A stretch of 41,032 nt of DNA from a virus. Positions within the stretch are counted from its first letter, which is position 1. Every line of letters begins with the position of its first letter. A program made the position numbers and the translations under genes. The notes under the pieces are model-generated. The model did no database searches, had not been told where the DNA came from, and saw only the letters and a list, made by a program, of their open reading frames with translations. Shown here in pieces: positions 1-41,032 of this stretch. The stretch lies in the UHGV virus genome UHGV-0278189; one strand, 5' to 3'.

Positions 1-92
1 ATTTAATCTATCCCTTTATACGCAATACATTTACTTTCCTCTTTTGATGATCTTAAATGTCTTATTTTTCGTAATGTGTATAACAAGGAATA

Positions 93-611
93 GTGATGAA
101 ATTTAAAAAATGTCTTCTGCCTGTGGCAATGTTAGCGTCATTCACTCTGGCAGGATGCCAGTCAAATGCTGACGATCATGCTGCCGATGTTTATCAAACC
201 GATCAACTGAATACCAAACAAGAAACTAAAACCGTTAATATTATTTCCATTCTTCCCGCAAAAGTTGCCGTAGACAACTCCCAAAATAAACGGAACGCAC
301 AAGCCTTCGGCGCGCTTATTGGCGCAGTCGCTGGCGGTGTTATCGGCCACAACGTCGGGTCTGGCAGCAATTCCGGAACGACGGCAGGTGCAGTTGGCGG
401 CGGAGCTGTAGGCGCGGCAGCGGGTTCTATGGTGAATGATAAAACCTTAGTGGAAGGTGTTTCTTTAACCTATAAGGAAGGCACCAAAGTGTATACCTCT
501 ACCCAGGTGGGTAAAGAGTGCCAGTTTACGACAGGTTTAGCCGTTGTTATTACCACGACGTATAACGAAACGCGTATTCAGCCAAATACCAAATGTCCTG
601 AAAAGAGCTAA
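93..611 (+). CDS. yfgH: Host lipoprotein with glycine-zipper segment (YfgH-like)
   Basis: 172-aa ORF with signal peptide and LAGC lipobox, followed by a Gly/Ala-rich GxxxG stretch; length and N-terminus match my recollection of E. coli YfgH; lies outside the prophage. Confidence 0.6.
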   Translation: MMKFKKCLLPVAMLASFTLAGCQSNADDHAADVYQTDQLNTKQETKTVNIISILPAKVAVDNSQNKRNAQAFGALIGAVAGGVIGHNVGSGSNSGTTAGAVGGGAVGAAAGSMVNDKTLVEGVSLTYKEGTKVYTSTQVGKECQFTTGLAVVITTTYNETRIQPNTKCPEKS

Positions 612-626
612 TAATCAGGAGGAGTC

Positions 627-1166
627 ATGAAGAAAGTTTTTCTTTGCGCCATCTTAGCCTCCTTAAGCTATCCGGCTATCGCCTCATCATTGCAGGATCA
701 ACTCTCTGCTGTCGCAGAAGCGGAACAGCAAGGTAAAAATGAAGAGCAAAGGCAGCATGACGAATGGGTCGCGGAGCGCAACAGGGAAATCCAGCAAGAG
801 AAGCAACGTCGCGCAAATGCCCAGGCCGCCGCTAACAAAAGAGCGGCAACGGCAGCGGCAAATAAGAAAGCTCGTCAGGATAAACTGGACGCCGAAGCCT
901 CTGCGGACAAAAAACGCGATCAAAGTTATGAAGATGAGCTACGCAGCTTAGAGATTCAGAAACAAAAACTGGCGCTGGCGAAAGAAGAAGCCCGCGTTAA
1001 GCGAGAAAACGAATTTATCGATCAGGAACTGAAGCACAAAGCTGCGCAAACCGATGTGGTGCAATCTGAAGCTGACGCCAACAGAAATATGACTGAAGGC
1101 GGTCGCGATCTGATGAAAAGCGTGGGCAAAGCAGAAGAGAACAAATCGGACAGCTGGTTTAATTAA
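627..1166 (+). CDS. yfgI: Host secreted Lys/Glu/Ala-rich coiled-coil protein (YfgI-like)
   Basis: 179-aa ORF with N-terminal signal peptide; AGGAGG-like RBS (caggagga) just upstream; adjacent to yfgH-like gene as in E. coli gene order (recollection). Confidence 0.5.
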   Translation: MKKVFLCAILASLSYPAIASSLQDQLSAVAEAEQQGKNEEQRQHDEWVAERNREIQQEKQRRANAQAAANKRAATAAANKKARQDKLDAEASADKKRDQSYEDELRSLEIQKQKLALAKEEARVKRENEFIDQELKHKAAQTDVVQSEADANRNMTEGGRDLMKSVGKAEENKSDSWFN

Positions 1167-1204
1167 TCGATGTTAGTAACTTCAATCCTATAATTCTTGA
1201 AGAT

Positions 1205-1237
1205 AAAAAACCCTCTGTAGTAACAGAGGGTTTTGTT
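1205..1237. terminator. Rho-independent terminator after yfgI-like gene (possibly bidirectional)
   Basis: aaaaaa-CCCTCTG-tagtaa-CAGAGGG-ttttgtt: 7-bp stem with A-run before and T-run after. Confidence 0.7.
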
Positions 1238-1383
1238 CATTCATAGTGCAGGGTCAAATCATTCCCACTCAATTATTTACGACAATCATAACCAATTGAG
1301 TGATAACATTTTTCCAAAGTTCAACTTTTCCCGTACCGTTTTATATACCGTCACCGGAAATCAGTGCCATGAAAAATACCATG

Positions 1384-1866
1384 CTATCTGGTCAGGGTGT
1401 CGTACTGTTTTTCGCAGACTCTTCCGGCTTCGGCTGCCCGGTCAGCATACTCTGCCAGTTGTCTGTTTCTCTCGAGAGATTTGCTGAGCACGTCGGCAAG
1501 CAAAACTCCGGTGTCTGCGGCTGACGACCCAGCGCCGACAATGGCGTTATACTGCCTGAGCTGCTCACGGATGGCAACGAGCTGTTGCTGCAACCTGCCA
1601 GCGCGAGCGGCAGCATCAAGAGCATCGCTGCGCGCCTGATCGATCCTCTGCTGCGCTTCACGTTCATTGGTCGCTTTCTCCTGTTCGTAGTACTGACGAA
1701 CTTTTTCTTCTTCGGCTTTGCGGTCTTCTTCCGCCTGCGCATACCCGGCATCGTACTGGCGACTGCCGTGTGCATTCCAGGCTACAACTCCTGATATGAC
1801 CAGAACAGCAAGCATCGCCATGATAACCAACTGTTTCCAGTATGCTTTTGCGAATGCCCAGATCAT
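1384..1866 (-). CDS. Rz-like inner-membrane spanin (i-spanin)
   Basis: 160 aa; N-terminal TM helix followed by charged coiled-coil (Ala/Glu/Arg/Gln-rich); start overlaps endolysin stop by 4 nt; last gene of lysis cassette. Confidence 0.7.
1392..1625 (-). CDS. Rz1-like outer-membrane lipoprotein spanin (o-spanin), embedded in Rz in another frame
   Basis: Internal Met of overlapping ORF 1392..1775 gives [16 protein letters not shown] (lipobox LAGC) and a Pro/Ser-rich 77-aa product; classic embedded Rz1 arrangement; ATG (cat on + strand) at 1623-1625. Confidence 0.6.
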   Translation of the reverse strand: MLLMLPLALAGCSNSSLPSVSSSGSITPLSALGRQPQTPEFCLPTCSANLSRETDNWQSMLTGQPKPEESAKNSTTP

Positions 1867-2492
1867 ACCGCCAGCACCTTACTGGCAGTGATGTATCGCG
1901 CGCGCCGGTCATCAATGCCGTTCCGGCCACCATTGATAAGCAGAGTTACACGTGCAATATCTCCGGTATACTTCATGCAGCCTTTGCTGGCGAAGAACCA
2001 CGCCGCGCTACGAGCCGCATATTCGTCCTGCGCCAGCAGTTCAGGGCTCTCCAGCAGGTCAACCTTCAGACCGTTTCCGCAATCACGATAGTTATTCAAA
2101 CCGGTAATCTGGATAAGTCCGCGCCCTCGGTAATTCCAGCCATCACCAGGGGCATTGTTCCCCATGCGTTTGCTGTACACCAGATTGGCAATCGCTCTCT
2201 GGCGCTCAGGTGGCAATGGTGGTTCGCCTGCGCGTCGCCCCAATGCGTTGGCCTGTCCCTGAGTGAGACGCCCAGCCCGAACAAAGTTAGCCAGTCCGCT
2301 GACGCTGTAGTTGAAATTCTCCTGCAACCGGGTGAAGCCTCCAGACTCATGCCCGACCTGAGCAATAAACATAGCCTGATCTTCTGGTTTGCTGATACCA
2401 AACTCTTTCATCGCAGAAGTTATATGCGAGAACCAGCGTGCGGCCAGTGCCTCGCTGATACCAGCAGCTCGCTGGAATTGTTTAATCTCCAT
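1863..2492 (-). CDS. Endolysin, glycoside hydrolase family 19 (chitinase-like lysozyme)
   Basis: Starts [13 protein letters not shown]...; motifs [24 protein letters not shown] typical of GH19 phage endolysins; start chosen at internal ATG 2490-2492 (ORF track extends to 2657); no signal peptide. Confidence 0.8.
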
Positions 2493-2790
2493 GTTTAGAC
2501 CTCGATACTTTGAAAATTTGAACGACGTTACCGCGCGTTTTAATAACCGCAGCAAGCATGACAGCGTTGATAATGACCTCGGATAAATCCACAGCCATTG
2601 GCGTACGTAACCAGATTGCATAGGCGACTCGAACAGGAATACTGGCCGCAGCAACAATCAGGAAATAAGCAAGCCATCCTCCCCACCTTCGGTGTTGAGA
2701 GCCGTTACGCCGGAATGTGACAACGCGAATTGCTATGCCAGTGCAAATAACTGCATTGGTGATAAGCAAAAAAAACTCATGCGTTACCAT
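2482..2790 (-). CDS. Small membrane protein, holin/antiholin-like
   Basis: 102 aa with two hydrophobic helices; overlaps holin stop and endolysin start; position in lysis cassette. Confidence 0.5.
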
Positions 2791-3181
2791 CGTCTTTTCT
2801 CCCCGGAATTAACTCGCGTGGATTATCGGAACGGTGATAGAGCCATATACCAATACGCACAGCGACAATTGCTGACACGAATGCGCCTGCAGAGAAAACA
2901 ATCCCTTTTTCAAAAGAGTCCTGCGTGATGGTAGGGATCAGGCTGGCTATGCCGATAAGAATTGATGCTGCTGGTTTGTAAAAGAGAAGGCCGCAAAGAA
3001 AGCTGAGCATCGACAGGAGCACCCGGCGACGGATGGGGTACTCTACTGCAGAGGTAACAAAAATTACCGCCCCAGCCAAAGCCCCTAAAGCAACCTCCGG
3101 AGGGACACCTGCAATAACCGCAGCAAGAGAACCAAAACTAAGCAACTGATTTAATTGCTCACTTGTTACTTGAGCAGACAT
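2777..3181 (-). CDS. Holin-like membrane protein
   Basis: 134 aa with several hydrophobic helices; first gene of lysis cassette, preceded by 306-bp AT-rich non-coding region. Confidence 0.55.
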   Translation of the reverse strand: MSAQVTSEQLNQLLSFGSLAAVIAGVPPEVALGALAGAVIFVTSAVEYPIRRRVLLSMLSFLCGLLFYKPAASILIGIASLIPTITQDSFEKGIVFSAGAFVSAIVAVRIGIWLYHRSDNPRELIPGRKDDGNA

Positions 3182-3461
3182 ACTTTCTCCTGTTTACTAT
3201 CTATAAGCCAGTCAATTATTGATGACTAAACCCGCATAGTAAACCATATATGAATCATTATTGTTCCGTATCATATATCTCAATAAAAGTACTAATGATT
3301 TTACAGAACGAGCCAGCAGAGTGGGGGCAGTTGTACAGGAACCATAGACTTAATTTTGTATTTAATAATGCTATGGTGTAATAAACCTGAACATGTATTT
3401 AAAATACGTACTGATTCATGATAGAATTCAAAGATAACTTTTCACAAACTCCGTTTTTGAT

Positions 3462-3490
3462 ACCCGCAAAATATTGCGGGCTTTTTTTTA
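3462..3490. terminator. Hairpin at 3' end of tailspike gene (weak terminator)
   Basis: cccgcaaaatattgcggg with A/T runs on both sides; overlaps tailspike stop codon; T-run is on the + strand side so function on the - strand is uncertain. Confidence 0.4.
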
Positions 3491-6400
3491 ACGTTCTTCC
3501 AGAGACTGAATCCGCTCTTTTATCTTATCCATTTCTCTGCGCTGCCATGCTGCCTCGATATAGAATAAGAGATCAGGTCTGACCCCCCATCTAGATCCTG
3601 CTGGCGTTATTTCAACGCGCTCAATGATGTCTTCCATTACCATCACTGGATTATCATCCTCATCAACAATGATGCTCCCGTCATTATCAGTCAGCGGCAT
3701 TTCCCTTTGGCCAGTAATGACGTCATCATATACTGCGGGATAATCGTCATAGCAAAGAAAGGCATAGCGGCATGTTGTGCTTTCTTCTTCCATGAGTCCG
3801 TGAGAAATAAGAACATCACGAAGTTGCTGCGCGATTACACCATGATGTATCCTCGCCCCTTCTTCCCCCTTTATAGCGACAGCGTTCAGCCATTTATAAG
3901 CGATATACCTGACGTCACCCCAGGCATCCAGCAATGCTTCGTCAGGAGAGACCGGCTCTGTCTTTAATGTTCCGTCACTGGTAACCACAGGATTGGAGCC
4001 AAGATAAACTGTCGAGAACCTGTTTCCCGGACCACCAAGAGCATTTACATTATCAAGATAAGGTTTAACATCTCCGTTCTCAAAAAGATGTTCGAGTGCG
4101 TTATATACCGCGCGACGTGGAGTACTGCTTCCGGAACCATGCAACGTTATCATTGCACCATCTGCTGAAGACGTTGTTTCACCGCCGCTAACGATTAATC
4201 TCTGAGCGGTAACATCATCAGACGGTACTTTCTTCGCAATAATGGCGTAATTACCCTCAAGTTTGACTTCCGCGCGAACTTGTCCTGATGTACCTGCATG
4301 GACAGTCAGTGACTGGACGGCAACATCATCTGTGAAATCAACGGGTACAGGAACCGTCCTCACGCCTGACGTCGACATAAAAGTAGGAAGCGTTCTGTTA
4401 GGAGTGGCTCCGTAGACAAAATCCCTTGAAACAAATTCTTCCTGTTTAATTTTCACCCTGAAACAATACAAATCAGCCGGGTGACCATCGTGAACATAAG
4501 GATATTTTCTGTTGTTATCCCCTATGCTCCATGGGTTTAGAAAGTCTTCCCCACCGAAAATGTAGTACAGCCAGTTGTCTTTGATACAAACTGAACCAAC
4601 ACCAACCGCAGAGTTAACTATTCCGCCCTGATAAATCTGATCAGTAACATTAACCCACTCTACATTATCCAGACTCCACTCATTGACGTTAACTCTGGTC
4701 ATAAATGTTCTTGGATAATTTCCTGCATAACGGTTATCAGGTTCTCCTCCTTCCCACTCACCAAATGCGCGCTCACTGCCAAAAATAATCAGCTCATCGC
4801 CAACTTTGGCAAAAGGAAGGTTTGAGTGATGAACATTATTTGGGAAGCGAAGAGAATTCCATGATGTACCTAAATCAGAGCTTCTGTGCAATGAACTACC
4901 GGGTTGAGTACTTAATGTCCCCCTGGTCGTCAGATACAGAATGCCATCATAATATTTTACACATGGCTCAGATGCATTCGCCTCATATTCTACAGGTATG
5001 CGTCTGCGAACAAAGCTACCAGGAGAACCGAAAGCATCAGAGAAATAGAGTATCCCAAGCTCGCGTGGACCAATATCACCATTATGGTAGCCAACAGCAA
5101 AACTGTTATCGCTAATCGTCGCAAAACTGTGAATCTCAGTAACAGGAGTGCTTCCGTCAACAAAAGAAGGAATAGTTCCAAGACTGGTTTTTCTCCATGG
5201 TGACGAGTGAAATGATGTGCCAAAACTCCAGTATCTACCCTCGTTATTCTGATCCACATCCTGGGTATTTTTCGTCGTAACTGTAAAGGTATTTTTATCA
5301 ATAACAGTAGTCACCGTCATATTCCCGGTAACACCTGTAACACCAGAGTTTGAGAAGTTGACAAAATCACCAGCAAATAATCCGTGATCAGTAATGCGAA
5401 TATAAGCGACTTGCTGATTTGCTGCTTTCGTTATACCACCATAAACGCGAAGGCTGCGACTCATTGGGCGATCCCACAACTCTGCAACCTGCAGTTTATT
5501 TCCGCTCACGGTCCGCGTCTCAATTACAGCAAAAAGGCGATTTCTGACAACCCCCATACTCATGCAGTGATAGTTAACTGTGGGATAGTTTTCATGTAAA
5601 TCTGTAAGCCATTCCGGCGTTGTCCAGGTCTTCCCGTCATCTCCTGAGCGAACCCATGCAACATGGAGGTTATTTACACCATGGCGGTCTCCAGCCATAA
5701 AAGGCGCATAGATGACATTGTCATATACAAACGTTTTATCCTGCGTCCAGGCGTTGTACCACGGTGTATCTGTAATTTTAAATAACTCTCCCTGGATAAA
5801 ATCTTCAGAAGCATAAAAAAGAGGTTGGCCCGGTATTCTCTCAAATAAAAAACGAGCATTTTTAAATCGACTGACATCCGGAAGAGTTGATACTTTAAAA
5901 GTAAGCCCTAATCCGTCAATTTTATAACCTGGAGATGAGGCTTCAAGGCACGCGCTTATTGCAGTGGAATCGTCATTTATACCATCACCAACAGCTCCAA
6001 AATCTTTGGGGCTAATAGCATCACGCATTTTATCCTGGAACGTTCGGTACACAGCCCCAGAACCATACTGAATAAACCAACCAAAACCACCAACAACCCC
6101 GGAGATTGCAGCATCGACATAATTACGCATTGAGCGATTATTTACAGCGTCCTGCTCAAATGATGGATCTGCAAGGTTAGAAATTTTGTTTTGCTTTGCA
6201 TCGTAATATTTTGCAAGCAAAGATGGTTTCATCAATGCACGTCTGAACCACCCAAAACATTGCTGGATCAGCATCGTCAGATAGTCAAAGGCATCTTCAT
6301 GCACCTCGGGGAAAAATTTTCCCTGATTACGAAGATCAGTCTCCTGCACCACATCAAGCACACGATCTATCGTAATTCGCCATCCAGCAGCAAGCGGCGA

Positions 6401-6607
6401 CGGAAGAACAACAGAACCGCCACTATAAGTGCCCGCCCCAGTTACCGTATAACCGGTATCCAGTACTAGTTCTGTTACGTTACCGTTAAGGTCAGACACC
6501 TGAACAACCAGGTCGGATTTTTTGAAAATACGGAAGGTATACGGAAATGATGTCGTAACGCCGTTACCAGTGTATTCGTTGTGGTCAACTTCGGTTGAGA
6601 CCGTCAT
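3488..6607 (-). CDS. Tailspike with Asp-box (BNR) beta-propeller-like region and C-terminal intramolecular chaperone-like domain; possible endosialidase
   Basis: 1039 aa; N-terminus MTVSTEVDHNEYTGNGVTTSFPYTFRIFKKSDLVVQV looks like a conserved particle-binding domain; two Asp-boxes (SGDDGKTW, SSDLGTSW); last ~160 aa resemble the self-cleaving chaperone domain of endosialidases and some tail fibers, with a Ser-x4-Lys pattern (TSDGTLK); GGAG RBS. Confidence 0.7.
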   Translation of the reverse strand: MTVSTEVDHNEYTGNGVTTSFPYTFRIFKKSDLVVQVSDLNGNVTELVLDTGYTVTGAGTYSGGSVVLPSPLAAGWRITIDRVLDVVQETDLRNQGKFFPEVHEDAFDYLTMLIQQCFGWFRRALMKPSLLAKYYDAKQNKISNLADPSFEQDAVNNRSMRNYVDAAISGVVGGFGWFIQYGSGAVYRTFQDKMRDAISPKDFGAVGDGINDDSTAISACLEASSPGYKIDGLGLTFKVSTLPDVSRFKNARFLFERIPGQPLFYASEDFIQGELFKITDTPWYNAWTQDKTFVYDNVIYAPFMAGDRHGVNNLHVAWVRSGDDGKTWTTPEWLTDLHENYPTVNYHCMSMGVVRNRLFAVIETRTVSGNKLQVAELWDRPMSRSLRVYGGITKAANQQVAYIRITDHGLFAGDFVNFSNSGVTGVTGNMTVTTVIDKNTFTVTTKNTQDVDQNNEGRYWSFGTSFHSSPWRKTSLGTIPSFVDGSTPVTEIHSFATISDNSFAVGYHNGDIGPRELGILYFSDAFGSPGSFVRRRIPVEYEANASEPCVKYYDGILYLTTRGTLSTQPGSSLHRSSDLGTSWNSLRFPNNVHHSNLPFAKVGDELIIFGSERAFGEWEGGEPDNRYAGNYPRTFMTRVNVNEWSLDNVEWVNVTDQIYQGGIVNSAVGVGSVCIKDNWLYYIFGGEDFLNPWSIGDNNRKYPYVHDGHPADLYCFRVKIKQEEFVSRDFVYGATPNRTLPTFMSTSGVRTVPVPVDFTDDVAVQSLTVHAGTSGQVRAEVKLEGNYAIIAKKVPSDDVTAQRLIVSGGETTSSADGAMITLHGSGSSTPRRAVYNALEHLFENGDVKPYLDNVNALGGPGNRFSTVYLGSNPVVTSDGTLKTEPVSPDEALLDAWGDVRYIAYKWLNAVAIKGEEGARIHHGVIAQQLRDVLISHGLMEEESTTCRYAFLCYDDYPAVYDDVITGQREMPLTDNDGSIIVDEDDNPVMVMEDIIERVEITPAGSRWGVRPDLLFYIEAAWQRREMDKIKERIQSLEER

Positions 6608-6710
6608 GTTAAATCTCCAGATAGTCGCAGCACCCGTTGCGCCGCATATCTGGTTATTCTATTACCTGAAAAACCACATATGGATAGAAAGACTGTGAAT
6701 ACGAATAGAT

Positions 6711-6727
6711 ATTACCTTTCGGGTAAT
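6711..6727. promoter_or_regulatory. Operator-like palindrome TTACC-N5-GGTAA (copy 1)
   Basis: aTTACCtttcgGGTAAt between divergent tailspike and 6803 gene. Confidence 0.6.
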
Positions 6728-6802
6728 TTGCAAAACGTGCTGGATAGCAAACAAATTATTTGATACTGTATAAATATACAGTTATTGCATGGAGAAGATA
6801 AG

Positions 6803-7060
6803 ATGCAGCAGTATCACTATCCACTGGAAGACGGATTTACCGAAAGGATTCACACGCCGGGAGGCGTCAGATCACTGGTGGAGGGATCGCACTTGATGAA
6901 ATTACTCCGGGATCTCGATAAGGATGGATTTAATGTCGATGGCCCACTTGCCGAACTGACTGCACTGATTAACTACGTCACCAGCTCACAGATGTCTATG
7001 CAGGATCTGCAAACACATCTCGACTATTGTGCCGAACAATTACGAAAACAAACCACATAA
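6803..7060 (+). CDS. Small protein paralogous to the C-terminal domain of the antirepressor
   Basis: 85 aa from ATG 6803 (GGAGAA RBS at 6791-6796; ORF track starts at TTG 6785); aligns by eye with the C-terminus of the 8206-8898 product (shared LM.LL, DG, AELT, QTH..Y). Confidence 0.55.
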   Translation: MQQYHYPLEDGFTERIHTPGGVRSLVEGSHLMKLLRDLDKDGFNVDGPLAELTALINYVTSSQMSMQDLQTHLDYCAEQLRKQTT

Positions 7061-7066
7061 AGAAAA

Positions 7067-7082
7067 GGCCGCTCTAGCGGCC
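7067..7082. terminator. Bidirectional terminator between convergent genes
   Basis: GGCCGC-tcta-GCGGCC hairpin with A-rich and T-rich flanks; overlaps stop of 7082-7810 gene. Confidence 0.6.
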
Positions 7083-7810
7083 TATCGTTTCGCTTTGTGC
7101 TCGTCCCAGCACGTTTTGCACCATGCCATTAAGCCGTCCGCATTTTGATTATTAGGGTAAAAGCTAGTTCGTTTTCTGCGGACATTACAAATTGGGCACC
7201 ACTTCATATGGCGTGTATTCTTTGGGCCATCGAGACACCTTGCACACCACTTAGTCAATCCATCTGGATTTTTTGACGATTTCCTGAATTTTTCATATGG
7301 AAGGTTTATTCTGCATCGCAAGCACTGCTTGCTACCACTTGAAACTCTGTTAGCTGATTCTTCTTTTGGCGGCGATACAGAAGGTATTCTTGCTGGCTCT
7401 GATACTGCCTGAGGTGCTTTTTTAGATGACTGAGACGATATGTCATCACCAGGGAATCTTCCATGATATGCCGGACGCGTTGACACTCCGGGTGGAAGCT
7501 CAGCTGTAAACGGCTTTGGCTGAATCAGTTGCCTCTCTTTTGCTAACTCCTGCTGTTTATAATATGTCTGGATTACCGCGCTATCATAAGCAGGAGGTAC
7601 GGAAATATTAGGCGCATTATCTCCCGTTTTTTGAAACTGAGTGGAGGTGTGTTCTATCACCTGTGTACGATTAATCGTTATCTCCCCATCTTCAGTCTTT
7701 ATCGTTTTGTTATGATTAACGACCGTACGATCAGAGATCTTAGTCTTGTTCTGGTTGATAACGTAAATAATCACCGCAACCACACCAACAACTACCCAGA
7801 AAACTTCCAT
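7082..7810 (-). CDS. Single-pass membrane protein with C-terminal tandem CxxC zinc-ribbon motifs (function unknown)
   Basis: 242 aa; N-terminal TM helix (VFWVVVGVVAVIIYVI); C-terminus has four CxxC motifs (CLRC, CARC, CPIC, CKTC) in two ribbon-like pairs; GAGGA RBS; operator-like site 20 bp upstream. Confidence 0.6.
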   Translation of the reverse strand: MEVFWVVVGVVAVIIYVINQNKTKISDRTVVNHNKTIKTEDGEITINRTQVIEHTSTQFQKTGDNAPNISVPPAYDSAVIQTYYKQQELAKERQLIQPKPFTAELPPGVSTRPAYHGRFPGDDISSQSSKKAPQAVSEPARIPSVSPPKEESANRVSSGSKQCLRCRINLPYEKFRKSSKNPDGLTKWCARCLDGPKNTRHMKWCPICNVRRKRTSFYPNNQNADGLMAWCKTCWDEHKAKR

Positions 7811-7829
7811 TGCCTTTCCTCACAATAAC

Positions 7830-7846
7830 ATTACCTTAAAGGTAAT
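7830..7846. promoter_or_regulatory. Operator-like palindrome TTACC-N5-GGTAA (copy 2)
   Basis: aTTACCttaaaGGTAAt, 20 bp upstream of the 7810 start codon and in the antirepressor leader. Confidence 0.6.
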
Positions 7847-7922
7847 ATCTTGCTTTCAGGTGATCAAGCGTTAAACGCAATCAACCAAATACGGTTGATT
7901 TTAATATTTCTTCGCGTTTATC

Positions 7923-7939
7923 ATTACCTTTGCGGTAAA
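7923..7939. promoter_or_regulatory. Operator-like palindrome TTACC-N5-GGTAA (copy 3)
   Basis: aTTACCtttgcGGTAAa in the 395-bp leader upstream of the antirepressor gene. Confidence 0.6.
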
Positions 7940-8205
7940 TTTACATCGCACTCCTCTTGTGCCATAGTAATCGGGCACTGGCAAAATCCAGTGCCGGGAT
8001 TGGTCTCCCGGATTACTACAGAGGCACATATGCCGCATAAGCGGTTTTTTTATGTGTAAAGCGCACCTATTCTATGGTGGGCTGTGTGGGGGCACCGAAA
8101 GGTGCGCCGGGTTCCTTTGTAGCCGGTAAGACCAACTCTGCACAGTTCACCACCATCTGATTGGTCTCAGCGGTGGTGATTAACCTAACTACAAAGGTGA
8201 TCGCC

Positions 8206-8898
8206 ATGAATACCAAACCTTCCATCTTTTCCTTTGAGTCATCCTGCCAGATCCGTATGTTCATGATTGACGGAGAACCTTGGTTTGTCACCAAAGATGT
8301 GTGCAATGCTTTGAATATTGATGTTACACAAGCGAGAAAACTTGATAAAAAAGGCTGGAACAAAAAGGGGCTGTATTCAATACAGACCCCTGGTGGAATA
8401 CAAGAACTATCCATCGTTTCAGAATCAGGTCTCTACATCCTTATTCTGCGTTGCAAAGAGGCAATGACTGAGGGAACGAGAGCATTCAGATTTCTTGAAT
8501 GGGTTACAGGTGAGGTTCTTCCTCAGATCCGCCGCACCGGAAGTTACATTAAAAACTCGCTCCCGCAGGAAGAACGCATAAAGATGGTTGCCGACCAGGT
8601 AGCCAACGCCACAGCATCAGCAGTGATGCAGGCAATGAAGATAGAGAACAAAACCTACAGTGCCCCACTGAAGCCCGGCTACCGCAGCCTGATTCATTCT
8701 CCGTCTGGTGTTCTCGGCCTGACGGAGAACTCATTGCTTATGAATCTGCTAAACCAGTTACAGGAAGACGGGCACGACGTATCGGGCGCGGCGGCGGAGC
8801 TGACCACCATGTTCTGCTACATCGTCGGTGTGAGCAAATGCCTGCGTGATATCCAGACCCACGCGGAGTACATCAACGACAAGGCAGGGTTCTTCTGA
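8206..8898 (+). CDS. Antirepressor (Bro-N-like N-terminus, Ant/KilAC-like C-terminus)
   Basis: 230 aa from ATG 8206 with AAAGGTGA RBS (ORF track starts at TTG 8161); N-terminal segment FMIDGEPWFVTKDVCNAL typical of Bro-N/antirepressor proteins. Confidence 0.7.
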   Translation: MNTKPSIFSFESSCQIRMFMIDGEPWFVTKDVCNALNIDVTQARKLDKKGWNKKGLYSIQTPGGIQELSIVSESGLYILILRCKEAMTEGTRAFRFLEWVTGEVLPQIRRTGSYIKNSLPQEERIKMVADQVANATASAVMQAMKIENKTYSAPLKPGYRSLIHSPSGVLGLTENSLLMNLLNQLQEDGHDVSGAAAELTTMFCYIVGVSKCLRDIQTHAEYINDKAGFF

Positions 8899-8963
8899 CG
8901 GGCGGTGGCACAGGGATGTGCCTTTAAAATAATCATTGGCGATGTGATGTAGATTCGCGTAAT

Positions 8964-8980
8964 ATTACCTTACGGGTAAG
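8964..8980. promoter_or_regulatory. Operator-like palindrome TTACC-N5-GGTAA (copy 4)
   Basis: aTTACCttacgGGTAAg between antirepressor and 9039 gene. Confidence 0.6.
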
Positions 8981-9038
8981 AAAGCGTTTTTAATCTTCCC
9001 TTCAAAACGCGTCCTGTAGCCAAACATGGGAGGACGAA

Positions 9039-9671
9039 ATGAAAACAAATACAACAAGAAAAGCGATGCCATACATTATCCCAGAAGCAGATTTCGACAG
9101 AAAACTGAACATGTCTGAGAAGAACACTAGTCACACCGAAAGCTACTTAGCGAAAGGTGTGGTTGATTTCGTTCTTCCGGGATTCACAACACCTTATGGT
9201 TATCGCCTTGTAAAATCTTGTAATGGCGATCATTACAGAATGATTACTACCAGCGATACTCCAGAAACGGTGTATGCGGTTAAGTTAATCTTTCGGGAAG
9301 ATATCGTCGAAGCTAAAAGAACATGTACGCAGATCATGGTATGGCGTACGCCTAATGTTATTCATGACCGTGCTGTTCATGGTTTGCCTCAGATTTTTTT
9401 TCAGTTCTTTCTAGAGCAATATGCGATCGTTGTATCTGATGAGCAACAAACAATCGATGGGAGAAGATTCTGGGAAAGAATGATTTCTTGGGCTATAAAC
9501 ACCCCGGGATATAATGTATACGTTTCAGATGGCTCTGAAGAAGATAGACCTCTTAGCTTCATGACATCATGGGATGATTTCTATAGCCAGTGGGCTGATT
9601 TCTGTTGGGGCAGTGATAAAGATGTGCATACCCACAGACTACTGGTTATAAGCAAAGATAAACTGCATTAA
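9039..9671 (+). CDS. Hypothetical cytoplasmic protein (accessory/moron)
   Basis: 210 aa; GGGAGG RBS; followed by strong terminator; no family recognised. Confidence 0.6.
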   Translation: MKTNTTRKAMPYIIPEADFDRKLNMSEKNTSHTESYLAKGVVDFVLPGFTTPYGYRLVKSCNGDHYRMITTSDTPETVYAVKLIFREDIVEAKRTCTQIMVWRTPNVIHDRAVHGLPQIFFQFFLEQYAIVVSDEQQTIDGRRFWERMISWAINTPGYNVYVSDGSEEDRPLSFMTSWDDFYSQWADFCWGSDKDVHTHRLLVISKDKLH

Positions 9672-9676
9672 TAGAA

Positions 9677-9697
9677 GCCCGCAGCGCGGGCTTTTTT
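9677..9697 (+). terminator. Rho-independent terminator
   Basis: GCCCGC-agc-GCGGGC followed by TTTTTT. Confidence 0.8.
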
Positions 9698-9728
9698 GTG
9701 GACGAAACAAAAGTCAGTGCTACACTCA

Positions 9729-9756
9729 TTGACGCCACATTGAGGTGGCTTATAGA
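9729..9756 (+). promoter_or_regulatory. Putative sigma70 promoter for small secreted-peptide gene
   Basis: TTGACG (9729-9734), 16-bp spacer, TATAGA (9751-9756); lies between two terminators. Confidence 0.35.
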
Positions 9757-9769
9757 TGGAAATTTCACA

Positions 9770-9931
9770 ATGAAAAAAGCATTTGCTGCACTGTTCGTTT
9801 TGTTGTCTCTGGTAGCTTCAACTCAGGCCTTTGCCGGTCGTTGTCAGCACGACAGCGATACTGCCGCTGACGGCTCCCGCTGCGGTGGGCGTTCTGCGGA
9901 TTCCCGCCCGGGCGGCGGTGGCATTCGTTAA
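9770..9931 (+). CDS. Small secreted Cys-containing peptide (53-aa precursor)
   Basis: MKKAFAALFVLLSLVASTQAFA signal peptide with AxA site; ~31-aa Gly/Arg/Asp-rich mature part with 2 Cys; flanked by terminators; start chosen at internal ATG of ORF 9698..9931. Confidence 0.45.
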   Translation: MKKAFAALFVLLSLVASTQAFAGRCQHDSDTAADGSRCGGRSADSRPGGGGIR

Positions 9932-9936
9932 AAACA

Positions 9937-9954
9937 AGGCCGCGAAAGCGGCCT
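9937..9954. terminator. Bidirectional terminator
   Basis: aGGCCGC-gaaa-GCGGCCt hairpin; T-run on the - strand side (ttgttttt), serving the 9961-10812 gene. Confidence 0.65.
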
Positions 9955-9960
9955 GTTTGA

Positions 9961-10812
9961 TCACTGTGCAGTTTTCGCTGATCGATTTTCAGCTCTAAAT
10001 TCAAGAACCGTTTCAATATTTCTTTCCTTCAGCATATCAATAACATTTTTATTCATTTGACTATCACTGGTTAATAACTGGTAAACGTTGCTTCTCTCTT
10101 TATCAGAATTTTCTTTAACAGCTGCTTTGCATGCCAAATGCTTATTGAAATTTTCTACATCGCTAGTACAGGAATTTACGGCTGCTGATGAAATATCAGA
10201 CGCTGAAGAAACACCATCATCCAAACGTTTTATAGCATTTTCTATACATGAGTTAAGGGAATAAACGACAACTGAGCGATACCCTTCAGACGCACACCAT
10301 TCTAAATTTCTTGAAGGATCGAGTGGTTTTACTTCGCTGGATTGAATTAACTTGTCAAAAACTGACTTATATTCAATCTGTTTTTTATCTATAGCCCATA
10401 CTTCAGTAGCTGATTTATAATTCCCCGTATGCCTATTAACATCAAATCCATGTTTTATAAGCAAATCTGCCCATGAAAGATTTATTGATTCATTGTTATG
10501 AGGCCATTTTCCTGTCAGAACCGCCCCCATAGACCCCATATATCCGCCATATGATGGTATAGCACCATGGCTCAGTAACTTCTCAGCAACCACAGGGCAA
10601 TTAATTACATAAGAGGCGTAAAGCCCATTCCATAAAGCCCCTCTATAGTAATCGCCACGATTAGGTTCTTTTAAGTCGATAGCCTTTGATAATTGTTCAC
10701 ACGTTTTGCATGCATCAAAGTTATCCTTATTGCATTGCAATGAACTGGCGGCTGTAGGATTTACAGAGACTATTGAAAGCACTATGCCAAAAAACAAATT
10801 TATTTTTTTCAT
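9961..10812 (-). CDS. Secreted Cys-rich protein, AT-rich gene (possible superinfection-exclusion or lysogenic-conversion factor)
   Basis: 283 aa with Sec signal peptide (MKKINLFFGIVLSIVSVNPTAAS); many Cys; start 1 nt after stop of the 1129-aa gene; visibly AT-rich compared with neighbours. Confidence 0.65.
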   Translation of the reverse strand: MKKINLFFGIVLSIVSVNPTAASSLQCNKDNFDACKTCEQLSKAIDLKEPNRGDYYRGALWNGLYASYVINCPVVAEKLLSHGAIPSYGGYMGSMGAVLTGKWPHNNESINLSWADLLIKHGFDVNRHTGNYKSATEVWAIDKKQIEYKSVFDKLIQSSEVKPLDPSRNLEWCASEGYRSVVVYSLNSCIENAIKRLDDGVSSASDISSAAVNSCTSDVENFNKHLACKAAVKENSDKERSNVYQLLTSDSQMNKNVIDMLKERNIETVLEFRAENRSAKTAQ

Positions 10813-10813
10813 C

Positions 10814-13800
10814 CTATTTCATCTGCTCTTCAACTTTATTTAGTAATGGTGATATCGCCCACAGATTCTGAAAAGGTAGCATTTTACGGACAGCGTGGGT
10901 TTGCTGGCTGTCAAATTCTCCGTTAAGTACACCATTTGCAACCGTCGCGGCATCACCGCCAAGATCAAAGGTAGGACCAAGTAAAGCACCAATAGCATTA
11001 CGACTCTGAAACCTTGATACCGGAGGCGCACCAAACATCGCGCCAAGACCAAACCTACCGCCGCTTATGTTCTCAACGGTATTCAGCGGCTCAGAGAGCC
11101 AGCCAAGCATTCCGCCCCGGTCGATCCCCTCTTTCACAAGGTTATTCCAGCTGTAGTCGATATCGCGACCGCTTAACTTCTGTTTCATCATATAGACCAT
11201 TGAGCCAAGCGCAATCGTGCCAAGCGCACCAAGATAGAATGAAGCATCGCCCTGCTGGATACCAGATACCAACACCCTGTTATGCTGTGCGAAGATAAAC
11301 GTTTTGAACTGCGTGATCATCTTCCAGCCTTCTTTACTAAAAAACAGCGGTGTATCACCTACGCCAGGCGTTACAATCACTGAGTCTACATCTTTCAGCA
11401 CTGCAGACTGGAAAATCTCTCTAGCGAAACGGTCATCCCACAGATGACTATGCCCGGTTAACAGCCCGTCCATATCCTCTCCGTGCTTCCCGAATTGCTC
11501 CCCGATTCGGCGCAGAACATCTTCATTGATGCCGACCTGTGCCATCTTCCGCATTTCACTTTTGGCGAGCGTGCCACCAGCAGAAACCTGGCGAGCCGCG
11601 TCAAGTATCCTCGACTGCACTATCATCCCGGACCATGATTTAAGTGCGCTGTTCCACTGATTCATCAGCGTCCAGTTACCGAATTTCTGCGTCATCCAGT
11701 TCAGGCCTCGCTCAGCGGCGCTTCTCCGGCTATAGGGGTCAGTAAGATCCGCTATAGCCTTTGTACGCGTAGACAGGACATAATCAAGCCCAACGGCCAT
11801 TTCTCGCAAATCCCTGGTTGCAATTTTCACTGAGTCCATATTTTTAAGCATGCTTACCATTGGTCCGAGAGATTTTCTCAGGCCATGCTGCATCATCGGT
11901 CGCATCAGATCAGTTGCAGCGGAGACGGTCATTCCACCAAGCAAACGGAGGAAGTTAATATTCCTAGCAACTCGCCCGGCACGAACAAAGAAACTGCGTG
12001 GATCTTGAGGTGCGCCGTAAGTACCAAGCAGTCGGTCACGCATAGCCGTAATATCCCTAATATCAGCCTCCCGTTGCTTCTCAAGAGCTGCACGTCGTTT
12101 AGGTGTTTTAGCCTCTTTTATTAGCCGGGTATATTCCTCACTAACCTGACGGATTTGCTCCCCCATATCTTTACGGCCAAACTGCGCAGTCAGCTCAATT
12201 TCTGGTGCCACCTGCCGGAGATAACTTTCCATGATGTAGTTAACATCTGATTCAAGAAAATCTTCTATACGCTCATCAGGAATAAGCAGCGTTCGGCTTT
12301 TAGTGAAACCAGCCCGACCAACGAGTCTCTCTGGGATAATATCGGCTGGTACAAGCCCGGAAGGTGCGCCTATTATTTTATTCACGATCTCGTCAGCAGC
12401 GTCCTCTGCTTCCTCTCGGGATAGAGGCTCCATCTGCTTCAGTGCTCGCTCGCGGCTTGCATTCAGCCTTGTGGTTGAATTTGCCCGTTTTTGCAGTCGG
12501 CGAAGCTCAGAACGATATTTCCGTGGATTATCCAGCAACTCCATATGGCGCTGATAGACAGGAAGCTCACTCTTTGCCTGCGCTATATCATCAAGGCGTG
12601 TTTTAAGGTCAGAGCTTTCTTTCATCATTCTTGCCTGAAGTTTTTCTGATGAAGTCTCGGCCAACTCTTTTTCTATTCTTGTAAGACGCGCCTGTGTGTC
12701 AGTCTCCTGAGATATAAGCTTATTTCGTTTATCCAGTTCTTCCATGAGTAGAATTTTTTTACCAGACCATTTCTCCGCTTCAGCGATTTCACTAGCGAGA
12801 GCATCAGCGCGCGGTGCCGATTCCTCTGCAGTTTTTAGCAATGAATTTATCCTTTCAATTCGCTGACCTGCTTTGTCAGCACCTTTGGCACTAATCCCTT
12901 GTATCCAGTTGGCAATTCGCCCTCTGAATTCAGTGCGGTCGGAAAGTATCTTATCGAACTTATAAATGCGGGGAAGATAACTTTTCGCCGTCACGACATC
13001 GATATCCTCAGGAAGGATCCCCAGTTCCTGCATACGGGCTTTTGTGGTCTCGAAAATGGGGCGGATTCTGGCGGCTGCTTGTGAAACCTCAGGAATATCA
13101 CTCTGATCACCACGGCGCATAGCCATGCCAACAGCTTCATTGAAATCAATAAAGCTCATCCTCTTCACGCCGCGGGCGCTGACAGATTTGCTGTACTGCT
13201 GGTAAGCATCACGAGTGGCTTCCATCTGCTTATAAAGCATGGCGTCGTATTGCTTAATCTTAGTCTCGACTGCCGTAAACGTAGCCAACCCCTCATCATT
13301 TTTGGCGAAGAAATAGTTATTTTCGGCAAGCTGCTGGTTAATCTGACGGGAGACAAGAGATGGTGATTGCGCCAAGCGGCCAGCAGGAGTGACACTCAAC
13401 GTTTTGTTAGCAAGTCCAAGTCCAGCGAGCTGTTCCTGATCGAGTGTGGTATTGAAAACCTGAGCTGCACCAATGCTTTGAGGAGAATCCATACCTCGCA
13501 AATGATTACCTACTGAGTTAACCACTGCCTCGCGCGCGCTAGGTCCAGCAAGTAGCTGTGCACCAGCACCAAGGATCCCACCAACGAGAGCATCAACAAC
13601 AACGTTCGATACGCTCTCCATCGGTGAGCGAGCTTCCTGAGTGGCCTGCAATGCGGCCTCTGAAGCAACACTGCCAGCAGCATTGGCTAAAGCAAAACGT
13701 CCGGCTGTTTCTGCAATACGACCGCCACGAACGACAGCGCCGAACGGAATAAACATAGAAATCGCATTGAATGGATCTGCTAATCTCATTGCTACAGAAG

Positions 13801-14203
13801 AGACTGTACCAGCAAATCCCAAGCCTGAATTGTATTCCATGTCAGCTCTCTGCTGATCGATTCGATGTTTAATTGCCATTGTTTCTTCAGGCGAACCGGA
13901 GTTGATAAACGAATCTGCAAAATCTTCATAGCCTTTAATATCTGCTGCATCGTTATCAAATGGGTTATATCCTTCAATCCTGTCAAACTGACTGAAAGGA
14001 GCACTGGCAATAAAGCTACCCAGCGTGTTATCTATACGAAATGCTGCTTGTCTAGACCTTTGAACGCGTTGATCACTGGTAAATGGGTTCACAGCAGAAA
14101 GCAAAGAAGGTGTTTCCATATAGAAATTACTGTCATCAGGTGCTGCTATTTGCTGAATATCCTCGCCAAGCAACTCTTTAGGATCCTGTTCATATATCGG
14201 CAT
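10814..14203 (-). CDS. Large internal virion/ejection protein (T7 gp16-like position)
   Basis: 1129 aa; last and largest gene of the core-protein series after tail tube genes; start overlaps upstream gene stop. Confidence 0.5.
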   Translation of the reverse strand: MPIYEQDPKELLGEDIQQIAAPDDSNFYMETPSLLSAVNPFTSDQRVQRSRQAAFRIDNTLGSFIASAPFSQFDRIEGYNPFDNDAADIKGYEDFADSFINSGSPEETMAIKHRIDQQRADMEYNSGLGFAGTVSSVAMRLADPFNAISMFIPFGAVVRGGRIAETAGRFALANAAGSVASEAALQATQEARSPMESVSNVVVDALVGGILGAGAQLLAGPSAREAVVNSVGNHLRGMDSPQSIGAAQVFNTTLDQEQLAGLGLANKTLSVTPAGRLAQSPSLVSRQINQQLAENNYFFAKNDEGLATFTAVETKIKQYDAMLYKQMEATRDAYQQYSKSVSARGVKRMSFIDFNEAVGMAMRRGDQSDIPEVSQAAARIRPIFETTKARMQELGILPEDIDVVTAKSYLPRIYKFDKILSDRTEFRGRIANWIQGISAKGADKAGQRIERINSLLKTAEESAPRADALASEIAEAEKWSGKKILLMEELDKRNKLISQETDTQARLTRIEKELAETSSEKLQARMMKESSDLKTRLDDIAQAKSELPVYQRHMELLDNPRKYRSELRRLQKRANSTTRLNASRERALKQMEPLSREEAEDAADEIVNKIIGAPSGLVPADIIPERLVGRAGFTKSRTLLIPDERIEDFLESDVNYIMESYLRQVAPEIELTAQFGRKDMGEQIRQVSEEYTRLIKEAKTPKRRAALEKQREADIRDITAMRDRLLGTYGAPQDPRSFFVRAGRVARNINFLRLLGGMTVSAATDLMRPMMQHGLRKSLGPMVSMLKNMDSVKIATRDLREMAVGLDYVLSTRTKAIADLTDPYSRRSAAERGLNWMTQKFGNWTLMNQWNSALKSWSGMIVQSRILDAARQVSAGGTLAKSEMRKMAQVGINEDVLRRIGEQFGKHGEDMDGLLTGHSHLWDDRFAREIFQSAVLKDVDSVIVTPGVGDTPLFFSKEGWKMITQFKTFIFAQHNRVLVSGIQQGDASFYLGALGTIALGSMVYMMKQKLSGRDIDYSWNNLVKEGIDRGGMLGWLSEPLNTVENISGGRFGLGAMFGAPPVSRFQSRNAIGALLGPTFDLGGDAATVANGVLNGEFDSQQTHAVRKMLPFQNLWAISPLLNKVEEQMK

Positions 14204-16950
14204 TATTTGCCCCCTGCGTATATATTGCTCGGAAGGTAATTGGCTGAACCATAACCGAATGGTTTGGTCAGATCTGGAGGAGTATATCCATCTTTATTGC
14301 TGAACTGCGGCAGCGGATTGCCTTCTCTCCGCACTCTAGCCTCATCAACACGCTGTTGCTGGAACTGAATGGTTTGCCTGTACATTGGAGATGTCAGCTG
14401 ATCCGGCTTGAAACGAACAGGGAGACCATTTTCTCCAATATAATTTCTCGGTTCTATCGCTCCGTTTGCGTCAGGCTGTAAAACCATAACAGCATAACTC
14501 CTATCCCTTGCCGTAAGGCCATCAGAAACAAGTATTAAGTCCGTATCACTGCGAGGACCGCCAAAGGATTTTGATTTAAGCTCGCGTTTTTCCTGCTCCC
14601 ACTGCCCCTGTATCCAGTTACCAGCACCATTATTTACTCCGTACAATGCCTCAGGTGCATACTTCATAACCTCTGCTTTGCCATTAACCGTAGAAACTCC
14701 CCAGGTGGTTCTGATCATGGCATTGGTCATTTTCTCAGCCTGTTCTGCATCGCCACCTGTCTGTACAAAGTTAGCATCGTAAATTGTCTGGTAATCTCGC
14801 TGATAGGCCGCATTTGATTTTCCTGGATCGGTAATATCCGGAGACCACGAACCAAAGGAAGTCAGACTGCTGGCGTTATTTTGTGCAGCAGTTACCCTCG
14901 CCGCGACATATTTTTTGTCTCGCATGGCAGTGGAAAGCATCTGTTTCATTCGGTCATCCTGTTGGAACACCTGACTGTAAGCCATATCAACAGCCTTATC
15001 CTCCGGCACGCCAGCGCGGGAATAATCGTAAACCTTGCCATAAAATGCCATCGTACTTTTATCAAGTGTTGCCGCTGCCGCCGGATTATTATCGAATAAC
15101 TGACCGTAGAATTTTGCCATCGGGACAACCAGCGCAGGATCTCTTGATGTTGCTCCACTGTTAAGCATTGTTTTAACCTGAGTTGGTATCATGCCGCTTT
15201 TAGTTGTGACGGTGACCAGTGTATTGATGCTCTGCGGATCAGATATGGAAAACGAAGGCGCGATATCCTGCGCGAAATAACGGTCTACCGCTGCCTGATT
15301 GTTTTTGTCGTTCGGGTCCAGCGGGAAGTTATTTTGCATTGAAGACACGAACCTGTTTCTTCCCTGCTGAATCTCCCACTCCCTATCCATCTCTTTAAAT
15401 TTGGCCTGCATTTTCTCCCAGCGTTGCTGGTTAGCAGCAAATCCAGGAGCATTTGGATCCTGTGGACGTAAACGTTCAAGAATGTCTTGTCGTCCTTCTG
15501 GAGTGAGGTCTTTAGCGGCACCAATGACACCTCCATATTGTATCTGCGCCTGCATATCCTTCCACTTCATAGCGCCAATGCGCGGACCATTGGCCCGGAT
15601 AAAATCGTCCTCAGAAGGTAACTTCTCAGGTTTCAATCCTTCATCAAGGGCTGAATATGCATCTTTAACTACGGTGCTAAGCTGGTCCGCATACTGCTGG
15701 CGGTACTGATTTCTCAGCTCATTAGCCTGCCTCAATGCCTGTATTTGCATTTGAGGGCTCATAGCATCAAATGCCGCATTGCCCGTATAACGCTTAGGTG
15801 AATCAAGGTTAGTTAGACCAAGGGCTGCCGAGATACCAGTTTCAAGCTGTTCGGTGCTATAAGGCATACTGCCATTTTCGTGTTTAATAATCCCAGCACA
15901 TAAAGCAGCTAGTGTCTTTGGGTTAGAGATATCAAGCTGATCATTCTCCCCAACACCAAGCTCACCACACAATGCCCTAATATAAGCATCAGTATTATTA
16001 CCATCACTAGCCGGAGCATAGCGATTAACAATCTCGCTAACGGTGTCATAGCCTTGACGCTGGTAAGACAACATATTTTTACCCAACGCGCGGATTCCAT
16101 GCTCAGGGGTAGCAAACGTTGCAAAACGTCCATCGCTACCGATCTGACCTTCCCACGGGTTAGATTTGCTCGCTTCAATATTACCAGGGTTATTATTACG
16201 TAAACCACGAGCATCCAATGAATTACCATGTGATATTGCACGACTCACACCATCAAGATCCCCTGGCTCTCCATTAACCTGAAGAAACTCGTTGTATTTT
16301 TGAGCGATATTTCCTATCCATGCTTGCTGCCCCATTTGTTCCTTGAGCTGAGTTTTCTGCTGAACACGCCACTCATCAGGAAGCCCATGCGCATCAGCGT
16401 ATTGATCAATAGATTCAAATCGCTGCTTGGCTAAATCGACAAATGCTTGGTTATCGCTATATAGCCCCGCAGACTGAGTGACAGCCAATGCATTTCCTGA
16501 CAAATACGTTTGATCTTGGAATTGCTGAAACTGCCCAACTTCATATCGACGTGCCTGATTGTAATAAGACTGCATAGACTGCTGGAGTTGAAAGGATAAT
16601 TTATTCCTTTCCTCACTTTCAGGGATTGAGCCTAATAATGCCTGAGCCCTTTCCTGCATATTTTTCATAACAGCGTCACTCTGACCAAGAGCGTTTTTAC
16701 CCTGTTTAGAAATCAGCCCATTTTCAGGGTTGTTAATCTGGTCATCTGCAAATTGGTTAAATTGCAGTAACGCCTCCTGGGCCATAGCAACATTCGCTTT
16801 CTGCCTGGCTTCACCATATGCCACCGCATACTGATCTGCGACATTCGCCAGCACCTGACCTGCTTGAGGAACATCGAAGGTCTGAAAACCACCGGTTTGC
16901 ACACCACGACTTTGCACCTGGCGTCCGGATGTAGTAGGAACAACAGGCAT
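14203..16950 (-). CDS. Internal virion/ejection protein (T7 gp15-like position)
   Basis: 915 aa; Gln-rich; coupled to flanking genes. Confidence 0.5.
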   Translation of the reverse strand: MPVVPTTSGRQVQSRGVQTGGFQTFDVPQAGQVLANVADQYAVAYGEARQKANVAMAQEALLQFNQFADDQINNPENGLISKQGKNALGQSDAVMKNMQERAQALLGSIPESEERNKLSFQLQQSMQSYYNQARRYEVGQFQQFQDQTYLSGNALAVTQSAGLYSDNQAFVDLAKQRFESIDQYADAHGLPDEWRVQQKTQLKEQMGQQAWIGNIAQKYNEFLQVNGEPGDLDGVSRAISHGNSLDARGLRNNNPGNIEASKSNPWEGQIGSDGRFATFATPEHGIRALGKNMLSYQRQGYDTVSEIVNRYAPASDGNNTDAYIRALCGELGVGENDQLDISNPKTLAALCAGIIKHENGSMPYSTEQLETGISAALGLTNLDSPKRYTGNAAFDAMSPQMQIQALRQANELRNQYRQQYADQLSTVVKDAYSALDEGLKPEKLPSEDDFIRANGPRIGAMKWKDMQAQIQYGGVIGAAKDLTPEGRQDILERLRPQDPNAPGFAANQQRWEKMQAKFKEMDREWEIQQGRNRFVSSMQNNFPLDPNDKNNQAAVDRYFAQDIAPSFSISDPQSINTLVTVTTKSGMIPTQVKTMLNSGATSRDPALVVPMAKFYGQLFDNNPAAAATLDKSTMAFYGKVYDYSRAGVPEDKAVDMAYSQVFQQDDRMKQMLSTAMRDKKYVAARVTAAQNNASSLTSFGSWSPDITDPGKSNAAYQRDYQTIYDANFVQTGGDAEQAEKMTNAMIRTTWGVSTVNGKAEVMKYAPEALYGVNNGAGNWIQGQWEQEKRELKSKSFGGPRSDTDLILVSDGLTARDRSYAVMVLQPDANGAIEPRNYIGENGLPVRFKPDQLTSPMYRQTIQFQQQRVDEARVRREGNPLPQFSNKDGYTPPDLTKPFGYGSANYLPSNIYAGGK

Positions 16951-17516
16951 CAGTAACCTCCTATTTTGAATCGGGAGTCAGAATTCATAAAACCTGAGTT
17001 AGATAACATTGGCGTGTTTCCTTGCTTACTAATCGGATTGATACTTCCGCCACCCAACTTATATGCACCGTACGCTTTTAGTGGTGCCGTTAACAAAGTG
17101 CTGGTCATCGATGATTTAGCAGCCGACTGAGCAGCAGCCCCCTGTGCCTGAGCATTCATTCCCTGAACCTGATACCCATATGCCTCACGCTGAGCGTTAT
17201 TCACTGTCGTTAACGCATCAAGAGTGCCGAACTGAGCATTATCCGCAAAAACGTCAAGAGCTGTTCCGCTACTTAATTCCGCACCGGTAGCCCCCATAGT
17301 GGCCGCCGCAGTGCCTGAGCGTTGACGCATTTCACGACGACGCTGATCCGCTTCAATATTCCCACGATTGATTGAATCCTGTGCCTGAGCTTCAGCAATT
17401 TCAGCATTCCGATCAGCTACGGCTGACTGGTATTTTGCCTGCTTGCTCTGGCTGTACATTGATGCGGCTGTGGATGCCACTGTGACGGCAACCAAAGCGA
17501 TGGCTGGGTTACACAT
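16950..17516 (-). CDS. Internal virion protein (T7 gp14-like position)
   Basis: 188 aa; N-terminal hydrophobic helix then Ala/Gln-rich. Confidence 0.45.
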   Translation of the reverse strand: MCNPAIALVAVTVASTAASMYSQSKQAKYQSAVADRNAEIAEAQAQDSINRGNIEADQRRREMRQRSGTAAATMGATGAELSSGTALDVFADNAQFGTLDALTTVNNAQREAYGYQVQGMNAQAQGAAAQSAAKSSMTSTLLTAPLKAYGAYKLGGGSINPISKQGNTPMLSNSGFMNSDSRFKIGGY

Positions 17517-17980
17517 TATTTTCTCTCCATGTGAAATCTGTGGAAATTAAGACCAAGAGCACCATAAGGCGCGGCTTCTTCAAGCCTGAATCCAAGCCAG
17601 TGCAGCCATGCTTTGGCAACATGGTTTCGCTCGTCGACGTAGTTTTCCAGGCGCGGATAAACTGCCAGCATCTGCTGCAATACAGGGCGGCAGTGGCGAA
17701 GAAATGTCTTCTGATATTTTTCAATACGGCTGGTCCCGACCAGCCAGGGCGTACCATTGCCACCGATCATTGACGCCGGAGATACACCAAACATGGTTAC
17801 CAGTTCTCCGTTCGCGAACCCTGACCAGGCCATAGTCGCAGTGCGAAGACCAACACGCAGCGCATCTTCGGTAGTCATCAGCGATACCGCATACAGTTCG
17901 TCAATATCAGCCTGACGAACATCCGGCAAAATCATCTGAAGATGCTCTTCGGTAGCGGGAATAATTCGAACATCGATCAT
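17516..17980 (-). CDS. Internal virion protein (T7 gp13-like position)
   Basis: 154 aa; coupled between tail-tube B-like and gp14-like genes. Confidence 0.4.
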   Translation of the reverse strand: MIDVRIIPATEEHLQMILPDVRQADIDELYAVSLMTTEDALRVGLRTATMAWSGFANGELVTMFGVSPASMIGGNGTPWLVGTSRIEKYQKTFLRHCRPVLQQMLAVYPRLENYVDERNHVAKAWLHWLGFRLEEAAPYGALGLNFHRFHMERK

Positions 17981-20451
17981 CAGAATCCCCCAACAGTAAG
18001 GCGAGGAATAACGGCAAGAACAGACAGTGGCAACGGGTCAAGCTGACGGATTCTTACACGTCCGTTTTTGCCCCAGTTACTGTCCAGTTTCACTTCTACT
18101 TTTCCGGTAGCATCATCAACAGGATCATCGTAGAACTCGAATTCACGCTGTGGATATTCGTACCATTTACCGCCGGGCGTAGTCGCCCAGATGCCGCGAC
18201 TGGCATTCACAACCAGAGTAACGGACGGGATCACCTGTTTTTTGTCCAGCAGCGTTTCCTGTCCGTTAATGTTGATATCCAGTGTTTCGAATTCAGCAGT
18301 TATTGGCAGGCCGATGTGCACAACAGCCCCAGGTGATTCCAGCGTGACGGCACCTCCGGAAACCACTTTCTGTGGTTCCACGTTCGCATCAGAGAGAATG
18401 TTTACGGTCTGGCCTTCAAGATGAGACAGGCCTCCAAATGTCCGGCGCGCCATCTGCCAGTTCGTGGTGGCCACATTCCTGAGGGATGGCGGGACGTTCC
18501 TGTTAGCACGAACCACTACAGCGGTGTTGCTGGTTACAGAAATAATGTCGCAACGTAATTCTTTTGACACCTCATCGCCAGTATCAGGATCAGTTCCGGT
18601 ATAAGGGAACTGTAGTTGCGCGCCGACATCACTACTGGTGAAGTACGCACCACCAGAAACACTGATTGTATATTCCGCGCGGTAATCCCATTCGCCAGAA
18701 CCACCAGTGATGATCATCGTTCTGTCAGACGTATTTCTTCCATCATAGCTAAGGCCAGAATCAACAAAGAAAGCATCTTCATCGCTGGTAAATAAACGGC
18801 TGGACAGTCGCTCGATGTATCTCACTGTTTGCCCGTTAACGGTTCGGTTAACGACGAAATACACCGCATCTTCATTGCCTTCGCTGATACTGCATGTGCT
18901 TTCATATTTTCCGGTACTGGATTGTGGTGCCCATGCAAAAACCTGCTGATCACGCAAATAGGTCATCACCAGTAATTTACCGTCATCACGAATGCAGAAG
19001 GCACTGGAGTAAGGGACAATCGAGAAGCACCAGTCAACAATGCTGTGCTTCTGAAAAAGATGATTGGCAAGGATGGTCAGGTCGTTCCCCTGATAGCCGT
19101 CAACATCGAATGAGTAGGCCAGATCACGGACAACGCTGCCTTTCTCCTGGACGAACAGAGCAATATTCGCCACGGCAATTGGCGGGACGTTGCTTGAGCC
19201 ATTTGATCCCTGAGAGCTGAATGCAAATGATGATGGGGTTAACACTTTGTTCTGGTCGCCGGTGATGACGTACTCACCTCCGGAAGTCAGTGCCACCAGC
19301 GAACCGACATCAATCAGGTGGCGGATCTCATTAACCTGACGCCCGGCATAGGTGTAGATAATTCTGTCGTCATCCTGCGTAGGATTGCTTTTGCCAAAAT
19401 CCTTATAATCCCCGGTACGGCTGGCCCAGATAGTCTGAGGAAACGCAGTCGATGCGGCGAAGTAAAGACGTTGTTGATAATAAACAACAGTGCCAGGATA
19501 ACCATTAACACTGTTCCAGGCATATTTAGCCCATTTATAGCTGGCATTATCCTCGCCAACTACCTGCGAAGGGATATAGGAAATCACCTCGGCAGTTGCA
19601 GTAGTTCCATTTGCAGCAGAGATACGGGCAATGCCAAAACCACTGTGCAGATACTCCCACTCAATGCCGGTATCATCATCACCGGATCCGCCCCAGCCAT
19701 CCCATGATGTGCCTTCTGTATGCGAAGGGCGCAAAGTGCCTGTTTTGCCTACTGTAACGGCGCGATAGTAGTTACTGTCTGCACGGCGAATATCGCCAAT
19801 TGACGTACTCTTACTGGTTTCCCATACCGGCACAGAATCCACTGCAGGCTGTTCCAGATAGAACAATTTGCCTACCTGCTCCGCGCCAAAAATAGAGGCG
19901 CTTGCCGTTAACGTAATTGTCCCGGTGCTGGCGCTGGCATAAACCGTCACTGACTCGTCAATATTGATATCTTCAAATGGCCCGTTCTTCGTTACCACAT
20001 CAACCAGTTGCCAGTTGTCATGCGCGTAGCGGCGCAACTCTTTCGGCGGGTATGCCGGGTGAACCAGCGTAAGCACGTCGGCGCTTTGCGTGAATTTAAT
20101 TCGGAACAGATCGGCTTCAGTATATGGCGTGGCAATTTCATAAATAACATTGCTGCTGTTCAGCACCAACGCACCATCTTTGATAACGCGCATGTACTGG
20201 TGCCCGAACTCCAGAGCATAGGTCTGAACCGTCGAGAACTGGAACGGGATCAGGCGGCATTTCCGATTTGGGTATTTGGCGGCACCGACAAAACGCGTAC
20301 CAGGTCGATTCTCAACTCCGCCATACTGCCGCACGATAAAGTTATCGCACTTGCGCAATGCCACCTGGTACTTCGCCATGTCAATACGACCGTACAACGA
20401 CGGTCCAATCTCACCACCGGCAAAGCTGGGCTGGATCCAACTGATAGCCAT
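17980..20451 (-). CDS. Tail tubular protein B / nozzle (T7 gp12-like)
   Basis: 823 aa; N-terminus MAISWIQPSFAGGEIGPSLYGR resembles T7 gp12 N-terminus as I recall it; size and position after gp11-like gene. Confidence 0.6.
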   Translation of the reverse strand: MAISWIQPSFAGGEIGPSLYGRIDMAKYQVALRKCDNFIVRQYGGVENRPGTRFVGAAKYPNRKCRLIPFQFSTVQTYALEFGHQYMRVIKDGALVLNSSNVIYEIATPYTEADLFRIKFTQSADVLTLVHPAYPPKELRRYAHDNWQLVDVVTKNGPFEDINIDESVTVYASASTGTITLTASASIFGAEQVGKLFYLEQPAVDSVPVWETSKSTSIGDIRRADSNYYRAVTVGKTGTLRPSHTEGTSWDGWGGSGDDDTGIEWEYLHSGFGIARISAANGTTATAEVISYIPSQVVGEDNASYKWAKYAWNSVNGYPGTVVYYQQRLYFAASTAFPQTIWASRTGDYKDFGKSNPTQDDDRIIYTYAGRQVNEIRHLIDVGSLVALTSGGEYVITGDQNKVLTPSSFAFSSQGSNGSSNVPPIAVANIALFVQEKGSVVRDLAYSFDVDGYQGNDLTILANHLFQKHSIVDWCFSIVPYSSAFCIRDDGKLLVMTYLRDQQVFAWAPQSSTGKYESTCSISEGNEDAVYFVVNRTVNGQTVRYIERLSSRLFTSDEDAFFVDSGLSYDGRNTSDRTMIITGGSGEWDYRAEYTISVSGGAYFTSSDVGAQLQFPYTGTDPDTGDEVSKELRCDIISVTSNTAVVVRANRNVPPSLRNVATTNWQMARRTFGGLSHLEGQTVNILSDANVEPQKVVSGGAVTLESPGAVVHIGLPITAEFETLDININGQETLLDKKQVIPSVTLVVNASRGIWATTPGGKWYEYPQREFEFYDDPVDDATGKVEVKLDSNWGKNGRVRIRQLDPLPLSVLAVIPRLTVGGF

Positions 20452-21059
20452 CAGGACAACCTCGCAATGGCAAACTCGTCAACCGGTGGCAGTGGTTCCT
20501 GTGATTCATTCTGGCTATGCGAGCCAGCACTAAGAATCACGCGATTGTACATATTGAGGGCAAACGTACCGAGGTCTGCATTCCCAGTCAGCGCCATGTT
20601 AATAGCTGCCGCAAGACGCCAGGCCAACGCCTCCATAAAAATGGCATCAAACATGTTTACATCTGAAACGCGAGAGACATACTTGAGCCATGCCTGCGGC
20701 TGGTCTGTGTAGATCAATTTTCCTGTTCCGTTGGTGTCTGCACCAACTTCGTACTGAACGCGCATTGCTGCTGTTGGATTGCGTACACCAGGAAGCATAA
20801 TTTCAGTAATGCGCAGACAATCGGACGGGTACTGATACGCATATTCCCAGTCAGGCGGTGGATTGCTCGTATCTGCAAGCGCCACGCGTTTGGTAGCAAA
20901 GTTCCAGTCAAAATCAGAAAGCACAGCATCACGGCAGGCCTCAAAGTGCAGCGAACATTCCCCCGCTTCCTTGCTGGCTTCCGTCAGGCTGTTAATGCTG
21001 CGGCTGTTGCCAATATTGGACAGCGCACGATTACAGATCTCTACTACAGAGGCCATCAC
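20451..21059 (-). CDS. Tail tubular protein A / adaptor (T7 gp11-like)
   Basis: 202 aa; N-terminal pattern ICNRALSNIG resembles gp11; directly precedes gp12-like gene. Confidence 0.5.
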   Translation of the reverse strand: MMASVVEICNRALSNIGNSRSINSLTEASKEAGECSLHFEACRDAVLSDFDWNFATKRVALADTSNPPPDWEYAYQYPSDCLRITEIMLPGVRNPTAAMRVQYEVGADTNGTGKLIYTDQPQAWLKYVSRVSDVNMFDAIFMEALAWRLAAAINMALTGNADLGTFALNMYNRVILSAGSHSQNESQEPLPPVDEFAIARLS

Positions 21060-21385
21060 TCACCTCCGTTACCGTACAGAGTTTCAGCCGCTGATTTTTC
21101 TACATCCCCGGAAACAGGAGCGATCGCCATATCAGTGATCTGCAGATCGGCGCTGCGATTAACGCCATCGTCAGTTTCTCTGGCAGACAGGCCTCGAATA
21201 ACAGCCTTTGCAGTTATCATCACTTCCGTTCCGACGCCCTTAGGTTGCGCCTTCAGCTTATTCAATGTGTCGTTATTCAGCGTGATGCACAGCCCCCACG
21301 GGTATTCATCGCGAGTTCTGGTTTCTCCGCTCTCATCCTGGTAGCTGTCAGTGCCGGTTTTGAGGTTTACGAGTTCCATATACAC
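21056..21385 (-). CDS. Hypothetical structural-module protein
   Basis: 109 aa; coupled to downstream gene (4-nt overlap). Confidence 0.5.
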   Translation of the reverse strand: MYMELVNLKTGTDSYQDESGETRTRDEYPWGLCITLNNDTLNKLKAQPKGVGTEVMITAKAVIRGLSARETDDGVNRSADLQITDMAIAPVSGDVEKSAAETLYGNGGE

Positions 21386-21429
21386 TCCTGCAATAAAGGG
21401 GCCGAAGCCCCTTGTCTGATCCGCGAGGC

Positions 21430-21774
21430 TTACACGCCCAGTTCTTTACGCTTATCTGCGATCTTCTCGCGGAGCGTTTCGGCTTTGGCGTTATGGTGTG
21501 GCTTCTCGTTAAAGAGCAATTCGTACTCTTCACGGAGCTTATCCAGTTCACCATCATCTGACACATCGTTGATGATTTTGGTGCTGGTTGCTGCCATAGA
21601 CACCTTTCCTGCAACTTTTGCTTTTGCCTGTCTGGCTGCATCGTTAACAGGTTCCAGTGCGCTACCAGGCTCACCTTCGTATTCGATTTCTGCCCCCTCT
21701 GGCCACAGAGTGTTATGGATATGAGAGAGGCGCAGAACGCGGTATCTTGGTTTCTCACCTGACATCGATATCAC
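21430..21774 (-). CDS. Hypothetical structural-module protein
   Basis: 114 aa; followed by GGGGC-ttcg-GCCCC hairpin. Confidence 0.5.
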   Translation of the reverse strand: MISMSGEKPRYRVLRLSHIHNTLWPEGAEIEYEGEPGSALEPVNDAARQAKAKVAGKVSMAATSTKIINDVSDDGELDKLREEYELLFNEKPHHNAKAETLREKIADKRKELGV

Positions 21775-21775
21775 C

Positions 21776-22213
21776 TTAACCAGTTACTTTTGAGCGGATC
21801 GGGTACGGCGTATTGGCATCAACATCCAGACTGATACCCGCAGTGAATTTGCCAGCCGTTAGTGGGCCAGTTGCGACGGAGTAGTTAACACGCAGATATC
21901 GCTGAACACCGGCAGGCACCTTTGCAGAAACAACTCGTTTACCTGCTGTCAGGGCGGTCTTTGCCAGTGCGCCACTATCATAAATAGTGGTCCATGAGCT
22001 GTTATTCTCACTCGTCTGCAACTGGATGTTTACAGTTGCATCACCGCTTGCCGCGGCGGCTGCGTTAACCAGCGCCCAAAACTCAAGCGGGTAACCCACG
22101 CCGATATCACGACGTTTTCCGTCAATTGGACCGAGATCGATTACGTCAGTAGAAGCCGCGGTATTCGTAACCGCCTGAGCTTCGGAGAACATCAACAGTT
22201 TGTCGGTGATCAT
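21776..22213 (-). CDS. Hypothetical protein after capsid gene (possible decoration/minor capsid protein)
   Basis: 145 aa, Ala/Thr/Gly-rich; immediately downstream of major capsid gene and a stem-loop. Confidence 0.45.
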   Translation of the reverse strand: MITDKLLMFSEAQAVTNTAASTDVIDLGPIDGKRRDIGVGYPLEFWALVNAAAAASGDATVNIQLQTSENNSSWTTIYDSGALAKTALTAGKRVVSAKVPAGVQRYLRVNYSVATGPLTAGKFTAGISLDVDANTPYPIRSKVTG

Positions 22214-22264
22214 CTTCTTTCTCCATTAGTGGGTCTGTTACGACCCACAGGTTAATAACAGGCG

Positions 22265-23257
22265 TTACACCACGCGGGCTTCTGTTTCCAGAAGCGCATC
22301 AGTTTCACGGATTGGTACACCACGGAATGAAGTCCACCACTCGCCTTCAGTCTCTTTTACGCTGATAGCCAGAGATGTTTTCTCCAGAGATTGCAGATCA
22401 AGAGCCTGGCCTACAGTGCGGTTCATGTAGAACACCGGGCGGCCCATGCCACGGTTTGGAATGCGATGCAGTGCCTTAACCATCAACTTGGCAATATTTG
22501 CGGCAGAGGATGGTTCTGAAAGATTGCTGACATCGATGTTTGCAATGCGAACAACATAACGCCAGTCACGCAGAGCAAGTCCGTTGTCCCATTTGTAATG
22601 GGTGCGATAACCTTCGTACTTGCCGCCATTAGCATCTTCCAGTGTCACCTGGCCTTTATCTTCCATCTGGATGCCAGCCTTCTTCCCTTTCGGGAAGATG
22701 CCATGCACGGTGTTTTCGCCCCACACCACTAACCAGATTGAGGTGTTATCTGTACCCGTGCCACCAGCATCAATGATGTTCTGAGCATTACCCGCAGACA
22801 GGCTGGAATAGCGGGAGGACAGTCCCATAAACTGCTGAGGGTTAACGCTGGAATCACCATAAAACAGCGTCTGCGCCATCTGCTGATTCATCGCTTCAAT
22901 AAATGCGCGGTCTTCAGACAGGCGGAATTCAGCGGTATTGCCGTTCAGATCAGCCAGTGACTTATCGACTTCAGCATAGGTTTCCAGCATGCCAACGGAA
23001 TCGGTTACCTGCACTGTGGTTGATTTGCTTGGCTGTACGCCATAGTTCAGCAAACGCCAGGTAGCTGAAGGTAAACCAGAACGAATGGTGGTTCGGTGTC
23101 CGGTAGGAAGGTTCCCTTCGACAAAGGGCATATCCTGAAGGATCGGGTTAGTTTGACCGAGAAGCTCGATAATCTTATCGACTTTCCCGTTTGGATCGAC
23201 GCGCTTACCCCAGTCAGCCAGCGTTAGCGCAGTTAAGCCTTTAACAGCCATTGTCAT
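22265..23257 (-). CDS. Major capsid protein
   Basis: 330 aa; follows scaffold-like gene; size and position typical of a major capsid protein; stem-loop after stop. Confidence 0.65.
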   Translation of the reverse strand: MTMAVKGLTALTLADWGKRVDPNGKVDKIIELLGQTNPILQDMPFVEGNLPTGHRTTIRSGLPSATWRLLNYGVQPSKSTTVQVTDSVGMLETYAEVDKSLADLNGNTAEFRLSEDRAFIEAMNQQMAQTLFYGDSSVNPQQFMGLSSRYSSLSAGNAQNIIDAGGTGTDNTSIWLVVWGENTVHGIFPKGKKAGIQMEDKGQVTLEDANGGKYEGYRTHYKWDNGLALRDWRYVVRIANIDVSNLSEPSSAANIAKLMVKALHRIPNRGMGRPVFYMNRTVGQALDLQSLEKTSLAISVKETEGEWWTSFRGVPIRETDALLETEARVV

Positions 23258-23265
23258 TTCCTCTC

Positions 23266-23967
23266 TTATTTGCCATAGAGCACTTCGGCCGCACTACGCT
23301 GGCCTTCATTACCACCGGTGACCATGCCATCTTCAGACATCGCCTTTCCGATTTTCACGAACGTTTTGACCAGATCAGGGTGATTACCCAGCCCGGTGGT
23401 GTTCAGATATTCTTTGAGCTCGGGTGTCCCGAACTGGTCAAGCGCACGCTGTGCGGCGCTAAGGTTAGAAATCAACTTGTCGCCACCAATTTCTTTGTCA
23501 GCTTTTACATCAGCAGCCCACTGCTCGGTTGTTTTCTGCCAGGCTTCTGCCTGGCGCTGCTGCACACCTGCCAGAATCTTCGGATAAGCATCAACCAGCT
23601 TTTGCGCTTGCTCGTTGGTCAGGTTTAGTTCTCGCGCCACCGGCTCGAATTCCTTCAACGCTTCTGTATCCAGCTCTACGCCTTCGGCAGCCTGAAACTC
23701 GTACTTCTCAGGCGCACCCTCTGGTTTATCGCCGCCCTTTTTTTCATCCTGCTTATCGTTTTCAGGCTTTTTGTCATCAGCAGGTTTATCGCCATCAGAA
23801 ACAGGTTGTGGCTTATCACCTTCCTGTTGTGATGGATCACCAACTGGAGCAGGGTTATCACCTGCAGGCGCTGACGGTTCTGACGCAGCCGGAGCTGCTC
23901 CACCATCGACTGGTTGCTCATTGCAAAGACGGCGATACAGCAAACGCTCAAATAAATTCATGATCAC
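23266..23967 (-). CDS. Scaffolding protein (putative)
   Basis: 233 aa, acidic, Pro/Ala/Asp/Lys-rich low-complexity N-terminus, lies between portal and capsid genes. Confidence 0.5.
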   Translation of the reverse strand: MIMNLFERLLYRRLCNEQPVDGGAAPAASEPSAPAGDNPAPVGDPSQQEGDKPQPVSDGDKPADDKKPENDKQDEKKGGDKPEGAPEKYEFQAAEGVELDTEALKEFEPVARELNLTNEQAQKLVDAYPKILAGVQQRQAEAWQKTTEQWAADVKADKEIGGDKLISNLSAAQRALDQFGTPELKEYLNTTGLGNHPDLVKTFVKIGKAMSEDGMVTGGNEGQRSAAEVLYGK

Positions 23968-24260
23968 TCCTGTTCACTGGCCTCTTTGGCCATCTTCAAA
24001 TACTGTTCAGGGCAATGCGCCATAACGCGCTGAAACAGTTCCAGCGCCAGATTGCGTTGCCCCTCATTAAATGCCATTGCCATAGCATCCATCGGAGAGA
24101 TAGCGGAAAACACCCGGCCTTTCTCCAGCACCGACCAGACAACGCGACGCCCCTGTTCACTGCTCATGACAAAGCGAATGTCATCAATTTCACGCTGTGC
24201 CATGTCACGTTGCTTACGGGCGTTTTCTTCTTTCAGTTGATCGTCTTCGTAATCTGTCAT
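23964..24260 (-). CDS. Hypothetical head-module protein
   Basis: 98 aa; 4-nt overlaps with portal stop and scaffold start. Confidence 0.5.
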   Translation of the reverse strand: MTDYEDDQLKEENARKQRDMAQREIDDIRFVMSSEQGRRVVWSVLEKGRVFSAISPMDAMAMAFNEGQRNLALELFQRVMAHCPEQYLKMAKEASEQE

Positions 24261-25936
24261 TGTGATTGCCCACCCTGACCACTAACTGCATTCGCCATAG
24301 CTGACAAAACACTCGGATCCGAAGTTTTAGCTTCGCTTAGCGTCTTGGCACCCTGTGCCGCCGCCATCCCCATCGCCATCATTTGTTGCTGCTGTTGTTG
24401 CTGTGCCCGTTGCTGGCGAGCCTGCTCAACCTGTTCCTGCGGAACAATGACGGTTGGAGACACTCCGGACATATCAGCGAATGCATCGATCGCCTGATCA
24501 ACGTTGAGTTTGTCGAGAGCTTCTGGTTTCGCTTGCGCAAGTTGACCAATGAAGTTAACCGTGGACGCCAGACTGGACAGGCCGATAGACTTCTGCGCCT
24601 GAGCCATGACGGAAATGTATTCGACCTTCAGGGGCATACCTTCCATCACGTCTGGCGGTGGCGGCAGCATGTTTTTACGCACCATCATCGAGAAAGAGCG
24701 GTCAATGAGAGGATTAAGACATTCGTCGTTCAGGCGCTCCAGAACCGGCCCCAACATCAGAAGTTTTTCTTCTTTCATTTCGATCACCGCTTCCACAGGC
24801 ATCGAGCGGGTATTGATGTTCTGCAACATCATGAACAGATCGACAAAGTAGGCGCTGTTAATGATTTGACGAGTGTCCTGAATGTCTGCCACCAAATCTG
24901 CTGTACTGGGGTTAACCAGATAAGCAGGCCTGAAACCATCCTGACCAGTAATCTGATCGATATACGTGATGTCGCCAGGAAGAAGGGAGGCGCGCTGATT
25001 CTTGAGGGAAGTCGGAGCAACCATCGGCGGATTGGTGGCTTTATCAATCAACTGCGACTTGCGCTTCTGGAGAAGCTGCAATGCCTTAACAGGTCCAAGC
25101 GCCAGCATACCCGGGCATGATGATCCATAAACATCTTCGCCGTTAACTTCCCAGCGCGGAGCCATAATTGGAAACTCATCGAATCCGGACTCACGCAACA
25201 ACTTGTCGTTATCGCCACCAACCTCGTAATAAACCGATTTGAATGGCTTGTTCTTGCTATCCAGCTTCGATGTATCGCGGTCAATGTTCGGGTAAACCGA
25301 ATGCATCACTTCAATCCACTTCTCGTAGGTGCCGCTTTCCCACATGCTTTTTACGGATTCGCTGACGTTATTTAGCCCGAACTCCTGAACAAGCTGACGA
25401 ACAGTCATAGAGAACTTGCGAAAACAGGTGTCCACACTGCCACGAGGTGAGTTAGCCAGGTAGTAACTGCCTATCGGGAATGGCATTGTGCGAATGATGT
25501 CCTCGTCATCCTCCAGCACCGCCATTGCACCAGTGCTGTATGTGCCGAGGCTTCCGTATAACTGCGGAAGAGACTGGTAGAGATTCGACTTATTGAACAT
25601 ATCGTTCATGCGGTTCTGCACCGCCTCGAGCCACAACTTAACAGGACCATAATCCATCATTTCAGGATCTGGCGTAGCCAGGCGAAACCACGGACGCGCA
25701 GGGCTTGTGATGCCTGACATCATGCCGCTGGCGAGAGTGCGCGCCGCCATAGTCCCGGTCGAATCAATAATGCGTGTATTGCGTCGATCGTTACGGTTGA
25801 CTTCAGAAGTCAGAAAGCGGGAACCACGCGGGTTGATGTAATCACTCAACTCGCGCCAGTGCGGCTCGAACGACTGACGCTCGCTTTCAAGTTGTGCGAA
25901 CTGTTTGTTCAATCGCTCTTTAGTTGTTTCCGCCAT
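24257..25936 (-). CDS. Portal protein
   Basis: 559 aa; downstream of terminase; C-terminal poly-Gln tail; size typical of podophage portal. Confidence 0.65.
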   Translation of the reverse strand: MAETTKERLNKQFAQLESERQSFEPHWRELSDYINPRGSRFLTSEVNRNDRRNTRIIDSTGTMAARTLASGMMSGITSPARPWFRLATPDPEMMDYGPVKLWLEAVQNRMNDMFNKSNLYQSLPQLYGSLGTYSTGAMAVLEDDEDIIRTMPFPIGSYYLANSPRGSVDTCFRKFSMTVRQLVQEFGLNNVSESVKSMWESGTYEKWIEVMHSVYPNIDRDTSKLDSKNKPFKSVYYEVGGDNDKLLRESGFDEFPIMAPRWEVNGEDVYGSSCPGMLALGPVKALQLLQKRKSQLIDKATNPPMVAPTSLKNQRASLLPGDITYIDQITGQDGFRPAYLVNPSTADLVADIQDTRQIINSAYFVDLFMMLQNINTRSMPVEAVIEMKEEKLLMLGPVLERLNDECLNPLIDRSFSMMVRKNMLPPPPDVMEGMPLKVEYISVMAQAQKSIGLSSLASTVNFIGQLAQAKPEALDKLNVDQAIDAFADMSGVSPTVIVPQEQVEQARQQRAQQQQQQQMMAMGMAAAQGAKTLSEAKTSDPSVLSAMANAVSGQGGQSQ

Positions 25937-25950
25937 TTCAATGACTCCGG

Positions 25951-26157
25951 TTACTGACCAAGCAGCGTTTTACCGCTGGTATTAGCGGTTGATGTGTCGC
26001 CCTGAGAACCGGTAAGCAGCGTAGAACTACGACCAGCAGCAGCGCGACGGCGACGAGTTTCTTCGTCGCGGGCATCAACAACGGCGGCATCCTGCTCCTG
26101 TGGTGCTGCCTGAACTTCTGGTGTTGCAGGCACTGATGGTGAGCTACCCATGCACAT
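25951..26157 (-). CDS. Small acidic hypothetical protein upstream of portal
   Basis: 68 aa; GGAG RBS 8 nt upstream; preferred over overlapping 25938..26177 frame. Confidence 0.4.
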   Translation of the reverse strand: MCMGSSPSVPATPEVQAAPQEQDAAVVDARDEETRRRRAAAGRSSTLLTGSQGDTSTANTSGKTLLGQ

Positions 26158-26246
26158 ATCAATGACTCCGTACGCAATTAAATTATTACCAATTTAACCA
26201 CATGTGATTTATTTATCGTAGATACTTGACATTTAACGCACTAATT

Positions 26247-26263
26247 ATTACCTTTCAGGTAAG
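26247..26263. promoter_or_regulatory. Operator-like palindrome TTACC-N5-GGTAA (copy 5)
   Basis: aTTACCtttcaGGTAAg in non-coding region between head operon and tRNA; TTGACA at 26226-26231 nearby. Confidence 0.6.
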
Positions 26264-26584
26264 CAAAGAGTTCATTCCGGTTATTAACCTGACTGGCTTG
26301 TCGTTAAATTGAACAGGTGGGGTGAGCTTTTATTTTGAGCAGTACGGTGTATGGCACATGCGCCGATAGCGGTCTGGATACGTTTAAGGGGCACCCTCCC
26401 TTGCTATGGCAAACGAACCAGGTAGCCGGAATGTGCAAGTCGAGCGGTTTTATTCCGCGCACGGGGATTCACCATCCCGGCGATTCGGTGTGACACCTCG
26501 GAAGAGACGAGGGTGCAACGATGAGAGCATTTATGGAGCCGCGACAAAGTGTGGTGCCTTAACAGGCTAAGTGCTCTCAGCGTT

Positions 26585-26661
26585 GTGGCATTAGCTCAGT
26601 TGGACAGAGCAACCGCCTTCTAAGCGGTTGGTCGCAGGTTCGAATCCTGCATGCCACGCCA
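26585..26661 (+). tRNA. tRNA-Arg (anticodon UCU), phage-encoded
   Basis: 77 nt; acceptor stem GTGGCAT/ATGCCAC, D-arm GCTC..GAGC, anticodon loop CTTCTAA, T-arm GCAGG-TTCGAAT-CCTGC, discriminator G and encoded CCA. Confidence 0.85.
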
Positions 26662-26704
26662 GAATCACGCCTAAGGACCGTGATGCCAGAAGTTCCAGGT
26701 GCTT

Positions 26705-26752
26705 GGCGGTGATGGTTTCCCTTGAAGGACTATCACCGCCCTTGCCCTTTTT
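26705..26752 (+). terminator. Hairpin with T-run in tRNA 3' trailer (putative terminator or processing structure)
   Basis: GGCGGTGAT-17 nt-ATCACCGCC followed by cttgcccTTTTT. Confidence 0.4.
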
Positions 26753-26830
26753 ACAGCAGGACGCCATTGCGATGACTTCATGCTGTAAACCAGTACAGCC
26801 ACGGAAGGCATAACTCATTGCTTCCAGTTC

Positions 26831-26854
26831 GCCCGGTTCGCCGGGCATTTTTTT
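26831..26854 (+). terminator. Rho-independent terminator 12 nt upstream of the 26866 start codon
   Basis: GCCCGG-ttcg-CCGGGC followed by aTTTTTTT. Confidence 0.7.
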
Positions 26855-26865
26855 AAGGTGAGATT

Positions 26866-27240
26866 ATGAACGACCAGCAAATCGAAAAAGAAATCGTTGA
26901 GAAAGGTAAAACGGCACCTCGTGTAACTCCTGAGAAAATTGAAGGTCTCATTTGCAGTGAGCATTTTTTTACTGCTGCGCAGGGGGATCATCAGGCTAAA
27001 GAAGATGACCTTATTTATAATCCAGAGCCTTATGTCGAAGCCACCCCTGATGCTCTGCACCTTCTCACTTTCTGCGTCCTGGTGCTGCGCAACGGCTTCA
27101 CCGTCACCGGAGAGAGCGCCTGTGCAAGCCCGGAAAACTTTGATGCAGAAATTGGTCGGAAGATTGCCCGACAGAATGCTGTAAACAAAATCTGGATGCT
27201 TGAAGGTTACTTGCTGAAGCAGAAGTTAAGCGAGCAATAA
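26866..27240 (+). CDS. Conserved phage protein of unknown function (possibly N4 gp49 / Sf6 gp66-like family, tentative)
   Basis: 124 aa; AAGGTGAG RBS; opposite strand to flanking terminase and head genes; family assignment is weak recollection. Confidence 0.6.
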   Translation: MNDQQIEKEIVEKGKTAPRVTPEKIEGLICSEHFFTAAQGDHQAKEDDLIYNPEPYVEATPDALHLLTFCVLVLRNGFTVTGESACASPENFDAEIGRKIARQNAVNKIWMLEGYLLKQKLSEQ

Positions 27241-27330
27241 CACCGTGACATATCACAAACAGCCAGCCTATGAGCTGGCTTTGTTTTATCCTCATCAGAG
27301 GATATCAACAACATTATCCCCTCAAGCGGA

Positions 27331-28806
27331 TTAAGCATAGGGATCGTAATCTGTGATGGCCTTGCCTTGCTGGTTCTGCTGCCCGGGAATTCGCAGACGC
27401 TTAGACACAGGGAACGCAAACGTCAGCAGTAGCGCATCGCCTTTACCCGGTGAACGCCCAAGCCGCTCCTTGATATCTTCCTTCGGTTCGATAACGATTT
27501 TACCGTCCACTCGAACTTTGTACTCTGCCGCCGACAGGTCGTCTGCTGTTTCCTGGTCATCCAGCATGCCGCCCAGCCTCAGCCATGTCTTGCATGAATT
27601 GAACATCTCCCCACGCTTGTTGAGCATCTGCGGGTCAGTAGACGCGCCACCGAACGGAACAAGTTGCCATGTACGACCCCAGCCGTCACCGATTGACTTC
27701 AAACCGGTTCCGTAACCGAAGTCGATGAACACCGCGTCAGCCTGATACTGGTCTTCAAAGTCAGCGATACGCTTCGCCATAATCAGATCGTCGGTAGTCT
27801 TGTTGCCAGTCCACAGCACCTTACTGTGTAGCCCCTGCCGCAGGTATATCACAGCGTCATCAACGCCGGAGTATGCCGGGTCAACGCCGATTATCACCGG
27901 AGCATGTGCAACCTGCGCAGCGGTTACCACCCGTTTCATTGCCTCGTCAGTAAGACCGGTAGGGATAAACTGCAATTCAGATGCATCAGGGAATATGCCA
28001 CGCACACGGATTTTAACGAAGTCGCTGTCTTCCCCGTAGTCATCAACCCATTTCTGCAACTGCTGTTTGTTAGTGCCTTCCACCGTCCGGCTGTCAATCT
28101 GCGCAGTTTTCCAGCGGTGTTTATATTTGCGGAAACATTCGCGAAAACGCCCGGTGTTACGTGTAGGGTTTCCGAACGCCACCCAAATAATCTCAGTGTC
28201 TTCGTCCGTAAGCGCACCCTCGGCAACTTCCCACACCAGATCCGCAATGTTCGACGCTTCATCAAACACCACGATGATGCGTTTGCGCTCGTTGTGTAGT
28301 CCGGCGAATGCCTCGGTGTTGTGCTCAGACCAGGGTATTGCGTCAGCCCGCCACCGCTTGTCGTGCCCTAGGTCATTGCTGTACATCGCGGTAGCGGTAC
28401 AGGTAAACCAGTCTTTCGTGATAGCAAGGTTCGACCACTTGATAATTTCCGGCCAGGTCTTCGTTCGTAGCTGGTTGTCGGTGTTGGCGGTCACCACGAC
28501 CTTACAATCCTCGCAAGTGGACATGCCCCAGTTGATCAGCATTGAGATGAATGCGGATTTACCAATACCGTGACCAGAAGCGCGTGCCAGCATAAGCGGC
28601 TGATAGCGCGTCTCTGGATTCTGCAGGTGATCACGTATCTCTCGGAACGCATCAGCCTGCCACTGACGTGGGCCGGTGGCATGTGCCAGTTCAGTCCCCT
28701 CTTCCCCCCATGGGAACGCATAGAGGGCATAGCCAAGCGGATCGTGAGTGAACCCTGCAATATCCTCGATTAACTGCTCTTCAGGAGATAACGCTGTATC
28801 TGTCAC
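27331..28806 (-). CDS. Terminase large subunit
   Basis: 491 aa; Walker-A-like ARASGHGIGKSAF near N-terminus; C-terminal nuclease-like region; small-subunit gene directly upstream with 4-nt overlap. Confidence 0.8.
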   Translation of the reverse strand: MTDTALSPEEQLIEDIAGFTHDPLGYALYAFPWGEEGTELAHATGPRQWQADAFREIRDHLQNPETRYQPLMLARASGHGIGKSAFISMLINWGMSTCEDCKVVVTANTDNQLRTKTWPEIIKWSNLAITKDWFTCTATAMYSNDLGHDKRWRADAIPWSEHNTEAFAGLHNERKRIIVVFDEASNIADLVWEVAEGALTDEDTEIIWVAFGNPTRNTGRFRECFRKYKHRWKTAQIDSRTVEGTNKQQLQKWVDDYGEDSDFVKIRVRGIFPDASELQFIPTGLTDEAMKRVVTAAQVAHAPVIIGVDPAYSGVDDAVIYLRQGLHSKVLWTGNKTTDDLIMAKRIADFEDQYQADAVFIDFGYGTGLKSIGDGWGRTWQLVPFGGASTDPQMLNKRGEMFNSCKTWLRLGGMLDDQETADDLSAAEYKVRVDGKIVIEPKEDIKERLGRSPGKGDALLLTFAFPVSKRLRIPGQQNQQGKAITDYDPYA

Positions 28807-29477
28807 TGATTGCCATCCTGACGTTCTTTCAGTCTCTTCCTGGCTGCCGCTATGCGATCAGCAATTGTCACATTCACATTAACATCCAGGCGTTCTTTGA
28901 ATGCGTTGACGTCGACGTGCTTACCAATCAGTTCGAGGTTCTTCACCTTGTCAGGCCATTTAATTTTTTTGAGGATTGTCTCTATCGAATCCTCGTTCAT
29001 GTTCATGATGGTCGATGACAGATCAAAGCCACTAAGCGTAGTGCGCCAGATTTTCGGCCACTCGCGGATTGGCTTAAGGCTCCCATCGTCGTTGAGGATG
29101 TCGATCACGTCCATCTGGTCGATCTCCACCAGGCGCATGAGAACGTAATCAGCACTGACGCGCATTCGTTTGTTGCGCTCTTCCATCAGCTCGGCAATCC
29201 GTTTTTGAATGCGTTCATCGCGCATCATGAGACTGGCTTTAACTGCCGCTGTATTTGGGGAGAATCCTGCGTTAATCGCAGCCTGAGTCTGGTTTTCAGG
29301 CGTTTGGATGTATGACTGGCAATAAGCCTCCTGCATTGCTGTTAGTGGCTTAAATTGCGTTGATTTGCGTTTATAGGTTTTAGGTTCAGCAGGCATCATA
29401 ACCACCGTGGTAATAGTTACCGTTGTGGTAATAGTACCATGCAAAATAAAGCCGCCATAGTTGGCGGCAGTATTCAA
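28803..29477 (-). CDS. Terminase small subunit
   Basis: 224 aa; HTH-like segment LTAMQEAYCQSYIQTPENQTQAAINAGFS typical of small terminases; true start could be internal ATG at 29399. Confidence 0.6.
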   Translation of the reverse strand: MNTAANYGGFILHGTITTTVTITTVVMMPAEPKTYKRKSTQFKPLTAMQEAYCQSYIQTPENQTQAAINAGFSPNTAAVKASLMMRDERIQKRIAELMEERNKRMRVSADYVLMRLVEIDQMDVIDILNDDGSLKPIREWPKIWRTTLSGFDLSSTIMNMNEDSIETILKKIKWPDKVKNLELIGKHVDVNAFKERLDVNVNVTIADRIAAARKRLKERQDGNQ

Positions 29478-29707
29478 AGTCCATCAAATTCATCGTAAAA
29501 ACTCTCGTCAAGATACCCTTCCCATTTACCGCGAATGAAAATTACATCCTCGCCGCAAGGGTGCTGACTGTCGATAACTATATCCCTCCTGGCGCAACCA
29601 TACTTATGCATGAGAAATTTAACCTCTTTCGGAAAATTTGCTGAGTTATCTCTCATATCTTCAAGGTCGTAGCGTATTTTTGGCATAACACCTTCGTGAC
29701 ATGTCAC
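29474..29707 (-). CDS. Hypothetical small protein (nin-like region)
   Basis: 77 aa; coupled to terminase small subunit start. Confidence 0.45.
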   Translation of the reverse strand: MTCHEGVMPKIRYDLEDMRDNSANFPKEVKFLMHKYGCARRDIVIDSQHPCGEDVIFIRGKWEGYLDESFYDEFDGL

Positions 29708-30045
29708 ACTATTAATTTCGTTTCATGCCAGCCTTTAGTCACCCAGCATTGCGAGTCACCATTACACGGGCATGAATTAACGGGAACTCTCTCGCCGCAC
29801 TTACCGCAAAGTTTTCTGCTGATCGATTTTATACGCCCGCGCACACGTGCATCATCCTGGCGGATCAGCAGCGCGATGTACTCGGCCATTTCATAGGGAT
29901 CGTGACCAGGGCGCCGGGCGGCGCAGTTCCGCGCCAGCATTTCCTGCTCCTGCTTATCCAGCACCAGTTCAATTTTGCGCTCACCGGCGGCGGACTGCCG
30001 AGCGCGCTGCGCGGCTTTGCGCTCTGCTGCTGATTTAGCCATCAA
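29704..30045 (-). CDS. Hypothetical protein with C-terminal Cys cluster
   Basis: 113 aa; CGKCG...CPCNGDSQC motif; coupled. Confidence 0.5.
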   Translation of the reverse strand: MMAKSAAERKAAQRARQSAAGERKIELVLDKQEQEMLARNCAARRPGHDPYEMAEYIALLIRQDDARVRGRIKSISRKLCGKCGERVPVNSCPCNGDSQCWVTKGWHETKLIV

Positions 30046-30316
30046 TATTCACCTTTATCGCGAACACCTTTACCGGTTTATCACCGAAGTGCGGATGTGT
30101 GATTGTCTTGATTTCATATCCACCATACGGAACATCAATTCTGCGACTGGAATCGTCGCGCTTCGGATATCCCTTTGTGATAATCAGGCGGTCATATTCC
30201 CGGAACATAATTCGCTTATTCCAGTAGTCATTGCACAGGCGATACTCTTCCGTTTTCTCCCCGCGAATCATGGCATCGAAGTATTCACCTTTGACGGCAA
30301 GTTGTAGGTTAGCCAC
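30035..30316 (-). CDS. Hypothetical small protein
   Basis: 93 aa; coupled with flanking genes. Confidence 0.5.
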   Translation of the reverse strand: MANLQLAVKGEYFDAMIRGEKTEEYRLCNDYWNKRIMFREYDRLIITKGYPKRDDSSRRIDVPYGGYEIKTITHPHFGDKPVKVFAIKVNIDG

Positions 30317-30887
30317 GGTTAACCTCCTGCGGCGGTTCCGGTAGAGGCATCCAGTACAAGGCGTTCCCTAACCACGATAAAGTGCCGTCGCTCAACTCCA
30401 CGTATTCCCCTTGTACCTGTCCTGCCATATACTCGCCGTGCTTTGAATAAATTAAAATCCAATCATCTTGAGCGGGCATTCGCTCACTACAGCTTATCCA
30501 ACCATCCGGAGTTACCGGATAGTTGCCCGACAGCTCGTTCAACTTGTAAGTTTGGCTTACAGGTTCGGCTTCCAGTTCTGCAATGCGCTTCTCTGCAGCT
30601 TCCAGCTCAACACGCAGCTTCCCTACCGTTAGCGCAATATCCTCGTTCTCCTGGTCGCGGCGTTTGATGTATTGCTGGTTTCTTTCCCGTTCATCCAGCA
30701 GTGCCAGCACGGTTTCTGGTCCGGTCAGAAATTTGAAGGCGTTGAGCGCATCAATATCCACACCGTAATCTTTAAGTTCCTGTTCACTTAACAAATCATC
30801 ATCAACTGGCAACATTAACAGGCGATCCATTGCCGGAATTGCACGCTCTGCCTCCTCACGCAGTGCCTGATAGTCAATCTTGCTCAC
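30309..30887 (-). CDS. Hypothetical protein with DUF551-like C-terminus
   Basis: 192 aa; C-terminal GWISCSERMP...WMPLPEPP resembles DUF551 seen on lambdoid early-region proteins (recollection). Confidence 0.5.
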   Translation of the reverse strand: MSKIDYQALREEAERAIPAMDRLLMLPVDDDLLSEQELKDYGVDIDALNAFKFLTGPETVLALLDERERNQQYIKRRDQENEDIALTVGKLRVELEAAEKRIAELEAEPVSQTYKLNELSGNYPVTPDGWISCSERMPAQDDWILIYSKHGEYMAGQVQGEYVELSDGTLSWLGNALYWMPLPEPPQEVNRG

Positions 30888-31420
30888 TGGTTGCCTCCTT
30901 TGCGAAGCTGGGCAGCAAAGTCAACTAACCACTCAGTCATTTCAACCTTCCCTACCAGGTCTGAACCAGGGTGCATACAGCAATCACTCTGCGCCGCTTT
31001 GAAATCCTTATACTCATATTCTTGGGCCACCAGATTTTTTGCAGCTTCTATAGCAGCATCCACCCCCTGCGCCCGTACTTCAGCCAGGAATGCGTCGGTG
31101 GCTGGGGTGTCTGATTGCAGAGACTTTGCGCGATAGTCATTCCACCCTCTTGCATACATGGGATTAACTTGCACTCCATCTTTTACGCAATATGCCTGAC
31201 CTCCACGGTTGATAACCTTGATTTCGCCCATAGCGCCAGACTTCAGCCCCGCATTCTCCACAGCCAGCGCATTAGCACGCACCAGTTGCACTTCCAGTTG
31301 CGTTGCCAAATCGCTGAGCAGCTTTGCCACACTGCGCATATCAACGGCACCACATTCTGCTTTCAGTTCCGAAGCCATCTCATGCCCGTCGGCAACTAAC
31401 CCTTTGATATTACTTTCCAT
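30884..31420 (-). CDS. Hypothetical early-region protein
   Basis: 178 aa; coupled to downstream gene. Confidence 0.5.
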   Translation of the reverse strand: MESNIKGLVADGHEMASELKAECGAVDMRSVAKLLSDLATQLEVQLVRANALAVENAGLKSGAMGEIKVINRGGQAYCVKDGVQVNPMYARGWNDYRAKSLQSDTPATDAFLAEVRAQGVDAAIEAAKNLVAQEYEYKDFKAAQSDCCMHPGSDLVGKVEMTEWLVDFAAQLRKGGNQ

Positions 31421-31481
31421 CTTTACCCTCGCTTATCCACATAACTTATTGATTACATTGATAACTAAAAAGATCGTCGAT

Positions 31482-31829
31482 TCAGAACTCTTCGATGTTC
31501 CAGCCACCACCTGCTTTCTTTGGTTTAACCGTTACCCCGATGATTCGGAACGGATACTGATCTGCGGCGACTTTGGTTTTCACCCTGGCGTCGTCGGTCC
31601 AGAATCCCCCTTTCACTTCGTGCAGCTCCATCTCGCCGGTGGCGAGCATCACAGCAAAATCGGGCGTATAGAACGTGTTGTCAGCTAACCGCAGCTTGAT
31701 ACCCTCAAATCGATACCAGACGATTTCTCCTGCACGTTTACGCATCTCAAGGTGCTGGCAATACGCAGATTCTGTTTTGTTCATCTGGCCTGTTTTGAGT
31801 CGACCAAGAGCCTGTATCTGTTTTCTCAT
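31482..31829 (-). CDS. PD-(D/E)XK-like small nuclease-fold protein (DUF1064-like)
   Basis: 115 aa; motif YTPDF...ELHEVKG consistent with a PD-(D/E)xK core. Confidence 0.5.
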   Translation of the reverse strand: MRKQIQALGRLKTGQMNKTESAYCQHLEMRKRAGEIVWYRFEGIKLRLADNTFYTPDFAVMLATGEMELHEVKGGFWTDDARVKTKVAADQYPFRIIGVTVKPKKAGGGWNIEEF

Positions 31830-31831
31830 GA

Positions 31832-31848
31832 TTTACCTCTGAGGTAAT
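31832..31848. promoter_or_regulatory. Operator-like palindrome TTACC-N5-GGTAA (copy 10)
   Basis: tTTACCtctgaGGTAAt immediately upstream of the 31829 start codon, overlapping its RBS. Confidence 0.55.
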
Positions 31849-31893
31849 TAAAAACCACATAAGACACGAAATCAATAGAGTTTAGAATATTTT

Positions 31894-31910
31894 GTTACCC
31901 AACAGGTAAC
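31894..31910. promoter_or_regulatory. Operator-like palindrome TTACC-N5-GGTAA (copy 6)
   Basis: gTTACCcaacaGGTAAc between P-like gene end and the DUF1064-like gene. Confidence 0.55.
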
Positions 31911-31946
31911 TATCAAGACATAAAAAAATGCGCTATCGCGCTGGTA

Positions 31947-32723
31947 TTACTTGATAAATCCTGCCGCCTTTCCCCGCCTGTATTCCTCCATCAGCCACTG
32001 CGCCGGTGTTATTCCCCCCAGGGTGGCGGCGTTAGGCATGCACCCGAAACTTCGCCCTGGCGGGTGGTAAACGTCTCTCCCTGTGTCCGGAGGCGTACTC
32101 ATGGGTTCTGGCTTTGCCTGTATGCTGATCACCGGATCGGGTATCTGCTGTCCGGAAGCCACCTTTTTCGCCCAATCATCGAGCAGCCTGCGCGCGTGTT
32201 TCTCAACCTCAATCTCGCTAAGCTGGCGCTGATACATTGCACGGCGGGTATCACATACGACCCAGTACATAACCGGATGCCGCCACGGGAATCTTTCGGG
32301 ACCACCAGGATATAAACTTTTTTCCTTGCTGTACCGGTGAAACTCCGCCATCACATCGTCAATGGTGACGCCAAGAACCATCTTGCTGTCTTTACACCAC
32401 TTGATGAATTGCCCTGGCGACGGCCAGAACGGAGACTCACTGGCGCGGGCGTGGCGCATACCAGCGTTAACCTGTTCCATTGTAGTGATCCCATTCTCCA
32501 GAAACGCAAGCATCCATTGCTTACGGAATTCATTAAGTTTGTTCTGCTCCCTTATGGTCGAAACGCTTGCAGGAAATGCAGCCTGTAACTGGACAAATAG
32601 TTCATTGAAAATTCTAGCGACCTGCTCCTTTTTGCCATTGCTGTCACGCCGCTCTTCATGCACAGCAACACCATGCTCACGTAAGCGATCGTACTCATTG
32701 AGAAGTTCTGGAGTTGATTTCAT
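31947..32723 (-). CDS. Replication protein P-like (helicase loader)
   Basis: 258 aa; segments FPAS..REQN..NE.RKQWMLAFLENGITTMEQVNAGMRHAR and PSPGQFIKWC match my recollection of lambda P. Confidence 0.75.
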   Translation of the reverse strand: MKSTPELLNEYDRLREHGVAVHEERRDSNGKKEQVARIFNELFVQLQAAFPASVSTIREQNKLNEFRKQWMLAFLENGITTMEQVNAGMRHARASESPFWPSPGQFIKWCKDSKMVLGVTIDDVMAEFHRYSKEKSLYPGGPERFPWRHPVMYWVVCDTRRAMYQRQLSEIEVEKHARRLLDDWAKKVASGQQIPDPVISIQAKPEPMSTPPDTGRDVYHPPGRSFGCMPNAATLGGITPAQWLMEEYRRGKAAGFIK

Positions 32724-33543
32724 CCCACACCCCTTCTATCCAGTCAGTGTTATTCCAGTCAAGCTCATCGCTTTTCCCGACGTTTTTTGATTTTCCCCTG
32801 ATATGATTTACGTGCCTGGCGAATTTTTGTTCCCACTGAACCTGCGTGAACACTTTGCCCTCAGCCATCCAGTAATCCCGGAATGCAGCAAGTTCAGCAG
32901 GTGTAAATTCCGGTTCCGGCAGGGCCGTTCCCCACAGCGCAGCACGCCGTCGAAAATCCGGCGACGGATGCCAGCCATCGGTCATCGGAAATTTCCCAAT
33001 AGGTTCACTCAGGCCATCCAGAAATGCAGGTTCTGCCACCTGCAACGGCGTACCGTTCGCTTCACTGGTCGGAGCACCCTCGCGCACGTGCGCTATGTGT
33101 GGGGTTTTATATATATCTTCCTCTTCCTCTTCCTCTGGTAACTCCTTTTGTAACGCTGTTGGCGTTACTTTTTGCGTTACTCGTTTTCGATGCTCTGCCA
33201 CTCTTCTATTCGTAAGTGCACGTTTTTTCGATGATTCTCCATTATGTCGCTCAAAGTTTGGAAGAATTAGTTTGCCGTCATGATAAGCAAGCCATCCGAC
33301 GCTAATGAGGGCGTCAGCAAATCCTGTAATAAAAGCGAGTCTATCAAGTACTCCTTTTGTAACGCTGCCAGCGTTACCGTCTATTGTTTGCTGGTCAGCC
33401 CATGCCCATATACGAACCAGCTTTCCAAGAACAGCATCTGGATCAATACCCAGAATTTCTGCTATCTGAAAAATTTCAGGTTTATCAGGAGTGATAACTT
33501 CAACCTTAATCCAGCTGCTTGCCATAGGTTTCCCCTCTTGCAC
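32695..33543 (-). CDS. Replication initiator / replisome organiser (O-like position) with poly-Glu linker
   Basis: 282 aa; sits directly upstream of P-like gene; contains EEEEEE linker and two DNA-level repeat copies inside the gene; C-terminal region may be DnaT-like. Confidence 0.6.
   Translation of the reverse strand: MQEGKPMASSWIKVEVITPDKPEIFQIAEILGIDPDAVLGKLVRIWAWADQQTIDGNAGSVTKGVLDRLAFITGFADALISVGWLAYHDGKLILPNFERHNGESSKKRALTNRRVAEHRKRVTQKVTPTALQKELPEEEEEEDIYKTPHIAHVREGAPTSEANGTPLQVAEPAFLDGLSEPIGKFPMTDGWHPSPDFRRRAALWGTALPEPEFTPAELAAFRDYWMAEGKVFTQVQWEQKFARHVNHIRGKSKNVGKSDELDWNNTDWIEGVWDEINSRTSQ
33141..33180. repeat. Iteron-like repeat copy 1 within O-like gene
   Basis: actccttttGTAACGCtgttgGCGTTACtttttGCGTTAC next to AT-rich atatatat and polypurine tract. 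Confidence 0.5.
33350..33377. repeat. Iteron-like repeat copy 2 within O-like gene (perfect 9-1-9 palindrome)
   Basis: actccttttGTAACGCTGcCAGCGTTAC; shares an 18-nt block (actccttttgtaacgctg) with copy 1. Confidence 0.5.
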
Positions 33544-33718
33544 TCTTTAGTGCACAAGCAAATTCATTACGATGGCGGTTGGCGCTATTCATTGCACATT
33601 CAACACATGTTCCGTTCAGAACATACCTTTCAGAGAGATGGCCGTGACGGCACCGCTTTCCTGTGAAATAGCGATTTAACCCGGCTTTTGCGGCCTCCAT
33701 TCTGGTTACTATCTTCAA
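33506..33718 (-). CDS. Small zinc-finger-like protein between cro-like and O-like genes
   Basis: 70 aa; CRHGH...CVEC motif; occupies cII-like position; overlaps O-like start. Confidence 0.45.
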   Translation of the reverse strand: MKIVTRMEAAKAGLNRYFTGKRCRHGHLSERYVLNGTCVECAMNSANRHRNEFACALKSARGETYGKQLD

Positions 33719-33795
33719 TTTTTCCGCCCCTTTTTGTTATTGATATTGGCTATTTTGCACAATTGGAAAACTTGATCAACCAGATTTGGTTTTTT

Positions 33796-33812
33796 ATTAC
33801 CTTTGAGGTACG
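33796..33812. promoter_or_regulatory. Operator-like site, one mismatch (TTACC-N5-GGTAC)
   Basis: aTTACCtttgaGGTACg between cro-like terminator hairpin and replication genes. Confidence 0.4.
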
Positions 33813-33825
33813 AATAGATATGAAA

Positions 33826-33845
33826 AGACCGCCGGGTGGCGGTCT
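33826..33845 (-). terminator. Hairpin downstream of cro-like gene (tR1-like, putative)
   Basis: AGACCGCC-gggt-GGCGGTCT; on the - strand followed by TTTCATATCTATT. Confidence 0.45.
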
Positions 33846-33866
33846 ACAGAGGGTTGTAGCTGGATA

Positions 33867-34097
33867 TCATGAGTAGAAGAAGTATGCCAATTCTGCTTTT
33901 GAGCGCAGCCATTGTCTTGTTTTACAGGCTTTAAAAAGCCCATTCATCAATACCTTACCTGGCATTTTGCGCTTACCTGTTAAGTGAGTCTGGATATAGT
34001 GACTCGTCGTTCCGGCTTCCTGTGCGAAGGCTTCACGCTCATCCGGAGTAAGTGCAAGCCAGTGCTTTTTGAAATCGAAATGTCCGTTATCGCTCAT
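33867..34097 (-). CDS. Cro-like HTH regulator
   Basis: 76 aa; divergent from repressor gene across a 154-bp operator region; HTH-like segment EAGTTSHYIQTHLTGKR. Confidence 0.6.
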   Translation of the reverse strand: MSDNGHFDFKKHWLALTPDEREAFAQEAGTTSHYIQTHLTGKRKMPGKVLMNGLFKACKTRQWLRSKAELAYFFYS

Positions 34098-34180
34098 AGC
34101 TATTGCCTGATATTTATTTCAGATAATAAATATTCACCCATAAGGTAACAAAAATCAAGGATAGTTACCTGTGTGGTGCA

Positions 34181-34197
34181 TTTACCTGTTGGGTAAT
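34181..34197. promoter_or_regulatory. Operator-like palindrome TTACC-N5-GGTAA (copy 7, OR-like)
   Basis: tTTACCtgttgGGTAAt in cro/repressor intergenic region; additional half-sites GGTAAC (34144) and GTTACC (34164) nearby. Confidence 0.65.
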
Positions 34198-34251
34198 ATT
34201 GCTTTAAATTGAATCATCTACTGATTCATATATGAGGCGATTTTCCAGAAA

Positions 34252-34836
34252 ATGAAAAGTATCCAGGACGTCCGCAGGCAAAATCTCAACGACTTGATCG
34301 ACCGTGAATTCAATGGTGTTCAGACGCGGATGGCTGAAAAACTTGGAACTCAGGCAAATCTGGTAAACCGCTGGGCTCTTGGCAAGAAGGTTATCGGCGA
34401 CCAGGTTGCACGAAAAATTGAAGCTGCCGCCAATAAACCCCGTAACTGGCTTGATATCGATCGCTCGCTTTCTCAGGAAGGTTTTCAGCCTGTCGGCCCA
34501 AGCGACATTGGCCAGCTGGCGGCTCACAACCTGGAACGCTGGATGAGCGAAAGCCGCGACCTTTCAACACAGGGAAAACTTCACCGCGCATCCGGCGTAG
34601 CCCAGGTGACAATCAGCCGCCTATTAAACAATGAGGTCAGCGTTTCCATTTCCACCCTGGAGAATGTTGCATCCGCATTCGGGCGTCACGGCTATGAATT
34701 ACTGATTCACCCGCACGACCCTGCGACCATCAACTATGATCGCTCGCGCTACGCATTGTTACCCGAAACCGAGAAAGCAAAGATCGAAAGTTACATTGAA
34801 TTTGTCATCAACCAGAACGAAAAAAACAAACAATAA
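34252..34836 (+). CDS. CI-like repressor with HTH motifs and no LexA-like protease domain
   Basis: 194 aa; two HTH-like segments (TQANLVNRWALGKKVIGDQVARKIE and ASGVAQVTISRLLNNEVSVSISTLENVASAFG); divergent from cro-like gene; followed by strong terminator. Confidence 0.6.
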   Translation: MKSIQDVRRQNLNDLIDREFNGVQTRMAEKLGTQANLVNRWALGKKVIGDQVARKIEAAANKPRNWLDIDRSLSQEGFQPVGPSDIGQLAAHNLERWMSESRDLSTQGKLHRASGVAQVTISRLLNNEVSVSISTLENVASAFGRHGYELLIHPHDPATINYDRSRYALLPETEKAKIESYIEFVINQNEKNKQ

Positions 34837-34858
34837 AACCATATTTTTCAGTAAGTAA

Positions 34859-34882
34859 GCCGCCTTATGGCGGCTTTTTTAT
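34859..34882 (+). terminator. Rho-independent terminator after repressor gene
   Basis: GCCGCC-ttat-GGCGGC followed by TTTTTTATT. Confidence 0.8.
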
Positions 34883-34892
34883 TGCCTATTCG

Positions 34893-34909
34893 ATTACCTG
34901 ACGGGTAAT
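34893..34909. promoter_or_regulatory. Operator-like palindrome TTACC-N5-GGTAA (copy 8, OL-like)
   Basis: aTTACCtgacgGGTAAt. Confidence 0.65.
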
Positions 34910-34927
34910 TTTTTTAACTCATATCTA

Positions 34928-34956
34928 TTGACATCAAACCATATACGCATAATTAT
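34928..34956 (+). promoter_or_regulatory. Putative pL-like sigma70 promoter
   Basis: TTGACA at 34928-34933; AT-rich -10 candidates ~16-17 bp downstream; overlapped by operator copy 9. Confidence 0.35.
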
Positions 34957-34971
34957 TACCTCAACGGTAAC
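34955..34971. promoter_or_regulatory. Operator-like palindrome TTACC-N5-GGTAA (copy 9, OL-like)
   Basis: aTTACCtcaacGGTAAc plus extra half-site GGTAAC at 34979. Confidence 0.65.
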
Positions 34972-34989
34972 AGACCGAGGTAACAAGTT

Positions 34990-35142
34990 ATGCAGTGGAA
35001 AATCATCAACGGTTGGTACTGCGTTACTGCATGCGGATTCATGAGCTGGAAGTTCCGCACCTTACAGGAAGGCATTAAGTGGGCTTTCGTCAGCAAAGAA
35101 GCTCGCGATGTGGCCAACGATAACGAGATATGGGAGGGCTGA
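34990..35142 (+). CDS. Possible 50-aa Trp-rich small protein, first gene after pL-like promoter (not in ORF track)
   Basis: ATG 34990 preceded by GAGG 10 nt upstream; translates MQWKIINGWYCVTACGFMSWKFRTLQEGIKWAFVSKEARDVANDNEIWEG; stop TGA 35140-35142 just before next start. Confidence 0.35.
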   Translation: MQWKIINGWYCVTACGFMSWKFRTLQEGIKWAFVSKEARDVANDNEIWEG

Positions 35143-35144
35143 TA

Positions 35145-35444
35145 ATGAACGTTAATCAGCAGAAAAATCTTCAAAAAATCATGCTGGCATTCGACAAGGA
35201 CTACCGCCTGTCAGAACAGCTATATGACCGACAAGTTGAACTGATTGAGAGCATCCGACTTCATCAACTGTCCTCAACTTTCGACGTTGTAACAGGCAAA
35301 GGCGTTCGTCAGGAAGTGCTGGAGGCTGCTAAAGACAGCCCTGAGTTCGAAGAACTGATGGATGCCTACCGGCGCGAGGCAATGGCAATTATCGCCCGCT
35401 GGGATCTGGCGGATCAGCTTGATGGACAGAGGGACGCGGCATGA
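35145..35444 (+). CDS. Hypothetical early leftward-operon protein
   Basis: 99 aa from ATG 35145 with GGGAGGG RBS (ORF track starts 35130); 4-nt overlap with next gene. Confidence 0.55.
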   Translation: MNVNQQKNLQKIMLAFDKDYRLSEQLYDRQVELIESIRLHQLSSTFDVVTGKGVRQEVLEAAKDSPEFEELMDAYRREAMAIIARWDLADQLDGQRDAA

Positions 35445-36262
35445 ATCCGGGAATTTATTTCGATATCAGCAACGAAGACTACCACGCCGGTGACGGCGTG
35501 AGTAAGTCGCAACTGGACATGGTTGCCAAGAATCCGGCGCTTCTTAAATGGGTTCAGGCAGCACCAGAAGACGAAGAGAAAAAGTCTGCACTGGATATGG
35601 GAACCGCATTGCACTGTCTGCTTCTGGAGCCTGGAGAGTTCGACAAACGCTTCATTGTTTCACCGAAATTCGATCGTCGGACGAAACAAGGTAAAGCTGA
35701 CGAAGAGGCATTTCTTCGTGATGTGGCGGATATGGGGATTACGGTACTTGATGCCGAGCAGTGGCGGAAACTGGAGCTGATGCGTGATAGCGCAATGGCT
35801 CACCCGGCGGCACGCTGGATGTTGGAAGCACCTGGTTACTGCGAAGCGTCAATGTACTGGAACGATGAAGAAACGGGTGAGTTGTGCCGAATTCGTCCAG
35901 ACAAATGGCTGAACGAGCACAACGTGATCATCGACGTGAAAAAGGTTGCAGATATGGACCGTTTTGCACGTCACATCGAGGAATTCCGCTACCACGTGCA
36001 GGACGCAATGTACCGCGAAGGCGCAATGAGGGTTACTGGTCAGCCGCATGGTTTTTTCTTTCTTGCCGTGAGCGAAAGCATTGATTGTGGTCGGTATCCG
36101 GTACGCGTGTTCGAGCTGGATGCGCCGGATGTCGATGCCGGGCACGCTCTGTTCCGCCGGGATCTGAATACCTATCACGAATGCCGCATCAACGATGAGT
36201 GGGGCGGAGTGGAAATTATTAAACGCCCTGACTGGGCACGTAAACAGGATATGTACGTATGA
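35441..36262 (+). CDS. RecE-like PD-(D/E)XK exonuclease
   Basis: 273 aa; motif VIIDVKKV and overall resemblance to RecE C-terminal nuclease domain (recollection); coupled to RecT-like gene. Confidence 0.55.
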   Translation: MNPGIYFDISNEDYHAGDGVSKSQLDMVAKNPALLKWVQAAPEDEEKKSALDMGTALHCLLLEPGEFDKRFIVSPKFDRRTKQGKADEEAFLRDVADMGITVLDAEQWRKLELMRDSAMAHPAARWMLEAPGYCEASMYWNDEETGELCRIRPDKWLNEHNVIIDVKKVADMDRFARHIEEFRYHVQDAMYREGAMRVTGQPHGFFFLAVSESIDCGRYPVRVFELDAPDVDAGHALFRRDLNTYHECRINDEWGGVEIIKRPDWARKQDMYV

Positions 36263-37140
36263 GCAATGATATCGCAATCACATCACAACCAGGCGCAACT
36301 GTAGGCACTGCTGCGGCAATCTTCAGCCCCGAGGGAATGAATCAACTGGTGCGTTTCGCTGAGTTGATGTCACAAAGCAAAGCGACTGTACCGAAACATC
36401 TTGAAGGCAAACCTGCCGATTGCCTGGCGGTGACCATGCAGGCGGCACAGTGGGGAATGAACCCTTTCGCCGTGGCGCAGAAAACGCATGTGGTAAACGG
36501 AACGTTAGGCTACGAAGCACAGTTGGTAAACGCGGTCGTATCCTCGTCAAGCCTGCTGGCGACACGCCTGAATTATCGCTGGAGCGGTGACTGGTCGAAT
36601 GTTAACGGCAAAACAGATAAATCACCGAATCTGACGGTAACTGTGTCAGCAGTTCTTAAAGGAGAAGCAGAACCACGTGAGCTTACCATCAGTATGGCGC
36701 AAGCCGGAGTGCGTAACTCTCCATTGTGGGAACAGGATCCTCGCCAGCAGCTTGCCTATCTTTGCACGAAACGATGGGCTCGCCTGCACGCTCCTGATGT
36801 ACTTCTCGGTGTTTACACCCCTGACGAATTACAGGAAACGGCACCGCGCGTTGAACGAGACATTACTCCGCAAACAACTACTGCTGCGGGAATGAACAGT
36901 CTGATCAACGCTAAACCAGTGAAAAAGCCTGATGAGCAAACGCGTAAAGCGGATAGCCGTGATCCAGAAGAAATGCTGATGGCCTTTACCAGCGCAGCGA
37001 TGAATTACAGCACTGTCTCCGAACTGGATAAGGCTTACAAATACATTGCACAAAAACTTTCAGATGATGACGAACTGCTGGCAAAAGCAACCGACGTTTA
37101 CAGCGTTCGTCGGGAAGAATTAAACGAAACATCTATGTAA
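36259..37140 (+). CDS. RecT-family single-strand annealing protein
   Basis: 293 aa; family resemblance to RecT (recollection); directly downstream of exonuclease with 4-nt overlap. Confidence 0.6.
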   Translation: MSNDIAITSQPGATVGTAAAIFSPEGMNQLVRFAELMSQSKATVPKHLEGKPADCLAVTMQAAQWGMNPFAVAQKTHVVNGTLGYEAQLVNAVVSSSSLLATRLNYRWSGDWSNVNGKTDKSPNLTVTVSAVLKGEAEPRELTISMAQAGVRNSPLWEQDPRQQLAYLCTKRWARLHAPDVLLGVYTPDELQETAPRVERDITPQTTTAAGMNSLINAKPVKKPDEQTRKADSRDPEEMLMAFTSAAMNYSTVSELDKAYKYIAQKLSDDDELLAKATDVYSVRREELNETSM

Positions 37141-37189
37141 CCACCACCGCGGCGCCACACGCGCCGCACTGCAACCAAGAGAGGTATTT

Positions 37190-37438
37190 ATGAAAGGTGC
37201 ATTAGGTAAGAAGGAACTCCTGGCGGTGGTGCCACTGTCATGGAGCACTATCGACCGTATGGAGCGCGCAGGGGAATTTCCTAAACGCTGGTATATCACT
37301 GACAAACGCTGCGCATGGAACCGTGACGAAGTTGAGCGTTGGCTTGATGAACGTCAGGCAGCAAGTCCGGCAGAGTTCCAGGGTAAAAAACCTCCTGTTC
37401 AGCAACGTGTATATCGTCCCGTGAGCAACGCTGCATGA
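37190..37438 (+). CDS. AlpA-like excisionase / transcriptional regulator
   Basis: 82 aa; LLAVVPLSWSTIDRMERAGEFPKRWYITDKRCAWNRDEVERWL fits AlpA/Xis-like HTH pattern. Confidence 0.65.
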   Translation: MKGALGKKELLAVVPLSWSTIDRMERAGEFPKRWYITDKRCAWNRDEVERWLDERQAASPAEFQGKKPPVQQRVYRPVSNAA

Positions 37439-37547
37439 GTGCGCTGCTAAGGCACTGGAGCAAATGGTCAGGATGGTACTTATTCCTGGCCTCTGTTTCA
37501 GCATGGCTTTATCTGCTGGCATTAATTTTCAGAGAGGGTTGGATTAA

Positions 37548-37847
37548 GTGAGAAAGTTAAGCCGACTTGAAAAATATCACATGAATAAGGTTTCAATGCG
37601 TAGTCCGTCAAAGATTGTCGCCGTTACTCCTGCGGCGATAGAGATCGAAAAACGCGCGATTGAAAGAGAAAAAAAAGGGCAGTTCCGCATTGCCGCTCAC
37701 CTTTGGCTTCAGTGTATGGATGTTGCTTCTGGTGATGTTGAGCGAGCAAGGATTGCGGTTCGCAGGGACCAATGTATCACAAAAGGTAACGGCCTTCGCC
37801 GTGGCGACTATAGCGGCATAGGATGTTGTGGGGTGGTTTATGAATAA
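37548..37847 (+). CDS. Hypothetical small regulator (PerC-like, tentative)
   Basis: 99 aa from GTG 37548 with GAGAGGG RBS; EKKGQFRIAAHLW loosely resembles the PerC-family core; weak. Confidence 0.4.
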   Translation: MRKLSRLEKYHMNKVSMRSPSKIVAVTPAAIEIEKRAIEREKKGQFRIAAHLWLQCMDVASGDVERARIAVRRDQCITKGNGLRRGDYSGIGCCGVVYE

Positions 37848-38943
37848 TCAAAACAATAATGTAAAAGGTAATATCATGAGCAAGGTAGGCGATTATTTCT
37901 TTGAATTTCCCGCATCACGAGGAACGCAGGGAAGCACTGTAATACTTATGATGACAGTACCAGCAAGAGCACTATCGAGAGTATTGGCAACCGACAATAC
38001 GGGAAGTACCCTTGAACGTTCTCAACGTGAAATTAATCCAACCAGGGTAAAAAAGTTTTATCAATATTTAGTCAACGCTTACGAGAAAAAGGAACCATTT
38101 ATTGTTCCACCATTGGTCGGAAATTGTAACTCAGAAATAGAGTTCCATGAGATTGGAAATACTAATGTCGGTTTAGCTAGATTTCCTATGGATGCAGAAA
38201 TAAAATTATTTGATGGACAGCATCGTGCTGCAGGATTAGCTGAGTTCTGCCGTAATTATGGCGAAACAATTATGATTCCTCTTATGCTTACGCATAACCT
38301 TCCTTTGAAGGCGCGTCAGCAGTTCTTTTCTGACATTAATAATAATGTTTCAAAACCATCTGCAGCAATTAATATGGCGTATGACGGACGAAACGATGTT
38401 GCCCAAGAAATGGTGTCTTTCCTGTCGCAACATGACACTTTTGCAGAAGTCACTGACTTCGAGCACAACGTTGTTCCGTCAAAGTCAAACATGTGGGTGA
38501 GTTTCAAAGCATTAAGTGATTCAACATCAAAATTTTGTATTCATAATGGGAAAAAACTAGAAATTGGTAACATCGAGTCAGTATGGGAATCATGGTTATG
38601 TCTTACACAACTAGAAGCAATTCGCCATGGTACAAAGCAATCAGAATACAAAAGAGAATATATCCAGTTTCATGCAGTGATGATTAACGCTTTTGGCTAT
38701 GCTGTTCAGCAAATGATGGTTAATCACTCAATAAAAGAAATAATTTCAATGATTGAAACATTATGTGCAAATACTGACTTCGCAGAAAGAGAGAATTTTT
38801 TCCTAATGGATAATTGGGTTGGGATCTGCACGAAAGCAAGCCAGGAAAAACTATCAGTTATTGCCAATGTAGCAGCACAGAAAGCGGCAGCAAACAGGCT
38901 GATACAAGCCTTTACCAAAGGAAGTCTGGGAGCAGAACAATGA
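37840..38943 (+). CDS. DGQHR-motif protein (DndB-like, ParB/Srx-fold family)
   Basis: 367 aa from first ATG 37840 (ORF track starts GTG 37828; alternative ATG 37876); contains FDGQHRAAGLAEF; AT-rich; stop overlaps next start (ATGA). Confidence 0.65.
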   Translation: MNNQNNNVKGNIMSKVGDYFFEFPASRGTQGSTVILMMTVPARALSRVLATDNTGSTLERSQREINPTRVKKFYQYLVNAYEKKEPFIVPPLVGNCNSEIEFHEIGNTNVGLARFPMDAEIKLFDGQHRAAGLAEFCRNYGETIMIPLMLTHNLPLKARQQFFSDINNNVSKPSAAINMAYDGRNDVAQEMVSFLSQHDTFAEVTDFEHNVVPSKSNMWVSFKALSDSTSKFCIHNGKKLEIGNIESVWESWLCLTQLEAIRHGTKQSEYKREYIQFHAVMINAFGYAVQQMMVNHSIKEIISMIETLCANTDFAERENFFLMDNWVGICTKASQEKLSVIANVAAQKAAANRLIQAFTKGSLGAEQ

Positions 38944-39587
38944 AAAAATACACGCTAATCTATGCAGATCCACCCTGGGTATACCGGGACAAAGCCGCAG
39001 ATGGTAATCGCGGTGCCGGTTTTAAATATCCGGTTATGAGTGTGCTGGATATCTGCCGCCTTCCTGTGTGGGATTTGGCCGATGAAAACTGTCTGTTGGC
39101 CATGTGGTGGGTGCCAACACAACCACTCGAAGCACTAAAAGTTGTTGAAGCCTGGGGATTTCGTCTGATGACCATGAAGGGCTTCACGTGGATAAAATGT
39201 GGTAGTCGACAACCAGATAAACTGGTTATGGGGATGGGACACATGACTCGCGCCAACAGTGAAGATTGCCTGTTTGCGGTAAAGGGAAAACTACCTCCGC
39301 GCATTAATGCAGGTATCGTTCAGTCATTTACCGCACCGCGGCTTGAGCATTCAAGAAAACCAGATGTCGTTCGTGAAAAACTTGTGCAATTGTTAGGCGA
39401 TGTTTCTCGCATTGAACTGTTCGCCCGCCAAACGTCTCATGGCTTCGATGTTTGGGGTAATCAGTGCGAAGACCCAGCAGTGCAACTACACCCTGGATAC
39501 GCGTTGTATATTGCCGGATTAACAAATGCATTCAGCAATGCTCCGCTGTCACCAACAGACAACCAGGGGCGGGAGCGTGCAGCATGA
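38940..39587 (+). CDS. MT-A70-family DNA methyltransferase (probable N6-adenine)
   Basis: 215 aa from ATG 38940 (MKKYTLIYADPPWVY); DPPW catalytic motif near N-terminus; ATGA overlaps with both flanking genes. Confidence 0.7.
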   Translation: MKKYTLIYADPPWVYRDKAADGNRGAGFKYPVMSVLDICRLPVWDLADENCLLAMWWVPTQPLEALKVVEAWGFRLMTMKGFTWIKCGSRQPDKLVMGMGHMTRANSEDCLFAVKGKLPPRINAGIVQSFTAPRLEHSRKPDVVREKLVQLLGDVSRIELFARQTSHGFDVWGNQCEDPAVQLHPGYALYIAGLTNAFSNAPLSPTDNQGRERAA

Positions 39588-39778
39588 ACAGGGCATCACC
39601 AGCAGATTTAAGGAAATGCCTTGAAACTGCAAACATGCTTGCACACAGCGGGATCAGGTTTGTTCCAATTCCCGCTGTCACTGATGCTGAATTTGCAACA
39701 CTGTCAGCAATATTCACAGATAAAATTGAATCACTGGCAGCAGAAGCCGAGATGGAAGAAAATCAGCAGAATAATTAA
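39584..39778 (+). CDS. Small acidic protein, third gene of the DGQHR/methyltransferase operon
   Basis: 64 aa (MNRASPADLRK...EENQQNN); start overlaps methyltransferase stop; ends 3 nt before convergent integrase stop. Confidence 0.45.
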   Translation: MNRASPADLRKCLETANMLAHSGIRFVPIPAVTDAEFATLSAIFTDKIESLAAEAEMEENQQNN

Positions 39779-39781
39779 ACG

Positions 39782-41032
39782 TTATTCCCCCGCCATCCAC
39801 TTCTCAAACTTCGACGGGGAGAACGGAATCAGATCCGTATGCTCCCCGTCAATCCAGGAATCAATCATATCGGCCCACTGCTGCAACATGTAGGCGCGCT
39901 GTCTGGCGTATTCCGCTTTGTTATATACGGCGCGCACACCTTTCTGCTCATGTGCCAGAGCCTTTTCAATCCAGTCTGAAGGATAACCAGCCTCATGCAA
40001 CAATGTACTGGCTGTACGGCGCATATCGTGTACGGTGAAGCCCTGAATATGCTCACCATCTTCATTTATTATTTTCACCGTTCTGTCGATCAGAGAGTTC
40101 AGCGCGGCATTAGATAATGGCTTCCGGAAATTGTAACGACCAGGAACCAGATATTCACTTCCACCAGCGCACATCTGCAATCCGACCAATATATCCTGAG
40201 CCTGTTTAGGCAGGTAAATAACGTGCGCCCGGCTTCCCTTCATGCGGTCTGAAGGAATGGTCCATGTCCATTTTTTAAAATCTATTTCATCCCACGTTGC
40301 GTTGGTGAATTCGCCTTTACGAACCATAGTGATAAGCACCAGCTTTAAAGCCATTTTCATAGTGCCCATAGCACCAATGGCATCCAGCGTGCGGAAGAAC
40401 AGGCCAATTTCTTCTGGTGTCAGTGTTCGCTCTCTTGGTTTAAATATGGCGATAGACGAAGGTTTAATGTCAGCCGCAGGATTAAACAAACCATGACCAC
40501 GGTCATTGGCGTGACGGTATACGCTACTGATGATCTCCCTGGCCTGCACTGCTGTTGCCCAGCCACCGCGTTCGACAATCCGGTCACACAAATCACGAAC
40601 CATCGATGTGGTAATTTCAGCCATCATTTTATTGCCAAGAACCGGAAGTATGTCACGGTCGATCACCGCCTGTTTCATTGCGCGGGTACTGTCAGCCAGG
40701 ATGACGTGTTTCATATAACTGTCGGTATGTACCGCAAACGTCTCGGCACCACGAATCTTTTTGATACCGTCACGTTTAGCCGCAGCCGGTGACTGGCCTG
40801 CTTTAAGCAGCTTCTTTGCAGCAATCAGTTCTTCTCGCGCTTCTGCCAGGCTGATACCGTCACGCCCATACTGCCCGATTACCAGCGTTTCGCGGCGACC
40901 GTTGATACGGTAGTCGTAGCGAAACGAGACCGTGCCTGACGTAAGCACAGCTACATACAGCCCGTCACGATCGGAGACCTTGTACAGTTTGTCCTGCGGC
41001 TTGAGGTTTTTTAATTTTGTATCGGTAAGCAC
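39782..41032 (-). CDS. Tyrosine integrase (N-terminus cut by window edge)
   Basis: 416 aa in window; C-terminal catalytic region HDMRRTASTLLHEAGYPSDWIEKALAHEQKGVRAVYNKAEY with the conserved Tyr; N-terminal LTDTKLKNLKP typical of P4-type integrases. Confidence 0.85.
   Translation of the reverse strand: MLTDTKLKNLKPQDKLYKVSDRDGLYVAVLTSGTVSFRYDYRINGRRETLVIGQYGRDGISLAEAREELIAAKKLLKAGQSPAAAKRDGIKKIRGAETFAVHTDSYMKHVILADSTRAMKQAVIDRDILPVLGNKMMAEITTSMVRDLCDRIVERGGWATAVQAREIISSVYRHANDRGHGLFNPAADIKPSSIAIFKPRERTLTPEEIGLFFRTLDAIGAMGTMKMALKLVLITMVRKGEFTNATWDEIDFKKWTWTIPSDRMKGSRAHVIYLPKQAQDILVGLQMCAGGSEYLVPGRYNFRKPLSNAALNSLIDRTVKIINEDGEHIQGFTVHDMRRTASTLLHEAGYPSDWIEKALAHEQKGVRAVYNKAEYARQRAYMLQQWADMIDSWIDGEHTDLIPFSPSKFEKWMAGE

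Follow-up and report, generated by a model that had tools for sequence, protein, structure and literature searches.

Escherichia coli strains with the K1 capsule rank among the main causes of meningitis in newborns and of extraintestinal infections in birds and in the urinary tract, and endosialidase tailspikes, which also serve as reagents for the removal of polysialic acid, decide which phages can attack them. The closest described systems include endoNF, the gp17 tailspike of phage K1F (PDB 1V0E, 3GVJ/K/L, 3JU4 and 3GW6), and SiaK1 (endoN) of the P22-like prophage CUS-3 (Lederbergvirus), the record of which carries the entry 'endo-alpha-sialidase activity, evidence IDA, PMID 16689790'. A further relative is ORF7 (QTH80017.1) of vB_EcoP_ZX5 (Uetakevirus), a phage that, according to its report (Pathogens 2022, PMC9782041), forms plaques on an O87:H52:K1 strain and also lysogenises it, integrating at guaA. 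That report lays out the ZX5 tailspike as an N-terminal tail-fibre-like domain, an endosialidase and an intramolecular chaperone, and calls its N-terminus T7-like.

We analysed a 41,032-nucleotide stretch of DNA (UHGV virus genome UHGV-0278189; here the window), which is a temperate epsilon15-like podovirus (Uetakevirus) prophage inserted into an E. coli chromosome at the guaA 3′ end, beside yfgI. The best matches of its first 20 kb among complete E. coli genomes are 98–99% identical. The window holds a complete Uetakevirus gene set (integrase, terminase, portal, capsid, ejection proteins and lysis cassette), and its lysis cassette, virion genes and integrase are collinear with those of ZX5 and of the prophage in the O2:K1:H7 avian pathogenic strain E18055. 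The tailspike gene lies with the immunity/antirepressor region to one side of it and the lysis cassette to the other, an arrangement collinear with that of ZX5, a phage assigned to Uetakevirus. As set out below, we consider it very probable that the product of this gene is a self-cleaving endosialidase that acts on K1 polysialic acid.

The tailspike frame is open throughout its 3,120 nt, and the PHROG family phrog_1171, 'tail spike protein', spans aa 1–1039 of the product (coordinates of all features are given in Table 1). Because this strongly supported coding frame covers the entire stretch, we took the plus-strand open reading frames within the gene (for example, 3707..3967 and 4822..5115) to be mechanical. 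Directly 3′ of the stop codon lies a hairpin (3463–3480), the T-run of which is on the plus strand, opposite to the strand of the gene; we therefore do not claim it as a terminator of the tailspike transcript.

Table 1 Features of the tailspike gene and its prophage; positions are those of the window.
Feature	Position	Strand	Details
Tailspike gene, complete	3488..6607	-	Endosialidase precursor, 1039 aa; ATG start; stop codon 3488-3490
GGAG, Shine-Dalgarno-like	6615..6618	-	7 nt 5′ of the ATG at 6607; read from sequence
Particle-binding (anchor) module, Uetakevirus/epsilon15 type, aa 1-203	5999..6607	-	94.6% identity to phage HEMP4
Endosialidase N-terminal extension, aa 205-271	5795..5995	-	PF12218 (End_N_terminal), E=5.9e-32, full length
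Six-bladed beta-propeller, catalytic, aa 272-721	4445..5794	-	PF12217 (End_beta_propel), E=3.7e-233, full model 1-367
Asp-box 1, SGDDGKTW, aa 321-328	5624..5647	-	Aligned with K1F endoNF aa 362
Beta-barrel inserted into propeller, aa 383-465	5213..5461	-	PF12195 (End_beta_barrel), E=6e-46, full length
Asp-box 2, SSDLGTSW, aa 576-583	4859..4882	-	Aligned with K1F endoNF aa 610
Stalk, endosialidase tail-spike domain, aa 722-876	3980..4444	-	PF12219 (End_tail_spike), E=8.4e-78; ends at Thr876
Predicted cleavage motif TSDGTLK, aa 876-882	3962..3982	-	Predicted cut between T876 and S877
C-terminal intramolecular chaperone/autoprotease domain, aa 877-1039	3491..3979	-	PF13884, E=1.7e-10; PDB 3gw6
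Block common with CUS-3 siaK1	3531..5909	-	Gene nt 699-3077, aa 234-1025; 12 differences in 2379 nt
Attachment-site core ATTGAGTGGGAATGATT, left end of the prophage carrying the tailspike gene	1257..1273	-	Core identical to that reported for vB_EcoP_ZX5

A first-pass annotation had proposed a candidate endosialidase with a sialidase-type beta-propeller on the strength of two Asp-boxes in the central region, and both the motifs and the fold assignment were borne out. All four phage endosialidase Pfam domains, together with Peptidase_S74, matched the tailspike with scores well clear of their cut-offs, and the endoNF crystal structures 1v0e and 3gvl matched aa 205–876 with E=0 and 65.7% identity. 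The pattern S-x-D-x-G-x-[TS]-W occurs twice, column for column with the Asp-boxes of K1F endoNF; in 200,000 shuffles of the tailspike protein the motif arose by chance at 0.0015 per shuffle and was never seen twice in one shuffle. We also checked 11 endoNF residues named as catalytic or critical (PMC12632334), namely H350, R549, E581, R596, R647, Q330, D331, H527, S528, K585 and N699, and found all of them conserved, with H309, R515, E547, R562 and R613 of the tailspike corresponding to the first five (H350, R549, E581, R596 and R647). Judged by its sequence, the region from aa 205 to aa 876 is a family-typical endosialidase, in which an N-terminal extension is followed by a propeller, interrupted by a beta-barrel, and then by a stalk, and its predicted activity is the endo-cleavage of alpha-2,8-polysialic acid. 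In the stalk, the equivalents of endoNF R837 and S848 are kept and Q853, which in endoNF forms part of a polysialic-acid binding site, is replaced by Met, the residue that CUS-3 also has at this position.

The C-terminus, which had been described as chaperone-like and self-cleaving, matched Peptidase_S74 with a score of 41.4 bits (cut-off, 22), and the endoNF chaperone structure 3gw6 matched aa 757–1038 (E=1.4e-93). The domain itself thus stands, but the range first given for it, 3491–3976, was one codon short, the end being at 3979. The Ser-x4-Lys pattern read at TSDGTLK was likewise sound: T876, S877 and K882 align with T910, S911 and K916 of endoNF, the Ser/Lys pair of which is a catalytic dyad (PMC3742443). 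The 1v0e alignment stops at T876, the equivalent of endoNF T910, and in the K1F record, which annotates the mature peptide, the stretch equivalent to aa 877–1039 is the released gp17-CTD. Autoproteolytic release of the tailspike C-terminus is predicted, and the mature protein is expected to end at Thr876.

EndoNF and the window tailspike have the same order of domains, beginning with the N-terminal extension and ending with the chaperone, and the catalytic and cleavage residues are identical, with identity over the chaperone being 53.9%. Relative to endoNF, the window tailspike has two insertions, one of 7 aa (FVDGSTP, aa 478–484) and one of 8 aa, the latter within the chaperone domain. The two proteins differ at the N-terminus, which in endoNF is of the T7 gp17 type (22.7% identity to the window tailspike). 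The N-terminal particle-binding domain was correctly regarded as conserved: beyond the phage HEMP4 match, aa 1–166 are 67–71% identical by tblastn to epsilon15-like and phiV10-like tailspikes, including those of Salmonella phage 65FD (71%), O157 typing phage 10 (69%) and, also within this range, Enterobacter phage Tyrion. In addition, phrog_5662 and phrog_1640 match aa 1–204, and the N-terminus of the Dpo31 tailspike (PDB 28lx) matches aa 1–209 (E=6.6e-36). Pfam reported no T7-tail-fibre N-terminal domain in the tailspike at E≤0.01, so that the anchor assignment rests on the tblastn, PHROG and PDB 28lx matches. By homology, aa 1–203 are the module by which Uetakevirus tailspikes attach to the tail.

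This tailspike is already known, with an identical allele in RefSeq and a 99.1% identical one in a published phage. The gene in E18055 is 100% identical in nucleotides over its full length, and its product, WP_021524409.1, which also occurs in related prophages, is annotated 'endosialidase catalytic beta-propeller domain-containing protein'; many K1 genomes have this gene annotated. Outside the tailspike gene, the E18055 prophage differs from the window, with segments between about 9 and 17 kb that do not align. The ZX5 gene shows its 99.1% nucleotide identity over 3,120 nt, with 6 aa differences in the product, and 23 of the 29 nucleotide differences fall in the first 783 nt. ZX5 and the window prophage are alike in genome type and guaA attachment core, whereas a 242-aa open reading frame (7082..7810) and a DndB-like gene (37828..38943) are present in the window and absent from ZX5. 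Counting as carriers those complete E. coli genomes that hold at least 80% of the tailspike gene, we found 72 among 5,426, including strains named O2:K1:H7, O1:K1:H7 and O7:K1. These K1-named carriers and the plaquing of near-identical ZX5 on a K1 strain favour the K1 capsule specificity originally suggested, and the host strain of the window would, going by these relatives, also have a K1 capsule.

By analogy with endoNF and SiaK1, three chains would fold together with the C-terminal domain as the nucleus. After trimer formation, Ser877, activated by Lys882, would cut the Thr876/Ser877 bond and free the chaperone of ~163 aa. The mature 876-aa trimer on the virion would then bind alpha-2,8-polysialic acid, and the propeller active site (E547, R562, R613, H309 and R515) would cleave the polymer internally. 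Cleavage of the capsule would allow the phage to tunnel through it to the outer membrane, which would restrict the phage to K1-encapsulated E. coli.

Differences between the window and its relatives allow other readings of the gene. The several internal segments in which the window prophage departs from those of ZX5 and E18055 could mean that the prophage is defective and the tailspike an intact-looking relic, no longer a virion protein and with no present function. We regard this as very unlikely, given that the 3,120-nt frame is open and its product differs by only 6 aa from the tailspike of the viable ZX5, that the catalytic and cleavage residues checked are all kept, and that the Uetakevirus gene set is full.

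Slighter still, in our estimate, is the chance that the tailspike actively binds or degrades a polysaccharide with another effective specificity. It might, for example, recognise the K92-type polysialic acid, in which alpha-2,8 and alpha-2,9 linkages alternate, depend on a given state of O-acetylation, or bind its substrate while cleaving little of it. Identity to endoNF of only 65.7% over the mature part and the change to Met at Q853, the endoNF stalk binding residue mentioned above, would fit such a shift, as would the fact that K1 strains vary capsule O-acetylation through the neuO gene of CUS-3, which the window prophage lacks: the heptanucleotide repeat of a neuO-like capsule O-acetyltransferase is absent from the whole window, the surroundings of the tailspike included, and blastn, tblastx and tblastn gave no match in the window to the CUS-3 neuO region or its 258-aa open reading frame. 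Against this, the catalytic block is near-identical to that of CUS-3 SiaK1, for which the annotation cites direct assay evidence of endo-alpha-sialidase activity, the host of ZX5 is K1, and the named carriers of the gene are K1 strains. A self-cleaving endosialidase directed at K1 polysialic acid thus remains our strongly preferred reading.

The relationship to CUS-3 is one mildly new point in an otherwise known picture. At the amino-acid level the propellers of SiaK1 and the window tailspike are 99.6% identical, and the two proteins have the two Asp-boxes, the active site and the Ser/Lys pair for self-cleavage in common; in contrast, the SiaK1 N-terminus is of the P22 head-binding type whereas the window tailspike has the Uetakevirus anchor, and they also differ in the ~30 aa with which the endosialidase part begins and in the last 14 aa. 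CUS-3 further has a phase-variable neuO adjoining siaK1. The block that the two genes share diverges abruptly at both sides, with one breakpoint inside the endosialidase N-terminal extension and the other 14 codons 5′ of the stop. CUS-3-type genes occur in 154 of the 5,426 complete E. coli genomes, compared with the 72 of the epsilon15-like type, and at least 14 genomes carry both. With 12 differences in 2,379 nt, abrupt breakpoints on both sides and these doubly carrying genomes, we lean towards the view that the endosialidase cassette (gene nt 699–3077) was exchanged very recently between the P22-like CUS-3 and epsilon15-like lineages, two unrelated lines of temperate podoviruses that both inhabit K1 E. 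coli, probably through recombination in cells lysogenic for both. The papers that we consulted make no mention of this cassette relationship between CUS-3 and epsilon15-like prophages.

The window copy of the tailspike is nothing new in kind, its catalytic core matching one annotated with direct assay evidence. It does, however, belong to a second, epsilon15-like endosialidase prophage that is common in K1 strains besides CUS-3. If the exchange took place as proposed, it would be a natural and datable swap of an enzyme-only cassette, in which the anchor and the extreme C-terminus stay lineage-specific. A near-identical, sharp-bordered cassette of this kind is of modest value for understanding the movement of receptor-binding modules from one phage lineage to another and for designing phage therapy against K1 strains.

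The tailspike gene encodes a protein that fits S-x-D-x-G-x-[TS]-W at SGDDGKTW (aa 321–328) and SSDLGTSW (aa 576–583), the two Asp-boxes claimed in the first-pass annotation; across 200,000 shuffles of the tailspike the motif arose at a mean rate of 0.0015 per shuffle, and no shuffle contained it twice. When aligned with full-length gp17 of phage K1F (endoNF) and with SiaK1, the endosialidase of the P22-like prophage CUS-3, both boxes coincide with their K1F counterparts (aa 362 and aa 610). A Pfam search returned full-length matches to the domains listed in the table, and a search of solved structures matched endoNF (1v0e, 3gvj/k/l and 3ju4) to aa 205–876 with E=0, stopping precisely at the final residue of the crystallised mature enzyme. 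These structures and the four End_ domains bear out the proposed endosialidase.

Features of the window prophage and its tailspike (aa, residues of the 1,039-aa product)
Feature	Position	Strand	Detail
yfgH	93..611		host gene at window start
yfgI	627..1166		host gene at window start
Attachment core ATTGAGTGGGAATGATT	1257-1273		left end of prophage
Tailspike gene	3488..6607	-	single long ORF, 1,039 aa, ATG start
GGAG	7 nt upstream of tailspike ATG	-	read from sequence
End_N_terminal	aa 205-271		Pfam E=5.9e-32
End_beta_propel	aa 272-721		Pfam E=3.7e-233
End_beta_barrel	aa 383-465		Pfam E=6e-46
End_tail_spike	aa 722-876		Pfam E=8.4e-78
Peptidase_S74	aa 877-937		Pfam 41.4 bits, cut-off 22
Integrase ORF	39782..41032		reaches last base of window

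The proposed chaperone-like C-terminus also held up, with Peptidase_S74 scoring above its cut-off, 3gw6 (the endoNF stalk-plus-chaperone structure) matching aa 757–1038 (E=1.4e-93), and T876, S877 and K882, within TSDGTLK (aa 876–882), aligning with endoNF T910, S911 and K916. PMC3742443 describes the Ser/Lys pair as the dyad that catalyses self-cleavage, and the K1F record annotates a mature peptide and a released C-terminal domain matching these parts of the tailspike. All features named in the earlier reading were located where it had placed them, except that the C-terminal domain spans 3491–3979 rather than 3491–3976. Eleven endoNF residues named as catalytic or critical by a study that applied deep mutational scanning to the K1F tailspike (PMC12632334) are kept: H350, R549, E581, R596 and R647 (tailspike H309, R515, E547, R562 and R613), and Q330, D331, H527, S528, K585 and N699 (Q289, D290, H493, S494, K551 and N665). 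Domains, residues, structure matches and genomic context thus support the first-pass interpretation as a whole.

By analogy with the studied homologues, three tailspike chains would assemble with the C-terminal domain as nucleus; once the trimer has folded, Ser877, paired with Lys882, would cut the Thr876–Ser877 bond, releasing a 163-aa chaperone. The mature trimer, fixed to the tail by aa 1–203, would then bind and endo-cleave α-2,8-polysialic acid, opening the K1 capsule. We infer trimerisation, cleavage and activity with strong confidence because the propeller shares 99.6% identity with the one in CUS-3 SiaK1, an enzyme with direct assay evidence cited in its record, and because a tailspike with 6 aa differences serves the viable phage vB_EcoP_ZX5 (ZX5), which forms plaques on and lysogenises an O87:H52:K1 strain.

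Sequence likeness identifies aa 1–203 as the Uetakevirus anchor. The HEMP4 tailspike is 94.6% identical over this stretch and remains common up to '...MRD-ISP-D', after which its C-terminal part is unrelated, placing the module junction at about aa 203/204. The N-terminus is 67–71% identical to those of Salmonella phage 65FD, O157 typing phage 10 and Enterobacter phage Tyrion, and the Dpo31 tailspike N-terminus (28lx) matches aa 1–209 (E=6.6e-36).

From the attachment core onward, gene content marks the window as an epsilon15-like (Uetakevirus) prophage. The core is identical to that published for ZX5, at the 3′ end of guaA, and is followed by the lysis cassette, tailspike, antirepressor/immunity region, ejection proteins, capsid, portal and terminase, then replication, repressor and recombination genes and the integrase. 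A search across the window did not find neuO, the capsule O-acetyltransferase gene that CUS-3 has. The ejection-protein region (9000–17500) is mosaic relative to ZX5 and the related prophage of E. coli E18055; most of 9–17 kb, including ORFs 10814..14203 (1,129 aa) and 14203..16950 (915 aa), lacks blastn-level alignment to either. A tRNA-Arg (anticodon TCT) gene lies at 26585–26661 (+), and a tRNA-Arg is also annotated in the E18055 prophage.

Divergent from the tailspike gene, ORF 6803..7060 (+; 85 aa) matches phrog_450 (unknown function) and, weakly, an anti-repressor family. A LexA-box-like perfect palindrome, CTGTATATTTATACAG, at 6766–6781, 21 nt upstream of its ATG, suggests an SOS-controlled small antirepressor acting as a prophage induction switch. 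This ORF stands between the tailspike and ORF 7082..7810 (-; 242 aa), which lies about 470 nt upstream on the tailspike strand, is followed by a terminator-like hairpin (7066–7083), and is found in E18055 and absent from ZX5. It matches phrog_6762 (unknown function), with weak zinc-ribbon-type matches (endonuclease VII, Lar-like) at its C-terminus. Inserted in the early region, a lone DndB-like gene (37828..38943, +; Pfam DndB E=3.7e-46, PADLOC DndB E=2.4e-37) adjoins an MT-A70 methyltransferase ORF (38814..39587). The ZX5 and E18055 prophages lack this DndB-like gene, with no alignment across about 37847–38943, and its role may be an accessory one in defence or in DNA modification.

The endosialidase assignment is correct but already known: E18055, an O2:K1:H7 APEC strain, carries a 100% identical gene annotated 'endosialidase catalytic beta-propeller domain-containing protein' (WP_021524409.1), the ZX5 paper gives the same three-part architecture for ORF7 (99.1% identical), and phrog_1171 covers the whole protein. 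At least 80% of the gene occurs in 72 of 5,426 complete E. coli genomes, among them CE10 (O7:K1), APEC O1, APEC O18, IHE3034 and IAI39. In the N4-like Escherichia phage PBM-2 (PV029541.1, 448–4093), the annotation divides an endosialidase homologue between two neighbouring CDSs, called 'tail spike protein' and 'tail fiber protein', with the break just past the first Asp-box. This pattern points to a frameshift, or to a split introduced during sequencing or annotation.

The relation to CUS-3 siaK1 may be unpublished. The two genes have the enzyme, stalk and most of the chaperone in common, with 12 differences in nt 699–3077, but the likeness breaks off sharply on both sides of this block, before nt 699 (nt 652–698 hold 26 differences) and after nt 3077; aa 204–233 and the last 14 aa are therefore lineage-specific. 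The CUS-3-type junction occurs in 154 of the complete genomes and the Uetakevirus type in 72, and at least 14 carry both prophage types (IHE3034, CE10, APEC O18, EC69, ST95-32, N1, N21, N54, FDAARGOS_1303, AREA_486, MS20659, OZ546925, OZ546911 and CUVET21-H2), which in IHE3034 (NC_017628.1) lie at 2717182 and 2886457. The common block could reasonably have arisen by recent recombination between prophages resident in one cell, and we lean towards a recent exchange of the endosialidase cassette with CUS-3.

Follow-up and report, generated by a model that had tools for sequence, protein, structure and literature searches.

Dispersed palindromic sites in a phiV10/epsilon15-type prophage as probable operators of its Rep repressor

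We propose that the palindrome TTACC-N5-GGTAA, which recurs across the 41,032-nt viral DNA analyzed here (the window, meaning that whole stretch), is with high probability the operator of Rep, the repressor of a phiV10/epsilon15-type prophage (Table 1). The window is itself a Uetakevirus prophage of E. coli, about 97% identical to known phages, and the repetition of the palindrome is real and far above chance. That Rep binds it we infer from database annotation and from second-hand statements. The Rep tetramer would carry two pairs of N-terminal helix-turn-helix (HTH) domains, each pair reading one 15-17 bp palindrome, (A)TTACC-NNWNN-GGTAA(T). The sites lie on or adjoin core elements of the early-left, cro-like, replication, nin-like and terS promoters, and are also present at the head/tRNA divergent region, the tailspike region and three accessory-gene promoters. 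Hence, with operators at nearly every promoter, one protein can silence the whole prophage without an antitermination cascade.

Results

Number, Position and Conservation of the Palindrome

An exact scan of the window yielded 11 copies, one more than the initial annotation, which had recognized the exact repeat correctly while overlooking the site at 29417 and placing each start one base too low. The analytic chance expectation given there (41032 x 4^-10 = 0.04) agrees with our calculation, and 100 dinucleotide-preserving shuffles of the window contained no exact copy. Besides the single degenerate copy noted previously (33797), conserved places hold three others, with one mismatch at 29399 and at 34134 and two at 34165; all of these are intergenic. 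A further one-mismatch copy within the tailspike gene (6480) is the number expected by chance. The sites had been described as wholly intergenic, and this holds. Under a deliberately generous call in which maximal ORFs tile 93% of the window, 8 of the 11 exact sites are outside every ORF, and the other three fall in ORFs judged spurious or over-extended: ORF 7850-8059, which overlaps the isrK RNA; the maximal terS ORF, whose over-extended 5' end holds 29417 (terS of the relatives starts downstream of the site); and an antisense TTG ORF that holds 34956. Most of the sites overlap -35 or -10 promoter elements.

The full palindrome is 17 bp, ATTACC-N5-GGTAAT, with the flanking A and T present in most window copies. 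The tendency of the spacer to start with T, remarked upon earlier, is true of the plus strand of the window but not of the family, where T (42%) and A (30%) share that position among 405 unique sites and the sole informative spacer position is the central W. Nor is the motif equally common in unrelated genomes, as the temperate phages lambda and P22 carry no and one exact copy, respectively. A scan of related phages, as had been suggested, revealed 8-11 exact sites at syntenic places in each of six relatives, even though Rep identity is only 42-78% in four of them, and in alignments the half-sites are invariant while the flanks have diverged. SPC32H has 10 exact copies at the same places as the window. 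The immunity region was found in 541 of 5,426 complete E. coli genomes; the relatives include serotype-converting Salmonella phages and O157 typing phages.

A link to a repressor comes from epsilon15, in whose GenBank record (NC_004775; Kropinski et al., 2007) seven dispersed copies of the same palindrome bear the label 'protein_bind', 'repressor, lysogeny'. They precede terS and the tail fibre gene as well as the head operon, the nin-like genes and the early-left genes, and the window operators prove syntenic with them when the regions around terS, head, tailspike/ant, early-left and nin-like are aligned. Additional real-looking sites in epsilon15 (33341, 33358, 35969, and 24704) carry no annotation. 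The operator set is therefore already known, and the idea of a multi-promoter repressor is not new. The earlier proposal that one regulator acts on many promoters is supported by this annotation, by the syntenic window sites and by their overlap with -35 and -10 elements.

Table 1. Operators, regulator genes and the LexA box of the window.
Feature	Coordinates	Strand	Description
Exact operator	6712-6726		Between tailspike gene (3488-6607, -) and small ant gene (+)
LexA box, TACTGTATAAATATACAGTT	6764-6783		Over ant promoter; CTGT-N8-ACAG at 6766-6781
Small antirepressor Ant, 85 aa	6803-7060	+	PDB 5D50_E 'Anti-repressor protein', E 1e-47
Exact operator	7831-7845		Immediately upstream of accessory gene 7082-7810 (-)
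Exact operator	7924-7938		Starts at final T of rightward-promoter -10
Exact operator	8965-8979		Upstream of gene 9039-9671 (+, unknown function)
Exact operator	26248-26262		Between head operon (-) and tRNA-Arg/gp50-like unit (+)
One-mismatch operator	29399-29413		18 bp from 29417; abuts probable terS start codon
Exact operator	29417-29431		Just upstream of terS
Proximal nin-like promoter operator	31833-31847		Exact; promoter on - strand
Distal nin-like promoter operator	31895-31909		Exact; 62 bp from 31833, 19 nt upstream of -35
One-mismatch operator	33797-33811		Past cro-like gene terminator, 17 nt upstream of replication-operon -35
Cro-like small regulator	33867-34097	-	Divergent from rep; PHROG 35 'transcriptional repressor', E 6e-13
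One-mismatch operator	34134-34148		Within leftward promoter of cro-like gene
Two-mismatch operator	34165-34179		Middle site of rep/cro intergenic region
Exact operator	34182-34196		Adjoins rep gene, 17 bp from 34165
Rep, prophage repressor, presumed motif binder	34252-34836	+	Full-length PDB 5D50_A match, E 4e-42
Distal early-left (PL-like) operator	34894-34908		Exact; 19 nt upstream of -35
Proximal PL-like operator	34956-34970		Exact; spans about -7 to +8

Operators at Individual Promoters

The early-left promoter (TTGACA 34928-34933, 17 nt, AATTAT 34951-34956) and the nin-like promoter on the minus strand (-35 TTGATT 31875-31870, 17 nt, -10 TTTAAT 31852-31847) share a fixed layout of distal operator, 19 nt, -35, 17 nt and -10, in which the proximal operator opens with the final T of the -10. 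The distal sites of both are counterparts of annotated epsilon15 sites (35906-35922 for 31895). The two operators of a pair are 62 bp apart, about six helical turns, and a spacing of 62 or 63 bp recurs in 107 unique operator pairs from viral contigs. The fixed layout is present in 101 of 115 unique pairs (about 100 divergent relatives), while identity across the 47-nt interval that separates the operators falls to as little as 34%. The spacing suggests that a single Rep tetramer might hold both operators and enclose the promoter in a small loop across 62 bp.

The tripartite operators between rep and the cro-like gene (34134, 34165, and 34182) are conserved in the six genomes aligned, and the counterpart of the two-mismatch middle site is exact in epsilon15, SPC32H, and BUCT711. 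The -35 of the cro-like promoter is either TTGATT (34158-34153) or TTGTTA (34151-34146). At the replication operon, which has a conserved -35 (TTGATC), an operator with an imperfect left half occupies the 33797 position in all seven genomes. Upstream of terS, the 29417 site begins, on the minus strand, at the final T of an extended -10 (TGgTACTAT) and is syntenic with the annotated epsilon15 site 12-27, while its one-mismatch neighbor at 29399 is present in four of six relatives (phiV10, TL-2011b, Tyrion, and epsilon15).

In the accessory region, the 7831 site contains a -10-like TACCTT 17 nt after TTGATC (7867-7862) and lies 93 bp from the 7924 site, the same pair being present in TL-2011b. 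The rightward promoter at 7924 (TTGATT 7895-7900, 18 nt, TATCAT 7919-7924) drives isrK, the C4 RNA and the Bro-N antirepressor, and the 8965 site begins at the final T of a -10-like TAATAT (8960-8965). The 26248 operator contains a TACCTT that follows TTGACA (26226-26231, plus strand) by 17 nt; it is syntenic with the annotated epsilon15 site 2931-2947, and the TGTCAA of this region is kept in six of seven genomes and replaced by GGTCAA in BUCT711. On the minus strand, the 6712 site fills the spacer of TTGCAA(6733-6728)-16-TATCTA and is syntenic with the annotated epsilon15 site 19895-19911. The 6712, 26248, and 33797 sites have no clear overlap with the best-conserved promoter elements of the tailspike, head and replication operons, and hence simple occlusion may not hold there.

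A Second Conserved Motif

The regulatory regions of the head, tailspike and lysis genes are marked by a second conserved motif, CATATNNGGTT, which is palindromic, (A/T)(A/T)CC-ATAT-NN-GGTT. In the head and tailspike regions, as well as in the lysis regions of five relatives, 7 nt separate it from a following -10-like hexamer; in the lysis region of the window it directly abuts TACTAT. Variants are present, too, within the spacers of the early-left and nin-like promoters and across the -35 of the replication operon. A second global regulator might bind this motif, the candidates being the cro-like protein and a Cys-rich gp49-like protein; if true, that regulator would carry the genome from early into late expression with no need of antitermination. 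The combination of Rep-tetramer bridging of the 62-bp pairs with a global regulator at the second motif, perhaps undescribed, is a tentative reading that we regard as possible rather than probable.

Discussion

Rep as the Probable Reader of the Motif

The window Rep shares 100% identity with phiV10 gp40 and 42% with epsilon15 gp38. Its N-terminal HTH domain is followed by an HTH-like domain in the middle and, at the C terminus, by a domain for tetramerisation and Ant binding; Pfam gives HTH families only, with no S24 peptidase (self-cleavage) domain. According to published summaries, the SPC32H Rep is a tetramer that binds palindromic DNA sites and is disassembled by Ant, its tetramerisation domain is of the looping type, and the Rep/Ant pair has been crystallised (PDB 5D50 and 5D4Z; Kim and Ryu, 2013; Kim et al., 2016). 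In the closely related phage ZX5, over-expression of a repressor identical to the window Rep lowered lysis-gene transcripts by >99.9%. The LexA box before ant is perfect and is kept in all seven genomes. By homology to SPC32H, DNA damage would cause LexA to leave the box over the ant promoter, and the 85-aa Ant would then bind the C-terminal domains of Rep and dismantle the tetramer, freeing all operators simultaneously. The window contains a second antirepressor module, isrK-C4-Bro-N. One Ant-sensitive repressor on every promoter would explain both the full silence of the prophage and its one-step SOS induction. The reported absence of a Q-like antiterminator is supported, as we found no such gene in the window and the annotations of five relatives list no antiterminator; for a regulator-like ORF (29704-30045) directly upstream of terS, Pfam, NCBIfam and PDB gave no match.

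It is conceivable, if unlikely, that the palindrome chiefly serves as operator for the cro-like protein, a lytic-phase regulator that would damp all of the promoters, with Rep binding something else or the immunity-region sites only. The cro-like protein has an HTH segment that is invariant across the genus (AGTTSHYIQ.HLT), its identity of 58-84% (compared with 43-78% for Rep) parallels the invariance of the half-sites, and its gene occurs alongside the motif in all loci spanning this region. However, in the epsilon15 record the sites are attributed to the repressor, a lysogen needs all of those promoters off, which is the role of Rep, and the N-terminal domain of Rep likewise has an invariant segment (NLVNRW). 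As Rep is never found without the cro-like protein and exceeds it in no measure of conservation, either protein, or both, may read the motif as far as sequence alone can tell. The cro-like protein may share the Rep operators or bind the second motif, and if the operators are common to both proteins, as in lambda, its binding is an addition to that of Rep and not a rival.

Reading of the motif by a host DNA-binding protein is very unlikely. The epsilon15 record does annotate IHF sites beside some of the operators, which is nothing direct, but lambda and P22 have next to no copies of the motif, which reaches 8-11 copies per genome only in phages with Rep and the cro-like gene and clusters between rep and cro as phage operators do. 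Least probable of all are RNA hairpins (5-6 bp stem, 5-nt loop) for antitermination or RNase III processing, for although their geometry equals that of lambda boxB, some copies (31833 and 29399/29417) would be transcribed and the epsilon15 record has RNase III sites elsewhere in the genome, the idea is largely refuted by the absence of covariation (one compensatory change in 74 two-mismatch copies adjoining exact sites), and in addition the conserved degenerate copies all break a stem pair, the loops are unconserved, and several copies lie in promoter spacers or upstream of the -35, where they are untranscribed from that promoter.

Comparison With Known Systems

With Rep taken as the reader, the sites resemble the stoperators of cluster A mycobacteriophages, to which they had been likened, in that many copies of a single repressor site are spread across the genome. 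Stoperators lack symmetry, point in the direction of transcription and stop elongation within transcription units, whereas the window sites are symmetric and overlap the -35 or -10 or lie 17-19 nt upstream. The analogy fails because the sites are palindromic and on promoters.

The comparison with P1 C1, also made initially, holds for regulatory logic and not for the type of site. In both P1 and the window one repressor acts directly on many scattered promoters and there is an antirepressor route of induction, and the C4 antisense RNA and ant operon of the window, with a repressor operator on the promoter, resemble P1 immI (c4-icd-ant). P1 is a plasmid prophage, and its C1 operators are asymmetric 17-mers, so the likeness is functional only; the window sites are perfect palindromes, and Rep is an SPC32H-type HTH_3 protein, to which C1 is presumably unrelated.

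The initial view that the arrangement is not lambda-style does not stand, since three operators lie between the divergent rep and cro-like genes and two at the early-left promoter, as in the OR and OL regions of lambda and P22, and the dispersed sites are additional to these. The differences from lambda are that Rep lacks the S24 self-cleavage domain, that N and Q genes are absent, and that extra operators are present on the replication, nin-like, packaging, head, tailspike and accessory promoters. Moreover, the window operators are paired at 62 bp in place of the tandem triplets of lambda and P22.

SPC32H and epsilon15 are among the closest systems. Rep and Ant of SPC32H are full-length homologues of those in the window, Rep being 42% identical and Ant far closer, and a LexA box covers the ant promoter in both, while the window adds the isrK-C4-Bro-N module. 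Epsilon15 has the identical palindrome at syntenic dispersed positions and a homologous repressor; compared with epsilon15, the window has extra operators in its accessory region (7831, 7924, and 8965), and has two early-left operators where epsilon15 has three. Since the operators are annotated in epsilon15 and a repressor/antirepressor pair has been crystallised, the discovery value is small; what is added is modest and testable, namely the fixed 62-bp paired layout and the second, late-promoter motif.

A Genus-Wide Set of Palindromic Operators

The palindrome TTACC-N5-GGTAA occurs in 11 exact copies in the window and in none of 100 dinucleotide-preserving shuffles, confirming that the set is strongly non-random. 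The initial annotation had recognized the repeated palindrome but counted ten exact sites, overlooking the one at 29417, and its coordinates were each one base lower than those of the exact scan. Its placement of the sites between genes is borne out, as even under a deliberately generous tiling of maximal ORFs covering 93% of the window, 8 of the 11 exact operators lie outside every ORF, and the remaining three are inside an ORF overlapping the isrK RNA, an over-extended 5′ end of terS, and an antisense TTG ORF. In the relatives terS starts downstream of the operator, and the maximal terS ORF in the window is too long at its 5′ end; the true start is probably the ATG directly after the second of two operators, one exact and one with a single mismatch, that lie 18 bp apart directly before this gene and were both overlooked initially. 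Scans allowing mismatches add four further intergenic copies and a one-mismatch copy at 6480 within the tailspike gene, which is close to chance expectation. Among other temperate phages, lambda holds no exact copy and P22 a single one. The P22 copy, in gene 18 with a one-mismatch copy 24 bp off (32861-32899), lies inside the annotated replication origin (32840-32984) and is probably an unrelated iteron. A restriction or methylation target was also considered and dropped because the sites are found only at promoters.

The operator set is a feature already known for the genus, and the window is close to sequenced phages. The right-hand 15 kb (26000-41032) is ∼97% identical to the Escherichia phages HEMP4, vB_EcoP_ZX5, TL-2011b, and phiV10, which are in or beside the genus Uetakevirus of epsilon15-like podoviruses. 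The GenBank record of epsilon15 contains seven ‘protein_bind’ features (product ‘repressor’, note ‘lysogeny’) with the sequence ATTACC-N5-GGTAAT: one each ahead of terS, of the head operon, and of the tail fibre gene, three in the stretch from the early-left genes to the repressor gene, and one before the nin-like genes. Our scan of six relatives (phiV10, TL-2011b, Tyrion, BUCT711, epsilon15, and SPC32H) finds 8–11 exact copies in each at the same relative places and one-mismatch copies kept at further syntenic places, although Rep, the predicted repressor, is only 42–78% identical to that of the window in four of the six. In alignments of the early-left, nin-like, terS, head, tailspike/ant, replication, and rep/cro regions the half-sites are invariant amid diverged flanks. 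The core of the initial interpretation, one regulator acting on many promoters, is right, given the syntenic sites and their annotation as repressor sites in epsilon15. The T noted at the start of the spacer is a property of the window, where it derives partly from -10-like TACCTT hexamers inside some operators, and is absent from the logo of 405 unique sites, (A)TTACC-NNWNN-GGTAA(T). Full-text literature searches with the operator sequence returned nothing relevant, and the ZX5 paper gives no operator definition. All six relatives also have a one-mismatch operator ∼40–60 nt upstream of the integrase start codon; its counterpart in this prophage lies just past the right end of the window, which cuts off the int ORF at 41032. 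The immunity region is found in 541 of 5,426 complete E. coli genomes.

Operators, promoters, and associated features (window positions unless a relative is named)
Feature	Position	Strand	Remark
Exact operators (starts)	6712, 7831, 7924, 8965, 26248, 29417, 31833, 31895, 34182, 34894, 34956		exact scan
One-mismatch operators (starts)	29399, 33797, 34134		intergenic
Two-mismatch operator (start)	34165		intergenic
Integrase-upstream operators	L003 26870, L002 26882, L004 26960, L005 28568, L006 12620, L001 135		sequences of the six relatives
Early-left promoter	TTGACA 34928-34933, 17 nt, AATTAT ending 34956		start-site operator
nin-like promoter	TTGATT 31875-31870, 17 nt, TTTAAT ending 31847	-	start-site operator
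terS promoter	extended -10 TGgTACTAT ending 29431	-	start-site operator
isrK/C4/ant promoter	TATCAT ending 7924		start-site operator
-35 facing tRNA-Arg/gp50-like unit	TTGACA 26226-26231		kept in 6/7 genomes; BUCT711 GGTCAA
-35 facing gene 7082-7810	TTGATC		
Second motif	3242-3252, 6645-6655, 6672-6682, 26196-26206, 31853-31863, 33778-33791, 34937-34947		regulatory regions only
rep	34252-34836	+	
ant	6803-7060	+	85 aa
LexA box and ant region	6764-7060		
Further CTGT-N8-ACAG matches	22235-22250, 26783-26798		
Accessory gene	7082-7810	-	242 aa
immI-like module	7895-8898	+	
isrK sRNA	7975-8051	+	
C4 antisense RNA	8070-8157	+	
Bro-N antirepressor gene	ATG 8207, end 8898	+	
tRNA-Arg	26585-26661		anticodon TCT
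terS ORF, maximal	28803-29477		over-extended
terS operator region	29399-29431		
77-aa ORF	29474-29707		
Regulator-like ORF	29704-30045	-	113 aa

Operator Layout and the 62-bp Pairs

The operators are placed on promoters in four recurrent layouts, which we term start site, spacer, -10 inside operator, and distal. In the start-site layout the operator opens with the T that ends the -10 hexamer, as in the early-left, nin-like, terS, and isrK/C4/ant promoters and probably also at operator 8965. Operator 34134 lies within the spacer of the cro-like promoter, and 6712 perhaps occupies that of a tailspike promoter. Operators 26248 and 7831 contain the -10-like TACCTT 17 nt past a -35, and distal operators (34894, 31895, and the degenerate 33797) lie 17–19 nt upstream of a -35. 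We take the nin-like promoter to be TTGATT-17-TTTAAT with operator 31833 at its start site because it is conserved, unlike the TTGATA-16-CAAAAT returned by a promoter scan with operator 31895 in its spacer, whose -35 is not. A separate Rep-controlled promoter, formed by the TTGACA at 26226 and the TACCTT within operator 26248, appears to serve the tRNA-Arg, which diverges from the head operon. The accessory gene with its own operator at 7831 encodes a protein whose C-terminal part weakly matches endonuclease VII/Lar-like zinc-finger families.

At both the early-left and the nin-like promoter a pair of operators is spaced exactly 62 bp apart, as it also is in all six relatives (63 bp once). A scan of viral contigs for operator pairs 47–77 bp apart returned 120 loci, among which 62 bp, with 96 unique sequences, and 63 bp, with 11, are the prevailing spacings. 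Of the 115 unique pairs at 61–64 bp, 101 are built alike, the distal operator being followed by 19 nt, TTGAnn, 17 nt, a -10 hexamer, and the proximal operator. Identity across the 47-nt interval between the paired operators is as low as 34% (median 57%). Other recurrent spacings are 17–18 bp (rep/cro region and terS) and 93 bp (7831/7924). The rigid 62-bp design is a small and testable addition to what is known.

The Probable Regulator and Its Antirepressors

Along its whole length Rep aligns with the SPC32H repressor (PDB 5D50 chain A; E 4e-42), and a Pfam search finds helix-turn-helix domains only, with no S24 peptidase domain; in its N-terminal domain the NLVNRW segment is the same throughout the genus. 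Published accounts describe the SPC32H repressor as tetrameric on palindromic DNA sites, with pairs of DNA-binding domains supplied by different dimers and a C-terminal domain like looping-type tetramerisation domains; Ant breaks the tetramer, and the way in which the protein represses ‘has not been extensively characterized’. As 62 bp is about six helical turns and the tetramer has two DNA-binding pairs, we suggest that a single Rep tetramer would bridge both operators around the promoter. Over-expression of the ZX5 repressor, which is identical to the Rep of the window, lowers endolysin and holin transcripts by >99.9%.

The cro-like protein may well share these operators with Rep, as Cro does in lambda. 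It matches PHROG 35 (‘transcriptional repressor’), has an invariant helix-turn-helix segment, and is always found together with Rep in the 120 viral loci, a constant co-occurrence by which presence and absence do not separate the two proteins. That a host factor reads the motif is unlikely, given that it is nearly absent from lambda and P22 and clusters between rep and cro. An RNA hairpin with boxB-like geometry is rejected, as only 1 of 74 two-mismatch copies near exact sites is compensatory, base pairs are broken in the conserved degenerate copies, and the loop sequences vary.

Two inputs to the switch are predicted. Ant is very close to the crystallised antirepressor of SPC32H (5D50 chain E; E 1e-47), and a perfect LexA box, TACTGTATAAATATACAGTT, precedes ant, overlaps its promoter, and is kept in all seven genomes; from the sequence, box and gene are the putative SOS input. 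Rep is reportedly uncleaved after SOS and inactivated by the LexA-controlled Ant. Two more CTGT-N8-ACAG matches (three in the window versus 0.5 expected) have centres GC-richer than a good LexA box and are probably due to chance. A module like P1 immI comprises a promoter with Rep operator 7924, isrK, C4, and a Bro-N antirepressor, and is the predicted second antirepressor route, itself repressed by Rep.

A Second Conserved Motif

A separate sequence, CATATNNGGTT, is often embedded in a larger near-palindrome, AACC-ATATAT-GGTT (AACC-N6-GGTT). In the head and tailspike regions of all seven genomes and the lysis regions of five relatives, 7 nt separate it from a -10-like hexamer downstream. In the lysis region of the window the motif and TACTAT are immediately adjacent, and BUCT711 has no copy in this region. 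It overlaps the -35 of the replication operon, and related sequences occur in the spacers of the nin-like and early-left promoters. Exact copies in the window, phiV10, and epsilon15 are all intergenic, lambda has none and P22 one, and the epsilon15 record does not annotate the motif. A second regulator, one that sets the timing of late expression, may bind at this motif, which is likewise a small, testable addition.

Comparison With Known Switches

The initial annotation had reported no Q-like gene, and we also find none in the window. Lambdoid phages keep Q at the position held here by the regulator-like ORF, which is separated from terS only by the 77-aa ORF. Its protein has a basic N-terminus, a Cys-rich C-terminus, and a poor AlphaFold model (pLDDT 62), and is highly conserved (78–97% identity) in hundreds of enterobacterial prophages. 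Its sole match is PHROG 536 (‘transcriptional regulator’), and Pfam, NCBIfam, and PDB searches gave no relatives that would mark it as a Q-type antiterminator.

The proposed resemblance to P1 holds for the use of one repressor at many promoters, for antirepressor-based induction, and for the C4 antisense RNA and Bro-N antirepressor that follow a Rep operator, but not for the operators themselves, as those of P1 are asymmetric and the palindromes here do not belong with them. They are likewise unlike stoperators, to which they had been compared, which are asymmetric and act within transcription units. The view that this is not a lambda-style switch does not stand either, as the divergent rep and cro-like genes with three operators between them, together with an operator-controlled early-left promoter, form a lambda-like core.

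Follow-up and report, generated by a model that had tools for sequence, protein, structure and literature searches.

The window, by which we mean the whole 41,032-nt stretch of viral DNA that was analysed, has TL-2011b, phiV10 (genus Uetakevirus) and vB_EcoP_ZX5 as its nearest phage records, and it matches the prophage found beside guaA in Escherichia coli K1 strains such as IHE3034 and APEC O18. It is an epsilon15-like podovirus prophage belonging to the same genus (Uetakevirus) as SPC32H. On its plus strand, an open reading frame running from the ATG at 6803 to the TAA at 7058–7060 encodes a free-standing protein of 85 aa with no extra domain. This gene, which we refer to as ant, is placed between the tailspike and injection-protein genes, as it is in SPC32H. 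Downstream of it are a convergent gene of variable content, an RNA leader with isrK and C4 elements, and a gene for a larger antirepressor with a Bro-N domain; the repressor gene rep is on the same strand in the distal part of the window (Table 1).

The surroundings of ant vary among relatives. The tailspike (3488–6607, minus strand) is an endosialidase (K1 capsule depolymerase) on an epsilon15-type N-terminal adaptor, which indicates an epsilon15-like temperate phage retargeted to K1-encapsulated E. coli. The 242-aa product of the convergent cargo gene belongs to PHROG 6762, whose function is unknown, and has weak matches to endonuclease VII/HNH-like zinc fingers. This slot is empty in phiV10; TL-2011b has a pseudogene-like stretch in it, and IHE3034 has two genes there, one for a toxin of the YafO family and one hypothetical. 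A phage-borne tRNA is found at 26585–26658, between the portal operon and a small plus-strand ORF, and is a tRNA-Arg in the annotation of the IHE3034 copy.

Table 1. Positions of ant, its control elements, the partner cassette, rep and the operator-like palindromes in the window.
Feature	Position	Strand	Details
Palindrome, putative Rep operator	6712..6726		TTACCTTTCGGGTAA; between the divergent tailspike and ant genes
Putative ant promoter	6760..6788	+	-35 TTGATA (6760-6765), 17-nt spacer, -10 TATTGC (6783-6788); from sequence
LexA (SOS) box	6764..6783		TACTGTATAAATATACAGTT; 18/20 against the consensus TACTGTATATATATACAGTA
Ribosome-binding site	6791..6797	+	GGAGAAG; GGAG 8 nt before the ant ATG
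ant	6803..7060	+	85-aa small antirepressor; SPC32H Ant orthologue; homology to PDB 5D50_E
GC-rich hairpin	7066..7083		terminator-like (minus-strand call); between ant and the convergent cargo gene
Variable cargo gene	7082..7810	-	242 aa, Cys-rich C-terminus; between ant and the isrK cassette
Operator-like palindrome	7831..7845		TTACCTTAAAGGTAA; present in TL-2011b too
Operator-like palindrome	7924..7938		TTACCTTTGCGGTAA; directly upstream of the isrK promoter -35
Putative PisrK	7940..7968	+	TTTACA-17-CATAGT, TG before the -10; ends 7 nt before the isrK match
isrK-type sRNA/leader	7975..8051	+	Rfam RF01394, 74.7 bits (gathering 50), full length
C4-type antisense RNA	8070..8157	+	Rfam RF01695, 78.6 bits (gathering 45), full length
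Large antirepressor gene	8206..8898	+	230 aa; Bro-N (residues 16-106), linker, Ant-like C-terminal module
Ant-like C-terminal module	8644..8895	+	residues 147-230 of the Bro-N protein
Operator-like palindrome	34182..34196		between the divergent cro-like gene and rep
rep	34252..34836	+	194-aa prophage repressor; presumed Ant target
Two operator-like palindromes	34894-34908, 34956-34970		downstream of rep, early-left operon start
All exact palindromes (starts)	6712, 7831, 7924, 8965, 26248, 29417, 31833, 31895, 34182, 34894, 34956		TTACC-N5-GGTAA

To identify the 85-aa protein we compared it with structural, phage and family collections. Among all PDB sequences its sole match was chain E of 5D50, an 86-aa 'Anti-repressor protein' (phmmer, E 1.3e-47, residues 2–85 on 3–86). 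5D50 is the Rep–Ant complex of SPC32H and 5D4Z is a fragment of Rep. With tblastn, the ant gene of SPC32H (KC911856.1) showed 88.1% identity over the full length of the protein, and the SPC32N gene, annotated 'ant: anti-repressor protein' as in SPC32H, was 88% identical. Identity was 97.6% to phiV10 p24 and 84.5% to epsilon15 gp19, both of which are annotated as hypothetical. No Pfam or NCBIfam model matched the protein; a match to DUF724 was rejected since, at 17.6 bits, it was far under the cut-off. The homologues are 85–86 aa long and the protein is intact in eight genera. A word-indexed protein search reached only close free-standing relatives with at least 70% identity, and a profile search was needed to find the fused forms described below.

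The gene is both constrained and widespread. Against five orthologues its dN/dS was 0.06–0.08, with dS of at least 1.2, so that synonymous sites are near saturation. These values indicate strong purifying selection and not a remnant. We found ant in 529 of 5,426 complete E. coli genomes, where the RefSeq records listed for it read 'hypothetical protein'.

The region in front of ant contains a LexA box, which is the only site in the window with three or fewer mismatches to the 20-nt SOS consensus; no such site appeared in 100 shuffles. Its core, CTGTATAAATATACAG (6766–6781), lies 37 nt upstream of the ant ATG. A CTGT-N8-ACAG core at –37 was observed in 11 related loci. It has this position in the phages phiV10, TL-2011b, SPC32H, epsilon15 and Enterobacter phage Tyrion and also in Citrobacter, Erwinia, Pseudocitrobacter and Scandinavium genomes, and Buttiauxella has it at –41; in all, its place is maintained across eight genera. 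A core with one mismatch, ATGT-N8-ACAG, was seen in Klebsiella and Superficieibacter. SPC32N differs from its sister SPC32H by a C to A change in one half-site of the box (ACAG to AAAG). This agrees with the abstract by Kim and Ryu, according to which a single LexA-box mutation reportedly renders Ant constitutive. Two further CTGT-N8-ACAG sequences in the window, at 22235 and 26783, were rejected as LexA sites because of their GC-rich centres, poor flanks and more than three mismatches to the consensus.

The LexA-box core almost fills the spacer of the putative ant promoter. The –35-like element, in the form TTGNTA, is kept across the aligned ant loci. The putative –10, TATTGC, is weak, and a transcript from it would begin inside the ribosome-binding site or just in front of it, with a leader of only about 8–10 nt. 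On inspection of the sequence upstream of this TTGATA/LexA-box arrangement we saw no better promoter, and we infer that ant is transcribed from it. The predicted LexA-binding site overlaps this candidate promoter and has the same position as in SPC32H. The recA promoter has the same layout, with a LexA box between the –35 and the –10. The GGAG of the ribosome-binding site is kept in every ant locus examined except that of Erwinia dacicola, which has GGAAAT. Transcription of ant may end at the hairpin behind it, where the T tract on the plus strand is weak.

The window also encodes the orthologue of the SPC32H repressor. Rep matched chain A of 5D50, 'Repressor', over residues 1–190 (phmmer, E 4e-42). 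In Pfam it has two HTH regions and no Peptidase_S24 self-cleavage domain, and no repressor of the CI/LexA type is annotated anywhere in the IHE3034 prophage copy. Rep shares only 42% of its residues with the epsilon15 repressor and has diverged to a similar degree from SPC32H Rep; conservation between the window phage and epsilon15-type phages is seen in its N-terminal region and in the operator half-sites. By contrast, Ant is 84–88% identical to the Ant of the Salmonella phages. This difference in conservation could result from mosaic exchange of the immunity region or from a conserved Ant-binding surface on Rep. By extrapolation, the Ant of the window would be compatible with the Rep of the window.

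A palindrome, TTACC-N5-GGTAA, is strongly enriched in the window. There are 11 exact copies, and with up to one mismatch allowed 15 sites were observed where 0.73 are expected. The copies are at or near intergenic regions, upstream of several operons and on both sides of rep. In the epsilon15 record the equivalent sites, including those corresponding to the tailspike–ant and early-left copies, are annotated 'protein_bind: repressor'. These palindromes are probably Rep operators placed before several operons. The copy between the tailspike and ant genes is at –91 from the ant ATG in the window and at –91 or –89 in most relatives. Of the ten enterobacterial loci with the cassette, nine have the copy in front of isrK at –51 relative to the start of isrK, and phiV10 has it at –48. 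The palindrome at 8965–8979 precedes a 210-aa ORF of unknown function (9039–9671, PHROG 1349), which looks like a further Rep-controlled accessory gene.

The larger protein encoded 1.1 kb from ant matched the Pfam Bro-N model (E 1.8e-13) and PHROG 130, 'anti-repressor Ant' (E 3.5e-51), and a cluster 100% identical to it bears the name 'BRO-like protein'. The isrK and C4 elements in front of its gene are both conserved in ten related enterobacterial loci, and the isrK element contains an intrinsic terminator (8032–8045 plus a T run). An ORF of 28 codons within C4 (8074–8160) ends one codon before an in-frame TTG at 8161 that extends the Bro-N ORF. This small ORF might correspond to orf45 of Gifsy-1 or icd of P1 and act through translational coupling. 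Indirect evidence for antirepressor activity comes from ZX5, which moved towards the lytic cycle when its Bro-N protein (ORF4) was overexpressed, in a study that tested only the large Bro-N antirepressor (PMC9782041). The Bro-N protein of the window is probably a second antirepressor that is controlled by repressor and RNA.

We modelled the Bro-N protein as a monomer with AlphaFold2, using an alignment of 24 sequences. The mean pLDDT was 61.5, with residues 117–177 below 50 and the other parts of the Ant-like module at about 50–66. These low values could arise from predicting as a monomer a module that possibly needs oligomerisation. The module is constrained as well, with a dN/dS of 0.21–0.24. 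In phiV10 (4215–4450) the corresponding module of the Bro-N gene is distributed over two reading frames, annotated p23 and p22, which reflects a frameshift mutation or else an error in sequencing.

An earlier note on this DNA, made from the letters alone, had described the 85-aa product as a free-standing paralogue of the C-terminal domain of the antirepressor, lacking the Bro-N domain. Our results bear this out, and the coordinates, the length, the identity of roughly 40% and the 1.1-kb distance that it gave are all correct. BLASTP aligned residues 2–75 of the small protein with residues 149–222 of the large one without gaps (31 of 74 identical, 42%; 56 bits; E 7e-16), a similarity far beyond chance. 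PHROG 450 matched both proteins (E 1.4e-47 for the small and 3e-37 for the large), and the C-terminus of the Bro-N protein also matched 5D50_E (E 9e-14). In a tblastn search of the whole window the small protein had significant matches only to itself and to 8650–8883, so there is no third copy.

We then compared the two modules across 16 enterobacterial loci. Ten of these have ant, isrK, C4 and a Bro-N gene with an Ant-like module, in that order; SPC32H, epsilon15, C. braakii, Pseudocitrobacter and Buttiauxella lack this arrangement. Orthologues of Ant are 59–100% identical to the Ant of the window, and orthologues of the fused module are 54–100% identical to the fused module of the window. 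Between the two clades identity is just 35–51% (35–46% within one genome), and the duplication is therefore old; 22 alignment columns do not vary between the clades. The earlier note read the small protein as a possible modulator or shuffling remnant; the reverse direction, in which the large antirepressors recruited the Ant module, is likelier.

Ant of SPC32H is said to have been described by Kim and Ryu in 2013 (J Virol) and by Kim et al. in 2016 (PNAS). The window resembles SPC32H in its ant (about 88% full-length identity, equal size, genus and genomic position, LexA box at –37) and in having a homologous Rep without a cleavage domain. It differs in that its host is E. coli K1 and not Salmonella, that its Rep shows only 42% identity to that of the Salmonella type (epsilon15), and that it adds the isrK/C4/Bro-N cassette with a second Ant-like module, which SPC32H lacks. 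Passages of PMC9638917 describe SPC32H Ant as a tetramer and, together with passages of PMC9986798, state that this tetramer binds a pair of Rep dimers and takes apart the Rep tetramer that binds DNA. Ant contacts the C-terminal tetramerisation domain of Rep, as given in a passage of PMC9986798, and is made after LexA cleavage according to a statement in PMC7380047, citing Kim and Ryu 2013.

Other antirepressors resemble parts of this locus. The Gifsy proteins GfoA, GfhA and GftA and Tum of phage 186 are, like Ant, small, LexA-controlled and encoded far from the immunity region, and they inactivate non-cleavable repressors by protein contact (PMC3121763). However, no Pfam, PHROG or PDB match of the window Ant links it to them. 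Unlike ant of the window, the Gifsy genes are part of a dinI–antirepressor–irsA operon, and Tum carries a fused DinI-like half. We therefore treat these proteins as functional analogues of Ant and not as family members. RNA-controlled antirepressor cassettes are known from immI of P1 and P7 (c4 RNA, icd, ant) and from isrK–orf45–anrP of Gifsy-1 (PMC4825925; PMC12197685). The Bro-N gene of the window matches such cassettes, with full-length isrK and C4 elements upstream and an operator-like site at its promoter; this likeness concerns the partner gene and not the ORF at 6803–7060. In P22, Ant is encoded in immI (mnt, arc, ant, sar RNA) beside the tailspike gene of a podovirus, as is ant in the window. 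By contrast with P22, the window has no P22_AR_N protein, mnt/arc or sar, and its small Ant would be under LexA and not Mnt/Arc. TL-2011b is P22-like in having a P22_AR_N protein beside a sar RNA match, and this protein has an Ant-like C-terminal module.

Together, these data make it very likely that the gene at 6803–7060 is ant, the SOS-sensing small antirepressor that operates the lytic switch of epsilon15-like (Uetakevirus) prophages. In a lysogen, host LexA bound to the SOS box between the –35 and the –10 would keep ant off. Upon DNA damage, activated RecA would promote self-cleavage of LexA and ant would be transcribed. Ant would then bind the non-cleavable Rep and dismantle the Rep tetramer, releasing the Rep-controlled promoters, which we take to be those marked by the TTACC-N5-GGTAA palindromes. 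One promoter released in this way would drive the isrK/C4/Bro-N cassette. The Bro-N product is expected to be a second antirepressor, which may lock in the lytic decision or act on the repressors of other prophages in the manner of the trans-acting antirepressors of Salmonella (PMC3121763).

The same observations could be read differently. The earlier note had suggested that the small protein modulates the large antirepressor. As an accessory of the Bro-N protein, and not itself an antirepressor, it might act for example through mixed oligomers formed via the shared module. The modules are homologous, the two genes are neighbours in the ten loci noted above, and the description of Ant as a tetramer in passages of PMC9638917 makes mixed oligomers conceivable. 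However, SPC32H and epsilon15 carry ant without a Bro-N paralogue, which means that ant must function independently of the large protein, and the crystal structure of the SPC32H protein is that of a complex with Rep. In addition, ant has its own promoter, predicted to be LexA-controlled, the control region of the Bro-N gene differs, and the identity between the modules within one genome is low. These points make a purely accessory role improbable; cross-talk of Ant with the Bro-N protein on top of its role as an antirepressor is conceivable. The note also raised the idea of a remnant of domain shuffling. Shuffling of the module is real, as set out below, but the low dN/dS argues against a remnant. 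That the ORF is a decaying leftover or a chance ORF with no function might be suggested by its shortness, the lack of a Pfam or NCBIfam model and the annotation 'hypothetical protein'. The constraint at near-saturated synonymous sites, the intact protein of about 86 aa in eight genera, the conserved ribosome-binding site and LexA box, the solved structure of an orthologue and the many E. coli genomes with the gene leave this reading with practically no probability.

It has to be considered, too, that Ant might mainly hit the repressors of co-resident epsilon15-like prophages, with the phage's own Rep being handled by the diverged module of the Bro-N protein. Such cross-induction would fit the fact that Ant is 84–88% conserved in phages that share only about 42% identity in Rep, and the trans-acting antirepressors of Gifsy and Fels prophages hit non-cognate repressors (PMC3121763). 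On the other hand, an operator-like palindrome is present at the promoter of the Bro-N cassette. Should this palindrome be a Rep operator, the cassette would be silent as long as Rep is active, so that it could not be the primary trigger. Furthermore, the LexA box ties the SOS signal to ant only, and these phages have in common a conserved N-terminal Rep region and conserved operator half-sites. We consider a main role in cross-induction very improbable, even more so than the accessory role. We favour the idea that Ant acts on the Rep of its own phage in response to SOS induction.

The small gene is the already-known LexA-controlled antirepressor Ant; it is ordinary for this phage group and known nearly in sequence. 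The less-described part of the locus is the Bro-N partner, and the shuffling of the module is a modest side finding. There is nevertheless an annotation gap, since ant with its LexA-box promoter is common in E. coli and is unnamed in Pfam, NCBIfam, PHROGs and RefSeq despite a crystal structure. Because ant is unnamed in the annotation of E. coli, predictions of prophage induction for these strains would miss the actual SOS sensor. The paralogy also points to the likely repressor-contacting part of the many uncharacterised 'BRO-like' antirepressors. In addition, one repressor-binding module is naturally present in these phages in two copies under different regulation, and in TL-2011b in three.

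To see where else the Ant module occurs we searched 1.84 billion cluster representatives with a profile. The family is small, with 62 clusters at E ≤1e-3, and consists of free-standing proteins of about 80–95 aa and of longer proteins. In every longer protein whose domains were checked the module was C-terminal, and its N-terminal partners were AntA, Bro-N, Phage_pRha and ORF6N, with P22_AR_N in TL-2011b. The last 78–80 residues of the fused module of the window occur unchanged on an AntA protein (P0121) and on the P22_AR_N protein of TL-2011b, and these fused sequences diverge at the point where the free-standing Ant begins. Rha and ORF6N domains carry diverged copies of the module. Direct comparison showed that the Bro-N protein of Enterobacter phage Tyrion carries an Ant-like module too.

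The module is thus found in three settings: alone with a LexA box, fused to Bro-N with isrK, C4 and an operator-like site, and, in TL-2011b, fused to P22_AR_N with sar. We tentatively propose, at somewhat short of even confidence, that the Ant fold of about 80 residues is a portable repressor-recognition cassette that has come under up to three control schemes in one phage lineage. If this is true, the C-terminal halves of the large Bro-N, AntA, Rha, ORF6N and P22_AR_N antirepressors would recognise the repressor, their N-terminal domains would be interchangeable, and the crystallised Ant–Rep complex would be a direct structural template for these C-terminal halves.

The third module of TL-2011b is the C-terminus of a 314-aa P22_AR_N protein (6480–7424, minus strand), the last 78 residues of which are identical to the C-terminus of the Bro-N protein of the window. 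Beside this gene, at 7426–7493, Rfam gave a sar RNA match that is just over the threshold (44.8 bits against a gathering score of 43). A single phage, TL-2011b, therefore carries LexA-, C4- and sar-type antirepressor cassettes that all share one module.

What the first reader, a model, noticed from the sequence alone, without database searches (positions are those of the whole stretch)
7082..7810. Membrane-anchored protein with tandem cytoplasmic zinc ribbons next to an operator site
A single N-terminal TM helix, a low-complexity linker and two CxxC...CxxC ribbon-like modules; the gene has its own terminator and an operator-like site 20 bp upstream of its start. The architecture fits a lysogen-expressed exclusion or abortive-infection factor, but I recognise no family.
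Basis: partly seen in the sequence, partly recalled or inferred. Interest (0 to 1): 0.5.

Follow-up and report, generated by a model that had tools for sequence, protein, structure and literature searches.

The report
Membrane-tethered zinc-finger prophage accessory protein
This is a real, selected accessory gene of an epsilon15-like E. coli prophage encoding an inner-membrane protein with two cytoplasmic zinc fingers; its uncharacterised family usually sits beside phage repressor genes, so it is a candidate phage-exclusion factor, but no function has been tested.

Summary
Window 7082-7810(-) encodes a 242-aa protein with an N-terminal TM helix, a conserved juxtamembrane hairpin, a fast-evolving linker and two C-x2-C-x22-C-x2-C modules. 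It has its own terminator (7066-7083) and a perfect 17-bp palindrome (7830-7846) 19 nt upstream of the ATG.

"No family" is superseded. The protein matches PHROG 6762 (unknown function) over its full length. The C-terminus is a non-catalytic Stc1-type tandem zinc finger, the module repeated in viral HNH/EndoVII nucleases.

The gene is a moron. phiV10 has an empty site, and about 25% of E. coli epsilon15-like prophages carry it.

The palindrome is the prophage's own CI/Cro operator (15 sites against 0.7 expected, including OR and OL). It contains the likely -10 (TTGATC-17-TACCTT). This layout recurs in divergent homologs and changes with the resident phage's operator type. The window copy is therefore probably repressor-controlled rather than freely lysogen-expressed.

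Across the wider family, however, the gene lies directly downstream of CI-type repressor genes (the lambda rexAB position) in at least 9 lineages. The architecture resembles the membrane-anchored, nucleic-acid-binding Abi proteins AbiP and PdpSau.

The best reading is a phage-conflict (exclusion/Abi-like) factor. That function is inferred, not shown.

The parts
7082..7810 (-). CDS, 242 aa (stop codon 7082-7084): TM + hairpin + linker + tandem zinc finger
   Evidence: The ORF is listed. It matches PHROG 6762 at E 1.7e-149 over its full length. All 54 E. coli-type loci carry an intact ORF, with overall dN/dS 0.26.
7751..7804 (-). N-terminal transmembrane helix (residues 3-20), predicted N-out/C-in signal anchor
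   Evidence: AF2 models helix 3-20 at pLDDT 84-90. Mean identity across homologs is 73%. The ME...NQNKTK flanks follow the positive-inside rule, so the orientation is an inference.
7637..7747 (-). Conserved juxtamembrane segment (residues 22-58), predicted beta-hairpin, unknown role
   Evidence: The motif T.I....TIKTxDGE..I.R is conserved in alignments A1 and A5. AF2 predicts strands 26-39 and 42-55, but at low pLDDT.
7337..7636 (-). Variable low-complexity linker (residues 59-158)
   Evidence: Mean identity is 17%, length is variable and dN/dS is 0.70. pLDDT is below 50.
7232..7330 (-). Zinc module 1 (residues 161-193; C163, C166, C189, C192)
   Evidence: The Cys are invariant. It matches Pfam Stc1 at residues 161-193, below threshold. 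The family profile aligns it to the PacI N-terminal Zn motif.
7103..7204 (-). Zinc module 2 (residues 203-236; C205, C208, C231, C234)
   Evidence: The Cys are invariant. The PHROG endonuclease VII, HNH and Lar-like families match only this module.
7056..7083 (-). Intrinsic terminator of the gene (7-bp stem with 6 GC pairs, 4-nt loop, TTTCTTT tail), overlapping the stop codon
   Evidence: Found by the terminator scan and visible in the sequence.
7813..7821 (-). Shine-Dalgarno sequence GAGGAAAGG
   Evidence: Seen in the sequence. It is nearly invariant among 33 distinct upstream alleles.
7830..7846 (.). CI/Cro-type operator ATTACC-N5-GGTAAT, perfect palindrome arms
   Evidence: The site and its genome-wide enrichment are. 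The same motif occurs at OR (34134, 34182) and OL (34894, 34956). It is almost invariant in E. coli alleles. Equivalent operators lie upstream of divergent homologs.
7839..7867 (-). Inferred sigma-70 promoter: -35 TTGATC (7867-7862), 17-nt spacer, -10 TACCTT (7844-7839) inside the operator
   Evidence: The consensus scan did not call it, because the -10 matches only 3 of 6 positions. It is inferred from a conserved layout in six independent upstream groups: TTGACC-17-TACCTT, TTGATC-17-TACCTT, TTGACA-16-TACCTT, TTGAAC-17-TACCTT, TTGAAC-17-TACCAT and TTGAAC-17-TAACCT.
7061..7920 (.). Extent of the moron insertion relative to phiV10-type phages (terminator, gene, promoter/operator, and the new -35 region of the ant promoter)
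   Evidence: phiV10 has 41 bp here instead of about 860 bp. 133 E. coli genomes carry the gene against 531 that carry the flanking backbone.

Best explanation
The gene is a horizontally mobile accessory (moron) gene of an epsilon15/phiV10-like prophage.

Its product is a single-pass inner-membrane protein. A 2-residue N-terminus faces out, followed by one TM helix and a conserved juxtamembrane hairpin. A flexible linker of about 100 residues then carries a strongly basic, non-catalytic Stc1-type tandem Cys4 zinc finger into the cytoplasm.

Transcription starts at its own promoter, whose -10 lies inside a consensus operator of the resident phage's CI/Cro repressor, and stops at its own terminator. 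Expression is therefore wired into the immunity circuit. In this phage it is probably shut down by CI in the stable lysogen and released on infection or induction. In many other phages the homolog is simply co-transcribed with cI.

The most likely role is in phage-versus-phage conflict. The tethered zinc fingers would bind nucleic acid (or a protein) of an incoming or competing phage at the inner face of the membrane. This would either block productive genome entry or early replication (superinfection exclusion), or trigger the TM/hairpin part to damage the membrane (abortive infection), as in AbiP, PdpSau and Rex.

Shown: gene reality, architecture, fold class, moron status, operator identity and family context.
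Inferred: topology, promoter assignment and sign of regulation, ligand, and the exclusion function.

The stated confidence (0.45) applies to the functional claim. The structural and regulatory parts are much firmer.
For: Real, constrained gene:
- The ORF is intact in all 54 E. coli-type loci, with 38 alleles.
- dN/dS is 0.06 for the Zn domain, 0.27 for the N-terminus and 0.70 for the linker.

Architecture and fold:
- AF2 gives pLDDT 84-96 for the TM helix and Zn domain.
- The top Foldseek PDB hit is the Stc1 tandem zinc finger 2LUY (E 7.5e-3, probability 0.92), followed by Hpy99I.
- 45 BFVD hits at E<=1e-3 are mostly HNH/EndoVII/Stc1-domain proteins.
- The family profile finds 2827 representative proteins. 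Of 67 soluble relatives, 45 match Pfam Stc1, and many carry HNH or Endonuclease_7 domains.
- The Zn domain is basic: pI 9.9 here and a mean of 9.8 across 35 members.

Moron status:
- phiV10 has an empty site.
- The same slot holds other cargo in EC.W1-9 and in a Pectobacterium prophage.
- 133 genomes carry the gene against 531 carrying the backbone.
- Homologs sit antisense within structural operons of siphoviruses and other podoviruses.

Regulation:
- The operator motif is enriched about 20-fold and is present at OR and OL.
- The same -35/-10-in-operator layout occurs upstream of homologs that share only 44-63% protein identity.
- Providencia prophages use a different palindrome (TTAACC-N5-GGTTAA). 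It recurs elsewhere in those prophages and also sits on this gene's promoter there.
- The promoter/operator/SD region is nearly invariant, while the DNA just upstream varies.

Immunity linkage:
- The gene lies directly downstream of CI-type repressor genes (gaps 15-63 bp) in at least 9 lineages and abuts them convergently in 3 more.
- 9 of 10 of those neighbours match the HTH and/or Peptidase_S24 families typical of CI-type repressors.

Precedent: PdpSau and AbiP are membrane-anchored Abi proteins with basic, nucleic-acid-binding cytoplasmic domains (PMC10127798 and its reference 50).
Against: - No functional data of any kind exist, and no literature mentions the family.
- There is no hit to any PADLOC defence model and only a non-significant PHROG Sie-like hit (E 0.89).
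- The founding Stc1 domain is a protein-protein adaptor (PMC2875855), so DNA binding is not established. A basic domain could also bind acidic lipids.
- The two regulatory contexts point in different directions: CI-repressed here, co-transcribed with cI elsewhere.
- A suicide-type Abi is awkward for a gene that the phage itself would express early.
- Known Sie proteins act on the periplasmic side or on receptors, not from the cytoplasmic face.
- The promoter is inferred. Its -10 is weak (TAnnnT only) and no TSS data exist.
- The alternative cargo in the same slot shows no recognisable defence genes.
Confidence: 0.45

Rival explanations
1. It is a lysis-lysogeny or induction modulator. The membrane-tethered zinc fingers act as a protein-binding adaptor, like Stc1. 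They would sequester a regulator of the immunity circuit at the membrane (for example the Bro-N antirepressor, its small C-terminal-domain paralog gp19-like, Cro, or a host protease) and so tune establishment or induction.
For: - The Stc1 tandem zinc finger is a protein-protein adaptor (PMC2875855; top PDB fold hit).
- The gene is divergent from the c4-RNA/ant operon here and next to ant genes in several homologs.
- It is placed in or beside the cI operon in at least 12 lineages.
- It is under CI/Cro operator control like ant, the gp19-like gene and the 9039 gene.
- Expression both early after infection and from the cI operon overlaps in the establishment phase.
Against: - Many carriers have no ant nearby, or hold the gene inside structural operons.
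- It is dispensable for about 75% of E. coli epsilon15-like prophages with the same immunity backbone, which is unusual for a core regulator.
- Most relatives of the module are fused to nucleases, which favours nucleic-acid binding.
Confidence: 0.17
2. It is an early lytic helper for the phage itself. The protein would tether the phage's own (or the host's) DNA to the inner membrane, to assist genome internalisation, replication or packaging, or to take over the host by blocking nucleoid segregation or division.
For: - The CI/Cro operator over the -10 predicts early, transient expression in this phage.
- The domain is basic and probably binds DNA.
- The gene lies next to the ejection/internal-protein genes in several podovirus contexts.
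Against: - Co-transcription with cI in at least 9 lineages is not where lytic helpers sit.
- The gene is optional within one phage type.
- It was found only in temperate phages and prophages among isolated phages.
Confidence: 0.13
3. It is a decayed or domesticated homing-endonuclease fragment with little or no current function. On this view it was captured next to a TM-like hydrophobic leader and is maintained by hitch-hiking.
For: The zinc modules are those of HNH/EndoVII homing nucleases, and the catalytic part is missing.
Against: - There is strong purifying selection on the Zn domain and the TM segment.
- The full-length architecture is conserved across Gammaproteobacteria at 25-40% identity.
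- The promoter/operator is conserved.
Confidence: 0.03

Closest known systems
AbiP (Lactococcus) and PdpSau (S. aureus prophage) membrane-anchored abortive-infection proteins
   Same: Both have a single N-terminal TM anchor plus a positively charged cytoplasmic domain that binds, or is predicted to bind, nucleic acid. Both are single-gene, mobile-element-encoded accessory loci. PdpSau depolarises the membrane on infection (PMC10127798).
   Different: There is no sequence or fold relationship. Those proteins use an OB-fold-like domain, whereas this one uses Stc1-type Cys4 zinc fingers on a long disordered linker. No PADLOC hit was found. The phenotype is untested here. The hosts are Gram-negative.
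Lambda RexA/RexB (and other cargo at the 'rex position' downstream of cI)
   Same: Family members occupy exactly this position, co-directional with and 15-63 bp after a CI-type repressor gene. The concept of a cytoplasmic sensor plus a membrane component is similar.
   Different: There is no homology. This is one polypeptide with one TM helix instead of the RexA plus 4-TM RexB pair. In the window itself the gene is not in the cI operon but on its own CI-operator-controlled promoter, about 26 kb from cI.
Stc1 tandem zinc-finger domain (Pfam PF12898; PDB 2LUY) and the N-terminal Zn motif of HNH enzymes PacI/Hpy99I
   Same: It shares the tandem C-x2-C...C-x2-C treble-clef-like modules. 2LUY is the best PDB fold hit. 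PacI residues 2-41 align to module 1. 45 of 67 profile relatives match Stc1.
   Different: The window protein scores below the Pfam gathering threshold (21 against 24.8 bits). It has no His-Me catalytic residues and no nuclease domain. It is membrane-tethered. Stc1 itself is a eukaryotic protein-protein adaptor (PMC2875855).
Phage P1 C1-controlled operators and the immI (c4-icd-ant) region
   Same: Repressor operators are scattered over the genome in front of accessory and early genes. A C4 antisense RNA and its targets lie upstream of ant, right next to the gene (Rfam C4 78.6 bits, isrK 74.7 bits).
   Different: The operator here is a 17-bp palindrome of a lambda-like HTH CI, not the asymmetric P1 C1 site. 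P1 has no homolog of this gene at that place. The statement about P1 rests on my own knowledge.

Membership tests
PHROG 6762 (unknown function) | Full-length profile match | tested here: met
   E 1.7e-149, residues 1-242 against profile positions 1-242 of 242.
Stc1 domain (Pfam PF12898) | Score at or above the Pfam gathering threshold | tested here: not met
   21.0 bits against a cut-off of 24.8, E 5e-4, with two stretches.
Stc1 domain (Pfam PF12898) | Tandem Cys4 zinc modules with the Stc1 fold; transitive profile homology | tested here: met
   2LUY is the top Foldseek PDB hit, aligned over the whole domain with probability 0.92. 45 of 67 soluble relatives found with the family profile match Stc1, with a best E of 3e-18. 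BFVD hits are annotated 'Stc1 domain'.
HNH / His-Me finger nucleases (incl. Endonuclease VII) | Catalytic beta-beta-alpha-Me motif with conserved His (and Asn/His metal ligands) | tested here: not met
   There is no Pfam HNH or Endonuclease_7 match. PHROG nuclease families align only to their N-terminal zinc module. No His falls within either CxxC...CxxC module, and the nearly invariant H201 lies in the inter-module spacer.
Moron (autonomous accessory cassette in a phage genome) | Own promoter and terminator; presence/absence polymorphism at a precise site in otherwise collinear phages | tested here: met
   The terminator is and the conserved promoter/operator. phiV10 has an empty site. The gene is in 133 genomes against 531 with the backbone. 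It is transcribed opposite to its neighbours in 6 phage types.
AbiP/PdpSau-like membrane-anchored nucleic-acid-binding Abi | N-terminal TM anchor plus a basic cytoplasmic domain | tested here: met
   The TM helix spans residues 3-20. The Zn domain has pI 9.9 with 20 K+R against 6 D+E.
AbiP/PdpSau-like membrane-anchored nucleic-acid-binding Abi | Nucleic-acid binding and an abortive-infection phenotype | not testable with these tools
   This needs EMSA and phage challenge experiments.
Known defence/Abi/Sie sequence families | Homology to a PADLOC model or a PHROG Sie family | tested here: not met
   PADLOC gives 0 hits. PHROG 8545 'Sie-like' scores E 0.89, and only over the TM region.
Rex-position cargo (gene co-transcribed with cI) | Directly downstream of, and co-directional with, the CI repressor gene | tested here: not met
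   This is not met in the window. There, cI (34252-34836) is followed by a terminator and OL/PL, and the gene lies 26 kb away. It is met for homologs in at least 9 other lineages.
Zinc-binding anti-sigma factors (ZAS) | N-terminal cytoplasmic HxxxCxxC domain followed by a TM helix | tested here: not met
   The domain order is reversed (TM first), there is no HxxxCxxC motif and there is no Pfam hit.

The most novel reading that the evidence does not exclude
The TM-hairpin-linker-tandem-zinc-finger proteins are a new, widespread family of single-chain phage-exclusion proteins. They occupy the rex position in temperate phages of Gammaproteobacteria. A zinc-finger module borrowed from HNH homing nucleases would serve as a cytoplasmic sensor or clamp for foreign phage DNA at the inner face of the membrane. 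The conserved TM/hairpin would act as the effector, either blocking genome entry from the inside (a mode without precedent among Sie proteins) or forming a Rex-like depolarising pore. In epsilon15-like phages its expression would be set directly by the CI/Cro operator.
Probability: 0.25. Interest if true: 0.75.

Novelty: new variant of a known kind. Interest (0 to 1): 0.55.

Why it matters
If the exclusion reading holds, this would add a compact, single-gene, easily transferable defence family. It is present in about 2.5% of complete E. coli genomes (133 of 5426) and in many marine and clinical Gammaproteobacteria (Acinetobacter, Aeromonas, Haemophilus, Serratia, Providencia). It would affect phage-therapy host ranges, for example K1-specific and O157 typing phages.

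It would also show a new use of the Stc1/HNH-associated zinc finger as a membrane-tethered sensor.

Independently of function, the locus is a clean example of a moron whose promoter has been fitted with the resident phage's own operator. The operator changes with the phage's immunity specificity. This makes the question "are morons really expressed in lysogens?" directly testable here.

Tried and rejected
Searches that gave nothing:
- PADLOC and NCBIfam scans of the protein and its neighbours found nothing useful.
- A single-sequence PDB search gave only a RING-finger noise hit.
- A literature search for the RefSeq/GenBank accessions and the PHROG id found no papers.
- A literature search for 'Stc1 domain' with phage found nothing relevant.
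- The vB_EcoP_ZX5 paper confirms repressor and antirepressor roles in this phage group but says nothing on operators or on this gene.
- The alternative cargo in the same slot (EC.W1-9 genes, Pectobacterium 244-aa gene) was scanned with Pfam and PADLOC in the hope of defence guilt-by-association. There were no significant assignments.
- The genome-contig scan returned only 13 loci because the pattern was narrow.

Hypotheses rejected:
- An active HNH nuclease, because no catalytic residues are present.
- A cleavable signal peptide or periplasmic domain. There is no basic n-region and no AxA site, and Cys4 zinc sites need the cytoplasm.
- A ZAS anti-sigma factor, because the topology is wrong.
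- The idea that the gene's promoter copies the cI (PRM) promoter. No TTGAYM-17-TACCTT arrangement precedes cI.
- The inverted repeat at 7879-7900 as a second operator. Its right arm varies among alleles.
- The overlapping + strand ORFs (7145-7276, 7631-7828), which are shadows of the real frame.
Full report
**Setting.** The window is an epsilon15/phiV10-like (Uetakevirus-type) prophage of E. coli, integrated next to yfgI/guaA.
- It carries a K1 endosialidase tailspike (3488-6607, -), a lysis cassette, ejection-protein genes and a lambda-like immunity region at about 33.8-35.0 kb.
- The finding lies between a small conserved gene (gp19-like, 6803-7060, +) and the antirepressor operon (ant, 8206-8898, +).

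**Observation.**
- The ORF at 7082-7810(-) encodes 242 aa.
- Residues 3-20 are a hydrophobic helix, with AF2 pLDDT 84-90.
- Residues 59-158 are disordered, variable in length and almost unconstrained: 17% identity among homologs and dN/dS 0.70.
- The C-terminus has eight Cys in two C-x2-C-x22-C-x2-C modules. They are invariant in close and distant relatives, modelled at pLDDT 90-96, and under strong purifying selection with dN/dS 0.06.
- An intrinsic terminator overlaps the stop codon.
- A perfect 17-bp palindrome (7830-7846) lies 19 nt upstream of the ATG.
- The ORF is intact in all 54 E. coli-type viral loci examined, which carry 38 alleles.

**What the protein is.** "No family" does not hold.
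- The protein matches PHROG 6762 (unknown function) end to end.
- Word-based search finds 33 clusters, all named ones from Enterobacterales and all 'hypothetical'.
- A profile of the zinc domain finds 2827 representative proteins.
- About 45 of the best 150 share the whole architecture: ME + TM, NN(K/R), a conserved T.I....TI.T.dGE..I.R hairpin, a variable linker and two zinc modules, in 170-240 aa.
- The rest are soluble proteins with 3-12 copies of the module. Of 67 of these, 45 match Pfam Stc1 (PF12898), and HNH, HNH_5, Endonuclease_7, KilA-N, Bro-N or helicase domains co-occur.
- The window protein itself is just below the Stc1 threshold at 21 against 24.8 bits.
- Module 1 superposes on the N-terminal zinc motif of PacI, with 34 residues at 1.1 A and a profile E of 0.07.
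- 45 viral models match at E<=1e-3, mostly HNH/EndoVII/'Stc1 domain' proteins.
- No catalytic His-Me residues are conserved, so the domain is a binding module and not a nuclease.
- It is strongly basic: pI 9.9 here and a mean of 9.8 in 35 members.
- The acidic 2-residue N-terminus, the K/R-rich C-flank and the Cys4 sites argue for an N-out/C-in topology. This is an inference.

**It is a moron.**
- phiV10 and several relatives are collinear on both sides but have 41 bp where the window has about 860 bp (7061-7920). That insert holds the terminator, the gene and its promoter/operator.
- EC.W1-9 and a Pectobacterium prophage carry unrelated genes in the same slot.
- Among 5426 complete E. coli genomes, 531 have the flanking backbone and 133 have the gene.
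- Homologs also occur elsewhere, always with their own upstream region and usually antisense to their neighbours. These places include other slots of epsilon15-like prophages, the tail operon of a lambda-like siphovirus, a second podovirus type (Yersinia YeP4-6 and relatives) and a small integrative element.

**The operator and the promoter.**
- The palindrome is the resident phage's repressor operator. TTACC-N5-GGTAA (up to 1 mismatch) occurs 15 times against 0.73 expected.
- Sites lie between cro and cI (34134, 34182) and just after cI in front of the leftward early operon (34894, 34956). There they flank recognisable promoters: PL is TTGACA-16-TAATTA followed by the operator.
- Other sites sit at the promoters of the gp19-like gene, the c4/ant operon and the 9039 gene.
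- Upstream of the target gene, a -35 TTGATC (7867-7862) lies 17 nt from TACCTT (7844-7839), which is the left half of the operator.
- The consensus scanner did not call this promoter.
- The same layout recurs upstream of homologs that share only 44-63% protein identity and have otherwise unrelated flanks. Examples are TTGACC-17-TACCTT (Enterobacter/Citrobacter/Salmonella group), TTGATC-17-TACCTT, TTGACA-16-TACCTT (Pectobacterium), TTGAAC-17-TACCTT (Serratia) and TTGAAC-17-TACCAT.
- In Providencia prophages the operator type is different (TTAACC-N5-GGTTAA). It recurs 3-4 times in those prophages, which have no epsilon15-type sites, and the homolog's promoter carries that type as TTGAAC-17-TAACCT.
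- Among 33 distinct E. coli upstream alleles, the stretch from -35 to the SD is almost invariant, while the DNA just upstream is about 15 times more variable.
- I therefore regard repressor control as well supported. Because the operator covers -12 to +5, the predicted sign is repression. No TSS or expression data exist, and occupancy of an isolated site in a lysogen cannot be computed.

**Family context.** The wider family points the other way on timing.
- In Aeromonas phage phiARM81mr, the homolog follows the annotated CI repressor gene by 18 bp on the same strand.
- The same arrangement (gaps 15-63 bp) is seen in at least eight further lineages, including Acinetobacter, Marinobacterium, Neptunomonas and several IMG/VR prophage groups.
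- Three more lineages have the gene abutting a cI-like gene convergently.
- 9 of 10 of these neighbours match the HTH and/or Peptidase_S24 families expected of CI-type repressors.
- This is the position of lambda rexAB, so those homologs are almost certainly expressed with cI.
- Other homologs sit beside antirepressors or toxin-antitoxin pairs such as HicAB and a HigBA-like pair.
- Among isolated phages, homologs were found only in temperate ones.

**Mechanism.** Combining these points, the protein is best read as an immunity-circuit-linked accessory factor acting in phage-phage conflict.
- A basic zinc-finger module of the kind that decorates phage nucleases is held at the inner face of the membrane on a long flexible tether.
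- The TM/juxtamembrane part is itself conserved (73% and 58% identity), more than a passive anchor would need.
- Two experimentally studied proteins have the same logic with different folds. [quoted passage not shown] S. aureus prophage PdpSau has a TM helix plus a basic cytoplasmic domain, and causes membrane depolarisation and an early block of phage DNA replication (PMC10127798).
- Because this phage would express the gene early in its own cycle, a non-suicidal exclusion (interference with incoming DNA) fits both regulatory contexts better than altruistic suicide. I cannot separate the two.
- Sub-confidences: architecture and fold about 0.9; moron status about 0.95; CI/Cro control about 0.8; repression in the stable lysogen about 0.65; a conflict/exclusion function about 0.45.

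**Rivals.**
- A protein-sequestering modulator of the lysis-lysogeny circuit. The founding Stc1 domain is a protein adaptor (PMC2875855), and ant is next door.
- An early lytic DNA-tethering helper.
- A functionless nuclease remnant. This is excluded by selection and conservation.

**Verdict.**
- The gene belongs to an undescribed but widespread family whose domain is a known kind (an Stc1/HNH-associated zinc finger).
- Its likely role has known analogues (AbiP, PdpSau, Rex).
- It is a good experimental lead rather than a demonstrated new system.

Noticed in passing
window 7962-8157 (+), upstream of ant (8206-8898): This is a P1 immI-like antisense control region. Rfam C4 antisense RNA lies at 8070-8157 (78.6 bits), isrK at 7975-8051 (74.7 bits), and the c4 a1b1 targets at 7962-8014 (just below gathering). 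They are preceded by a CI operator at 7923-7939. The antirepressor is therefore under both CI and antisense-RNA control.
   Followed up: partly
window 6803-7060 (+) versus 8206-8898 (+): The small conserved 'gp19-like' protein (85 aa) is a paralog of the C-terminal domain of the Bro-N antirepressor: 42% identity over 74 aa, E 7e-16. It may be a competitor or modulator of Ant. It has its own CI operator at 6711-6727.
   Followed up: partly
window-wide: 6712, 7831, 7924, 8965, 26248, 29417, 31833, 31895, 34182, 34894, 34956 (perfect sites): Eleven perfect and four one-mismatch TTACC-N5-GGTAA operators are scattered over the prophage, far beyond OR and OL. This is a P1-like 'repressor regulon' of accessory and early promoters. 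The sites at 26248 and 29399/29417 lie among packaging genes and were not explained.
   Followed up: partly
slot between gp19-like gene and ant: window 7061-7920; L002 5462-5502; L391 1985-2900; L007 5268-6002: This slot is a cargo hotspot. It is empty in phiV10, holds two unrelated small genes in EC.W1-9, and holds an unrelated 244-aa gene in a Pectobacterium prophage. None has a recognised function.
   Followed up: yes
L067-L073, about 60-75 bp upstream of the homolog's ATG: A perfect 14-bp palindrome, TGTGACATGTCACA, sits just upstream of the -35 in the Enterobacter/Citrobacter/Salmonella group only. Its half-sites look CRP-like but the spacing is wrong. Its binding protein is unknown.
   Followed up: no
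L172 6654-7307, L246, L254 (Marinobacterium-type prophages): Here the family gene overlaps by 34 bp a downstream gene for a secreted SNase-like nuclease (PADLOC candidate 'SNc+LTD', E 6e-8). This may be a two-gene module downstream of cI.
   Followed up: no
window 33506-33718 (-): A 70-aa ORF between the replication genes and cro has a C-x-H...C-x2-C zinc-ribbon-like motif (RCRHGH...GTCVEC). It is another small zinc protein in the early region.
   Followed up: no
window 7879-7900: The inverted repeat AATCAACC-N6-GGTTGATT lies between the divergent promoters and overlaps the ant -35. Its right arm varies among E. coli alleles, so it is probably not a protein site.
   Followed up: partly
window 34252-34836 (+): The CI-like repressor (194 aa, HTH_3) has no Peptidase_S24 domain. 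This fits antirepressor-driven rather than RecA-cleavage induction (compare PMC9782041). By contrast, eight of the ten tested cI-like neighbours of family members in other lineages do carry S24.
   Followed up: partly

Follow-up and report, generated by a model that had tools for sequence, protein, structure and literature searches.

We propose that the 395-bp non-coding gap upstream of the antirepressor gene ant (nucleotides 7811–8205) is an antisense-RNA cassette of the P1/P7 immI type which controls ant translation in a phiV10-like prophage, and we put the probability of this reading at roughly 85%. The leader holds two already described small-RNA genes, one for an IsrK-like RNA and one for a C4 antisense RNA, which most likely keep the antirepressor untranslated, as in phage P1. 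The window, that is, the whole 41,032-nt stretch analysed, is a phiV10-like (Uetakevirus) E. coli prophage, and the gap extends from the ATG of a minus-strand ORF (7082–7810) to the ant ATG at 8206. The leader is an unannotated but ordinary example of a known system, and its mechanism is not of a new kind. All features listed for this region in the original prediction, which had been made from the letters alone, were found at, or a few bases from, the places assigned to them. Its general picture of a structured, non-coding regulatory leader was borne out by Rfam matches, fold z-scores and compensatory changes across 20 modules. Of the controls it offered, the preferred one is regulation of the antirepressor by a small RNA, in the form of C4 with targets at the ant ribosome-binding site. 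What it missed was the main regulator itself, namely C4 (8070–8157), its targets a2 and b2, and their duplicates a1 and b1 upstream.

The ant gene (8206–8898, plus strand) codes for a 230 amino acid antirepressor with a Bro-N domain (Pfam Bro-N, E 1.8e-13). Its homologues in phages phiV10 and Tyrion carry an anti-repressor annotation, and in ZX5 the lytic cycle was promoted by over-expressing the Bro-N anti-repressor encoded at the equivalent place (PMC9782041). Homology of Ant to AnrP of Gifsy-1 was considered and no similarity was found; a relationship to P1 Ant1 was likewise dismissed, the match reaching only E 0.016 over a short stretch.

Comparisons were made with a set of 20 modules which includes P1, P7, D6, Gifsy-1, Stx2a_F723, APSE-7, Tyrion and phiV10-like loci. 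An isrK core pattern run against viral contigs yielded just 8 loci; those with a complete isrK and C4 module, three in number, were taken into the set. A scan of genome contigs with the Ant protein gave 61 pattern matches, none encoding a relative. The same isrK-C4 tandem is present in all 20 modules examined, with c4-a1b1 replacing isrK in the three P1-like phages. In the window, the Rfam E-values for both RNA genes are approximately 1e-14, and the fold z-scores are -2.8 for the IsrK part, -4.5 for C4 and -5.3 for the whole leader. A covariation analysis across related modules, suggested together with the original prediction, revealed a conserved covarying structure in these 20.

The first RNA gene (7975–8051, plus strand) is an IsrK-like leader sRNA constituting the a1b1 domain. 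It matches Rfam isrK (RF01394) over model positions 1–77, scoring 74.7 bits (gathering score 50); the c4-a1b1 family (RF03163) scores 39.9 bits at the leader, under its gathering score of 46.7. Hairpin 1 (7975–7981 with 7988–7994) contains pairs with compensatory changes, and hairpin 2 (7995–7999 with 8006–8010) carries a1 (UUGGUCU, 8000–8006, plus strand), a direct repeat of a2, in its loop. The b1 site (CUACAGAGG, 8016–8024, plus strand), a direct repeat of b2, is single-stranded. With regard to Hfq binding, a property of the IsrK family, the visible features are a 3' end rich in U and a loop rich in A. The gene closes with an intrinsic terminator on the plus strand (stem 8032–8045, then U7 ending at 8051), so that the hairpin with seven T residues described earlier is present. 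The nested inverted repeats are also there, within 7965–8018 (7965–7975/8008–8018, 7974–7981/7988–7995 and 7995–7999/8006–8010). The first of these pairs is a 'third stem' known to be occasional (Weinberg et al. 2010); its 5' arm precedes the predicted start, and Tyrion and the relative L072 preserve it only in part. A short transcript ending near 8050 had been anticipated; homology to IsrK likewise predicts an RNA of approximately 77 nt.

The same terminator bears upon attenuation, the other control that had been suggested. Were this the main control, a regulated terminator at 8032–8051 would decide ant transcription and the structures downstream would be incidental. A terminator-like hairpin with a T run does lie between the promoter and ant, at the equivalent place in 20/20 modules, and a small alternative hairpin, GGCA-CAUA-UGCC (approximately 8023–8034), overlaps the 5' arm of the terminator. 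Because the promoter scan picked up nothing promoter-like from the terminator to C4, transcription of C4 and of ant alike would depend on read-through. Attenuation alone, however, leaves unexplained the covarying C4 fold (78.6 bits) as well as the a/b complementarity at the ribosome-binding site and its co-variation. No conserved anti-terminator was found, and in Gifsy-1 transcriptional fusions changed 8-fold versus 139-fold for translational fusions (PMC4825925). As the main control we regard attenuation as quite improbable. The terminator part of the suggestion stands, as the end of the IsrK-like RNA; the regulatory part probably does not, attenuation being at most secondary, with read-through presumably supplying C4 and the ant mRNA.

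The second RNA gene (8070–8157, plus strand) is a full-length match (model 1–87) to Rfam C4 (RF01695), scoring 78.6 bits (gathering score 45; E 6.8e-14). With ends transferred from the P1 annotation, the mature C4 is predicted at approximately 8076–8154, and it aligns with mature P1 C4 at the conserved UAU/GGUGGG 5' junction and the CACC 3' end. C4 is a substrate of RNase P (PMC2190699). The minimum-energy fold (-43.6 kcal/mol) gives all three stems: P1 (8075–8091 with 8136–8152), P2 (8092–8096 with 8101–8105) and P3 (8106–8110 with 8123–8127). P2 is capped by a GAAA loop (8097–8100) and corresponds to the GNRA-loop hairpin noticed earlier, which is therefore real. The P3 loop contains b' (CCUUUGUAG, 8114–8122, plus strand), and a' (AGACCAA, 8129–8135, plus strand) occupies the single-stranded junction. 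Many P1 and P2 pairs change on both sides among the 20 sequences, and of all 47 consensus pairs 24 show compensatory changes.

The 3' strand of stem P1 is also used by an alternative hairpin on the plus strand, in which UCACCACC (8147–8154) pairs with GGUGGUGA (8172–8179) and a2 is placed in the loop; it is mutually exclusive with the C4 fold. The lowest-energy structure of the entire leader contains this hairpin, 90.8% of its cells are paired in the 20 sequences, 5/8 pairs change on both sides, and its covariation score was reached in 0/500 shuffles. An outer hairpin, 8061–8068 with 8100–8107, can be drawn in this leader but was rejected as a functional element since its 5' arm is absent in relatives at or below approximately 83% identity. 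This pairing competes with the conserved C4 fold.

Two target sites for C4 lie ahead of ant. The a2 site (UUGGUCU, 8161–8167, plus strand) is complementary to a', and b2 (CUACAAAGG, 8189–8197, plus strand) overlaps the ant Shine-Dalgarno sequence (AAGGUGA, 8194–8200). The pairing is exact for b':b2 (9/9), a':a2 (7/7) and a':a1 (7/7), and b':b1 has eight Watson-Crick pairs plus one G-U. Such a combination of 9-nt and 7-nt complementarity between C4 and the ant 5' UTR was equalled in one of 5000 dinucleotide shuffles of the downstream region, and no other a-then-b target pair was found across the 41-kb window. In 20/20 modules a2 lies 3–15 nt past the C4 match, and in 19/20 the distance from the end of b2 to the downstream ATG is 6–12 nt; the twentieth keeps its pairing via one G-U. 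Co-variation of a'/a1/a2 and of b'/b1/b2 was evident, with 8 a-types and 16 b-types among the 20 modules, each matching its own targets. The mean duplex energy was -28.0 kcal/mol for cognate and -20.8 kcal/mol for non-cognate combinations. For the window versus phiV10 the duplex discrimination was -21.8 versus -9.8 kcal/mol; for P1 versus P7, the controls, which were reproduced, it was -20.2 versus -8.2 kcal/mol.

Both operator copies reported for the gap were located. O1 (ATTACCTTAAAGGTAAT, 7830–7846) is a perfect palindrome; it stands 20 nt ahead of the divergent gene (7082–7810), counted from the start codon, and is unchanged in 20 relatives. O2 (ATTACCTTTGCGGTAAA, 7923–7939) adjoins the -35 region of the IsrK/C4 promoter, its centre lying approximately 44 nt upstream of the predicted start; in relatives its half-sites are invariant and its 5-nt spacer is variable. 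The motif ATTACC-N5-GGTAAT, allowing up to two mismatches, occurs at 15 sites in the window versus 1.4 expected (0/100 shuffles reach 15), and most of the 15 are intergenic when their positions are compared with the ORF table. The prophage repressor, a protein of 194 amino acids encoded at 34252–34836, presumably binds O2 as a putative operator. The IsrK/C4 promoter itself is a predicted sigma-70 promoter on the plus strand (TTTACA-17-CATAGT with a TG extension, 7940–7968), with a predicted start at G7975. It lies at the position of the annotated P1c4/P51b promoter of P1, and -35- and -10-like hexamers were found at this position in 20/20 modules when the upstream sequences were read by eye. 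In the published numbering the isrK start site of Gifsy-1 maps to position 1 of the isrK model (PMC4825925).

The 22-bp palindrome at 7879–7900, AATCAACC-N6-GGTTGATT (arms 7879–7886 and 7893–7900), is present as described. In relatives its left arm drifts (AACCAACC, CACCAACC and CATAAACC) and the right arm shows no compensation, only CAACC/GGTTG and the right arm being conserved. A role as the site of a second regulator was rejected, there being one other loose copy (at 33775, with 2 mismatches), a count not above chance; nor is it a conserved palindrome, since the outer bases are not conserved, and it was retained only as a likely -35 element. The right arm supplies the -35-like TTGATT (7895–7900) of a candidate upstream promoter on the plus strand, TTGATT-18-TATCAT (TATCAT at 7919–7924; 9/12 in the promoter scan), and both the right arm and TATCAT are invariant in relatives. 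This may function as an upstream promoter, with a start region that would fall within O2. In P1, too, P51b is preceded by a second c4 promoter, P51a, which is under repressor control.

The P22 immI region (sar, arc, mnt, ant) had been put forward as the model for the small-RNA control. Sar of P22 is made from the opposite strand and crosses the ribosome-binding site of ant. A P22-type leader would have a cis-antisense RNA over the ant ribosome-binding site and operators of the Arc/Mnt type. What favours it here is a general analogy only, an antirepressor gene behind palindromic operators, together with a sar match approximately 2 kb downstream of ant in the relative L057. Both RNA genes, however, lie on the ant strand, and the promoter scan found no minus-strand promoter-like site in 7811–8205. 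The sar family (RF00262) is unmatched in the window at gathering level, with no match in 7700–8400 even at E ≤10, and the operators belong to the genome-wide set of 15 sites rather than forming a local Mnt/Arc pair. The analogy accordingly failed, and we attach virtually no likelihood to a P22-type arrangement. The likeness that is left is that in P22, too, a small RNA limits antirepressor translation at the ribosome-binding site; Sar does so as a perfectly complementary cis-antisense RNA, whereas C4 here is encoded upstream on the same strand and would pair through two short loops, with duplicated decoy sites.

It is also highly improbable that the region codes for protein through the ORFs at 7850–8059 (plus strand), 7901–8038 (minus strand) or 8067–8414 (minus strand). 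These ORFs exist, and 7850–8059 is open in many close relatives, but a promoter, an operator and both covarying RNA genes lie in the same stretch, and one-base insertions or deletions distinguish the RNA loops of close relatives. The ORF at 7850–8059 has a TTG start, runs through the promoter, operator and RNA genes, is interrupted by an in-frame stop in the relative L079, and has an altered C-terminus wherever the RNA module differs; that at 8067–8414 is antisense to C4 and ant. Both had looked spurious from the outset, and both still do.

From these elements we propose the following scheme for the immI-type cassette. Transcription would initiate near G7975 from TTTACA-17-CATAGT, a prediction backed by positional homology to P1 P51b and Gifsy-1 PisrK. 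Judging from the homologous systems, most transcripts would stop at the weak terminator (8032–8051) to give an IsrK-like RNA of approximately 77 nt, and read-through transcripts would run through C4 into ant. As in P1, C4 (approximately 8076–8154) would be excised from its precursor, RNase P making the 5' end. In the quiescent prophage C4 would then repress ant by the pairing of a' with a2 and b' with b2; because b2 overlaps the ant Shine-Dalgarno sequence, translation of ant would be blocked. The complementarity and its co-variation were observed here, and the translational effect is expected from P1 and P7, in which pairing of C4 around the ribosome-binding site prevents the antirepressor from being made, according to the accounts of Citron and Schuster (1990) given in PMC12197685 and PMC8198154. 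Whether carried by the short IsrK-like RNA or located in cis on the precursor, the a1/b1 copies would compete for a' and b'. They would in this manner set the amount of free C4, so an excess of IsrK-like RNA would turn ant on. What is given here for the promoter and its start site, for the efficiency of the terminator and for the ends of C4 is predicted or transferred from homologues.

Experimental work on Gifsy-1 bears upon several of these steps. Pairing of a1 with a' was tested there by compensatory mutations (PMC4825925), and the mutants G28A/C162U and G31A/C159U (PMC4825925) map exactly onto a1 and a'. Translation of anrP rose more than 100-fold when IsrK was provided in trans (PMC4825925), and IsrK and STnc1160 (orf45' in the IsrK paper) are highly expressed in lysogens; STnc1160 overlaps the C4 match in Gifsy-1. 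Mutations of a1 in cis raised expression (PMC4825925), an effect which is not predicted by a pure model of a1b1 as a decoy for C4.

Taken literally, the published model for Gifsy-1 IsrK would give the leader a different logic. The read-through mRNA would be translationally inactive through pairing of IsrK with 'orf45' in cis and would be opened in trans by the short IsrK; a small ORF from AUG 8074 would be coupled to ant, and the C4-like region would be a structured upstream ORF with no diffusible antisense RNA. The minimum-energy fold of 7975–8225 is exactly this cis structure, in which a1/b1 are paired with a'/b' and C4 is not formed. Gifsy-1 genetics favour a cis OFF state with activation by IsrK in trans, and AUG 8074 is conserved in 17/20 modules. 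The ORF, however, is not conserved as coding, its length varying among the 20 modules between 8 and over 60 codons. In this leader it has 28 codons and ends with UGA at 8158–8160, 45 nt before the ant AUG, with no visible Shine-Dalgarno sequence, and in close relatives it stops after 14–15 codons, within C4. A conserved upstream ORF of the 'orf45' kind was rejected for this leader on the grounds of the variable length and these stops. The conservation of AUG 8074 is explained at the RNA level, because the conserved UAUGG spans the 5' end of P1 C4. Furthermore, the model takes no account of a2/b2, which co-vary with a'/b' in 20/20 modules. We consider it rather unlikely, and control of ant by a diffusible C4 is preferred.

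The likeness to P1/P7 immI (c4, icd, ant1/ant2) extends to the order of the parts, which is operator, promoter(s), a1, b1, terminator-like hairpin, C4, a2, b2 and antirepressor. C4 has the same fold, with a' and b' placed alike; the a2-to-b2 spacing is nearly equal (P1, 29 nt; here, 28 nt), and in both systems a few bases within a and b determine specificity. As in the prophage here, the main repressor of P1 has many dispersed operators; those of P1 are asymmetric C1 sites, whereas here they would be palindromic 17-mers of a double-HTH repressor. P1 has icd between b2 and ant and exerts partial control by transcriptional polarity, whereas no icd-like ORF is found in the prophage here. A long antirepressor-type ORF straight after b2 also occurs in APSE, Stx2a_F723, Tyrion and several others; icd is a feature of the P1 operon and not of the C4 RNA family. 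The polarity part of the P1 mechanism may differ here, because b2 is directly on the ant ribosome-binding site. In addition, P1 Ant1 is unrelated to the Bro-N Ant, the a1b1 domain here reaches the gathering level for isrK rather than c4-a1b1 and ends with a clear U7 terminator, and the host phage is a 40-kb integrating podovirus rather than a plasmid prophage.

The isrK-orf45-anrP locus of Gifsy-1 (Hershko-Shalev et al. 2016, PMC4825925) has a homologous IsrK (79.3 bits versus 74.7 here), followed after approximately 25 nt by a C4-family RNA (69 bits), the distance here being 18 nt; its promoter position and start site are as predicted here. Its cargo differs, AnrP being an ORF6N protein with no similarity to the Bro-N Ant, as does its b specificity. 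The Gifsy-1 orf45 has 45 codons with a stop overlapping the anrP start, versus 28 codons and a stop 45 nt before the AUG here, and the published model is without a2/b2 and does not mention C4. The 'orf45' of Salmonella Gifsy-1 is itself a C4 homologue, the C4 match covering 'orf45' and STnc1160.

In the APSE phages of Hamiltonella (bioRxiv 10.1101/2020.03.17.996009; GenBank LR794147) the order isrK, C4, Bro-N gene is the same, a' and b' are annotated, and b2 lies in the region upstream of the Bro-N gene. Because the arrangement is the same, no published account of an icd-less module comes closer. Nucleotide identity to the APSE module is approximately 70%. It differs in specificity (a UUGAGAC, b CUAACAAGG) and in host phage, and no operator like ATTACC-N5-GGTAAT lies upstream of it, unlike here.

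The prophage repressor is 100% identical to that of phiV10 and is shared by ZX5 as well, whereas in comparison with phiV10 the C4 specificity is different: a is UUGGUCU here versus UUGGCGU in phiV10, and b is CUACAAAGG versus CUAAAAGG. The a/b letters are an immunity specificity separate from that of the protein repressor. Since the repressor is the same and a/b are different, the two phages are predicted to form a heteroimmune pair like P1 and P7. If so, the antirepressor of a superinfecting relative would escape the resident C4 and could induce the resident prophage. The a/b code of the window also occurs in phages of other genera, Enterobacter phage Tyrion and Klebsiella phage ST512-KPC3phi13.3, which, if this is true, would be cross-repressed with the prophage here. 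C4 would hence add to the protein repressor a second immunity specificity, one encoded in RNA, and a/b specificity would predict which related prophages induce or exclude one another.

These comparisons would place the Bro-N antirepressor of phiV10/epsilon15-like podoviruses under C4 antisense control of the P1 type. They would also link the literatures on P1 c4 and Salmonella IsrK, which describe the same cassette in different terms; in the literature searched, IsrK and C4 are still handled as separate systems and 'orf45' as an ORF. We suggest, tentatively, that Salmonella IsrK and P1 c4 are one portable cassette, made up of an a1b1 sRNA, a C4 RNA and the targets a2/b2 at a ribosome-binding site, whose a/b letters are swapped by recombination among prophages otherwise sharing a repressor. 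Among 5426 complete E. coli genomes, approximately 480 contain such a leader, and E. coli K_EC180 and APEC E18055 have an identical copy of the one described here. RefSeq records with the best matches have no annotated feature across the leader, and in several phage records protein-coding genes are annotated over the two RNA genes.

A gap of 395 bp (7811-8205) separates the minus-strand ORF 7082-7810 from ant (ATG at 8206), whose product is a 230 amino acid protein with a Bro-N domain. Every feature listed for this leader in the original prediction is present in its sequence: two 17-bp operators (O1, 7830-7846; O2, 7923-7939), a palindrome (7879-7900), nested inverted repeats (7965-8018), a hairpin with a T7 run (8032-8051) and a GAAA-loop hairpin (approximately 8092-8105). 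An Rfam scan of the leader, with hits judged against the curated gathering scores, revealed two full-length matches on the ant (+) strand, namely isrK (RF01394; 7975-8051, 74.7 bits, gathering score 50) and C4 antisense RNA (RF01695; 8070-8157, 78.6 bits, gathering score 45). A hit to RF03163, the model for the C4 targets a1/b1, coincides in part with the isrK match and at 39.9 bits falls slightly under threshold. Folded alone, each part adopts the structure of its family (IsrK, two hairpins plus a terminator; C4, a long P1 stem around P2, with the GAAA loop, and P3) at an energy far lower than that of shuffled controls.

The C4 P3 loop, b' (CCUUUGUAG, 8114-8122), was found by repeat search to be the exact complement of b2 (CUACAAAGG, 8189-8197), which overlaps the ant Shine-Dalgarno sequence AAGGUGA (8194-8200) ending 5 nt 5' of the AUG; the single-stranded a' (AGACCAA, 8129-8135) is the exact complement of a2 (UUGGUCU, 8161-8167). 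Upstream repeats of these targets lie in the hairpin-2 loop of IsrK (a1, 8000-8006) and at 8016-8024 (b1, which forms eight Watson-Crick pairs and one G-U pair with b'). The complementarity of the downstream pair was equalled by 1 of 5000 dinucleotide shuffles, and no further a-then-b target pair was found elsewhere in the 41-kb window.

These matches and sites suggest that the original prediction was right in proposing small-RNA control of the antirepressor, and the short transcript that it expected to end near 8050 would correspond to isrK. Its analogy with P22 sar fails: Rfam gave no sar RNA match in the window, no minus-strand promoter-like site was found in the leader, and the regulators lie on the sense strand. 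Attenuation alone, also proposed, leaves C4 and the target sites unexplained. ORF 7850-8059 looks spurious, as suspected, its reading frame not being conserved; ORF 8067-8414, also suspected, overlaps C4 and ant in antisense orientation and may likewise be spurious. Deposited protein-coding annotations ('Ash family protein' and hypothetical proteins) cross the isrK and C4 RNA genes in Hafnia phage yong2 (L095, 988-1671), two other loci (L097, 1339-1626; L096, 1220-1345) and ZX5 (MW722083, 1781-2063); wrongly assigned starts or spurious ORFs are the probable cause. A P22-type sar RNA match (44.8 bits) lies approximately 2 kb 3' of ant in a phiV10-like relative (L057, 5733-5800).

We compared 20 modules of this type from annotated phages (P1, P7, D6, Gifsy-1, Stx2a_F723, APSE-7, Tyrion, two Klebsiella phages, Hafnia phage yong2, Moraxella phage Mcat4 and Yersinia phage YpM41) and IMG/VR contigs, phiV10-like ones among the latter. 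The Rfam tandem was detected in all 20, with c4-a1b1 replacing isrK in three P1-like phages. The a/b partners were sought as exact complements, free of any alignment. In every module the complement of a' occupies a fixed position in the hairpin-2 loop and recurs 3-15 nt past C4; that of b' lies 6-12 nt 5' of the downstream ATG in 19, and the remaining module keeps the b' pairing with one G-U pair. Eight a-types and 16 b-types are present, each fitting its own targets (mean duplex energy -28.0 kcal/mol for cognate versus -20.8 kcal/mol for non-cognate pairs). Covariation analysis over relatives, as the original prediction had suggested, revealed that 24 of the 47 pairs in the consensus helices stay paired despite changes on both sides. 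The loop of IsrK hairpin 1 (GCAAAAUC; 7981-7988, columns 23-30 of alignment A1), which is neither an a nor a b site, is invariant in 17/20 modules from very diverse hosts; P1, P7 and D6 have GCAAAUUC instead.

The leader most likely operates by the immI mechanism of P1 and P7. The curated annotation of P1 has the same order and spacing of parts as the window (operator, two promoters, a1, b1, c4, a2, b2, first ORF). C4 would share a transcript with its target, be cut from that transcript by RNase P (PMC2190699), and pair with a2 and b2, so that the ribosome-binding site is masked (Citron and Schuster 1990, summarised in PMC12197685, PMC8198154 and Weinberg et al. 2010). The a1/b1 copies would compete for C4, as proposed earlier for P1 (Weinberg et al. 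2010). Compensatory mutants of Gifsy-1, described in the IsrK paper (PMC4825925), support competition experimentally; G28A/G31A map to a1 and C162U/C159U to a'. The same paper reports that short IsrK in trans increases downstream-gene translation more than 100-fold. The anatomy, the complementarity and its co-variation are direct results of this analysis; the remaining steps (transcription, termination, processing and action on translation) are inferred. When the whole leader is folded, the minimum-energy structure pairs a1/b1 in cis with a'/b', which is 'structure A' of that paper, and an alternative hairpin that is conserved and covaries (8147-8154 with 8172-8179), holding a2 in its loop, competes with the C4 stem. 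Cis mutations in a1 are reported there to raise expression in Gifsy-1, a result that would not be expected if a1/b1 were purely decoys. In view of these three points the calculated cis fold may be an OFF or unprocessed state, and a Gifsy-1-style cis model retains some weight for this reason. Its upstream-ORF part is unsupported, however: the ORF from the conserved AUG varies from 8 to >60 codons among modules, and in the window stops 45 nt ahead of the ant AUG.

Transcription would start at G7975 from a candidate promoter (TTTACA-17-CATAGT with a TG extension, 7940-7968) occupying the place of the annotated P1c4/P51b of P1. By eye, -35- and -10-like hexamers occur at the matching position upstream of all 20 modules. 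When isrK model position 1 was taken as nucleotide 1 of the Gifsy-1 transcript, the numbering reproduced the published coordinates (AUG A107, second AUG 119-121, G28, G31, C159 and C162); the experimentally mapped start is therefore model position 1. An upstream promoter-like site (TTGATT-18-TATCAT, 7895-7924), whose start would fall within O2, parallels the repressor-controlled P51a of P1; both hexamers are invariant among relatives and the left arm of the palindrome drifts. O2 directly adjoins the -35 of the 7940-7968 promoter.

The operator motif, ATTACC-N5-GGTAAT, occurs at 15 sites in the window versus 1.4 expected, mostly between ORFs, including 17-bp sites at 6711, 7830, 7923, 8964, 26247, 29398, 29416, 31832, 31894, 33796, 34181, 34893 and 34955. 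Sites flank on both sides a 194 amino acid double-HTH protein (34252-34836) with 100% identity to the phiV10 and vB_EcoP_ZX5 repressor. Over-expression of the ZX5 repressor blocks the lytic cycle, which the Bro-N antirepressor of that phage promotes (PMC9782041). The dispersed operators look like the regulon of one repressor, like C1 in P1, and the 194 amino acid protein is the candidate for binding them. The operator at 6711 is that of a 91 amino acid ORF (6785-7060, +) whose product is paralogous to Ant over the 80 C-terminal residues of the latter (42% identity, E 1e-19) and evidently a free-standing copy of that domain.

The repressors of the window prophage and phiV10 are 100% identical, and the two phages differ in both a and b: UUGGUCU and CUACAAAGG in the window (7975-8205), UUGGCGU and CUAAAAGG in phiV10 (L002, DQ126339; 2539-2790). 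Their calculated discrimination (-21.8 vs -9.8 kcal/mol) equals that of P1 and P7 (-20.2 vs -8.2 kcal/mol), and from this combination we predict P1/P7-style heteroimmunity among phiV10-like prophages. Relatives (L075, L070, L079 and others) are mosaic when compared with window 7811-7975 and 7975-8205: in some the operator/promoter part is 98-99% identical and the RNA module 77% (L075, 99% and 77%), and the converse pattern also occurs. Promoter region and RNA module thus appear to recombine independently, which would exchange a/b specificity at their boundary. Swapping also affects the N-terminal Bro-N part of Ant, whose C-terminal half is almost identical among relatives.

The leader is a new example and not a new kind of system, since Rfam recognises both RNAs at once and the same arrangement, without icd, was described earlier ahead of the Bro-N gene in APSE phages (bioRxiv 10.1101/2020.03.17.996009). 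No feature is annotated over the leader in the RefSeq E. coli records that match it best, the module is unmentioned in the searchable literature on phiV10-like phages, and 'sRNA' does not occur in the ZX5 paper (PMC9782041). 'orf45'/STnc1160 of the Gifsy-1 isrK-orf45-anrP locus scores 69 bits as C4 antisense RNA in Rfam (locus at L101, NC_010392, 34131-34214 and 34240-34316, minus strand); this match identifies it as a C4 homologue, with IsrK as its a1b1 domain. We found no such connection in the searchable literature: the accessible text of the IsrK paper (PMC4825925) mentions neither 'RNase P' nor C4, a 2025 review handles IsrK and c4 in different passages, and the paper defining the C4/c4-a1b1 motifs lacks the link in its first 200 supplementary files. 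This identity and the phiV10 specificity difference may be of more interest than the main finding. Two GC-rich IMG/VR phage contigs carry type II hammerhead ribozymes (52-69 bits) within 1-2 kb to both sides of the isrK/C4 module (L086, 721-790 and 2899-2970; L088, 2177-2269 and 4771-4835), and the window prophage contains a tRNA-Arg gene (anticodon TCT; 26585-26661, +).

Follow-up and report, generated by a model that had tools for sequence, protein, structure and literature searches.

We analysed the accessory genes at positions 9,039 to 10,812 of the viral genome UHGV-0278189, a 41,032-nucleotide stretch of DNA that, as a whole, is referred to here as the window. The phage is of the epsilon15/phiV10-like type and not P22-like. 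The two main genes lie where they had been placed: a gene for a 210-aa cytoplasmic protein on the + strand (9039-9671) and a gene for a 283-aa exported protein on the - strand (9961-10812), with which the late virion/ejection operon ends. Between them is a gene for a small exported peptide of 53 aa (9770-9931, + strand), an ORF read from an internal ATG and convergent with the 283-aa gene, which belongs to PHROG 3117/14503 (‘membrane associated protein’) and is annotated in EC.W1-9, TL-2011b and RefSeq. A terminator scan places a bidirectional intrinsic terminator at 9937-9954, closing the late operon directly past the 283-aa gene (fold energies -16.5 and -17.5 kcal/mol; z-scores -3.5 and -4.4), and the counterpart of this stretch in phiV10 carries a terminator annotation.

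The ORF that precedes the 283-aa gene on the same strand (10814-14203) encodes an 1129-aa internal virion (ejection) protein of the T7 gp16 / epsilon15 gp17 (IVP-D) type, the largest ejection-type protein of the phage. This assignment comes from a match to PHROG 342 (‘internal virion protein’), from the literature (PMC4819975) and from synteny, with a T7 gp14-family protein and a 915-aa protein preceding the 1129-aa protein in the gene order. The junction reads ...ATG AAA TAG g ATG AAA AAA..., so that the 283-aa ATG is one base past the TAG of the 1129-aa ORF, exactly as had been described. The 283-aa gene shares its strand with the ejection genes, is coupled to them in translation and ends at the terminator common to both.

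A GC profile agrees with the AT-richness claimed for both accessory genes: the 210-aa gene has a GC content of 0.406 and the 283-aa gene of 0.367 (GC3 0.282), whereas the prophage averages 0.482 (sd 0.037 among windows of 852 nt). Just 0.1% of these windows are as low in GC as the 283-aa gene, which is the most AT-rich stretch of the prophage. Of the traits of a moron, the 283-aa gene has only the composition and the presence/absence pattern; its transcription is borrowed from the late operon. A crude consensus scan found no promoter-like site upstream of the 283-aa gene, and since the gene lies in the late operon with no detectable promoter of its own, expression in lysogens is not supported. 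Lysogens are where exclusion is usually most useful.

The description of the 283-aa protein as secreted and Cys-rich is borne out. Its signal peptide, as read from the sequence, covers about residues 1-23 (10744-10812, - strand), with MKK followed by a hydrophobic run, and cleavage by signal peptidase I is predicted just before Cys27. The only 19-residue window with a Kyte-Doolittle hydropathy above 1.6 is this signal peptide, at residue 4; the maximum in the mature protein is 0.99, and there are no transmembrane helices. All homologues have A-x-A-type cleavage sites. Lipoprotein status was considered and rejected, as none of the homologues has a lipobox before Cys27. The protein contains eight cysteines, all of them invariant among 14 homologues down to 39% identity, which is consistent with an oxidising compartment. 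It is thus predicted to be a phage-encoded soluble periplasmic protein, and because of the signal peptide it is unlikely to be a component of the virion.

Two domains can be distinguished in the mature protein. The N-domain (about residues 24-160; 10333-10743, - strand) carries the motifs C-x7-C-x2-C, GDYYRGALWNGLY, NC, LL..GA.P..GG, KWPHNN and N..W. The C-domain (about residues 165-283; 9964-10320, - strand) is a helical bundle, modelled by AF2 with pLDDT 81-95, in which two cysteines 25 residues apart flank LDDG(V/I)S.ASDI. Judged by its relatives, the 283-aa protein is a fusion of two exported domains, each of which is also known free-standing with a signal peptide. Pfam, NCBIfam and PADLOC gave no match for the 283-aa protein, the 210-aa protein or homologues of either; in PHROGs both proteins matched only families of ‘unknown function’ (PHROG 6118 and PHROG 1349, respectively). 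Homology of the 283-aa protein to named immunity families was not found either.

The initial annotation compared the position of the 283-aa gene with that of sieA, the superinfection-exclusion gene of P22. The likeness is real in part: P22 keeps sieA right past gene 16, and both genes lie in the stretch bounded by the last ejection-protein gene on one side and the immI/antirepressor-tailspike region on the other. However, P22 sieA is convergent, on the opposite strand, and is expressed in lysogens from its own promoter, whereas the 283-aa gene follows its neighbour on the same strand after a gap of 1 nt, so that the positional analogy is only partial. The proteins also differ. SieA is a multi-helix inner-membrane protein with the motif FxRYPxEAxxFNK (PMC10883804); none of the six reading frames of the window contains this motif, and 43 windows of P22 SieA exceed a hydropathy of 1.6, compared with none in the mature 283-aa protein. 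Similarity to P22 SieA is lacking as well, the best tblastn hit (E 5.7) lying elsewhere in the window and BLASTP giving E 1.2. With no transmembrane helices, no SieA motif and no sequence similarity, we rejected the 283-aa protein as a relative of SieA. The general idea of a periplasmic anti-entry protein coupled to the injection proteins survives the loss of this analogy in similarity, helices, motif and strand, and gains indirect support from gene neighbourhoods, as set out below. For modification of the cell surface by the 283-aa protein, which had also been suggested, we found no evidence.

We examined where homologues of the 283-aa gene occur. In all fetched loci that carry one, from E. 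coli, Klebsiella, Serratia, Morganella and Providencia-like genomes, the homologue sits at the same position, separated from the ~1130-aa gene by 1-36 nt; in one of the loci (L043) the script found no long ORF upstream of it. Homologues as distant as 39% identity still lie directly past the IVP-D gene. Among complete E. coli genomes, 106 (~2%) carry the gene with its frame intact, and it also occurs in Klebsiella, Serratia and Morganella prophages. A scan of a genome collection for the full-length family gave no match, because the representative genomes lack this family. The invariance of all eight cysteines and of many motif residues, together with the intact frame, argues for selection. It also bears on the possibility, which we regard as very improbable, that the protein is an ankyrin-type factor directed against a eukaryotic host or a functionless hitch-hiker in the late operon. 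The N-domain fold is weakly ankyrin-like, with weak similarities to DARPin and tankyrase, and one UniRef name among the matches is ‘Ankyrin repeat domain-containing protein’. However, none of the 14 family members has a Pfam Ank match at E up to 1, a Sec signal alone is insufficient to leave the cell, and conservation of cysteines, motif residues and frame is not what a hitch-hiker would be expected to have.

The 283-aa gene is missing from phiV10 and from 52 of 79 loci, including many close relatives with the same hydrolase domain (see below); the hydrolase of phiV10 is of the same class, at 61% identity. TL-2011b, which also lacks the gene, differs in its SLT-type domain and in its IVP-D allele. 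The slot past the last ejection gene is hypervariable. Crude hydrophobicity and lipobox criteria class about 50 of its 65 same-strand occupants as exported proteins, lipoproteins or membrane proteins, which is what one would expect if the slot held exclusion cargo acting on the envelope. In related phages the same slot holds lipoproteins or probable relatives of the C-domain, and in phiV10 a 46-aa two-helix membrane protein. The slot past the IVP-D gene marks a place to look for more exclusion genes. This variety is also what speaks for a different target, namely that the 283-aa protein is an envelope-acting exclusion or conversion protein directed not at a hydrolase but at assembly of the ejectosome channel, a SieA-like function, or at masking of receptor or envelope. 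In keeping with such a role, the slot accommodates many unrelated exported, lipoprotein, membrane and C-domain-only proteins, C-domain genes adjoin prophage repressors, and mutations that escape SieA lie in the ejection proteins gp16 and gp20 (PMC10883804). We nevertheless consider it improbable, since it gives no reason why members of the N-domain family are repeatedly paired with PHA02564 hydrolases, and the 283-aa protein has no similarity to SieA.

That pairing was found by way of the relatives of the two domains. Using a profile of the 283-aa family, we found free-standing N-domain proteins with E-values of 1e-41 to 1e-24, and their motifs align: behind the signal peptide, the family carries C-x7-C-x2-C, (E/D)Y(Y/F)RGA.WNGL(Y/F), NC, GA.P..GG and WPH. 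A PHA02564-type hydrolase domain is encoded within ~300 nt of the free-standing N-domain gene at 9 of 36 loci, and at 7 of the 21 loci whose flanks reach 700 nt or more on each side. The two genes are adjacent in three arrangements, some with overlapping start and stop codons, and several of the N-domain relatives placed in this way are in Bdellovibrionota genomes. Eight of the nine hydrolase-adjacent N-proteins are distinct, mostly 35-59% identical to each other, with one pair at 86%. The hydrolases have no signal peptide and the neighbouring N-proteins do, which is the pattern of an effector-immunity pair. About three quarters of the free-standing N-domain loci have no adjacent hydrolase; some of these are on short contigs and others are true orphans. 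A cluster look-up of the free-standing N-domain proteins returned only metagenome entries and so established no tie to Tai5a (WP_137189658.1), a published immunity protein of Stenotrophomonas rhizophila. A last word-indexed search with mixed alignment mostly gave proteins that had already been found. Free-standing relatives of the C-domain are 110-200 aa long with a signal peptide and occur in the lysogeny modules of other prophages, where their genes adjoin S24-type repressors (CI-like, LexA family); adjacency of C-domain genes to hydrolases was looked for and not found.

The phage itself encodes a hydrolase domain of this type. Within the 915-aa protein (gene 14203-16950), an Enc34/PHA02564-type muralytic domain (RGLRNNNPGNI ... 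HENGS; about residues 240-380; 15826-16212, - strand) matches by phmmer the PDB entries 9vvp_L (Gp29; E 5.5e-35) and 7q47 (Enc34 endolysin; E 1.2e-16), and the Enc34 domain is muralytic by experiment (PMC8943055). The domain lies one gene (3.4 kb) upstream of the 283-aa gene in the same operon, and one gene upstream in every examined carrier of a 283-aa homologue, although this linkage between hydrolase type and gene is confounded by the common descent of the module. Based on the gene neighbourhoods of the N-domain and on the hydrolase domain in the 915-aa protein, we propose, with a probability of roughly 40%, that the 283-aa protein is a periplasmic inhibitor of an injected wall hydrolase, acting like T4 Spackle. 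The likely target would be the muralytic domain of the 915-aa internal virion protein, which is narrower than the blocking of DNA entry first suggested.

The same neighbourhoods are open to two further readings. One is self-protection in cis, with the inhibitor made stoichiometrically with the internal virion proteins. The evidence for a hydrolase partner is identical to that for an inhibitor of incoming phages, coupling to the ejection genes and the common terminator would suit it, and periplasmic immunity proteins are documented to protect a cell chiefly from wall hydrolase of its own that leaks out of the cytoplasm (PMC10933484). We think it unlikely all the same: the 283-aa gene is missing from most related phages that share the hydrolase domain, so that leakage can be no general problem, and the internal virion proteins have no export signal. 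The other, to which we give slightly less credence, is orphan host immunity, in which a lysogen would be protected against Enc34/PHA02564-type wall-degrading effectors of competing bacteria, delivered by a T6SS or similar. The free-standing N-domain/hydrolase pairs, on chromosomes of predatory and other bacteria, resemble effector-immunity cassettes, a T6SS effector resembling Enc34 has been described together with an immunity protein that bears a signal peptide (PMC13340143), and the AT-rich 283-aa gene looks horizontally acquired. However, no promoter for lysogen expression emerged from the crude consensus scan, and the strictly conserved place inside the ejection-protein operon suggests a role directed at phages.

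For an inhibitor of an injected hydrolase, the following course of events can be envisaged, in which binding, inhibition and an exclusion phenotype are what we infer. The 283-aa protein would be produced late in infection together with virion and ejection proteins and would leave the cytoplasm through Sec, with as many as four disulfides to stabilise it. Epsilon15-like phages would eject the muralytic domain of the 915-aa protein into the periplasm to open the cell wall, and there the 283-aa protein would meet it as an immunity-like inhibitor. With the domain neutralised, superinfecting phages of this kind would be prevented from delivering their genomes, or slowed in doing so, and there would be less wall damage at high multiplicity. 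The N-domain would bind the hydrolase; the C-domain, a phage-borne exported module, may contribute another contact that hinders entry or may bring about oligomerisation. The endolysin of the Morganella prophages is itself PHA02564-type, so a broad inhibitor would counteract lysis there; the endolysin of the phage studied here is of the GH19 type.

To our knowledge, T4 Spackle (Sp) is the only well-characterised phage periplasmic inhibitor of the wall-cutting enzyme of an incoming phage. It inhibits the gp5 tail lysozyme (PMC7677548). A phage gene made in the lytic cycle, a signal peptide and a soluble product in the periplasm, the last of these predicted for the 283-aa protein, are common to the two. 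Both would act on the wall-digesting domain of an incoming phage, in our case as a proposal. However, the target of Spackle is of the T4 lysozyme type and part of a myovirus tail spike, whereas the one proposed here is of the PHA02564/Enc34 type and part of a podovirus internal virion protein; Spackle is also an early gene product with shown activity, while the 283-aa gene is late and the activity of its product is predicted. No sequence or fold match between Spackle and the 283-aa protein was found.

Other comparisons concern small exported proteins encoded beside a cytoplasmically made wall hydrolase, as with T6SS Tai/Tsi, X-T4SS X-Tfi and Bd3460 (PMC4686830, PMC10933484, PMC13340143). Bd3460 is an ankyrin-repeat protein for self-protection against Bdellovibrio's own wall DD-endopeptidases (PMC4686830), and the Enc34-like T6SS effector is paired with a signal-peptide immunity protein of 18.5 kDa (PMC13340143). 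The free-standing N-domain relatives have exactly the same gene arrangement. In contrast to these systems, the N-domain of the 283-aa protein is fused to a second domain, and its gene belongs to a virion operon of a phage, with the hydrolase domain encoded 3.4 kb away. Cor of phi80/N15, an exported accessory protein encoded near virion/receptor-binding genes, gives exclusion. T5 Llp is an exclusion lipoprotein of this Cor/Llp type (PMC9586334). Cor and Llp, of a type of late or early phage lipoproteins that block receptors, resemble the case at hand as exported accessory proteins encoded near virion/receptor-binding genes, and lipoproteins occur in the slot of related phages. Unlike them, the 283-aa protein lacks a lipobox, and a hydrolase, not an outer-membrane receptor, is what its relatives suggest as the target. 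SieA, for its part, resembles the proposed inhibitor in targeting the ejection-protein conduit.

We found no description in the literature of an inhibitor of the internal-virion-protein hydrolases of short-tailed phages. If the proposed role is true, it would open a way to study the use of ejectosome hydrolases and the means by which they are countered. It would also supply the Enc34/PHA02564 class of enzymes, which is under consideration as antibacterial, with its first inhibitor, and assign a named function to two orphan exported-protein families in prophages and effector-like cassettes. The 283-aa gene may also affect the plating of therapeutic phages of the epsilon15-like type. A wider view, which we hold more tentatively than the inhibitor role itself and with considerable doubt, is that epsilon15-like podoviruses have a fixed hypervariable slot with exchangeable envelope-targeted exclusion cassettes. 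The 283-aa protein would then be the first identified Enc34/PHA02564 hydrolase inhibitor, an independently arisen Spackle-like defence against the ejectosome of short-tailed phages, and the N-domain would define a new family of immunity proteins against antibacterial effectors of the PHA02564 type, in predatory bacteria and in others.

We also examined the 210-aa gene and its surroundings. Upstream of it lies an immI-like module (7975-8898, + strand) of isrK RNA, C4 antisense RNA and a Bro-N antirepressor-like gene; the two RNAs match Rfam above the gathering score, and the Bro-N gene has a Pfam match and matches Ant PHROGs. A promoter-like site at 8905-8933, before the 210-aa gene, is a weak consensus match from a scan whose total is no higher than in shuffled sequence, and a strong hairpin with a U-run follows the gene at 9674-9697. 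The 210-aa protein has no hydrophobic segment, in agreement with the cytoplasmic location first given for it, and its fold is weakly GNAT-like on comparison with GNAT acyltransferases. In relatives the gene is replaced by YafO-like genes, and it is present in sipho- and P1-like phages; this accessory cassette appears to be a self-contained moron.

E. coli chromosomal DNA (yfgH, yfgI) makes up the left end of the window and the remainder is a prophage, with Escherichia phages EC.W1-9, TL-2011b and phiV10 as close kin. This is the epsilon15/Uetakevirus type, and a P22-like identity is ruled out. The virion genes lie on the minus strand in the order T7 gp14-family core protein, 915-aa internal virion protein (14203-16950), 1129-aa internal virion protein (IVP-D, the type of T7 gp16 and epsilon15 gp17; 10814-14203) and 283-aa ORF (9961-10812). 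Given its match to PHROG 342 ('internal virion protein') and the gene order, the 1129-aa protein was fairly described as the largest ejection protein by the initial annotation. The other sequence facts of that annotation were all borne out. A TAG-g-ATG junction joins the two ORFs, the 283-aa start lying 1 nt past the upstream stop. The GC profile confirms AT-rich genes: GC is 0.367 for the 283-aa gene, within the lowest 0.1% of prophage windows of equal size, and 0.406 for the 210-aa gene (9039-9671, plus strand), whereas the prophage averages 0.482. The 283-aa protein, called secreted and Cys-rich, has a typical Sec signal peptide and eight cysteines, none of which varies among 14 homologues with identities as low as 39%; a sequence check that included the homologues found no further hydrophobic segment or lipobox. 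Directly 3' of its TGA lies a GC-rich hairpin with a U-run (9954-9937) that folds well on both strands and whose equivalent in phiV10 is annotated as the late terminator, making the gene the last cistron of the late operon.

We found that both halves of the 283-aa protein exist free-standing in an exhaustive profile search, with signal peptides in all such proteins examined; neither half matched a Pfam family. The N-domain (about residues 6-155) corresponds to proteins of 160-175 aa (E 1e-41 to 1e-24), and the C-domain (about residues 160-270), in which two cysteines at a spacing of 25 residues flank LDDG(I/V)SPASDIA, to proteins of 110-200 aa. Free-standing N-domain loci were sampled from Bacteriovoracia, Pseudobdellovibrionaceae, Oligoflexia and other Proteobacteria genomes, and from metagenomes. 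In nine of 36 loci (and in 7 of the 21 whose flanks reach 700 nt or more on each side), a gene with an RNNNPGNI motif has its domain no more than about 300 nt from the N-domain gene. These pairs occur in three gene arrangements, some with overlapping start and stop codons, and eight of the nine paired N-proteins are distinct, at pairwise identities mostly of 35-59% (86% in one pair). The neighbour matches the phage Enc34 endolysin catalytic domain (PDB 7q47, E 2e-24) and the N-terminus of the 1295-aa 'Gp29' (PDB 9vvp); the Enc34 domain (family PHA02564) is experimentally muralytic (PMC8943055). Signal peptides are present in the N-domain partners and absent from the hydrolases. Judged by sequence, the pairs thus look like effector and immunity genes, and an Enc34-like T6SS effector is adjoined by a gene for an 18.5-kDa immunity protein with a signal peptide (PMC13340143). 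One alternative is orphan immunity, the 283-aa protein defending its host from bacterial effectors. The majority of free-standing N-domain genes have no hydrolase neighbour, a weak point for reading the protein as an inhibitor. Two free-standing N-domain genes without a PHA02564 neighbour have other wall-active proteins nearby: an exported 619-aa M15 peptidase (locus L133, 2026-3885), and a 217-aa protein resembling, by eye only, the GH24-type lysozyme motif (locus L143, 2252-2905).

The same hydrolase domain is present in the phage itself. Residues ~247-375 of the 915-aa internal virion protein form a PHA02564 domain (RGLRNNNPGNI ... HENGS; 9vvp, E 5.5e-35; 7q47, E 1.2e-16). The exported 283-aa protein, with relatives that are paired with PHA02564 hydrolases, thus shares an operon with the gene of a hydrolase of that type which the phage delivers into the periplasm. 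The domain is encoded one gene upstream of the IVP-D gene in all examined carriers of a 283-aa homologue. Among non-carriers, phiV10 also has it, while TL-2011b has an SLT domain instead, together with an IVP-D allele 31-42% identical; in phages, shared ancestry confounds the co-occurrence.

We predict, with a probability of about 0.4, that the 283-aa protein is a periplasmic inhibitor of the ejected PHA02564 domain; the narrower prediction, that the N-domain binds PHA02564-type hydrolases, is somewhat more probable. The protein would be made late alongside the virion proteins and exported, and would bind the PHA02564 domain of internal virion proteins from further phages of the same kind. Local wall digestion would thereby be prevented and genome delivery blocked, with wall damage limited at high multiplicity. 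T4 Spackle would be the analogue, acting on the gp5 lysozyme in the manner proposed here (PMC7677548), and Bd3460 is an example of an ankyrin protein that shields a cell from wall hydrolases of its own (PMC4686830). Co-expression with the hydrolase-bearing protein also fits a rival reading, cis-protection, in which the producing cell is guarded against leakage of its own enzyme; a different hydrolase/immunity pair is known to work in this way (PMC10933484). A crude scan found no promoter-like site 5' of the 283-aa gene on its strand and so gives no sign of expression in the lysogen, a second weak point of the inhibitor reading. A third concerns specificity: in Morganella prophages with a 270-aa homologue, a 159-aa gene after two holin genes (L004, 12244-12723; L042, 10244-10723) encodes an Enc34/PHA02564-type enzyme. 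This presumed endolysin is 39% identical to the virion-protein domain of the window.

The initial annotation had likened the gene to P22 sieA and proposed superinfection exclusion. P22 has the order 16, sieA, mnt-arc-ant, 9, and the window similarly runs from last ejection gene through accessory genes and an immI-like antirepressor module to tailspike. However, in P22 sieA and gene 16 are convergent and sieA is driven by a promoter of its own, whereas the 283-aa gene runs in the direction of the ejection genes and is coupled to them. SieA is a multi-helix inner-membrane protein with the motif FxRYPxEAxxFNK (PMC10883804); sequence comparison found no SieA similarity, motif or membrane helices in the 283-aa protein, and membership of the SieA family is rejected. 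The earlier proposal was sound in spirit but mistaken in its analogy; starting from a loosely defined exclusion candidate, the present results lead to a prediction specific enough to be tested.

The family is small, extending from E. coli to Klebsiella (~85% identity), Serratia-like (~55-60%) and Morganella and Providencia (~40%) members. Of 5426 complete E. coli genomes, 106 carry the 283-aa gene, in each case on the chromosome, and it is also present in the isolated phage EC.W1-9. In the fetched loci 1-36 nt separate the homologue from a co-directional ~1130-aa gene on its 5' side, except in L043, where the script found no long upstream ORF. Retention of this synteny at 40% identity argues that position matters.

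We surveyed the slot after IVP-D in 79 viral contigs, all with an IVP-D C-terminus sharing at least 79% identity with that of the window. It holds the 283-aa gene in 27 loci, a 204-aa non-exported protein in 14, no same-strand gene in 14, and other exported proteins, lipoproteins or small membrane proteins in 24. By crude hydrophobicity and lipobox criteria, a raw count of ~50 of the 65 same-strand occupants have a signal peptide, lipobox or membrane helix; the phiV10 occupant is a 46-aa membrane protein with two helices. The slot thus appears to be a hot spot for cargo directed at the envelope, consistent with exclusion functions, including exclusion aimed at another part of the ejectosome, a rival to hydrolase inhibition; an unrelated role, or none, is a further rival. 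In the mixed class of 24, one protein matches the free-standing C-domain profile, another matches only a profile that included C-terminal halves of the 283-aa family, and a group shares the Cys-25-Cys pattern (hhalign probability 62%, E 7e-5). Genes for free-standing C-domains are situated in prophage lysogeny modules, beside or just 3' of an S24-type repressor (CI-like, LexA family); one gene stands alone on the reverse strand of a phage contig. The 204-aa protein (MGILGKFGNF...; L069 and 13 similar loci), the second commonest occupant, has no export signal and no Pfam match. In L032 (IMG/VR 2541047826_000014, 6850-7100), a 282-aa homologue is followed by a TL-2011b-type IVP-D 3' remnant, ending in FWIAPLINQVDPVMK before the stop, and a small membrane-protein gene. 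This apparent scar points to recombination at the 3' end of IVP-D as the route by which cassettes are exchanged and accumulate in series.

The 210-aa protein belongs to PHROG 1349, widespread in Enterobacterales prophages, and its gene has its own promoter-like site (a weak consensus match) and strong terminator. Close relatives carry other genes in its place, among them a YafO-family toxin, and the cassette is also found beside Ant/Arc modules of Serratia siphovirus prophages and within P1-like elements. Between the 210-aa and 283-aa genes, a 53-aa ORF (9770-9931, plus strand; GC 0.58, against AT-rich neighbours) encodes a signal peptide and a ~30-residue Gly/Arg/Cys-containing peptide; it is kept in TL-2011b and EC.W1-9 (PHROG 14503 'membrane associated protein'). 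On the plus strand, isrK (7975-8051) and C4 antisense RNA (8070-8157), both above the Rfam gathering score, lie directly 5' of a Bro-N antirepressor-like gene (8161-8898), which gives this epsilon15-like prophage an immI-like control module of the P1/P7 kind. Between this module and the tailspike, a 242-aa protein (7082-7810, minus strand) combines a membrane anchor at its N-terminus with Cys-rich repeats at its C-terminus, the repeats matching endonuclease VII/HNH/Lar-like zinc-finger PHROGs. The tailspike (3488-6607, minus strand) is a complete endosialidase, with End_beta_propel (E 4e-233) and S74 chaperone domains, and specificity for K1-capsulated E. coli is therefore expected of the prophage. 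The prophage also contains a tRNA gene (26585-26658, plus strand; Rfam score 73 bits).
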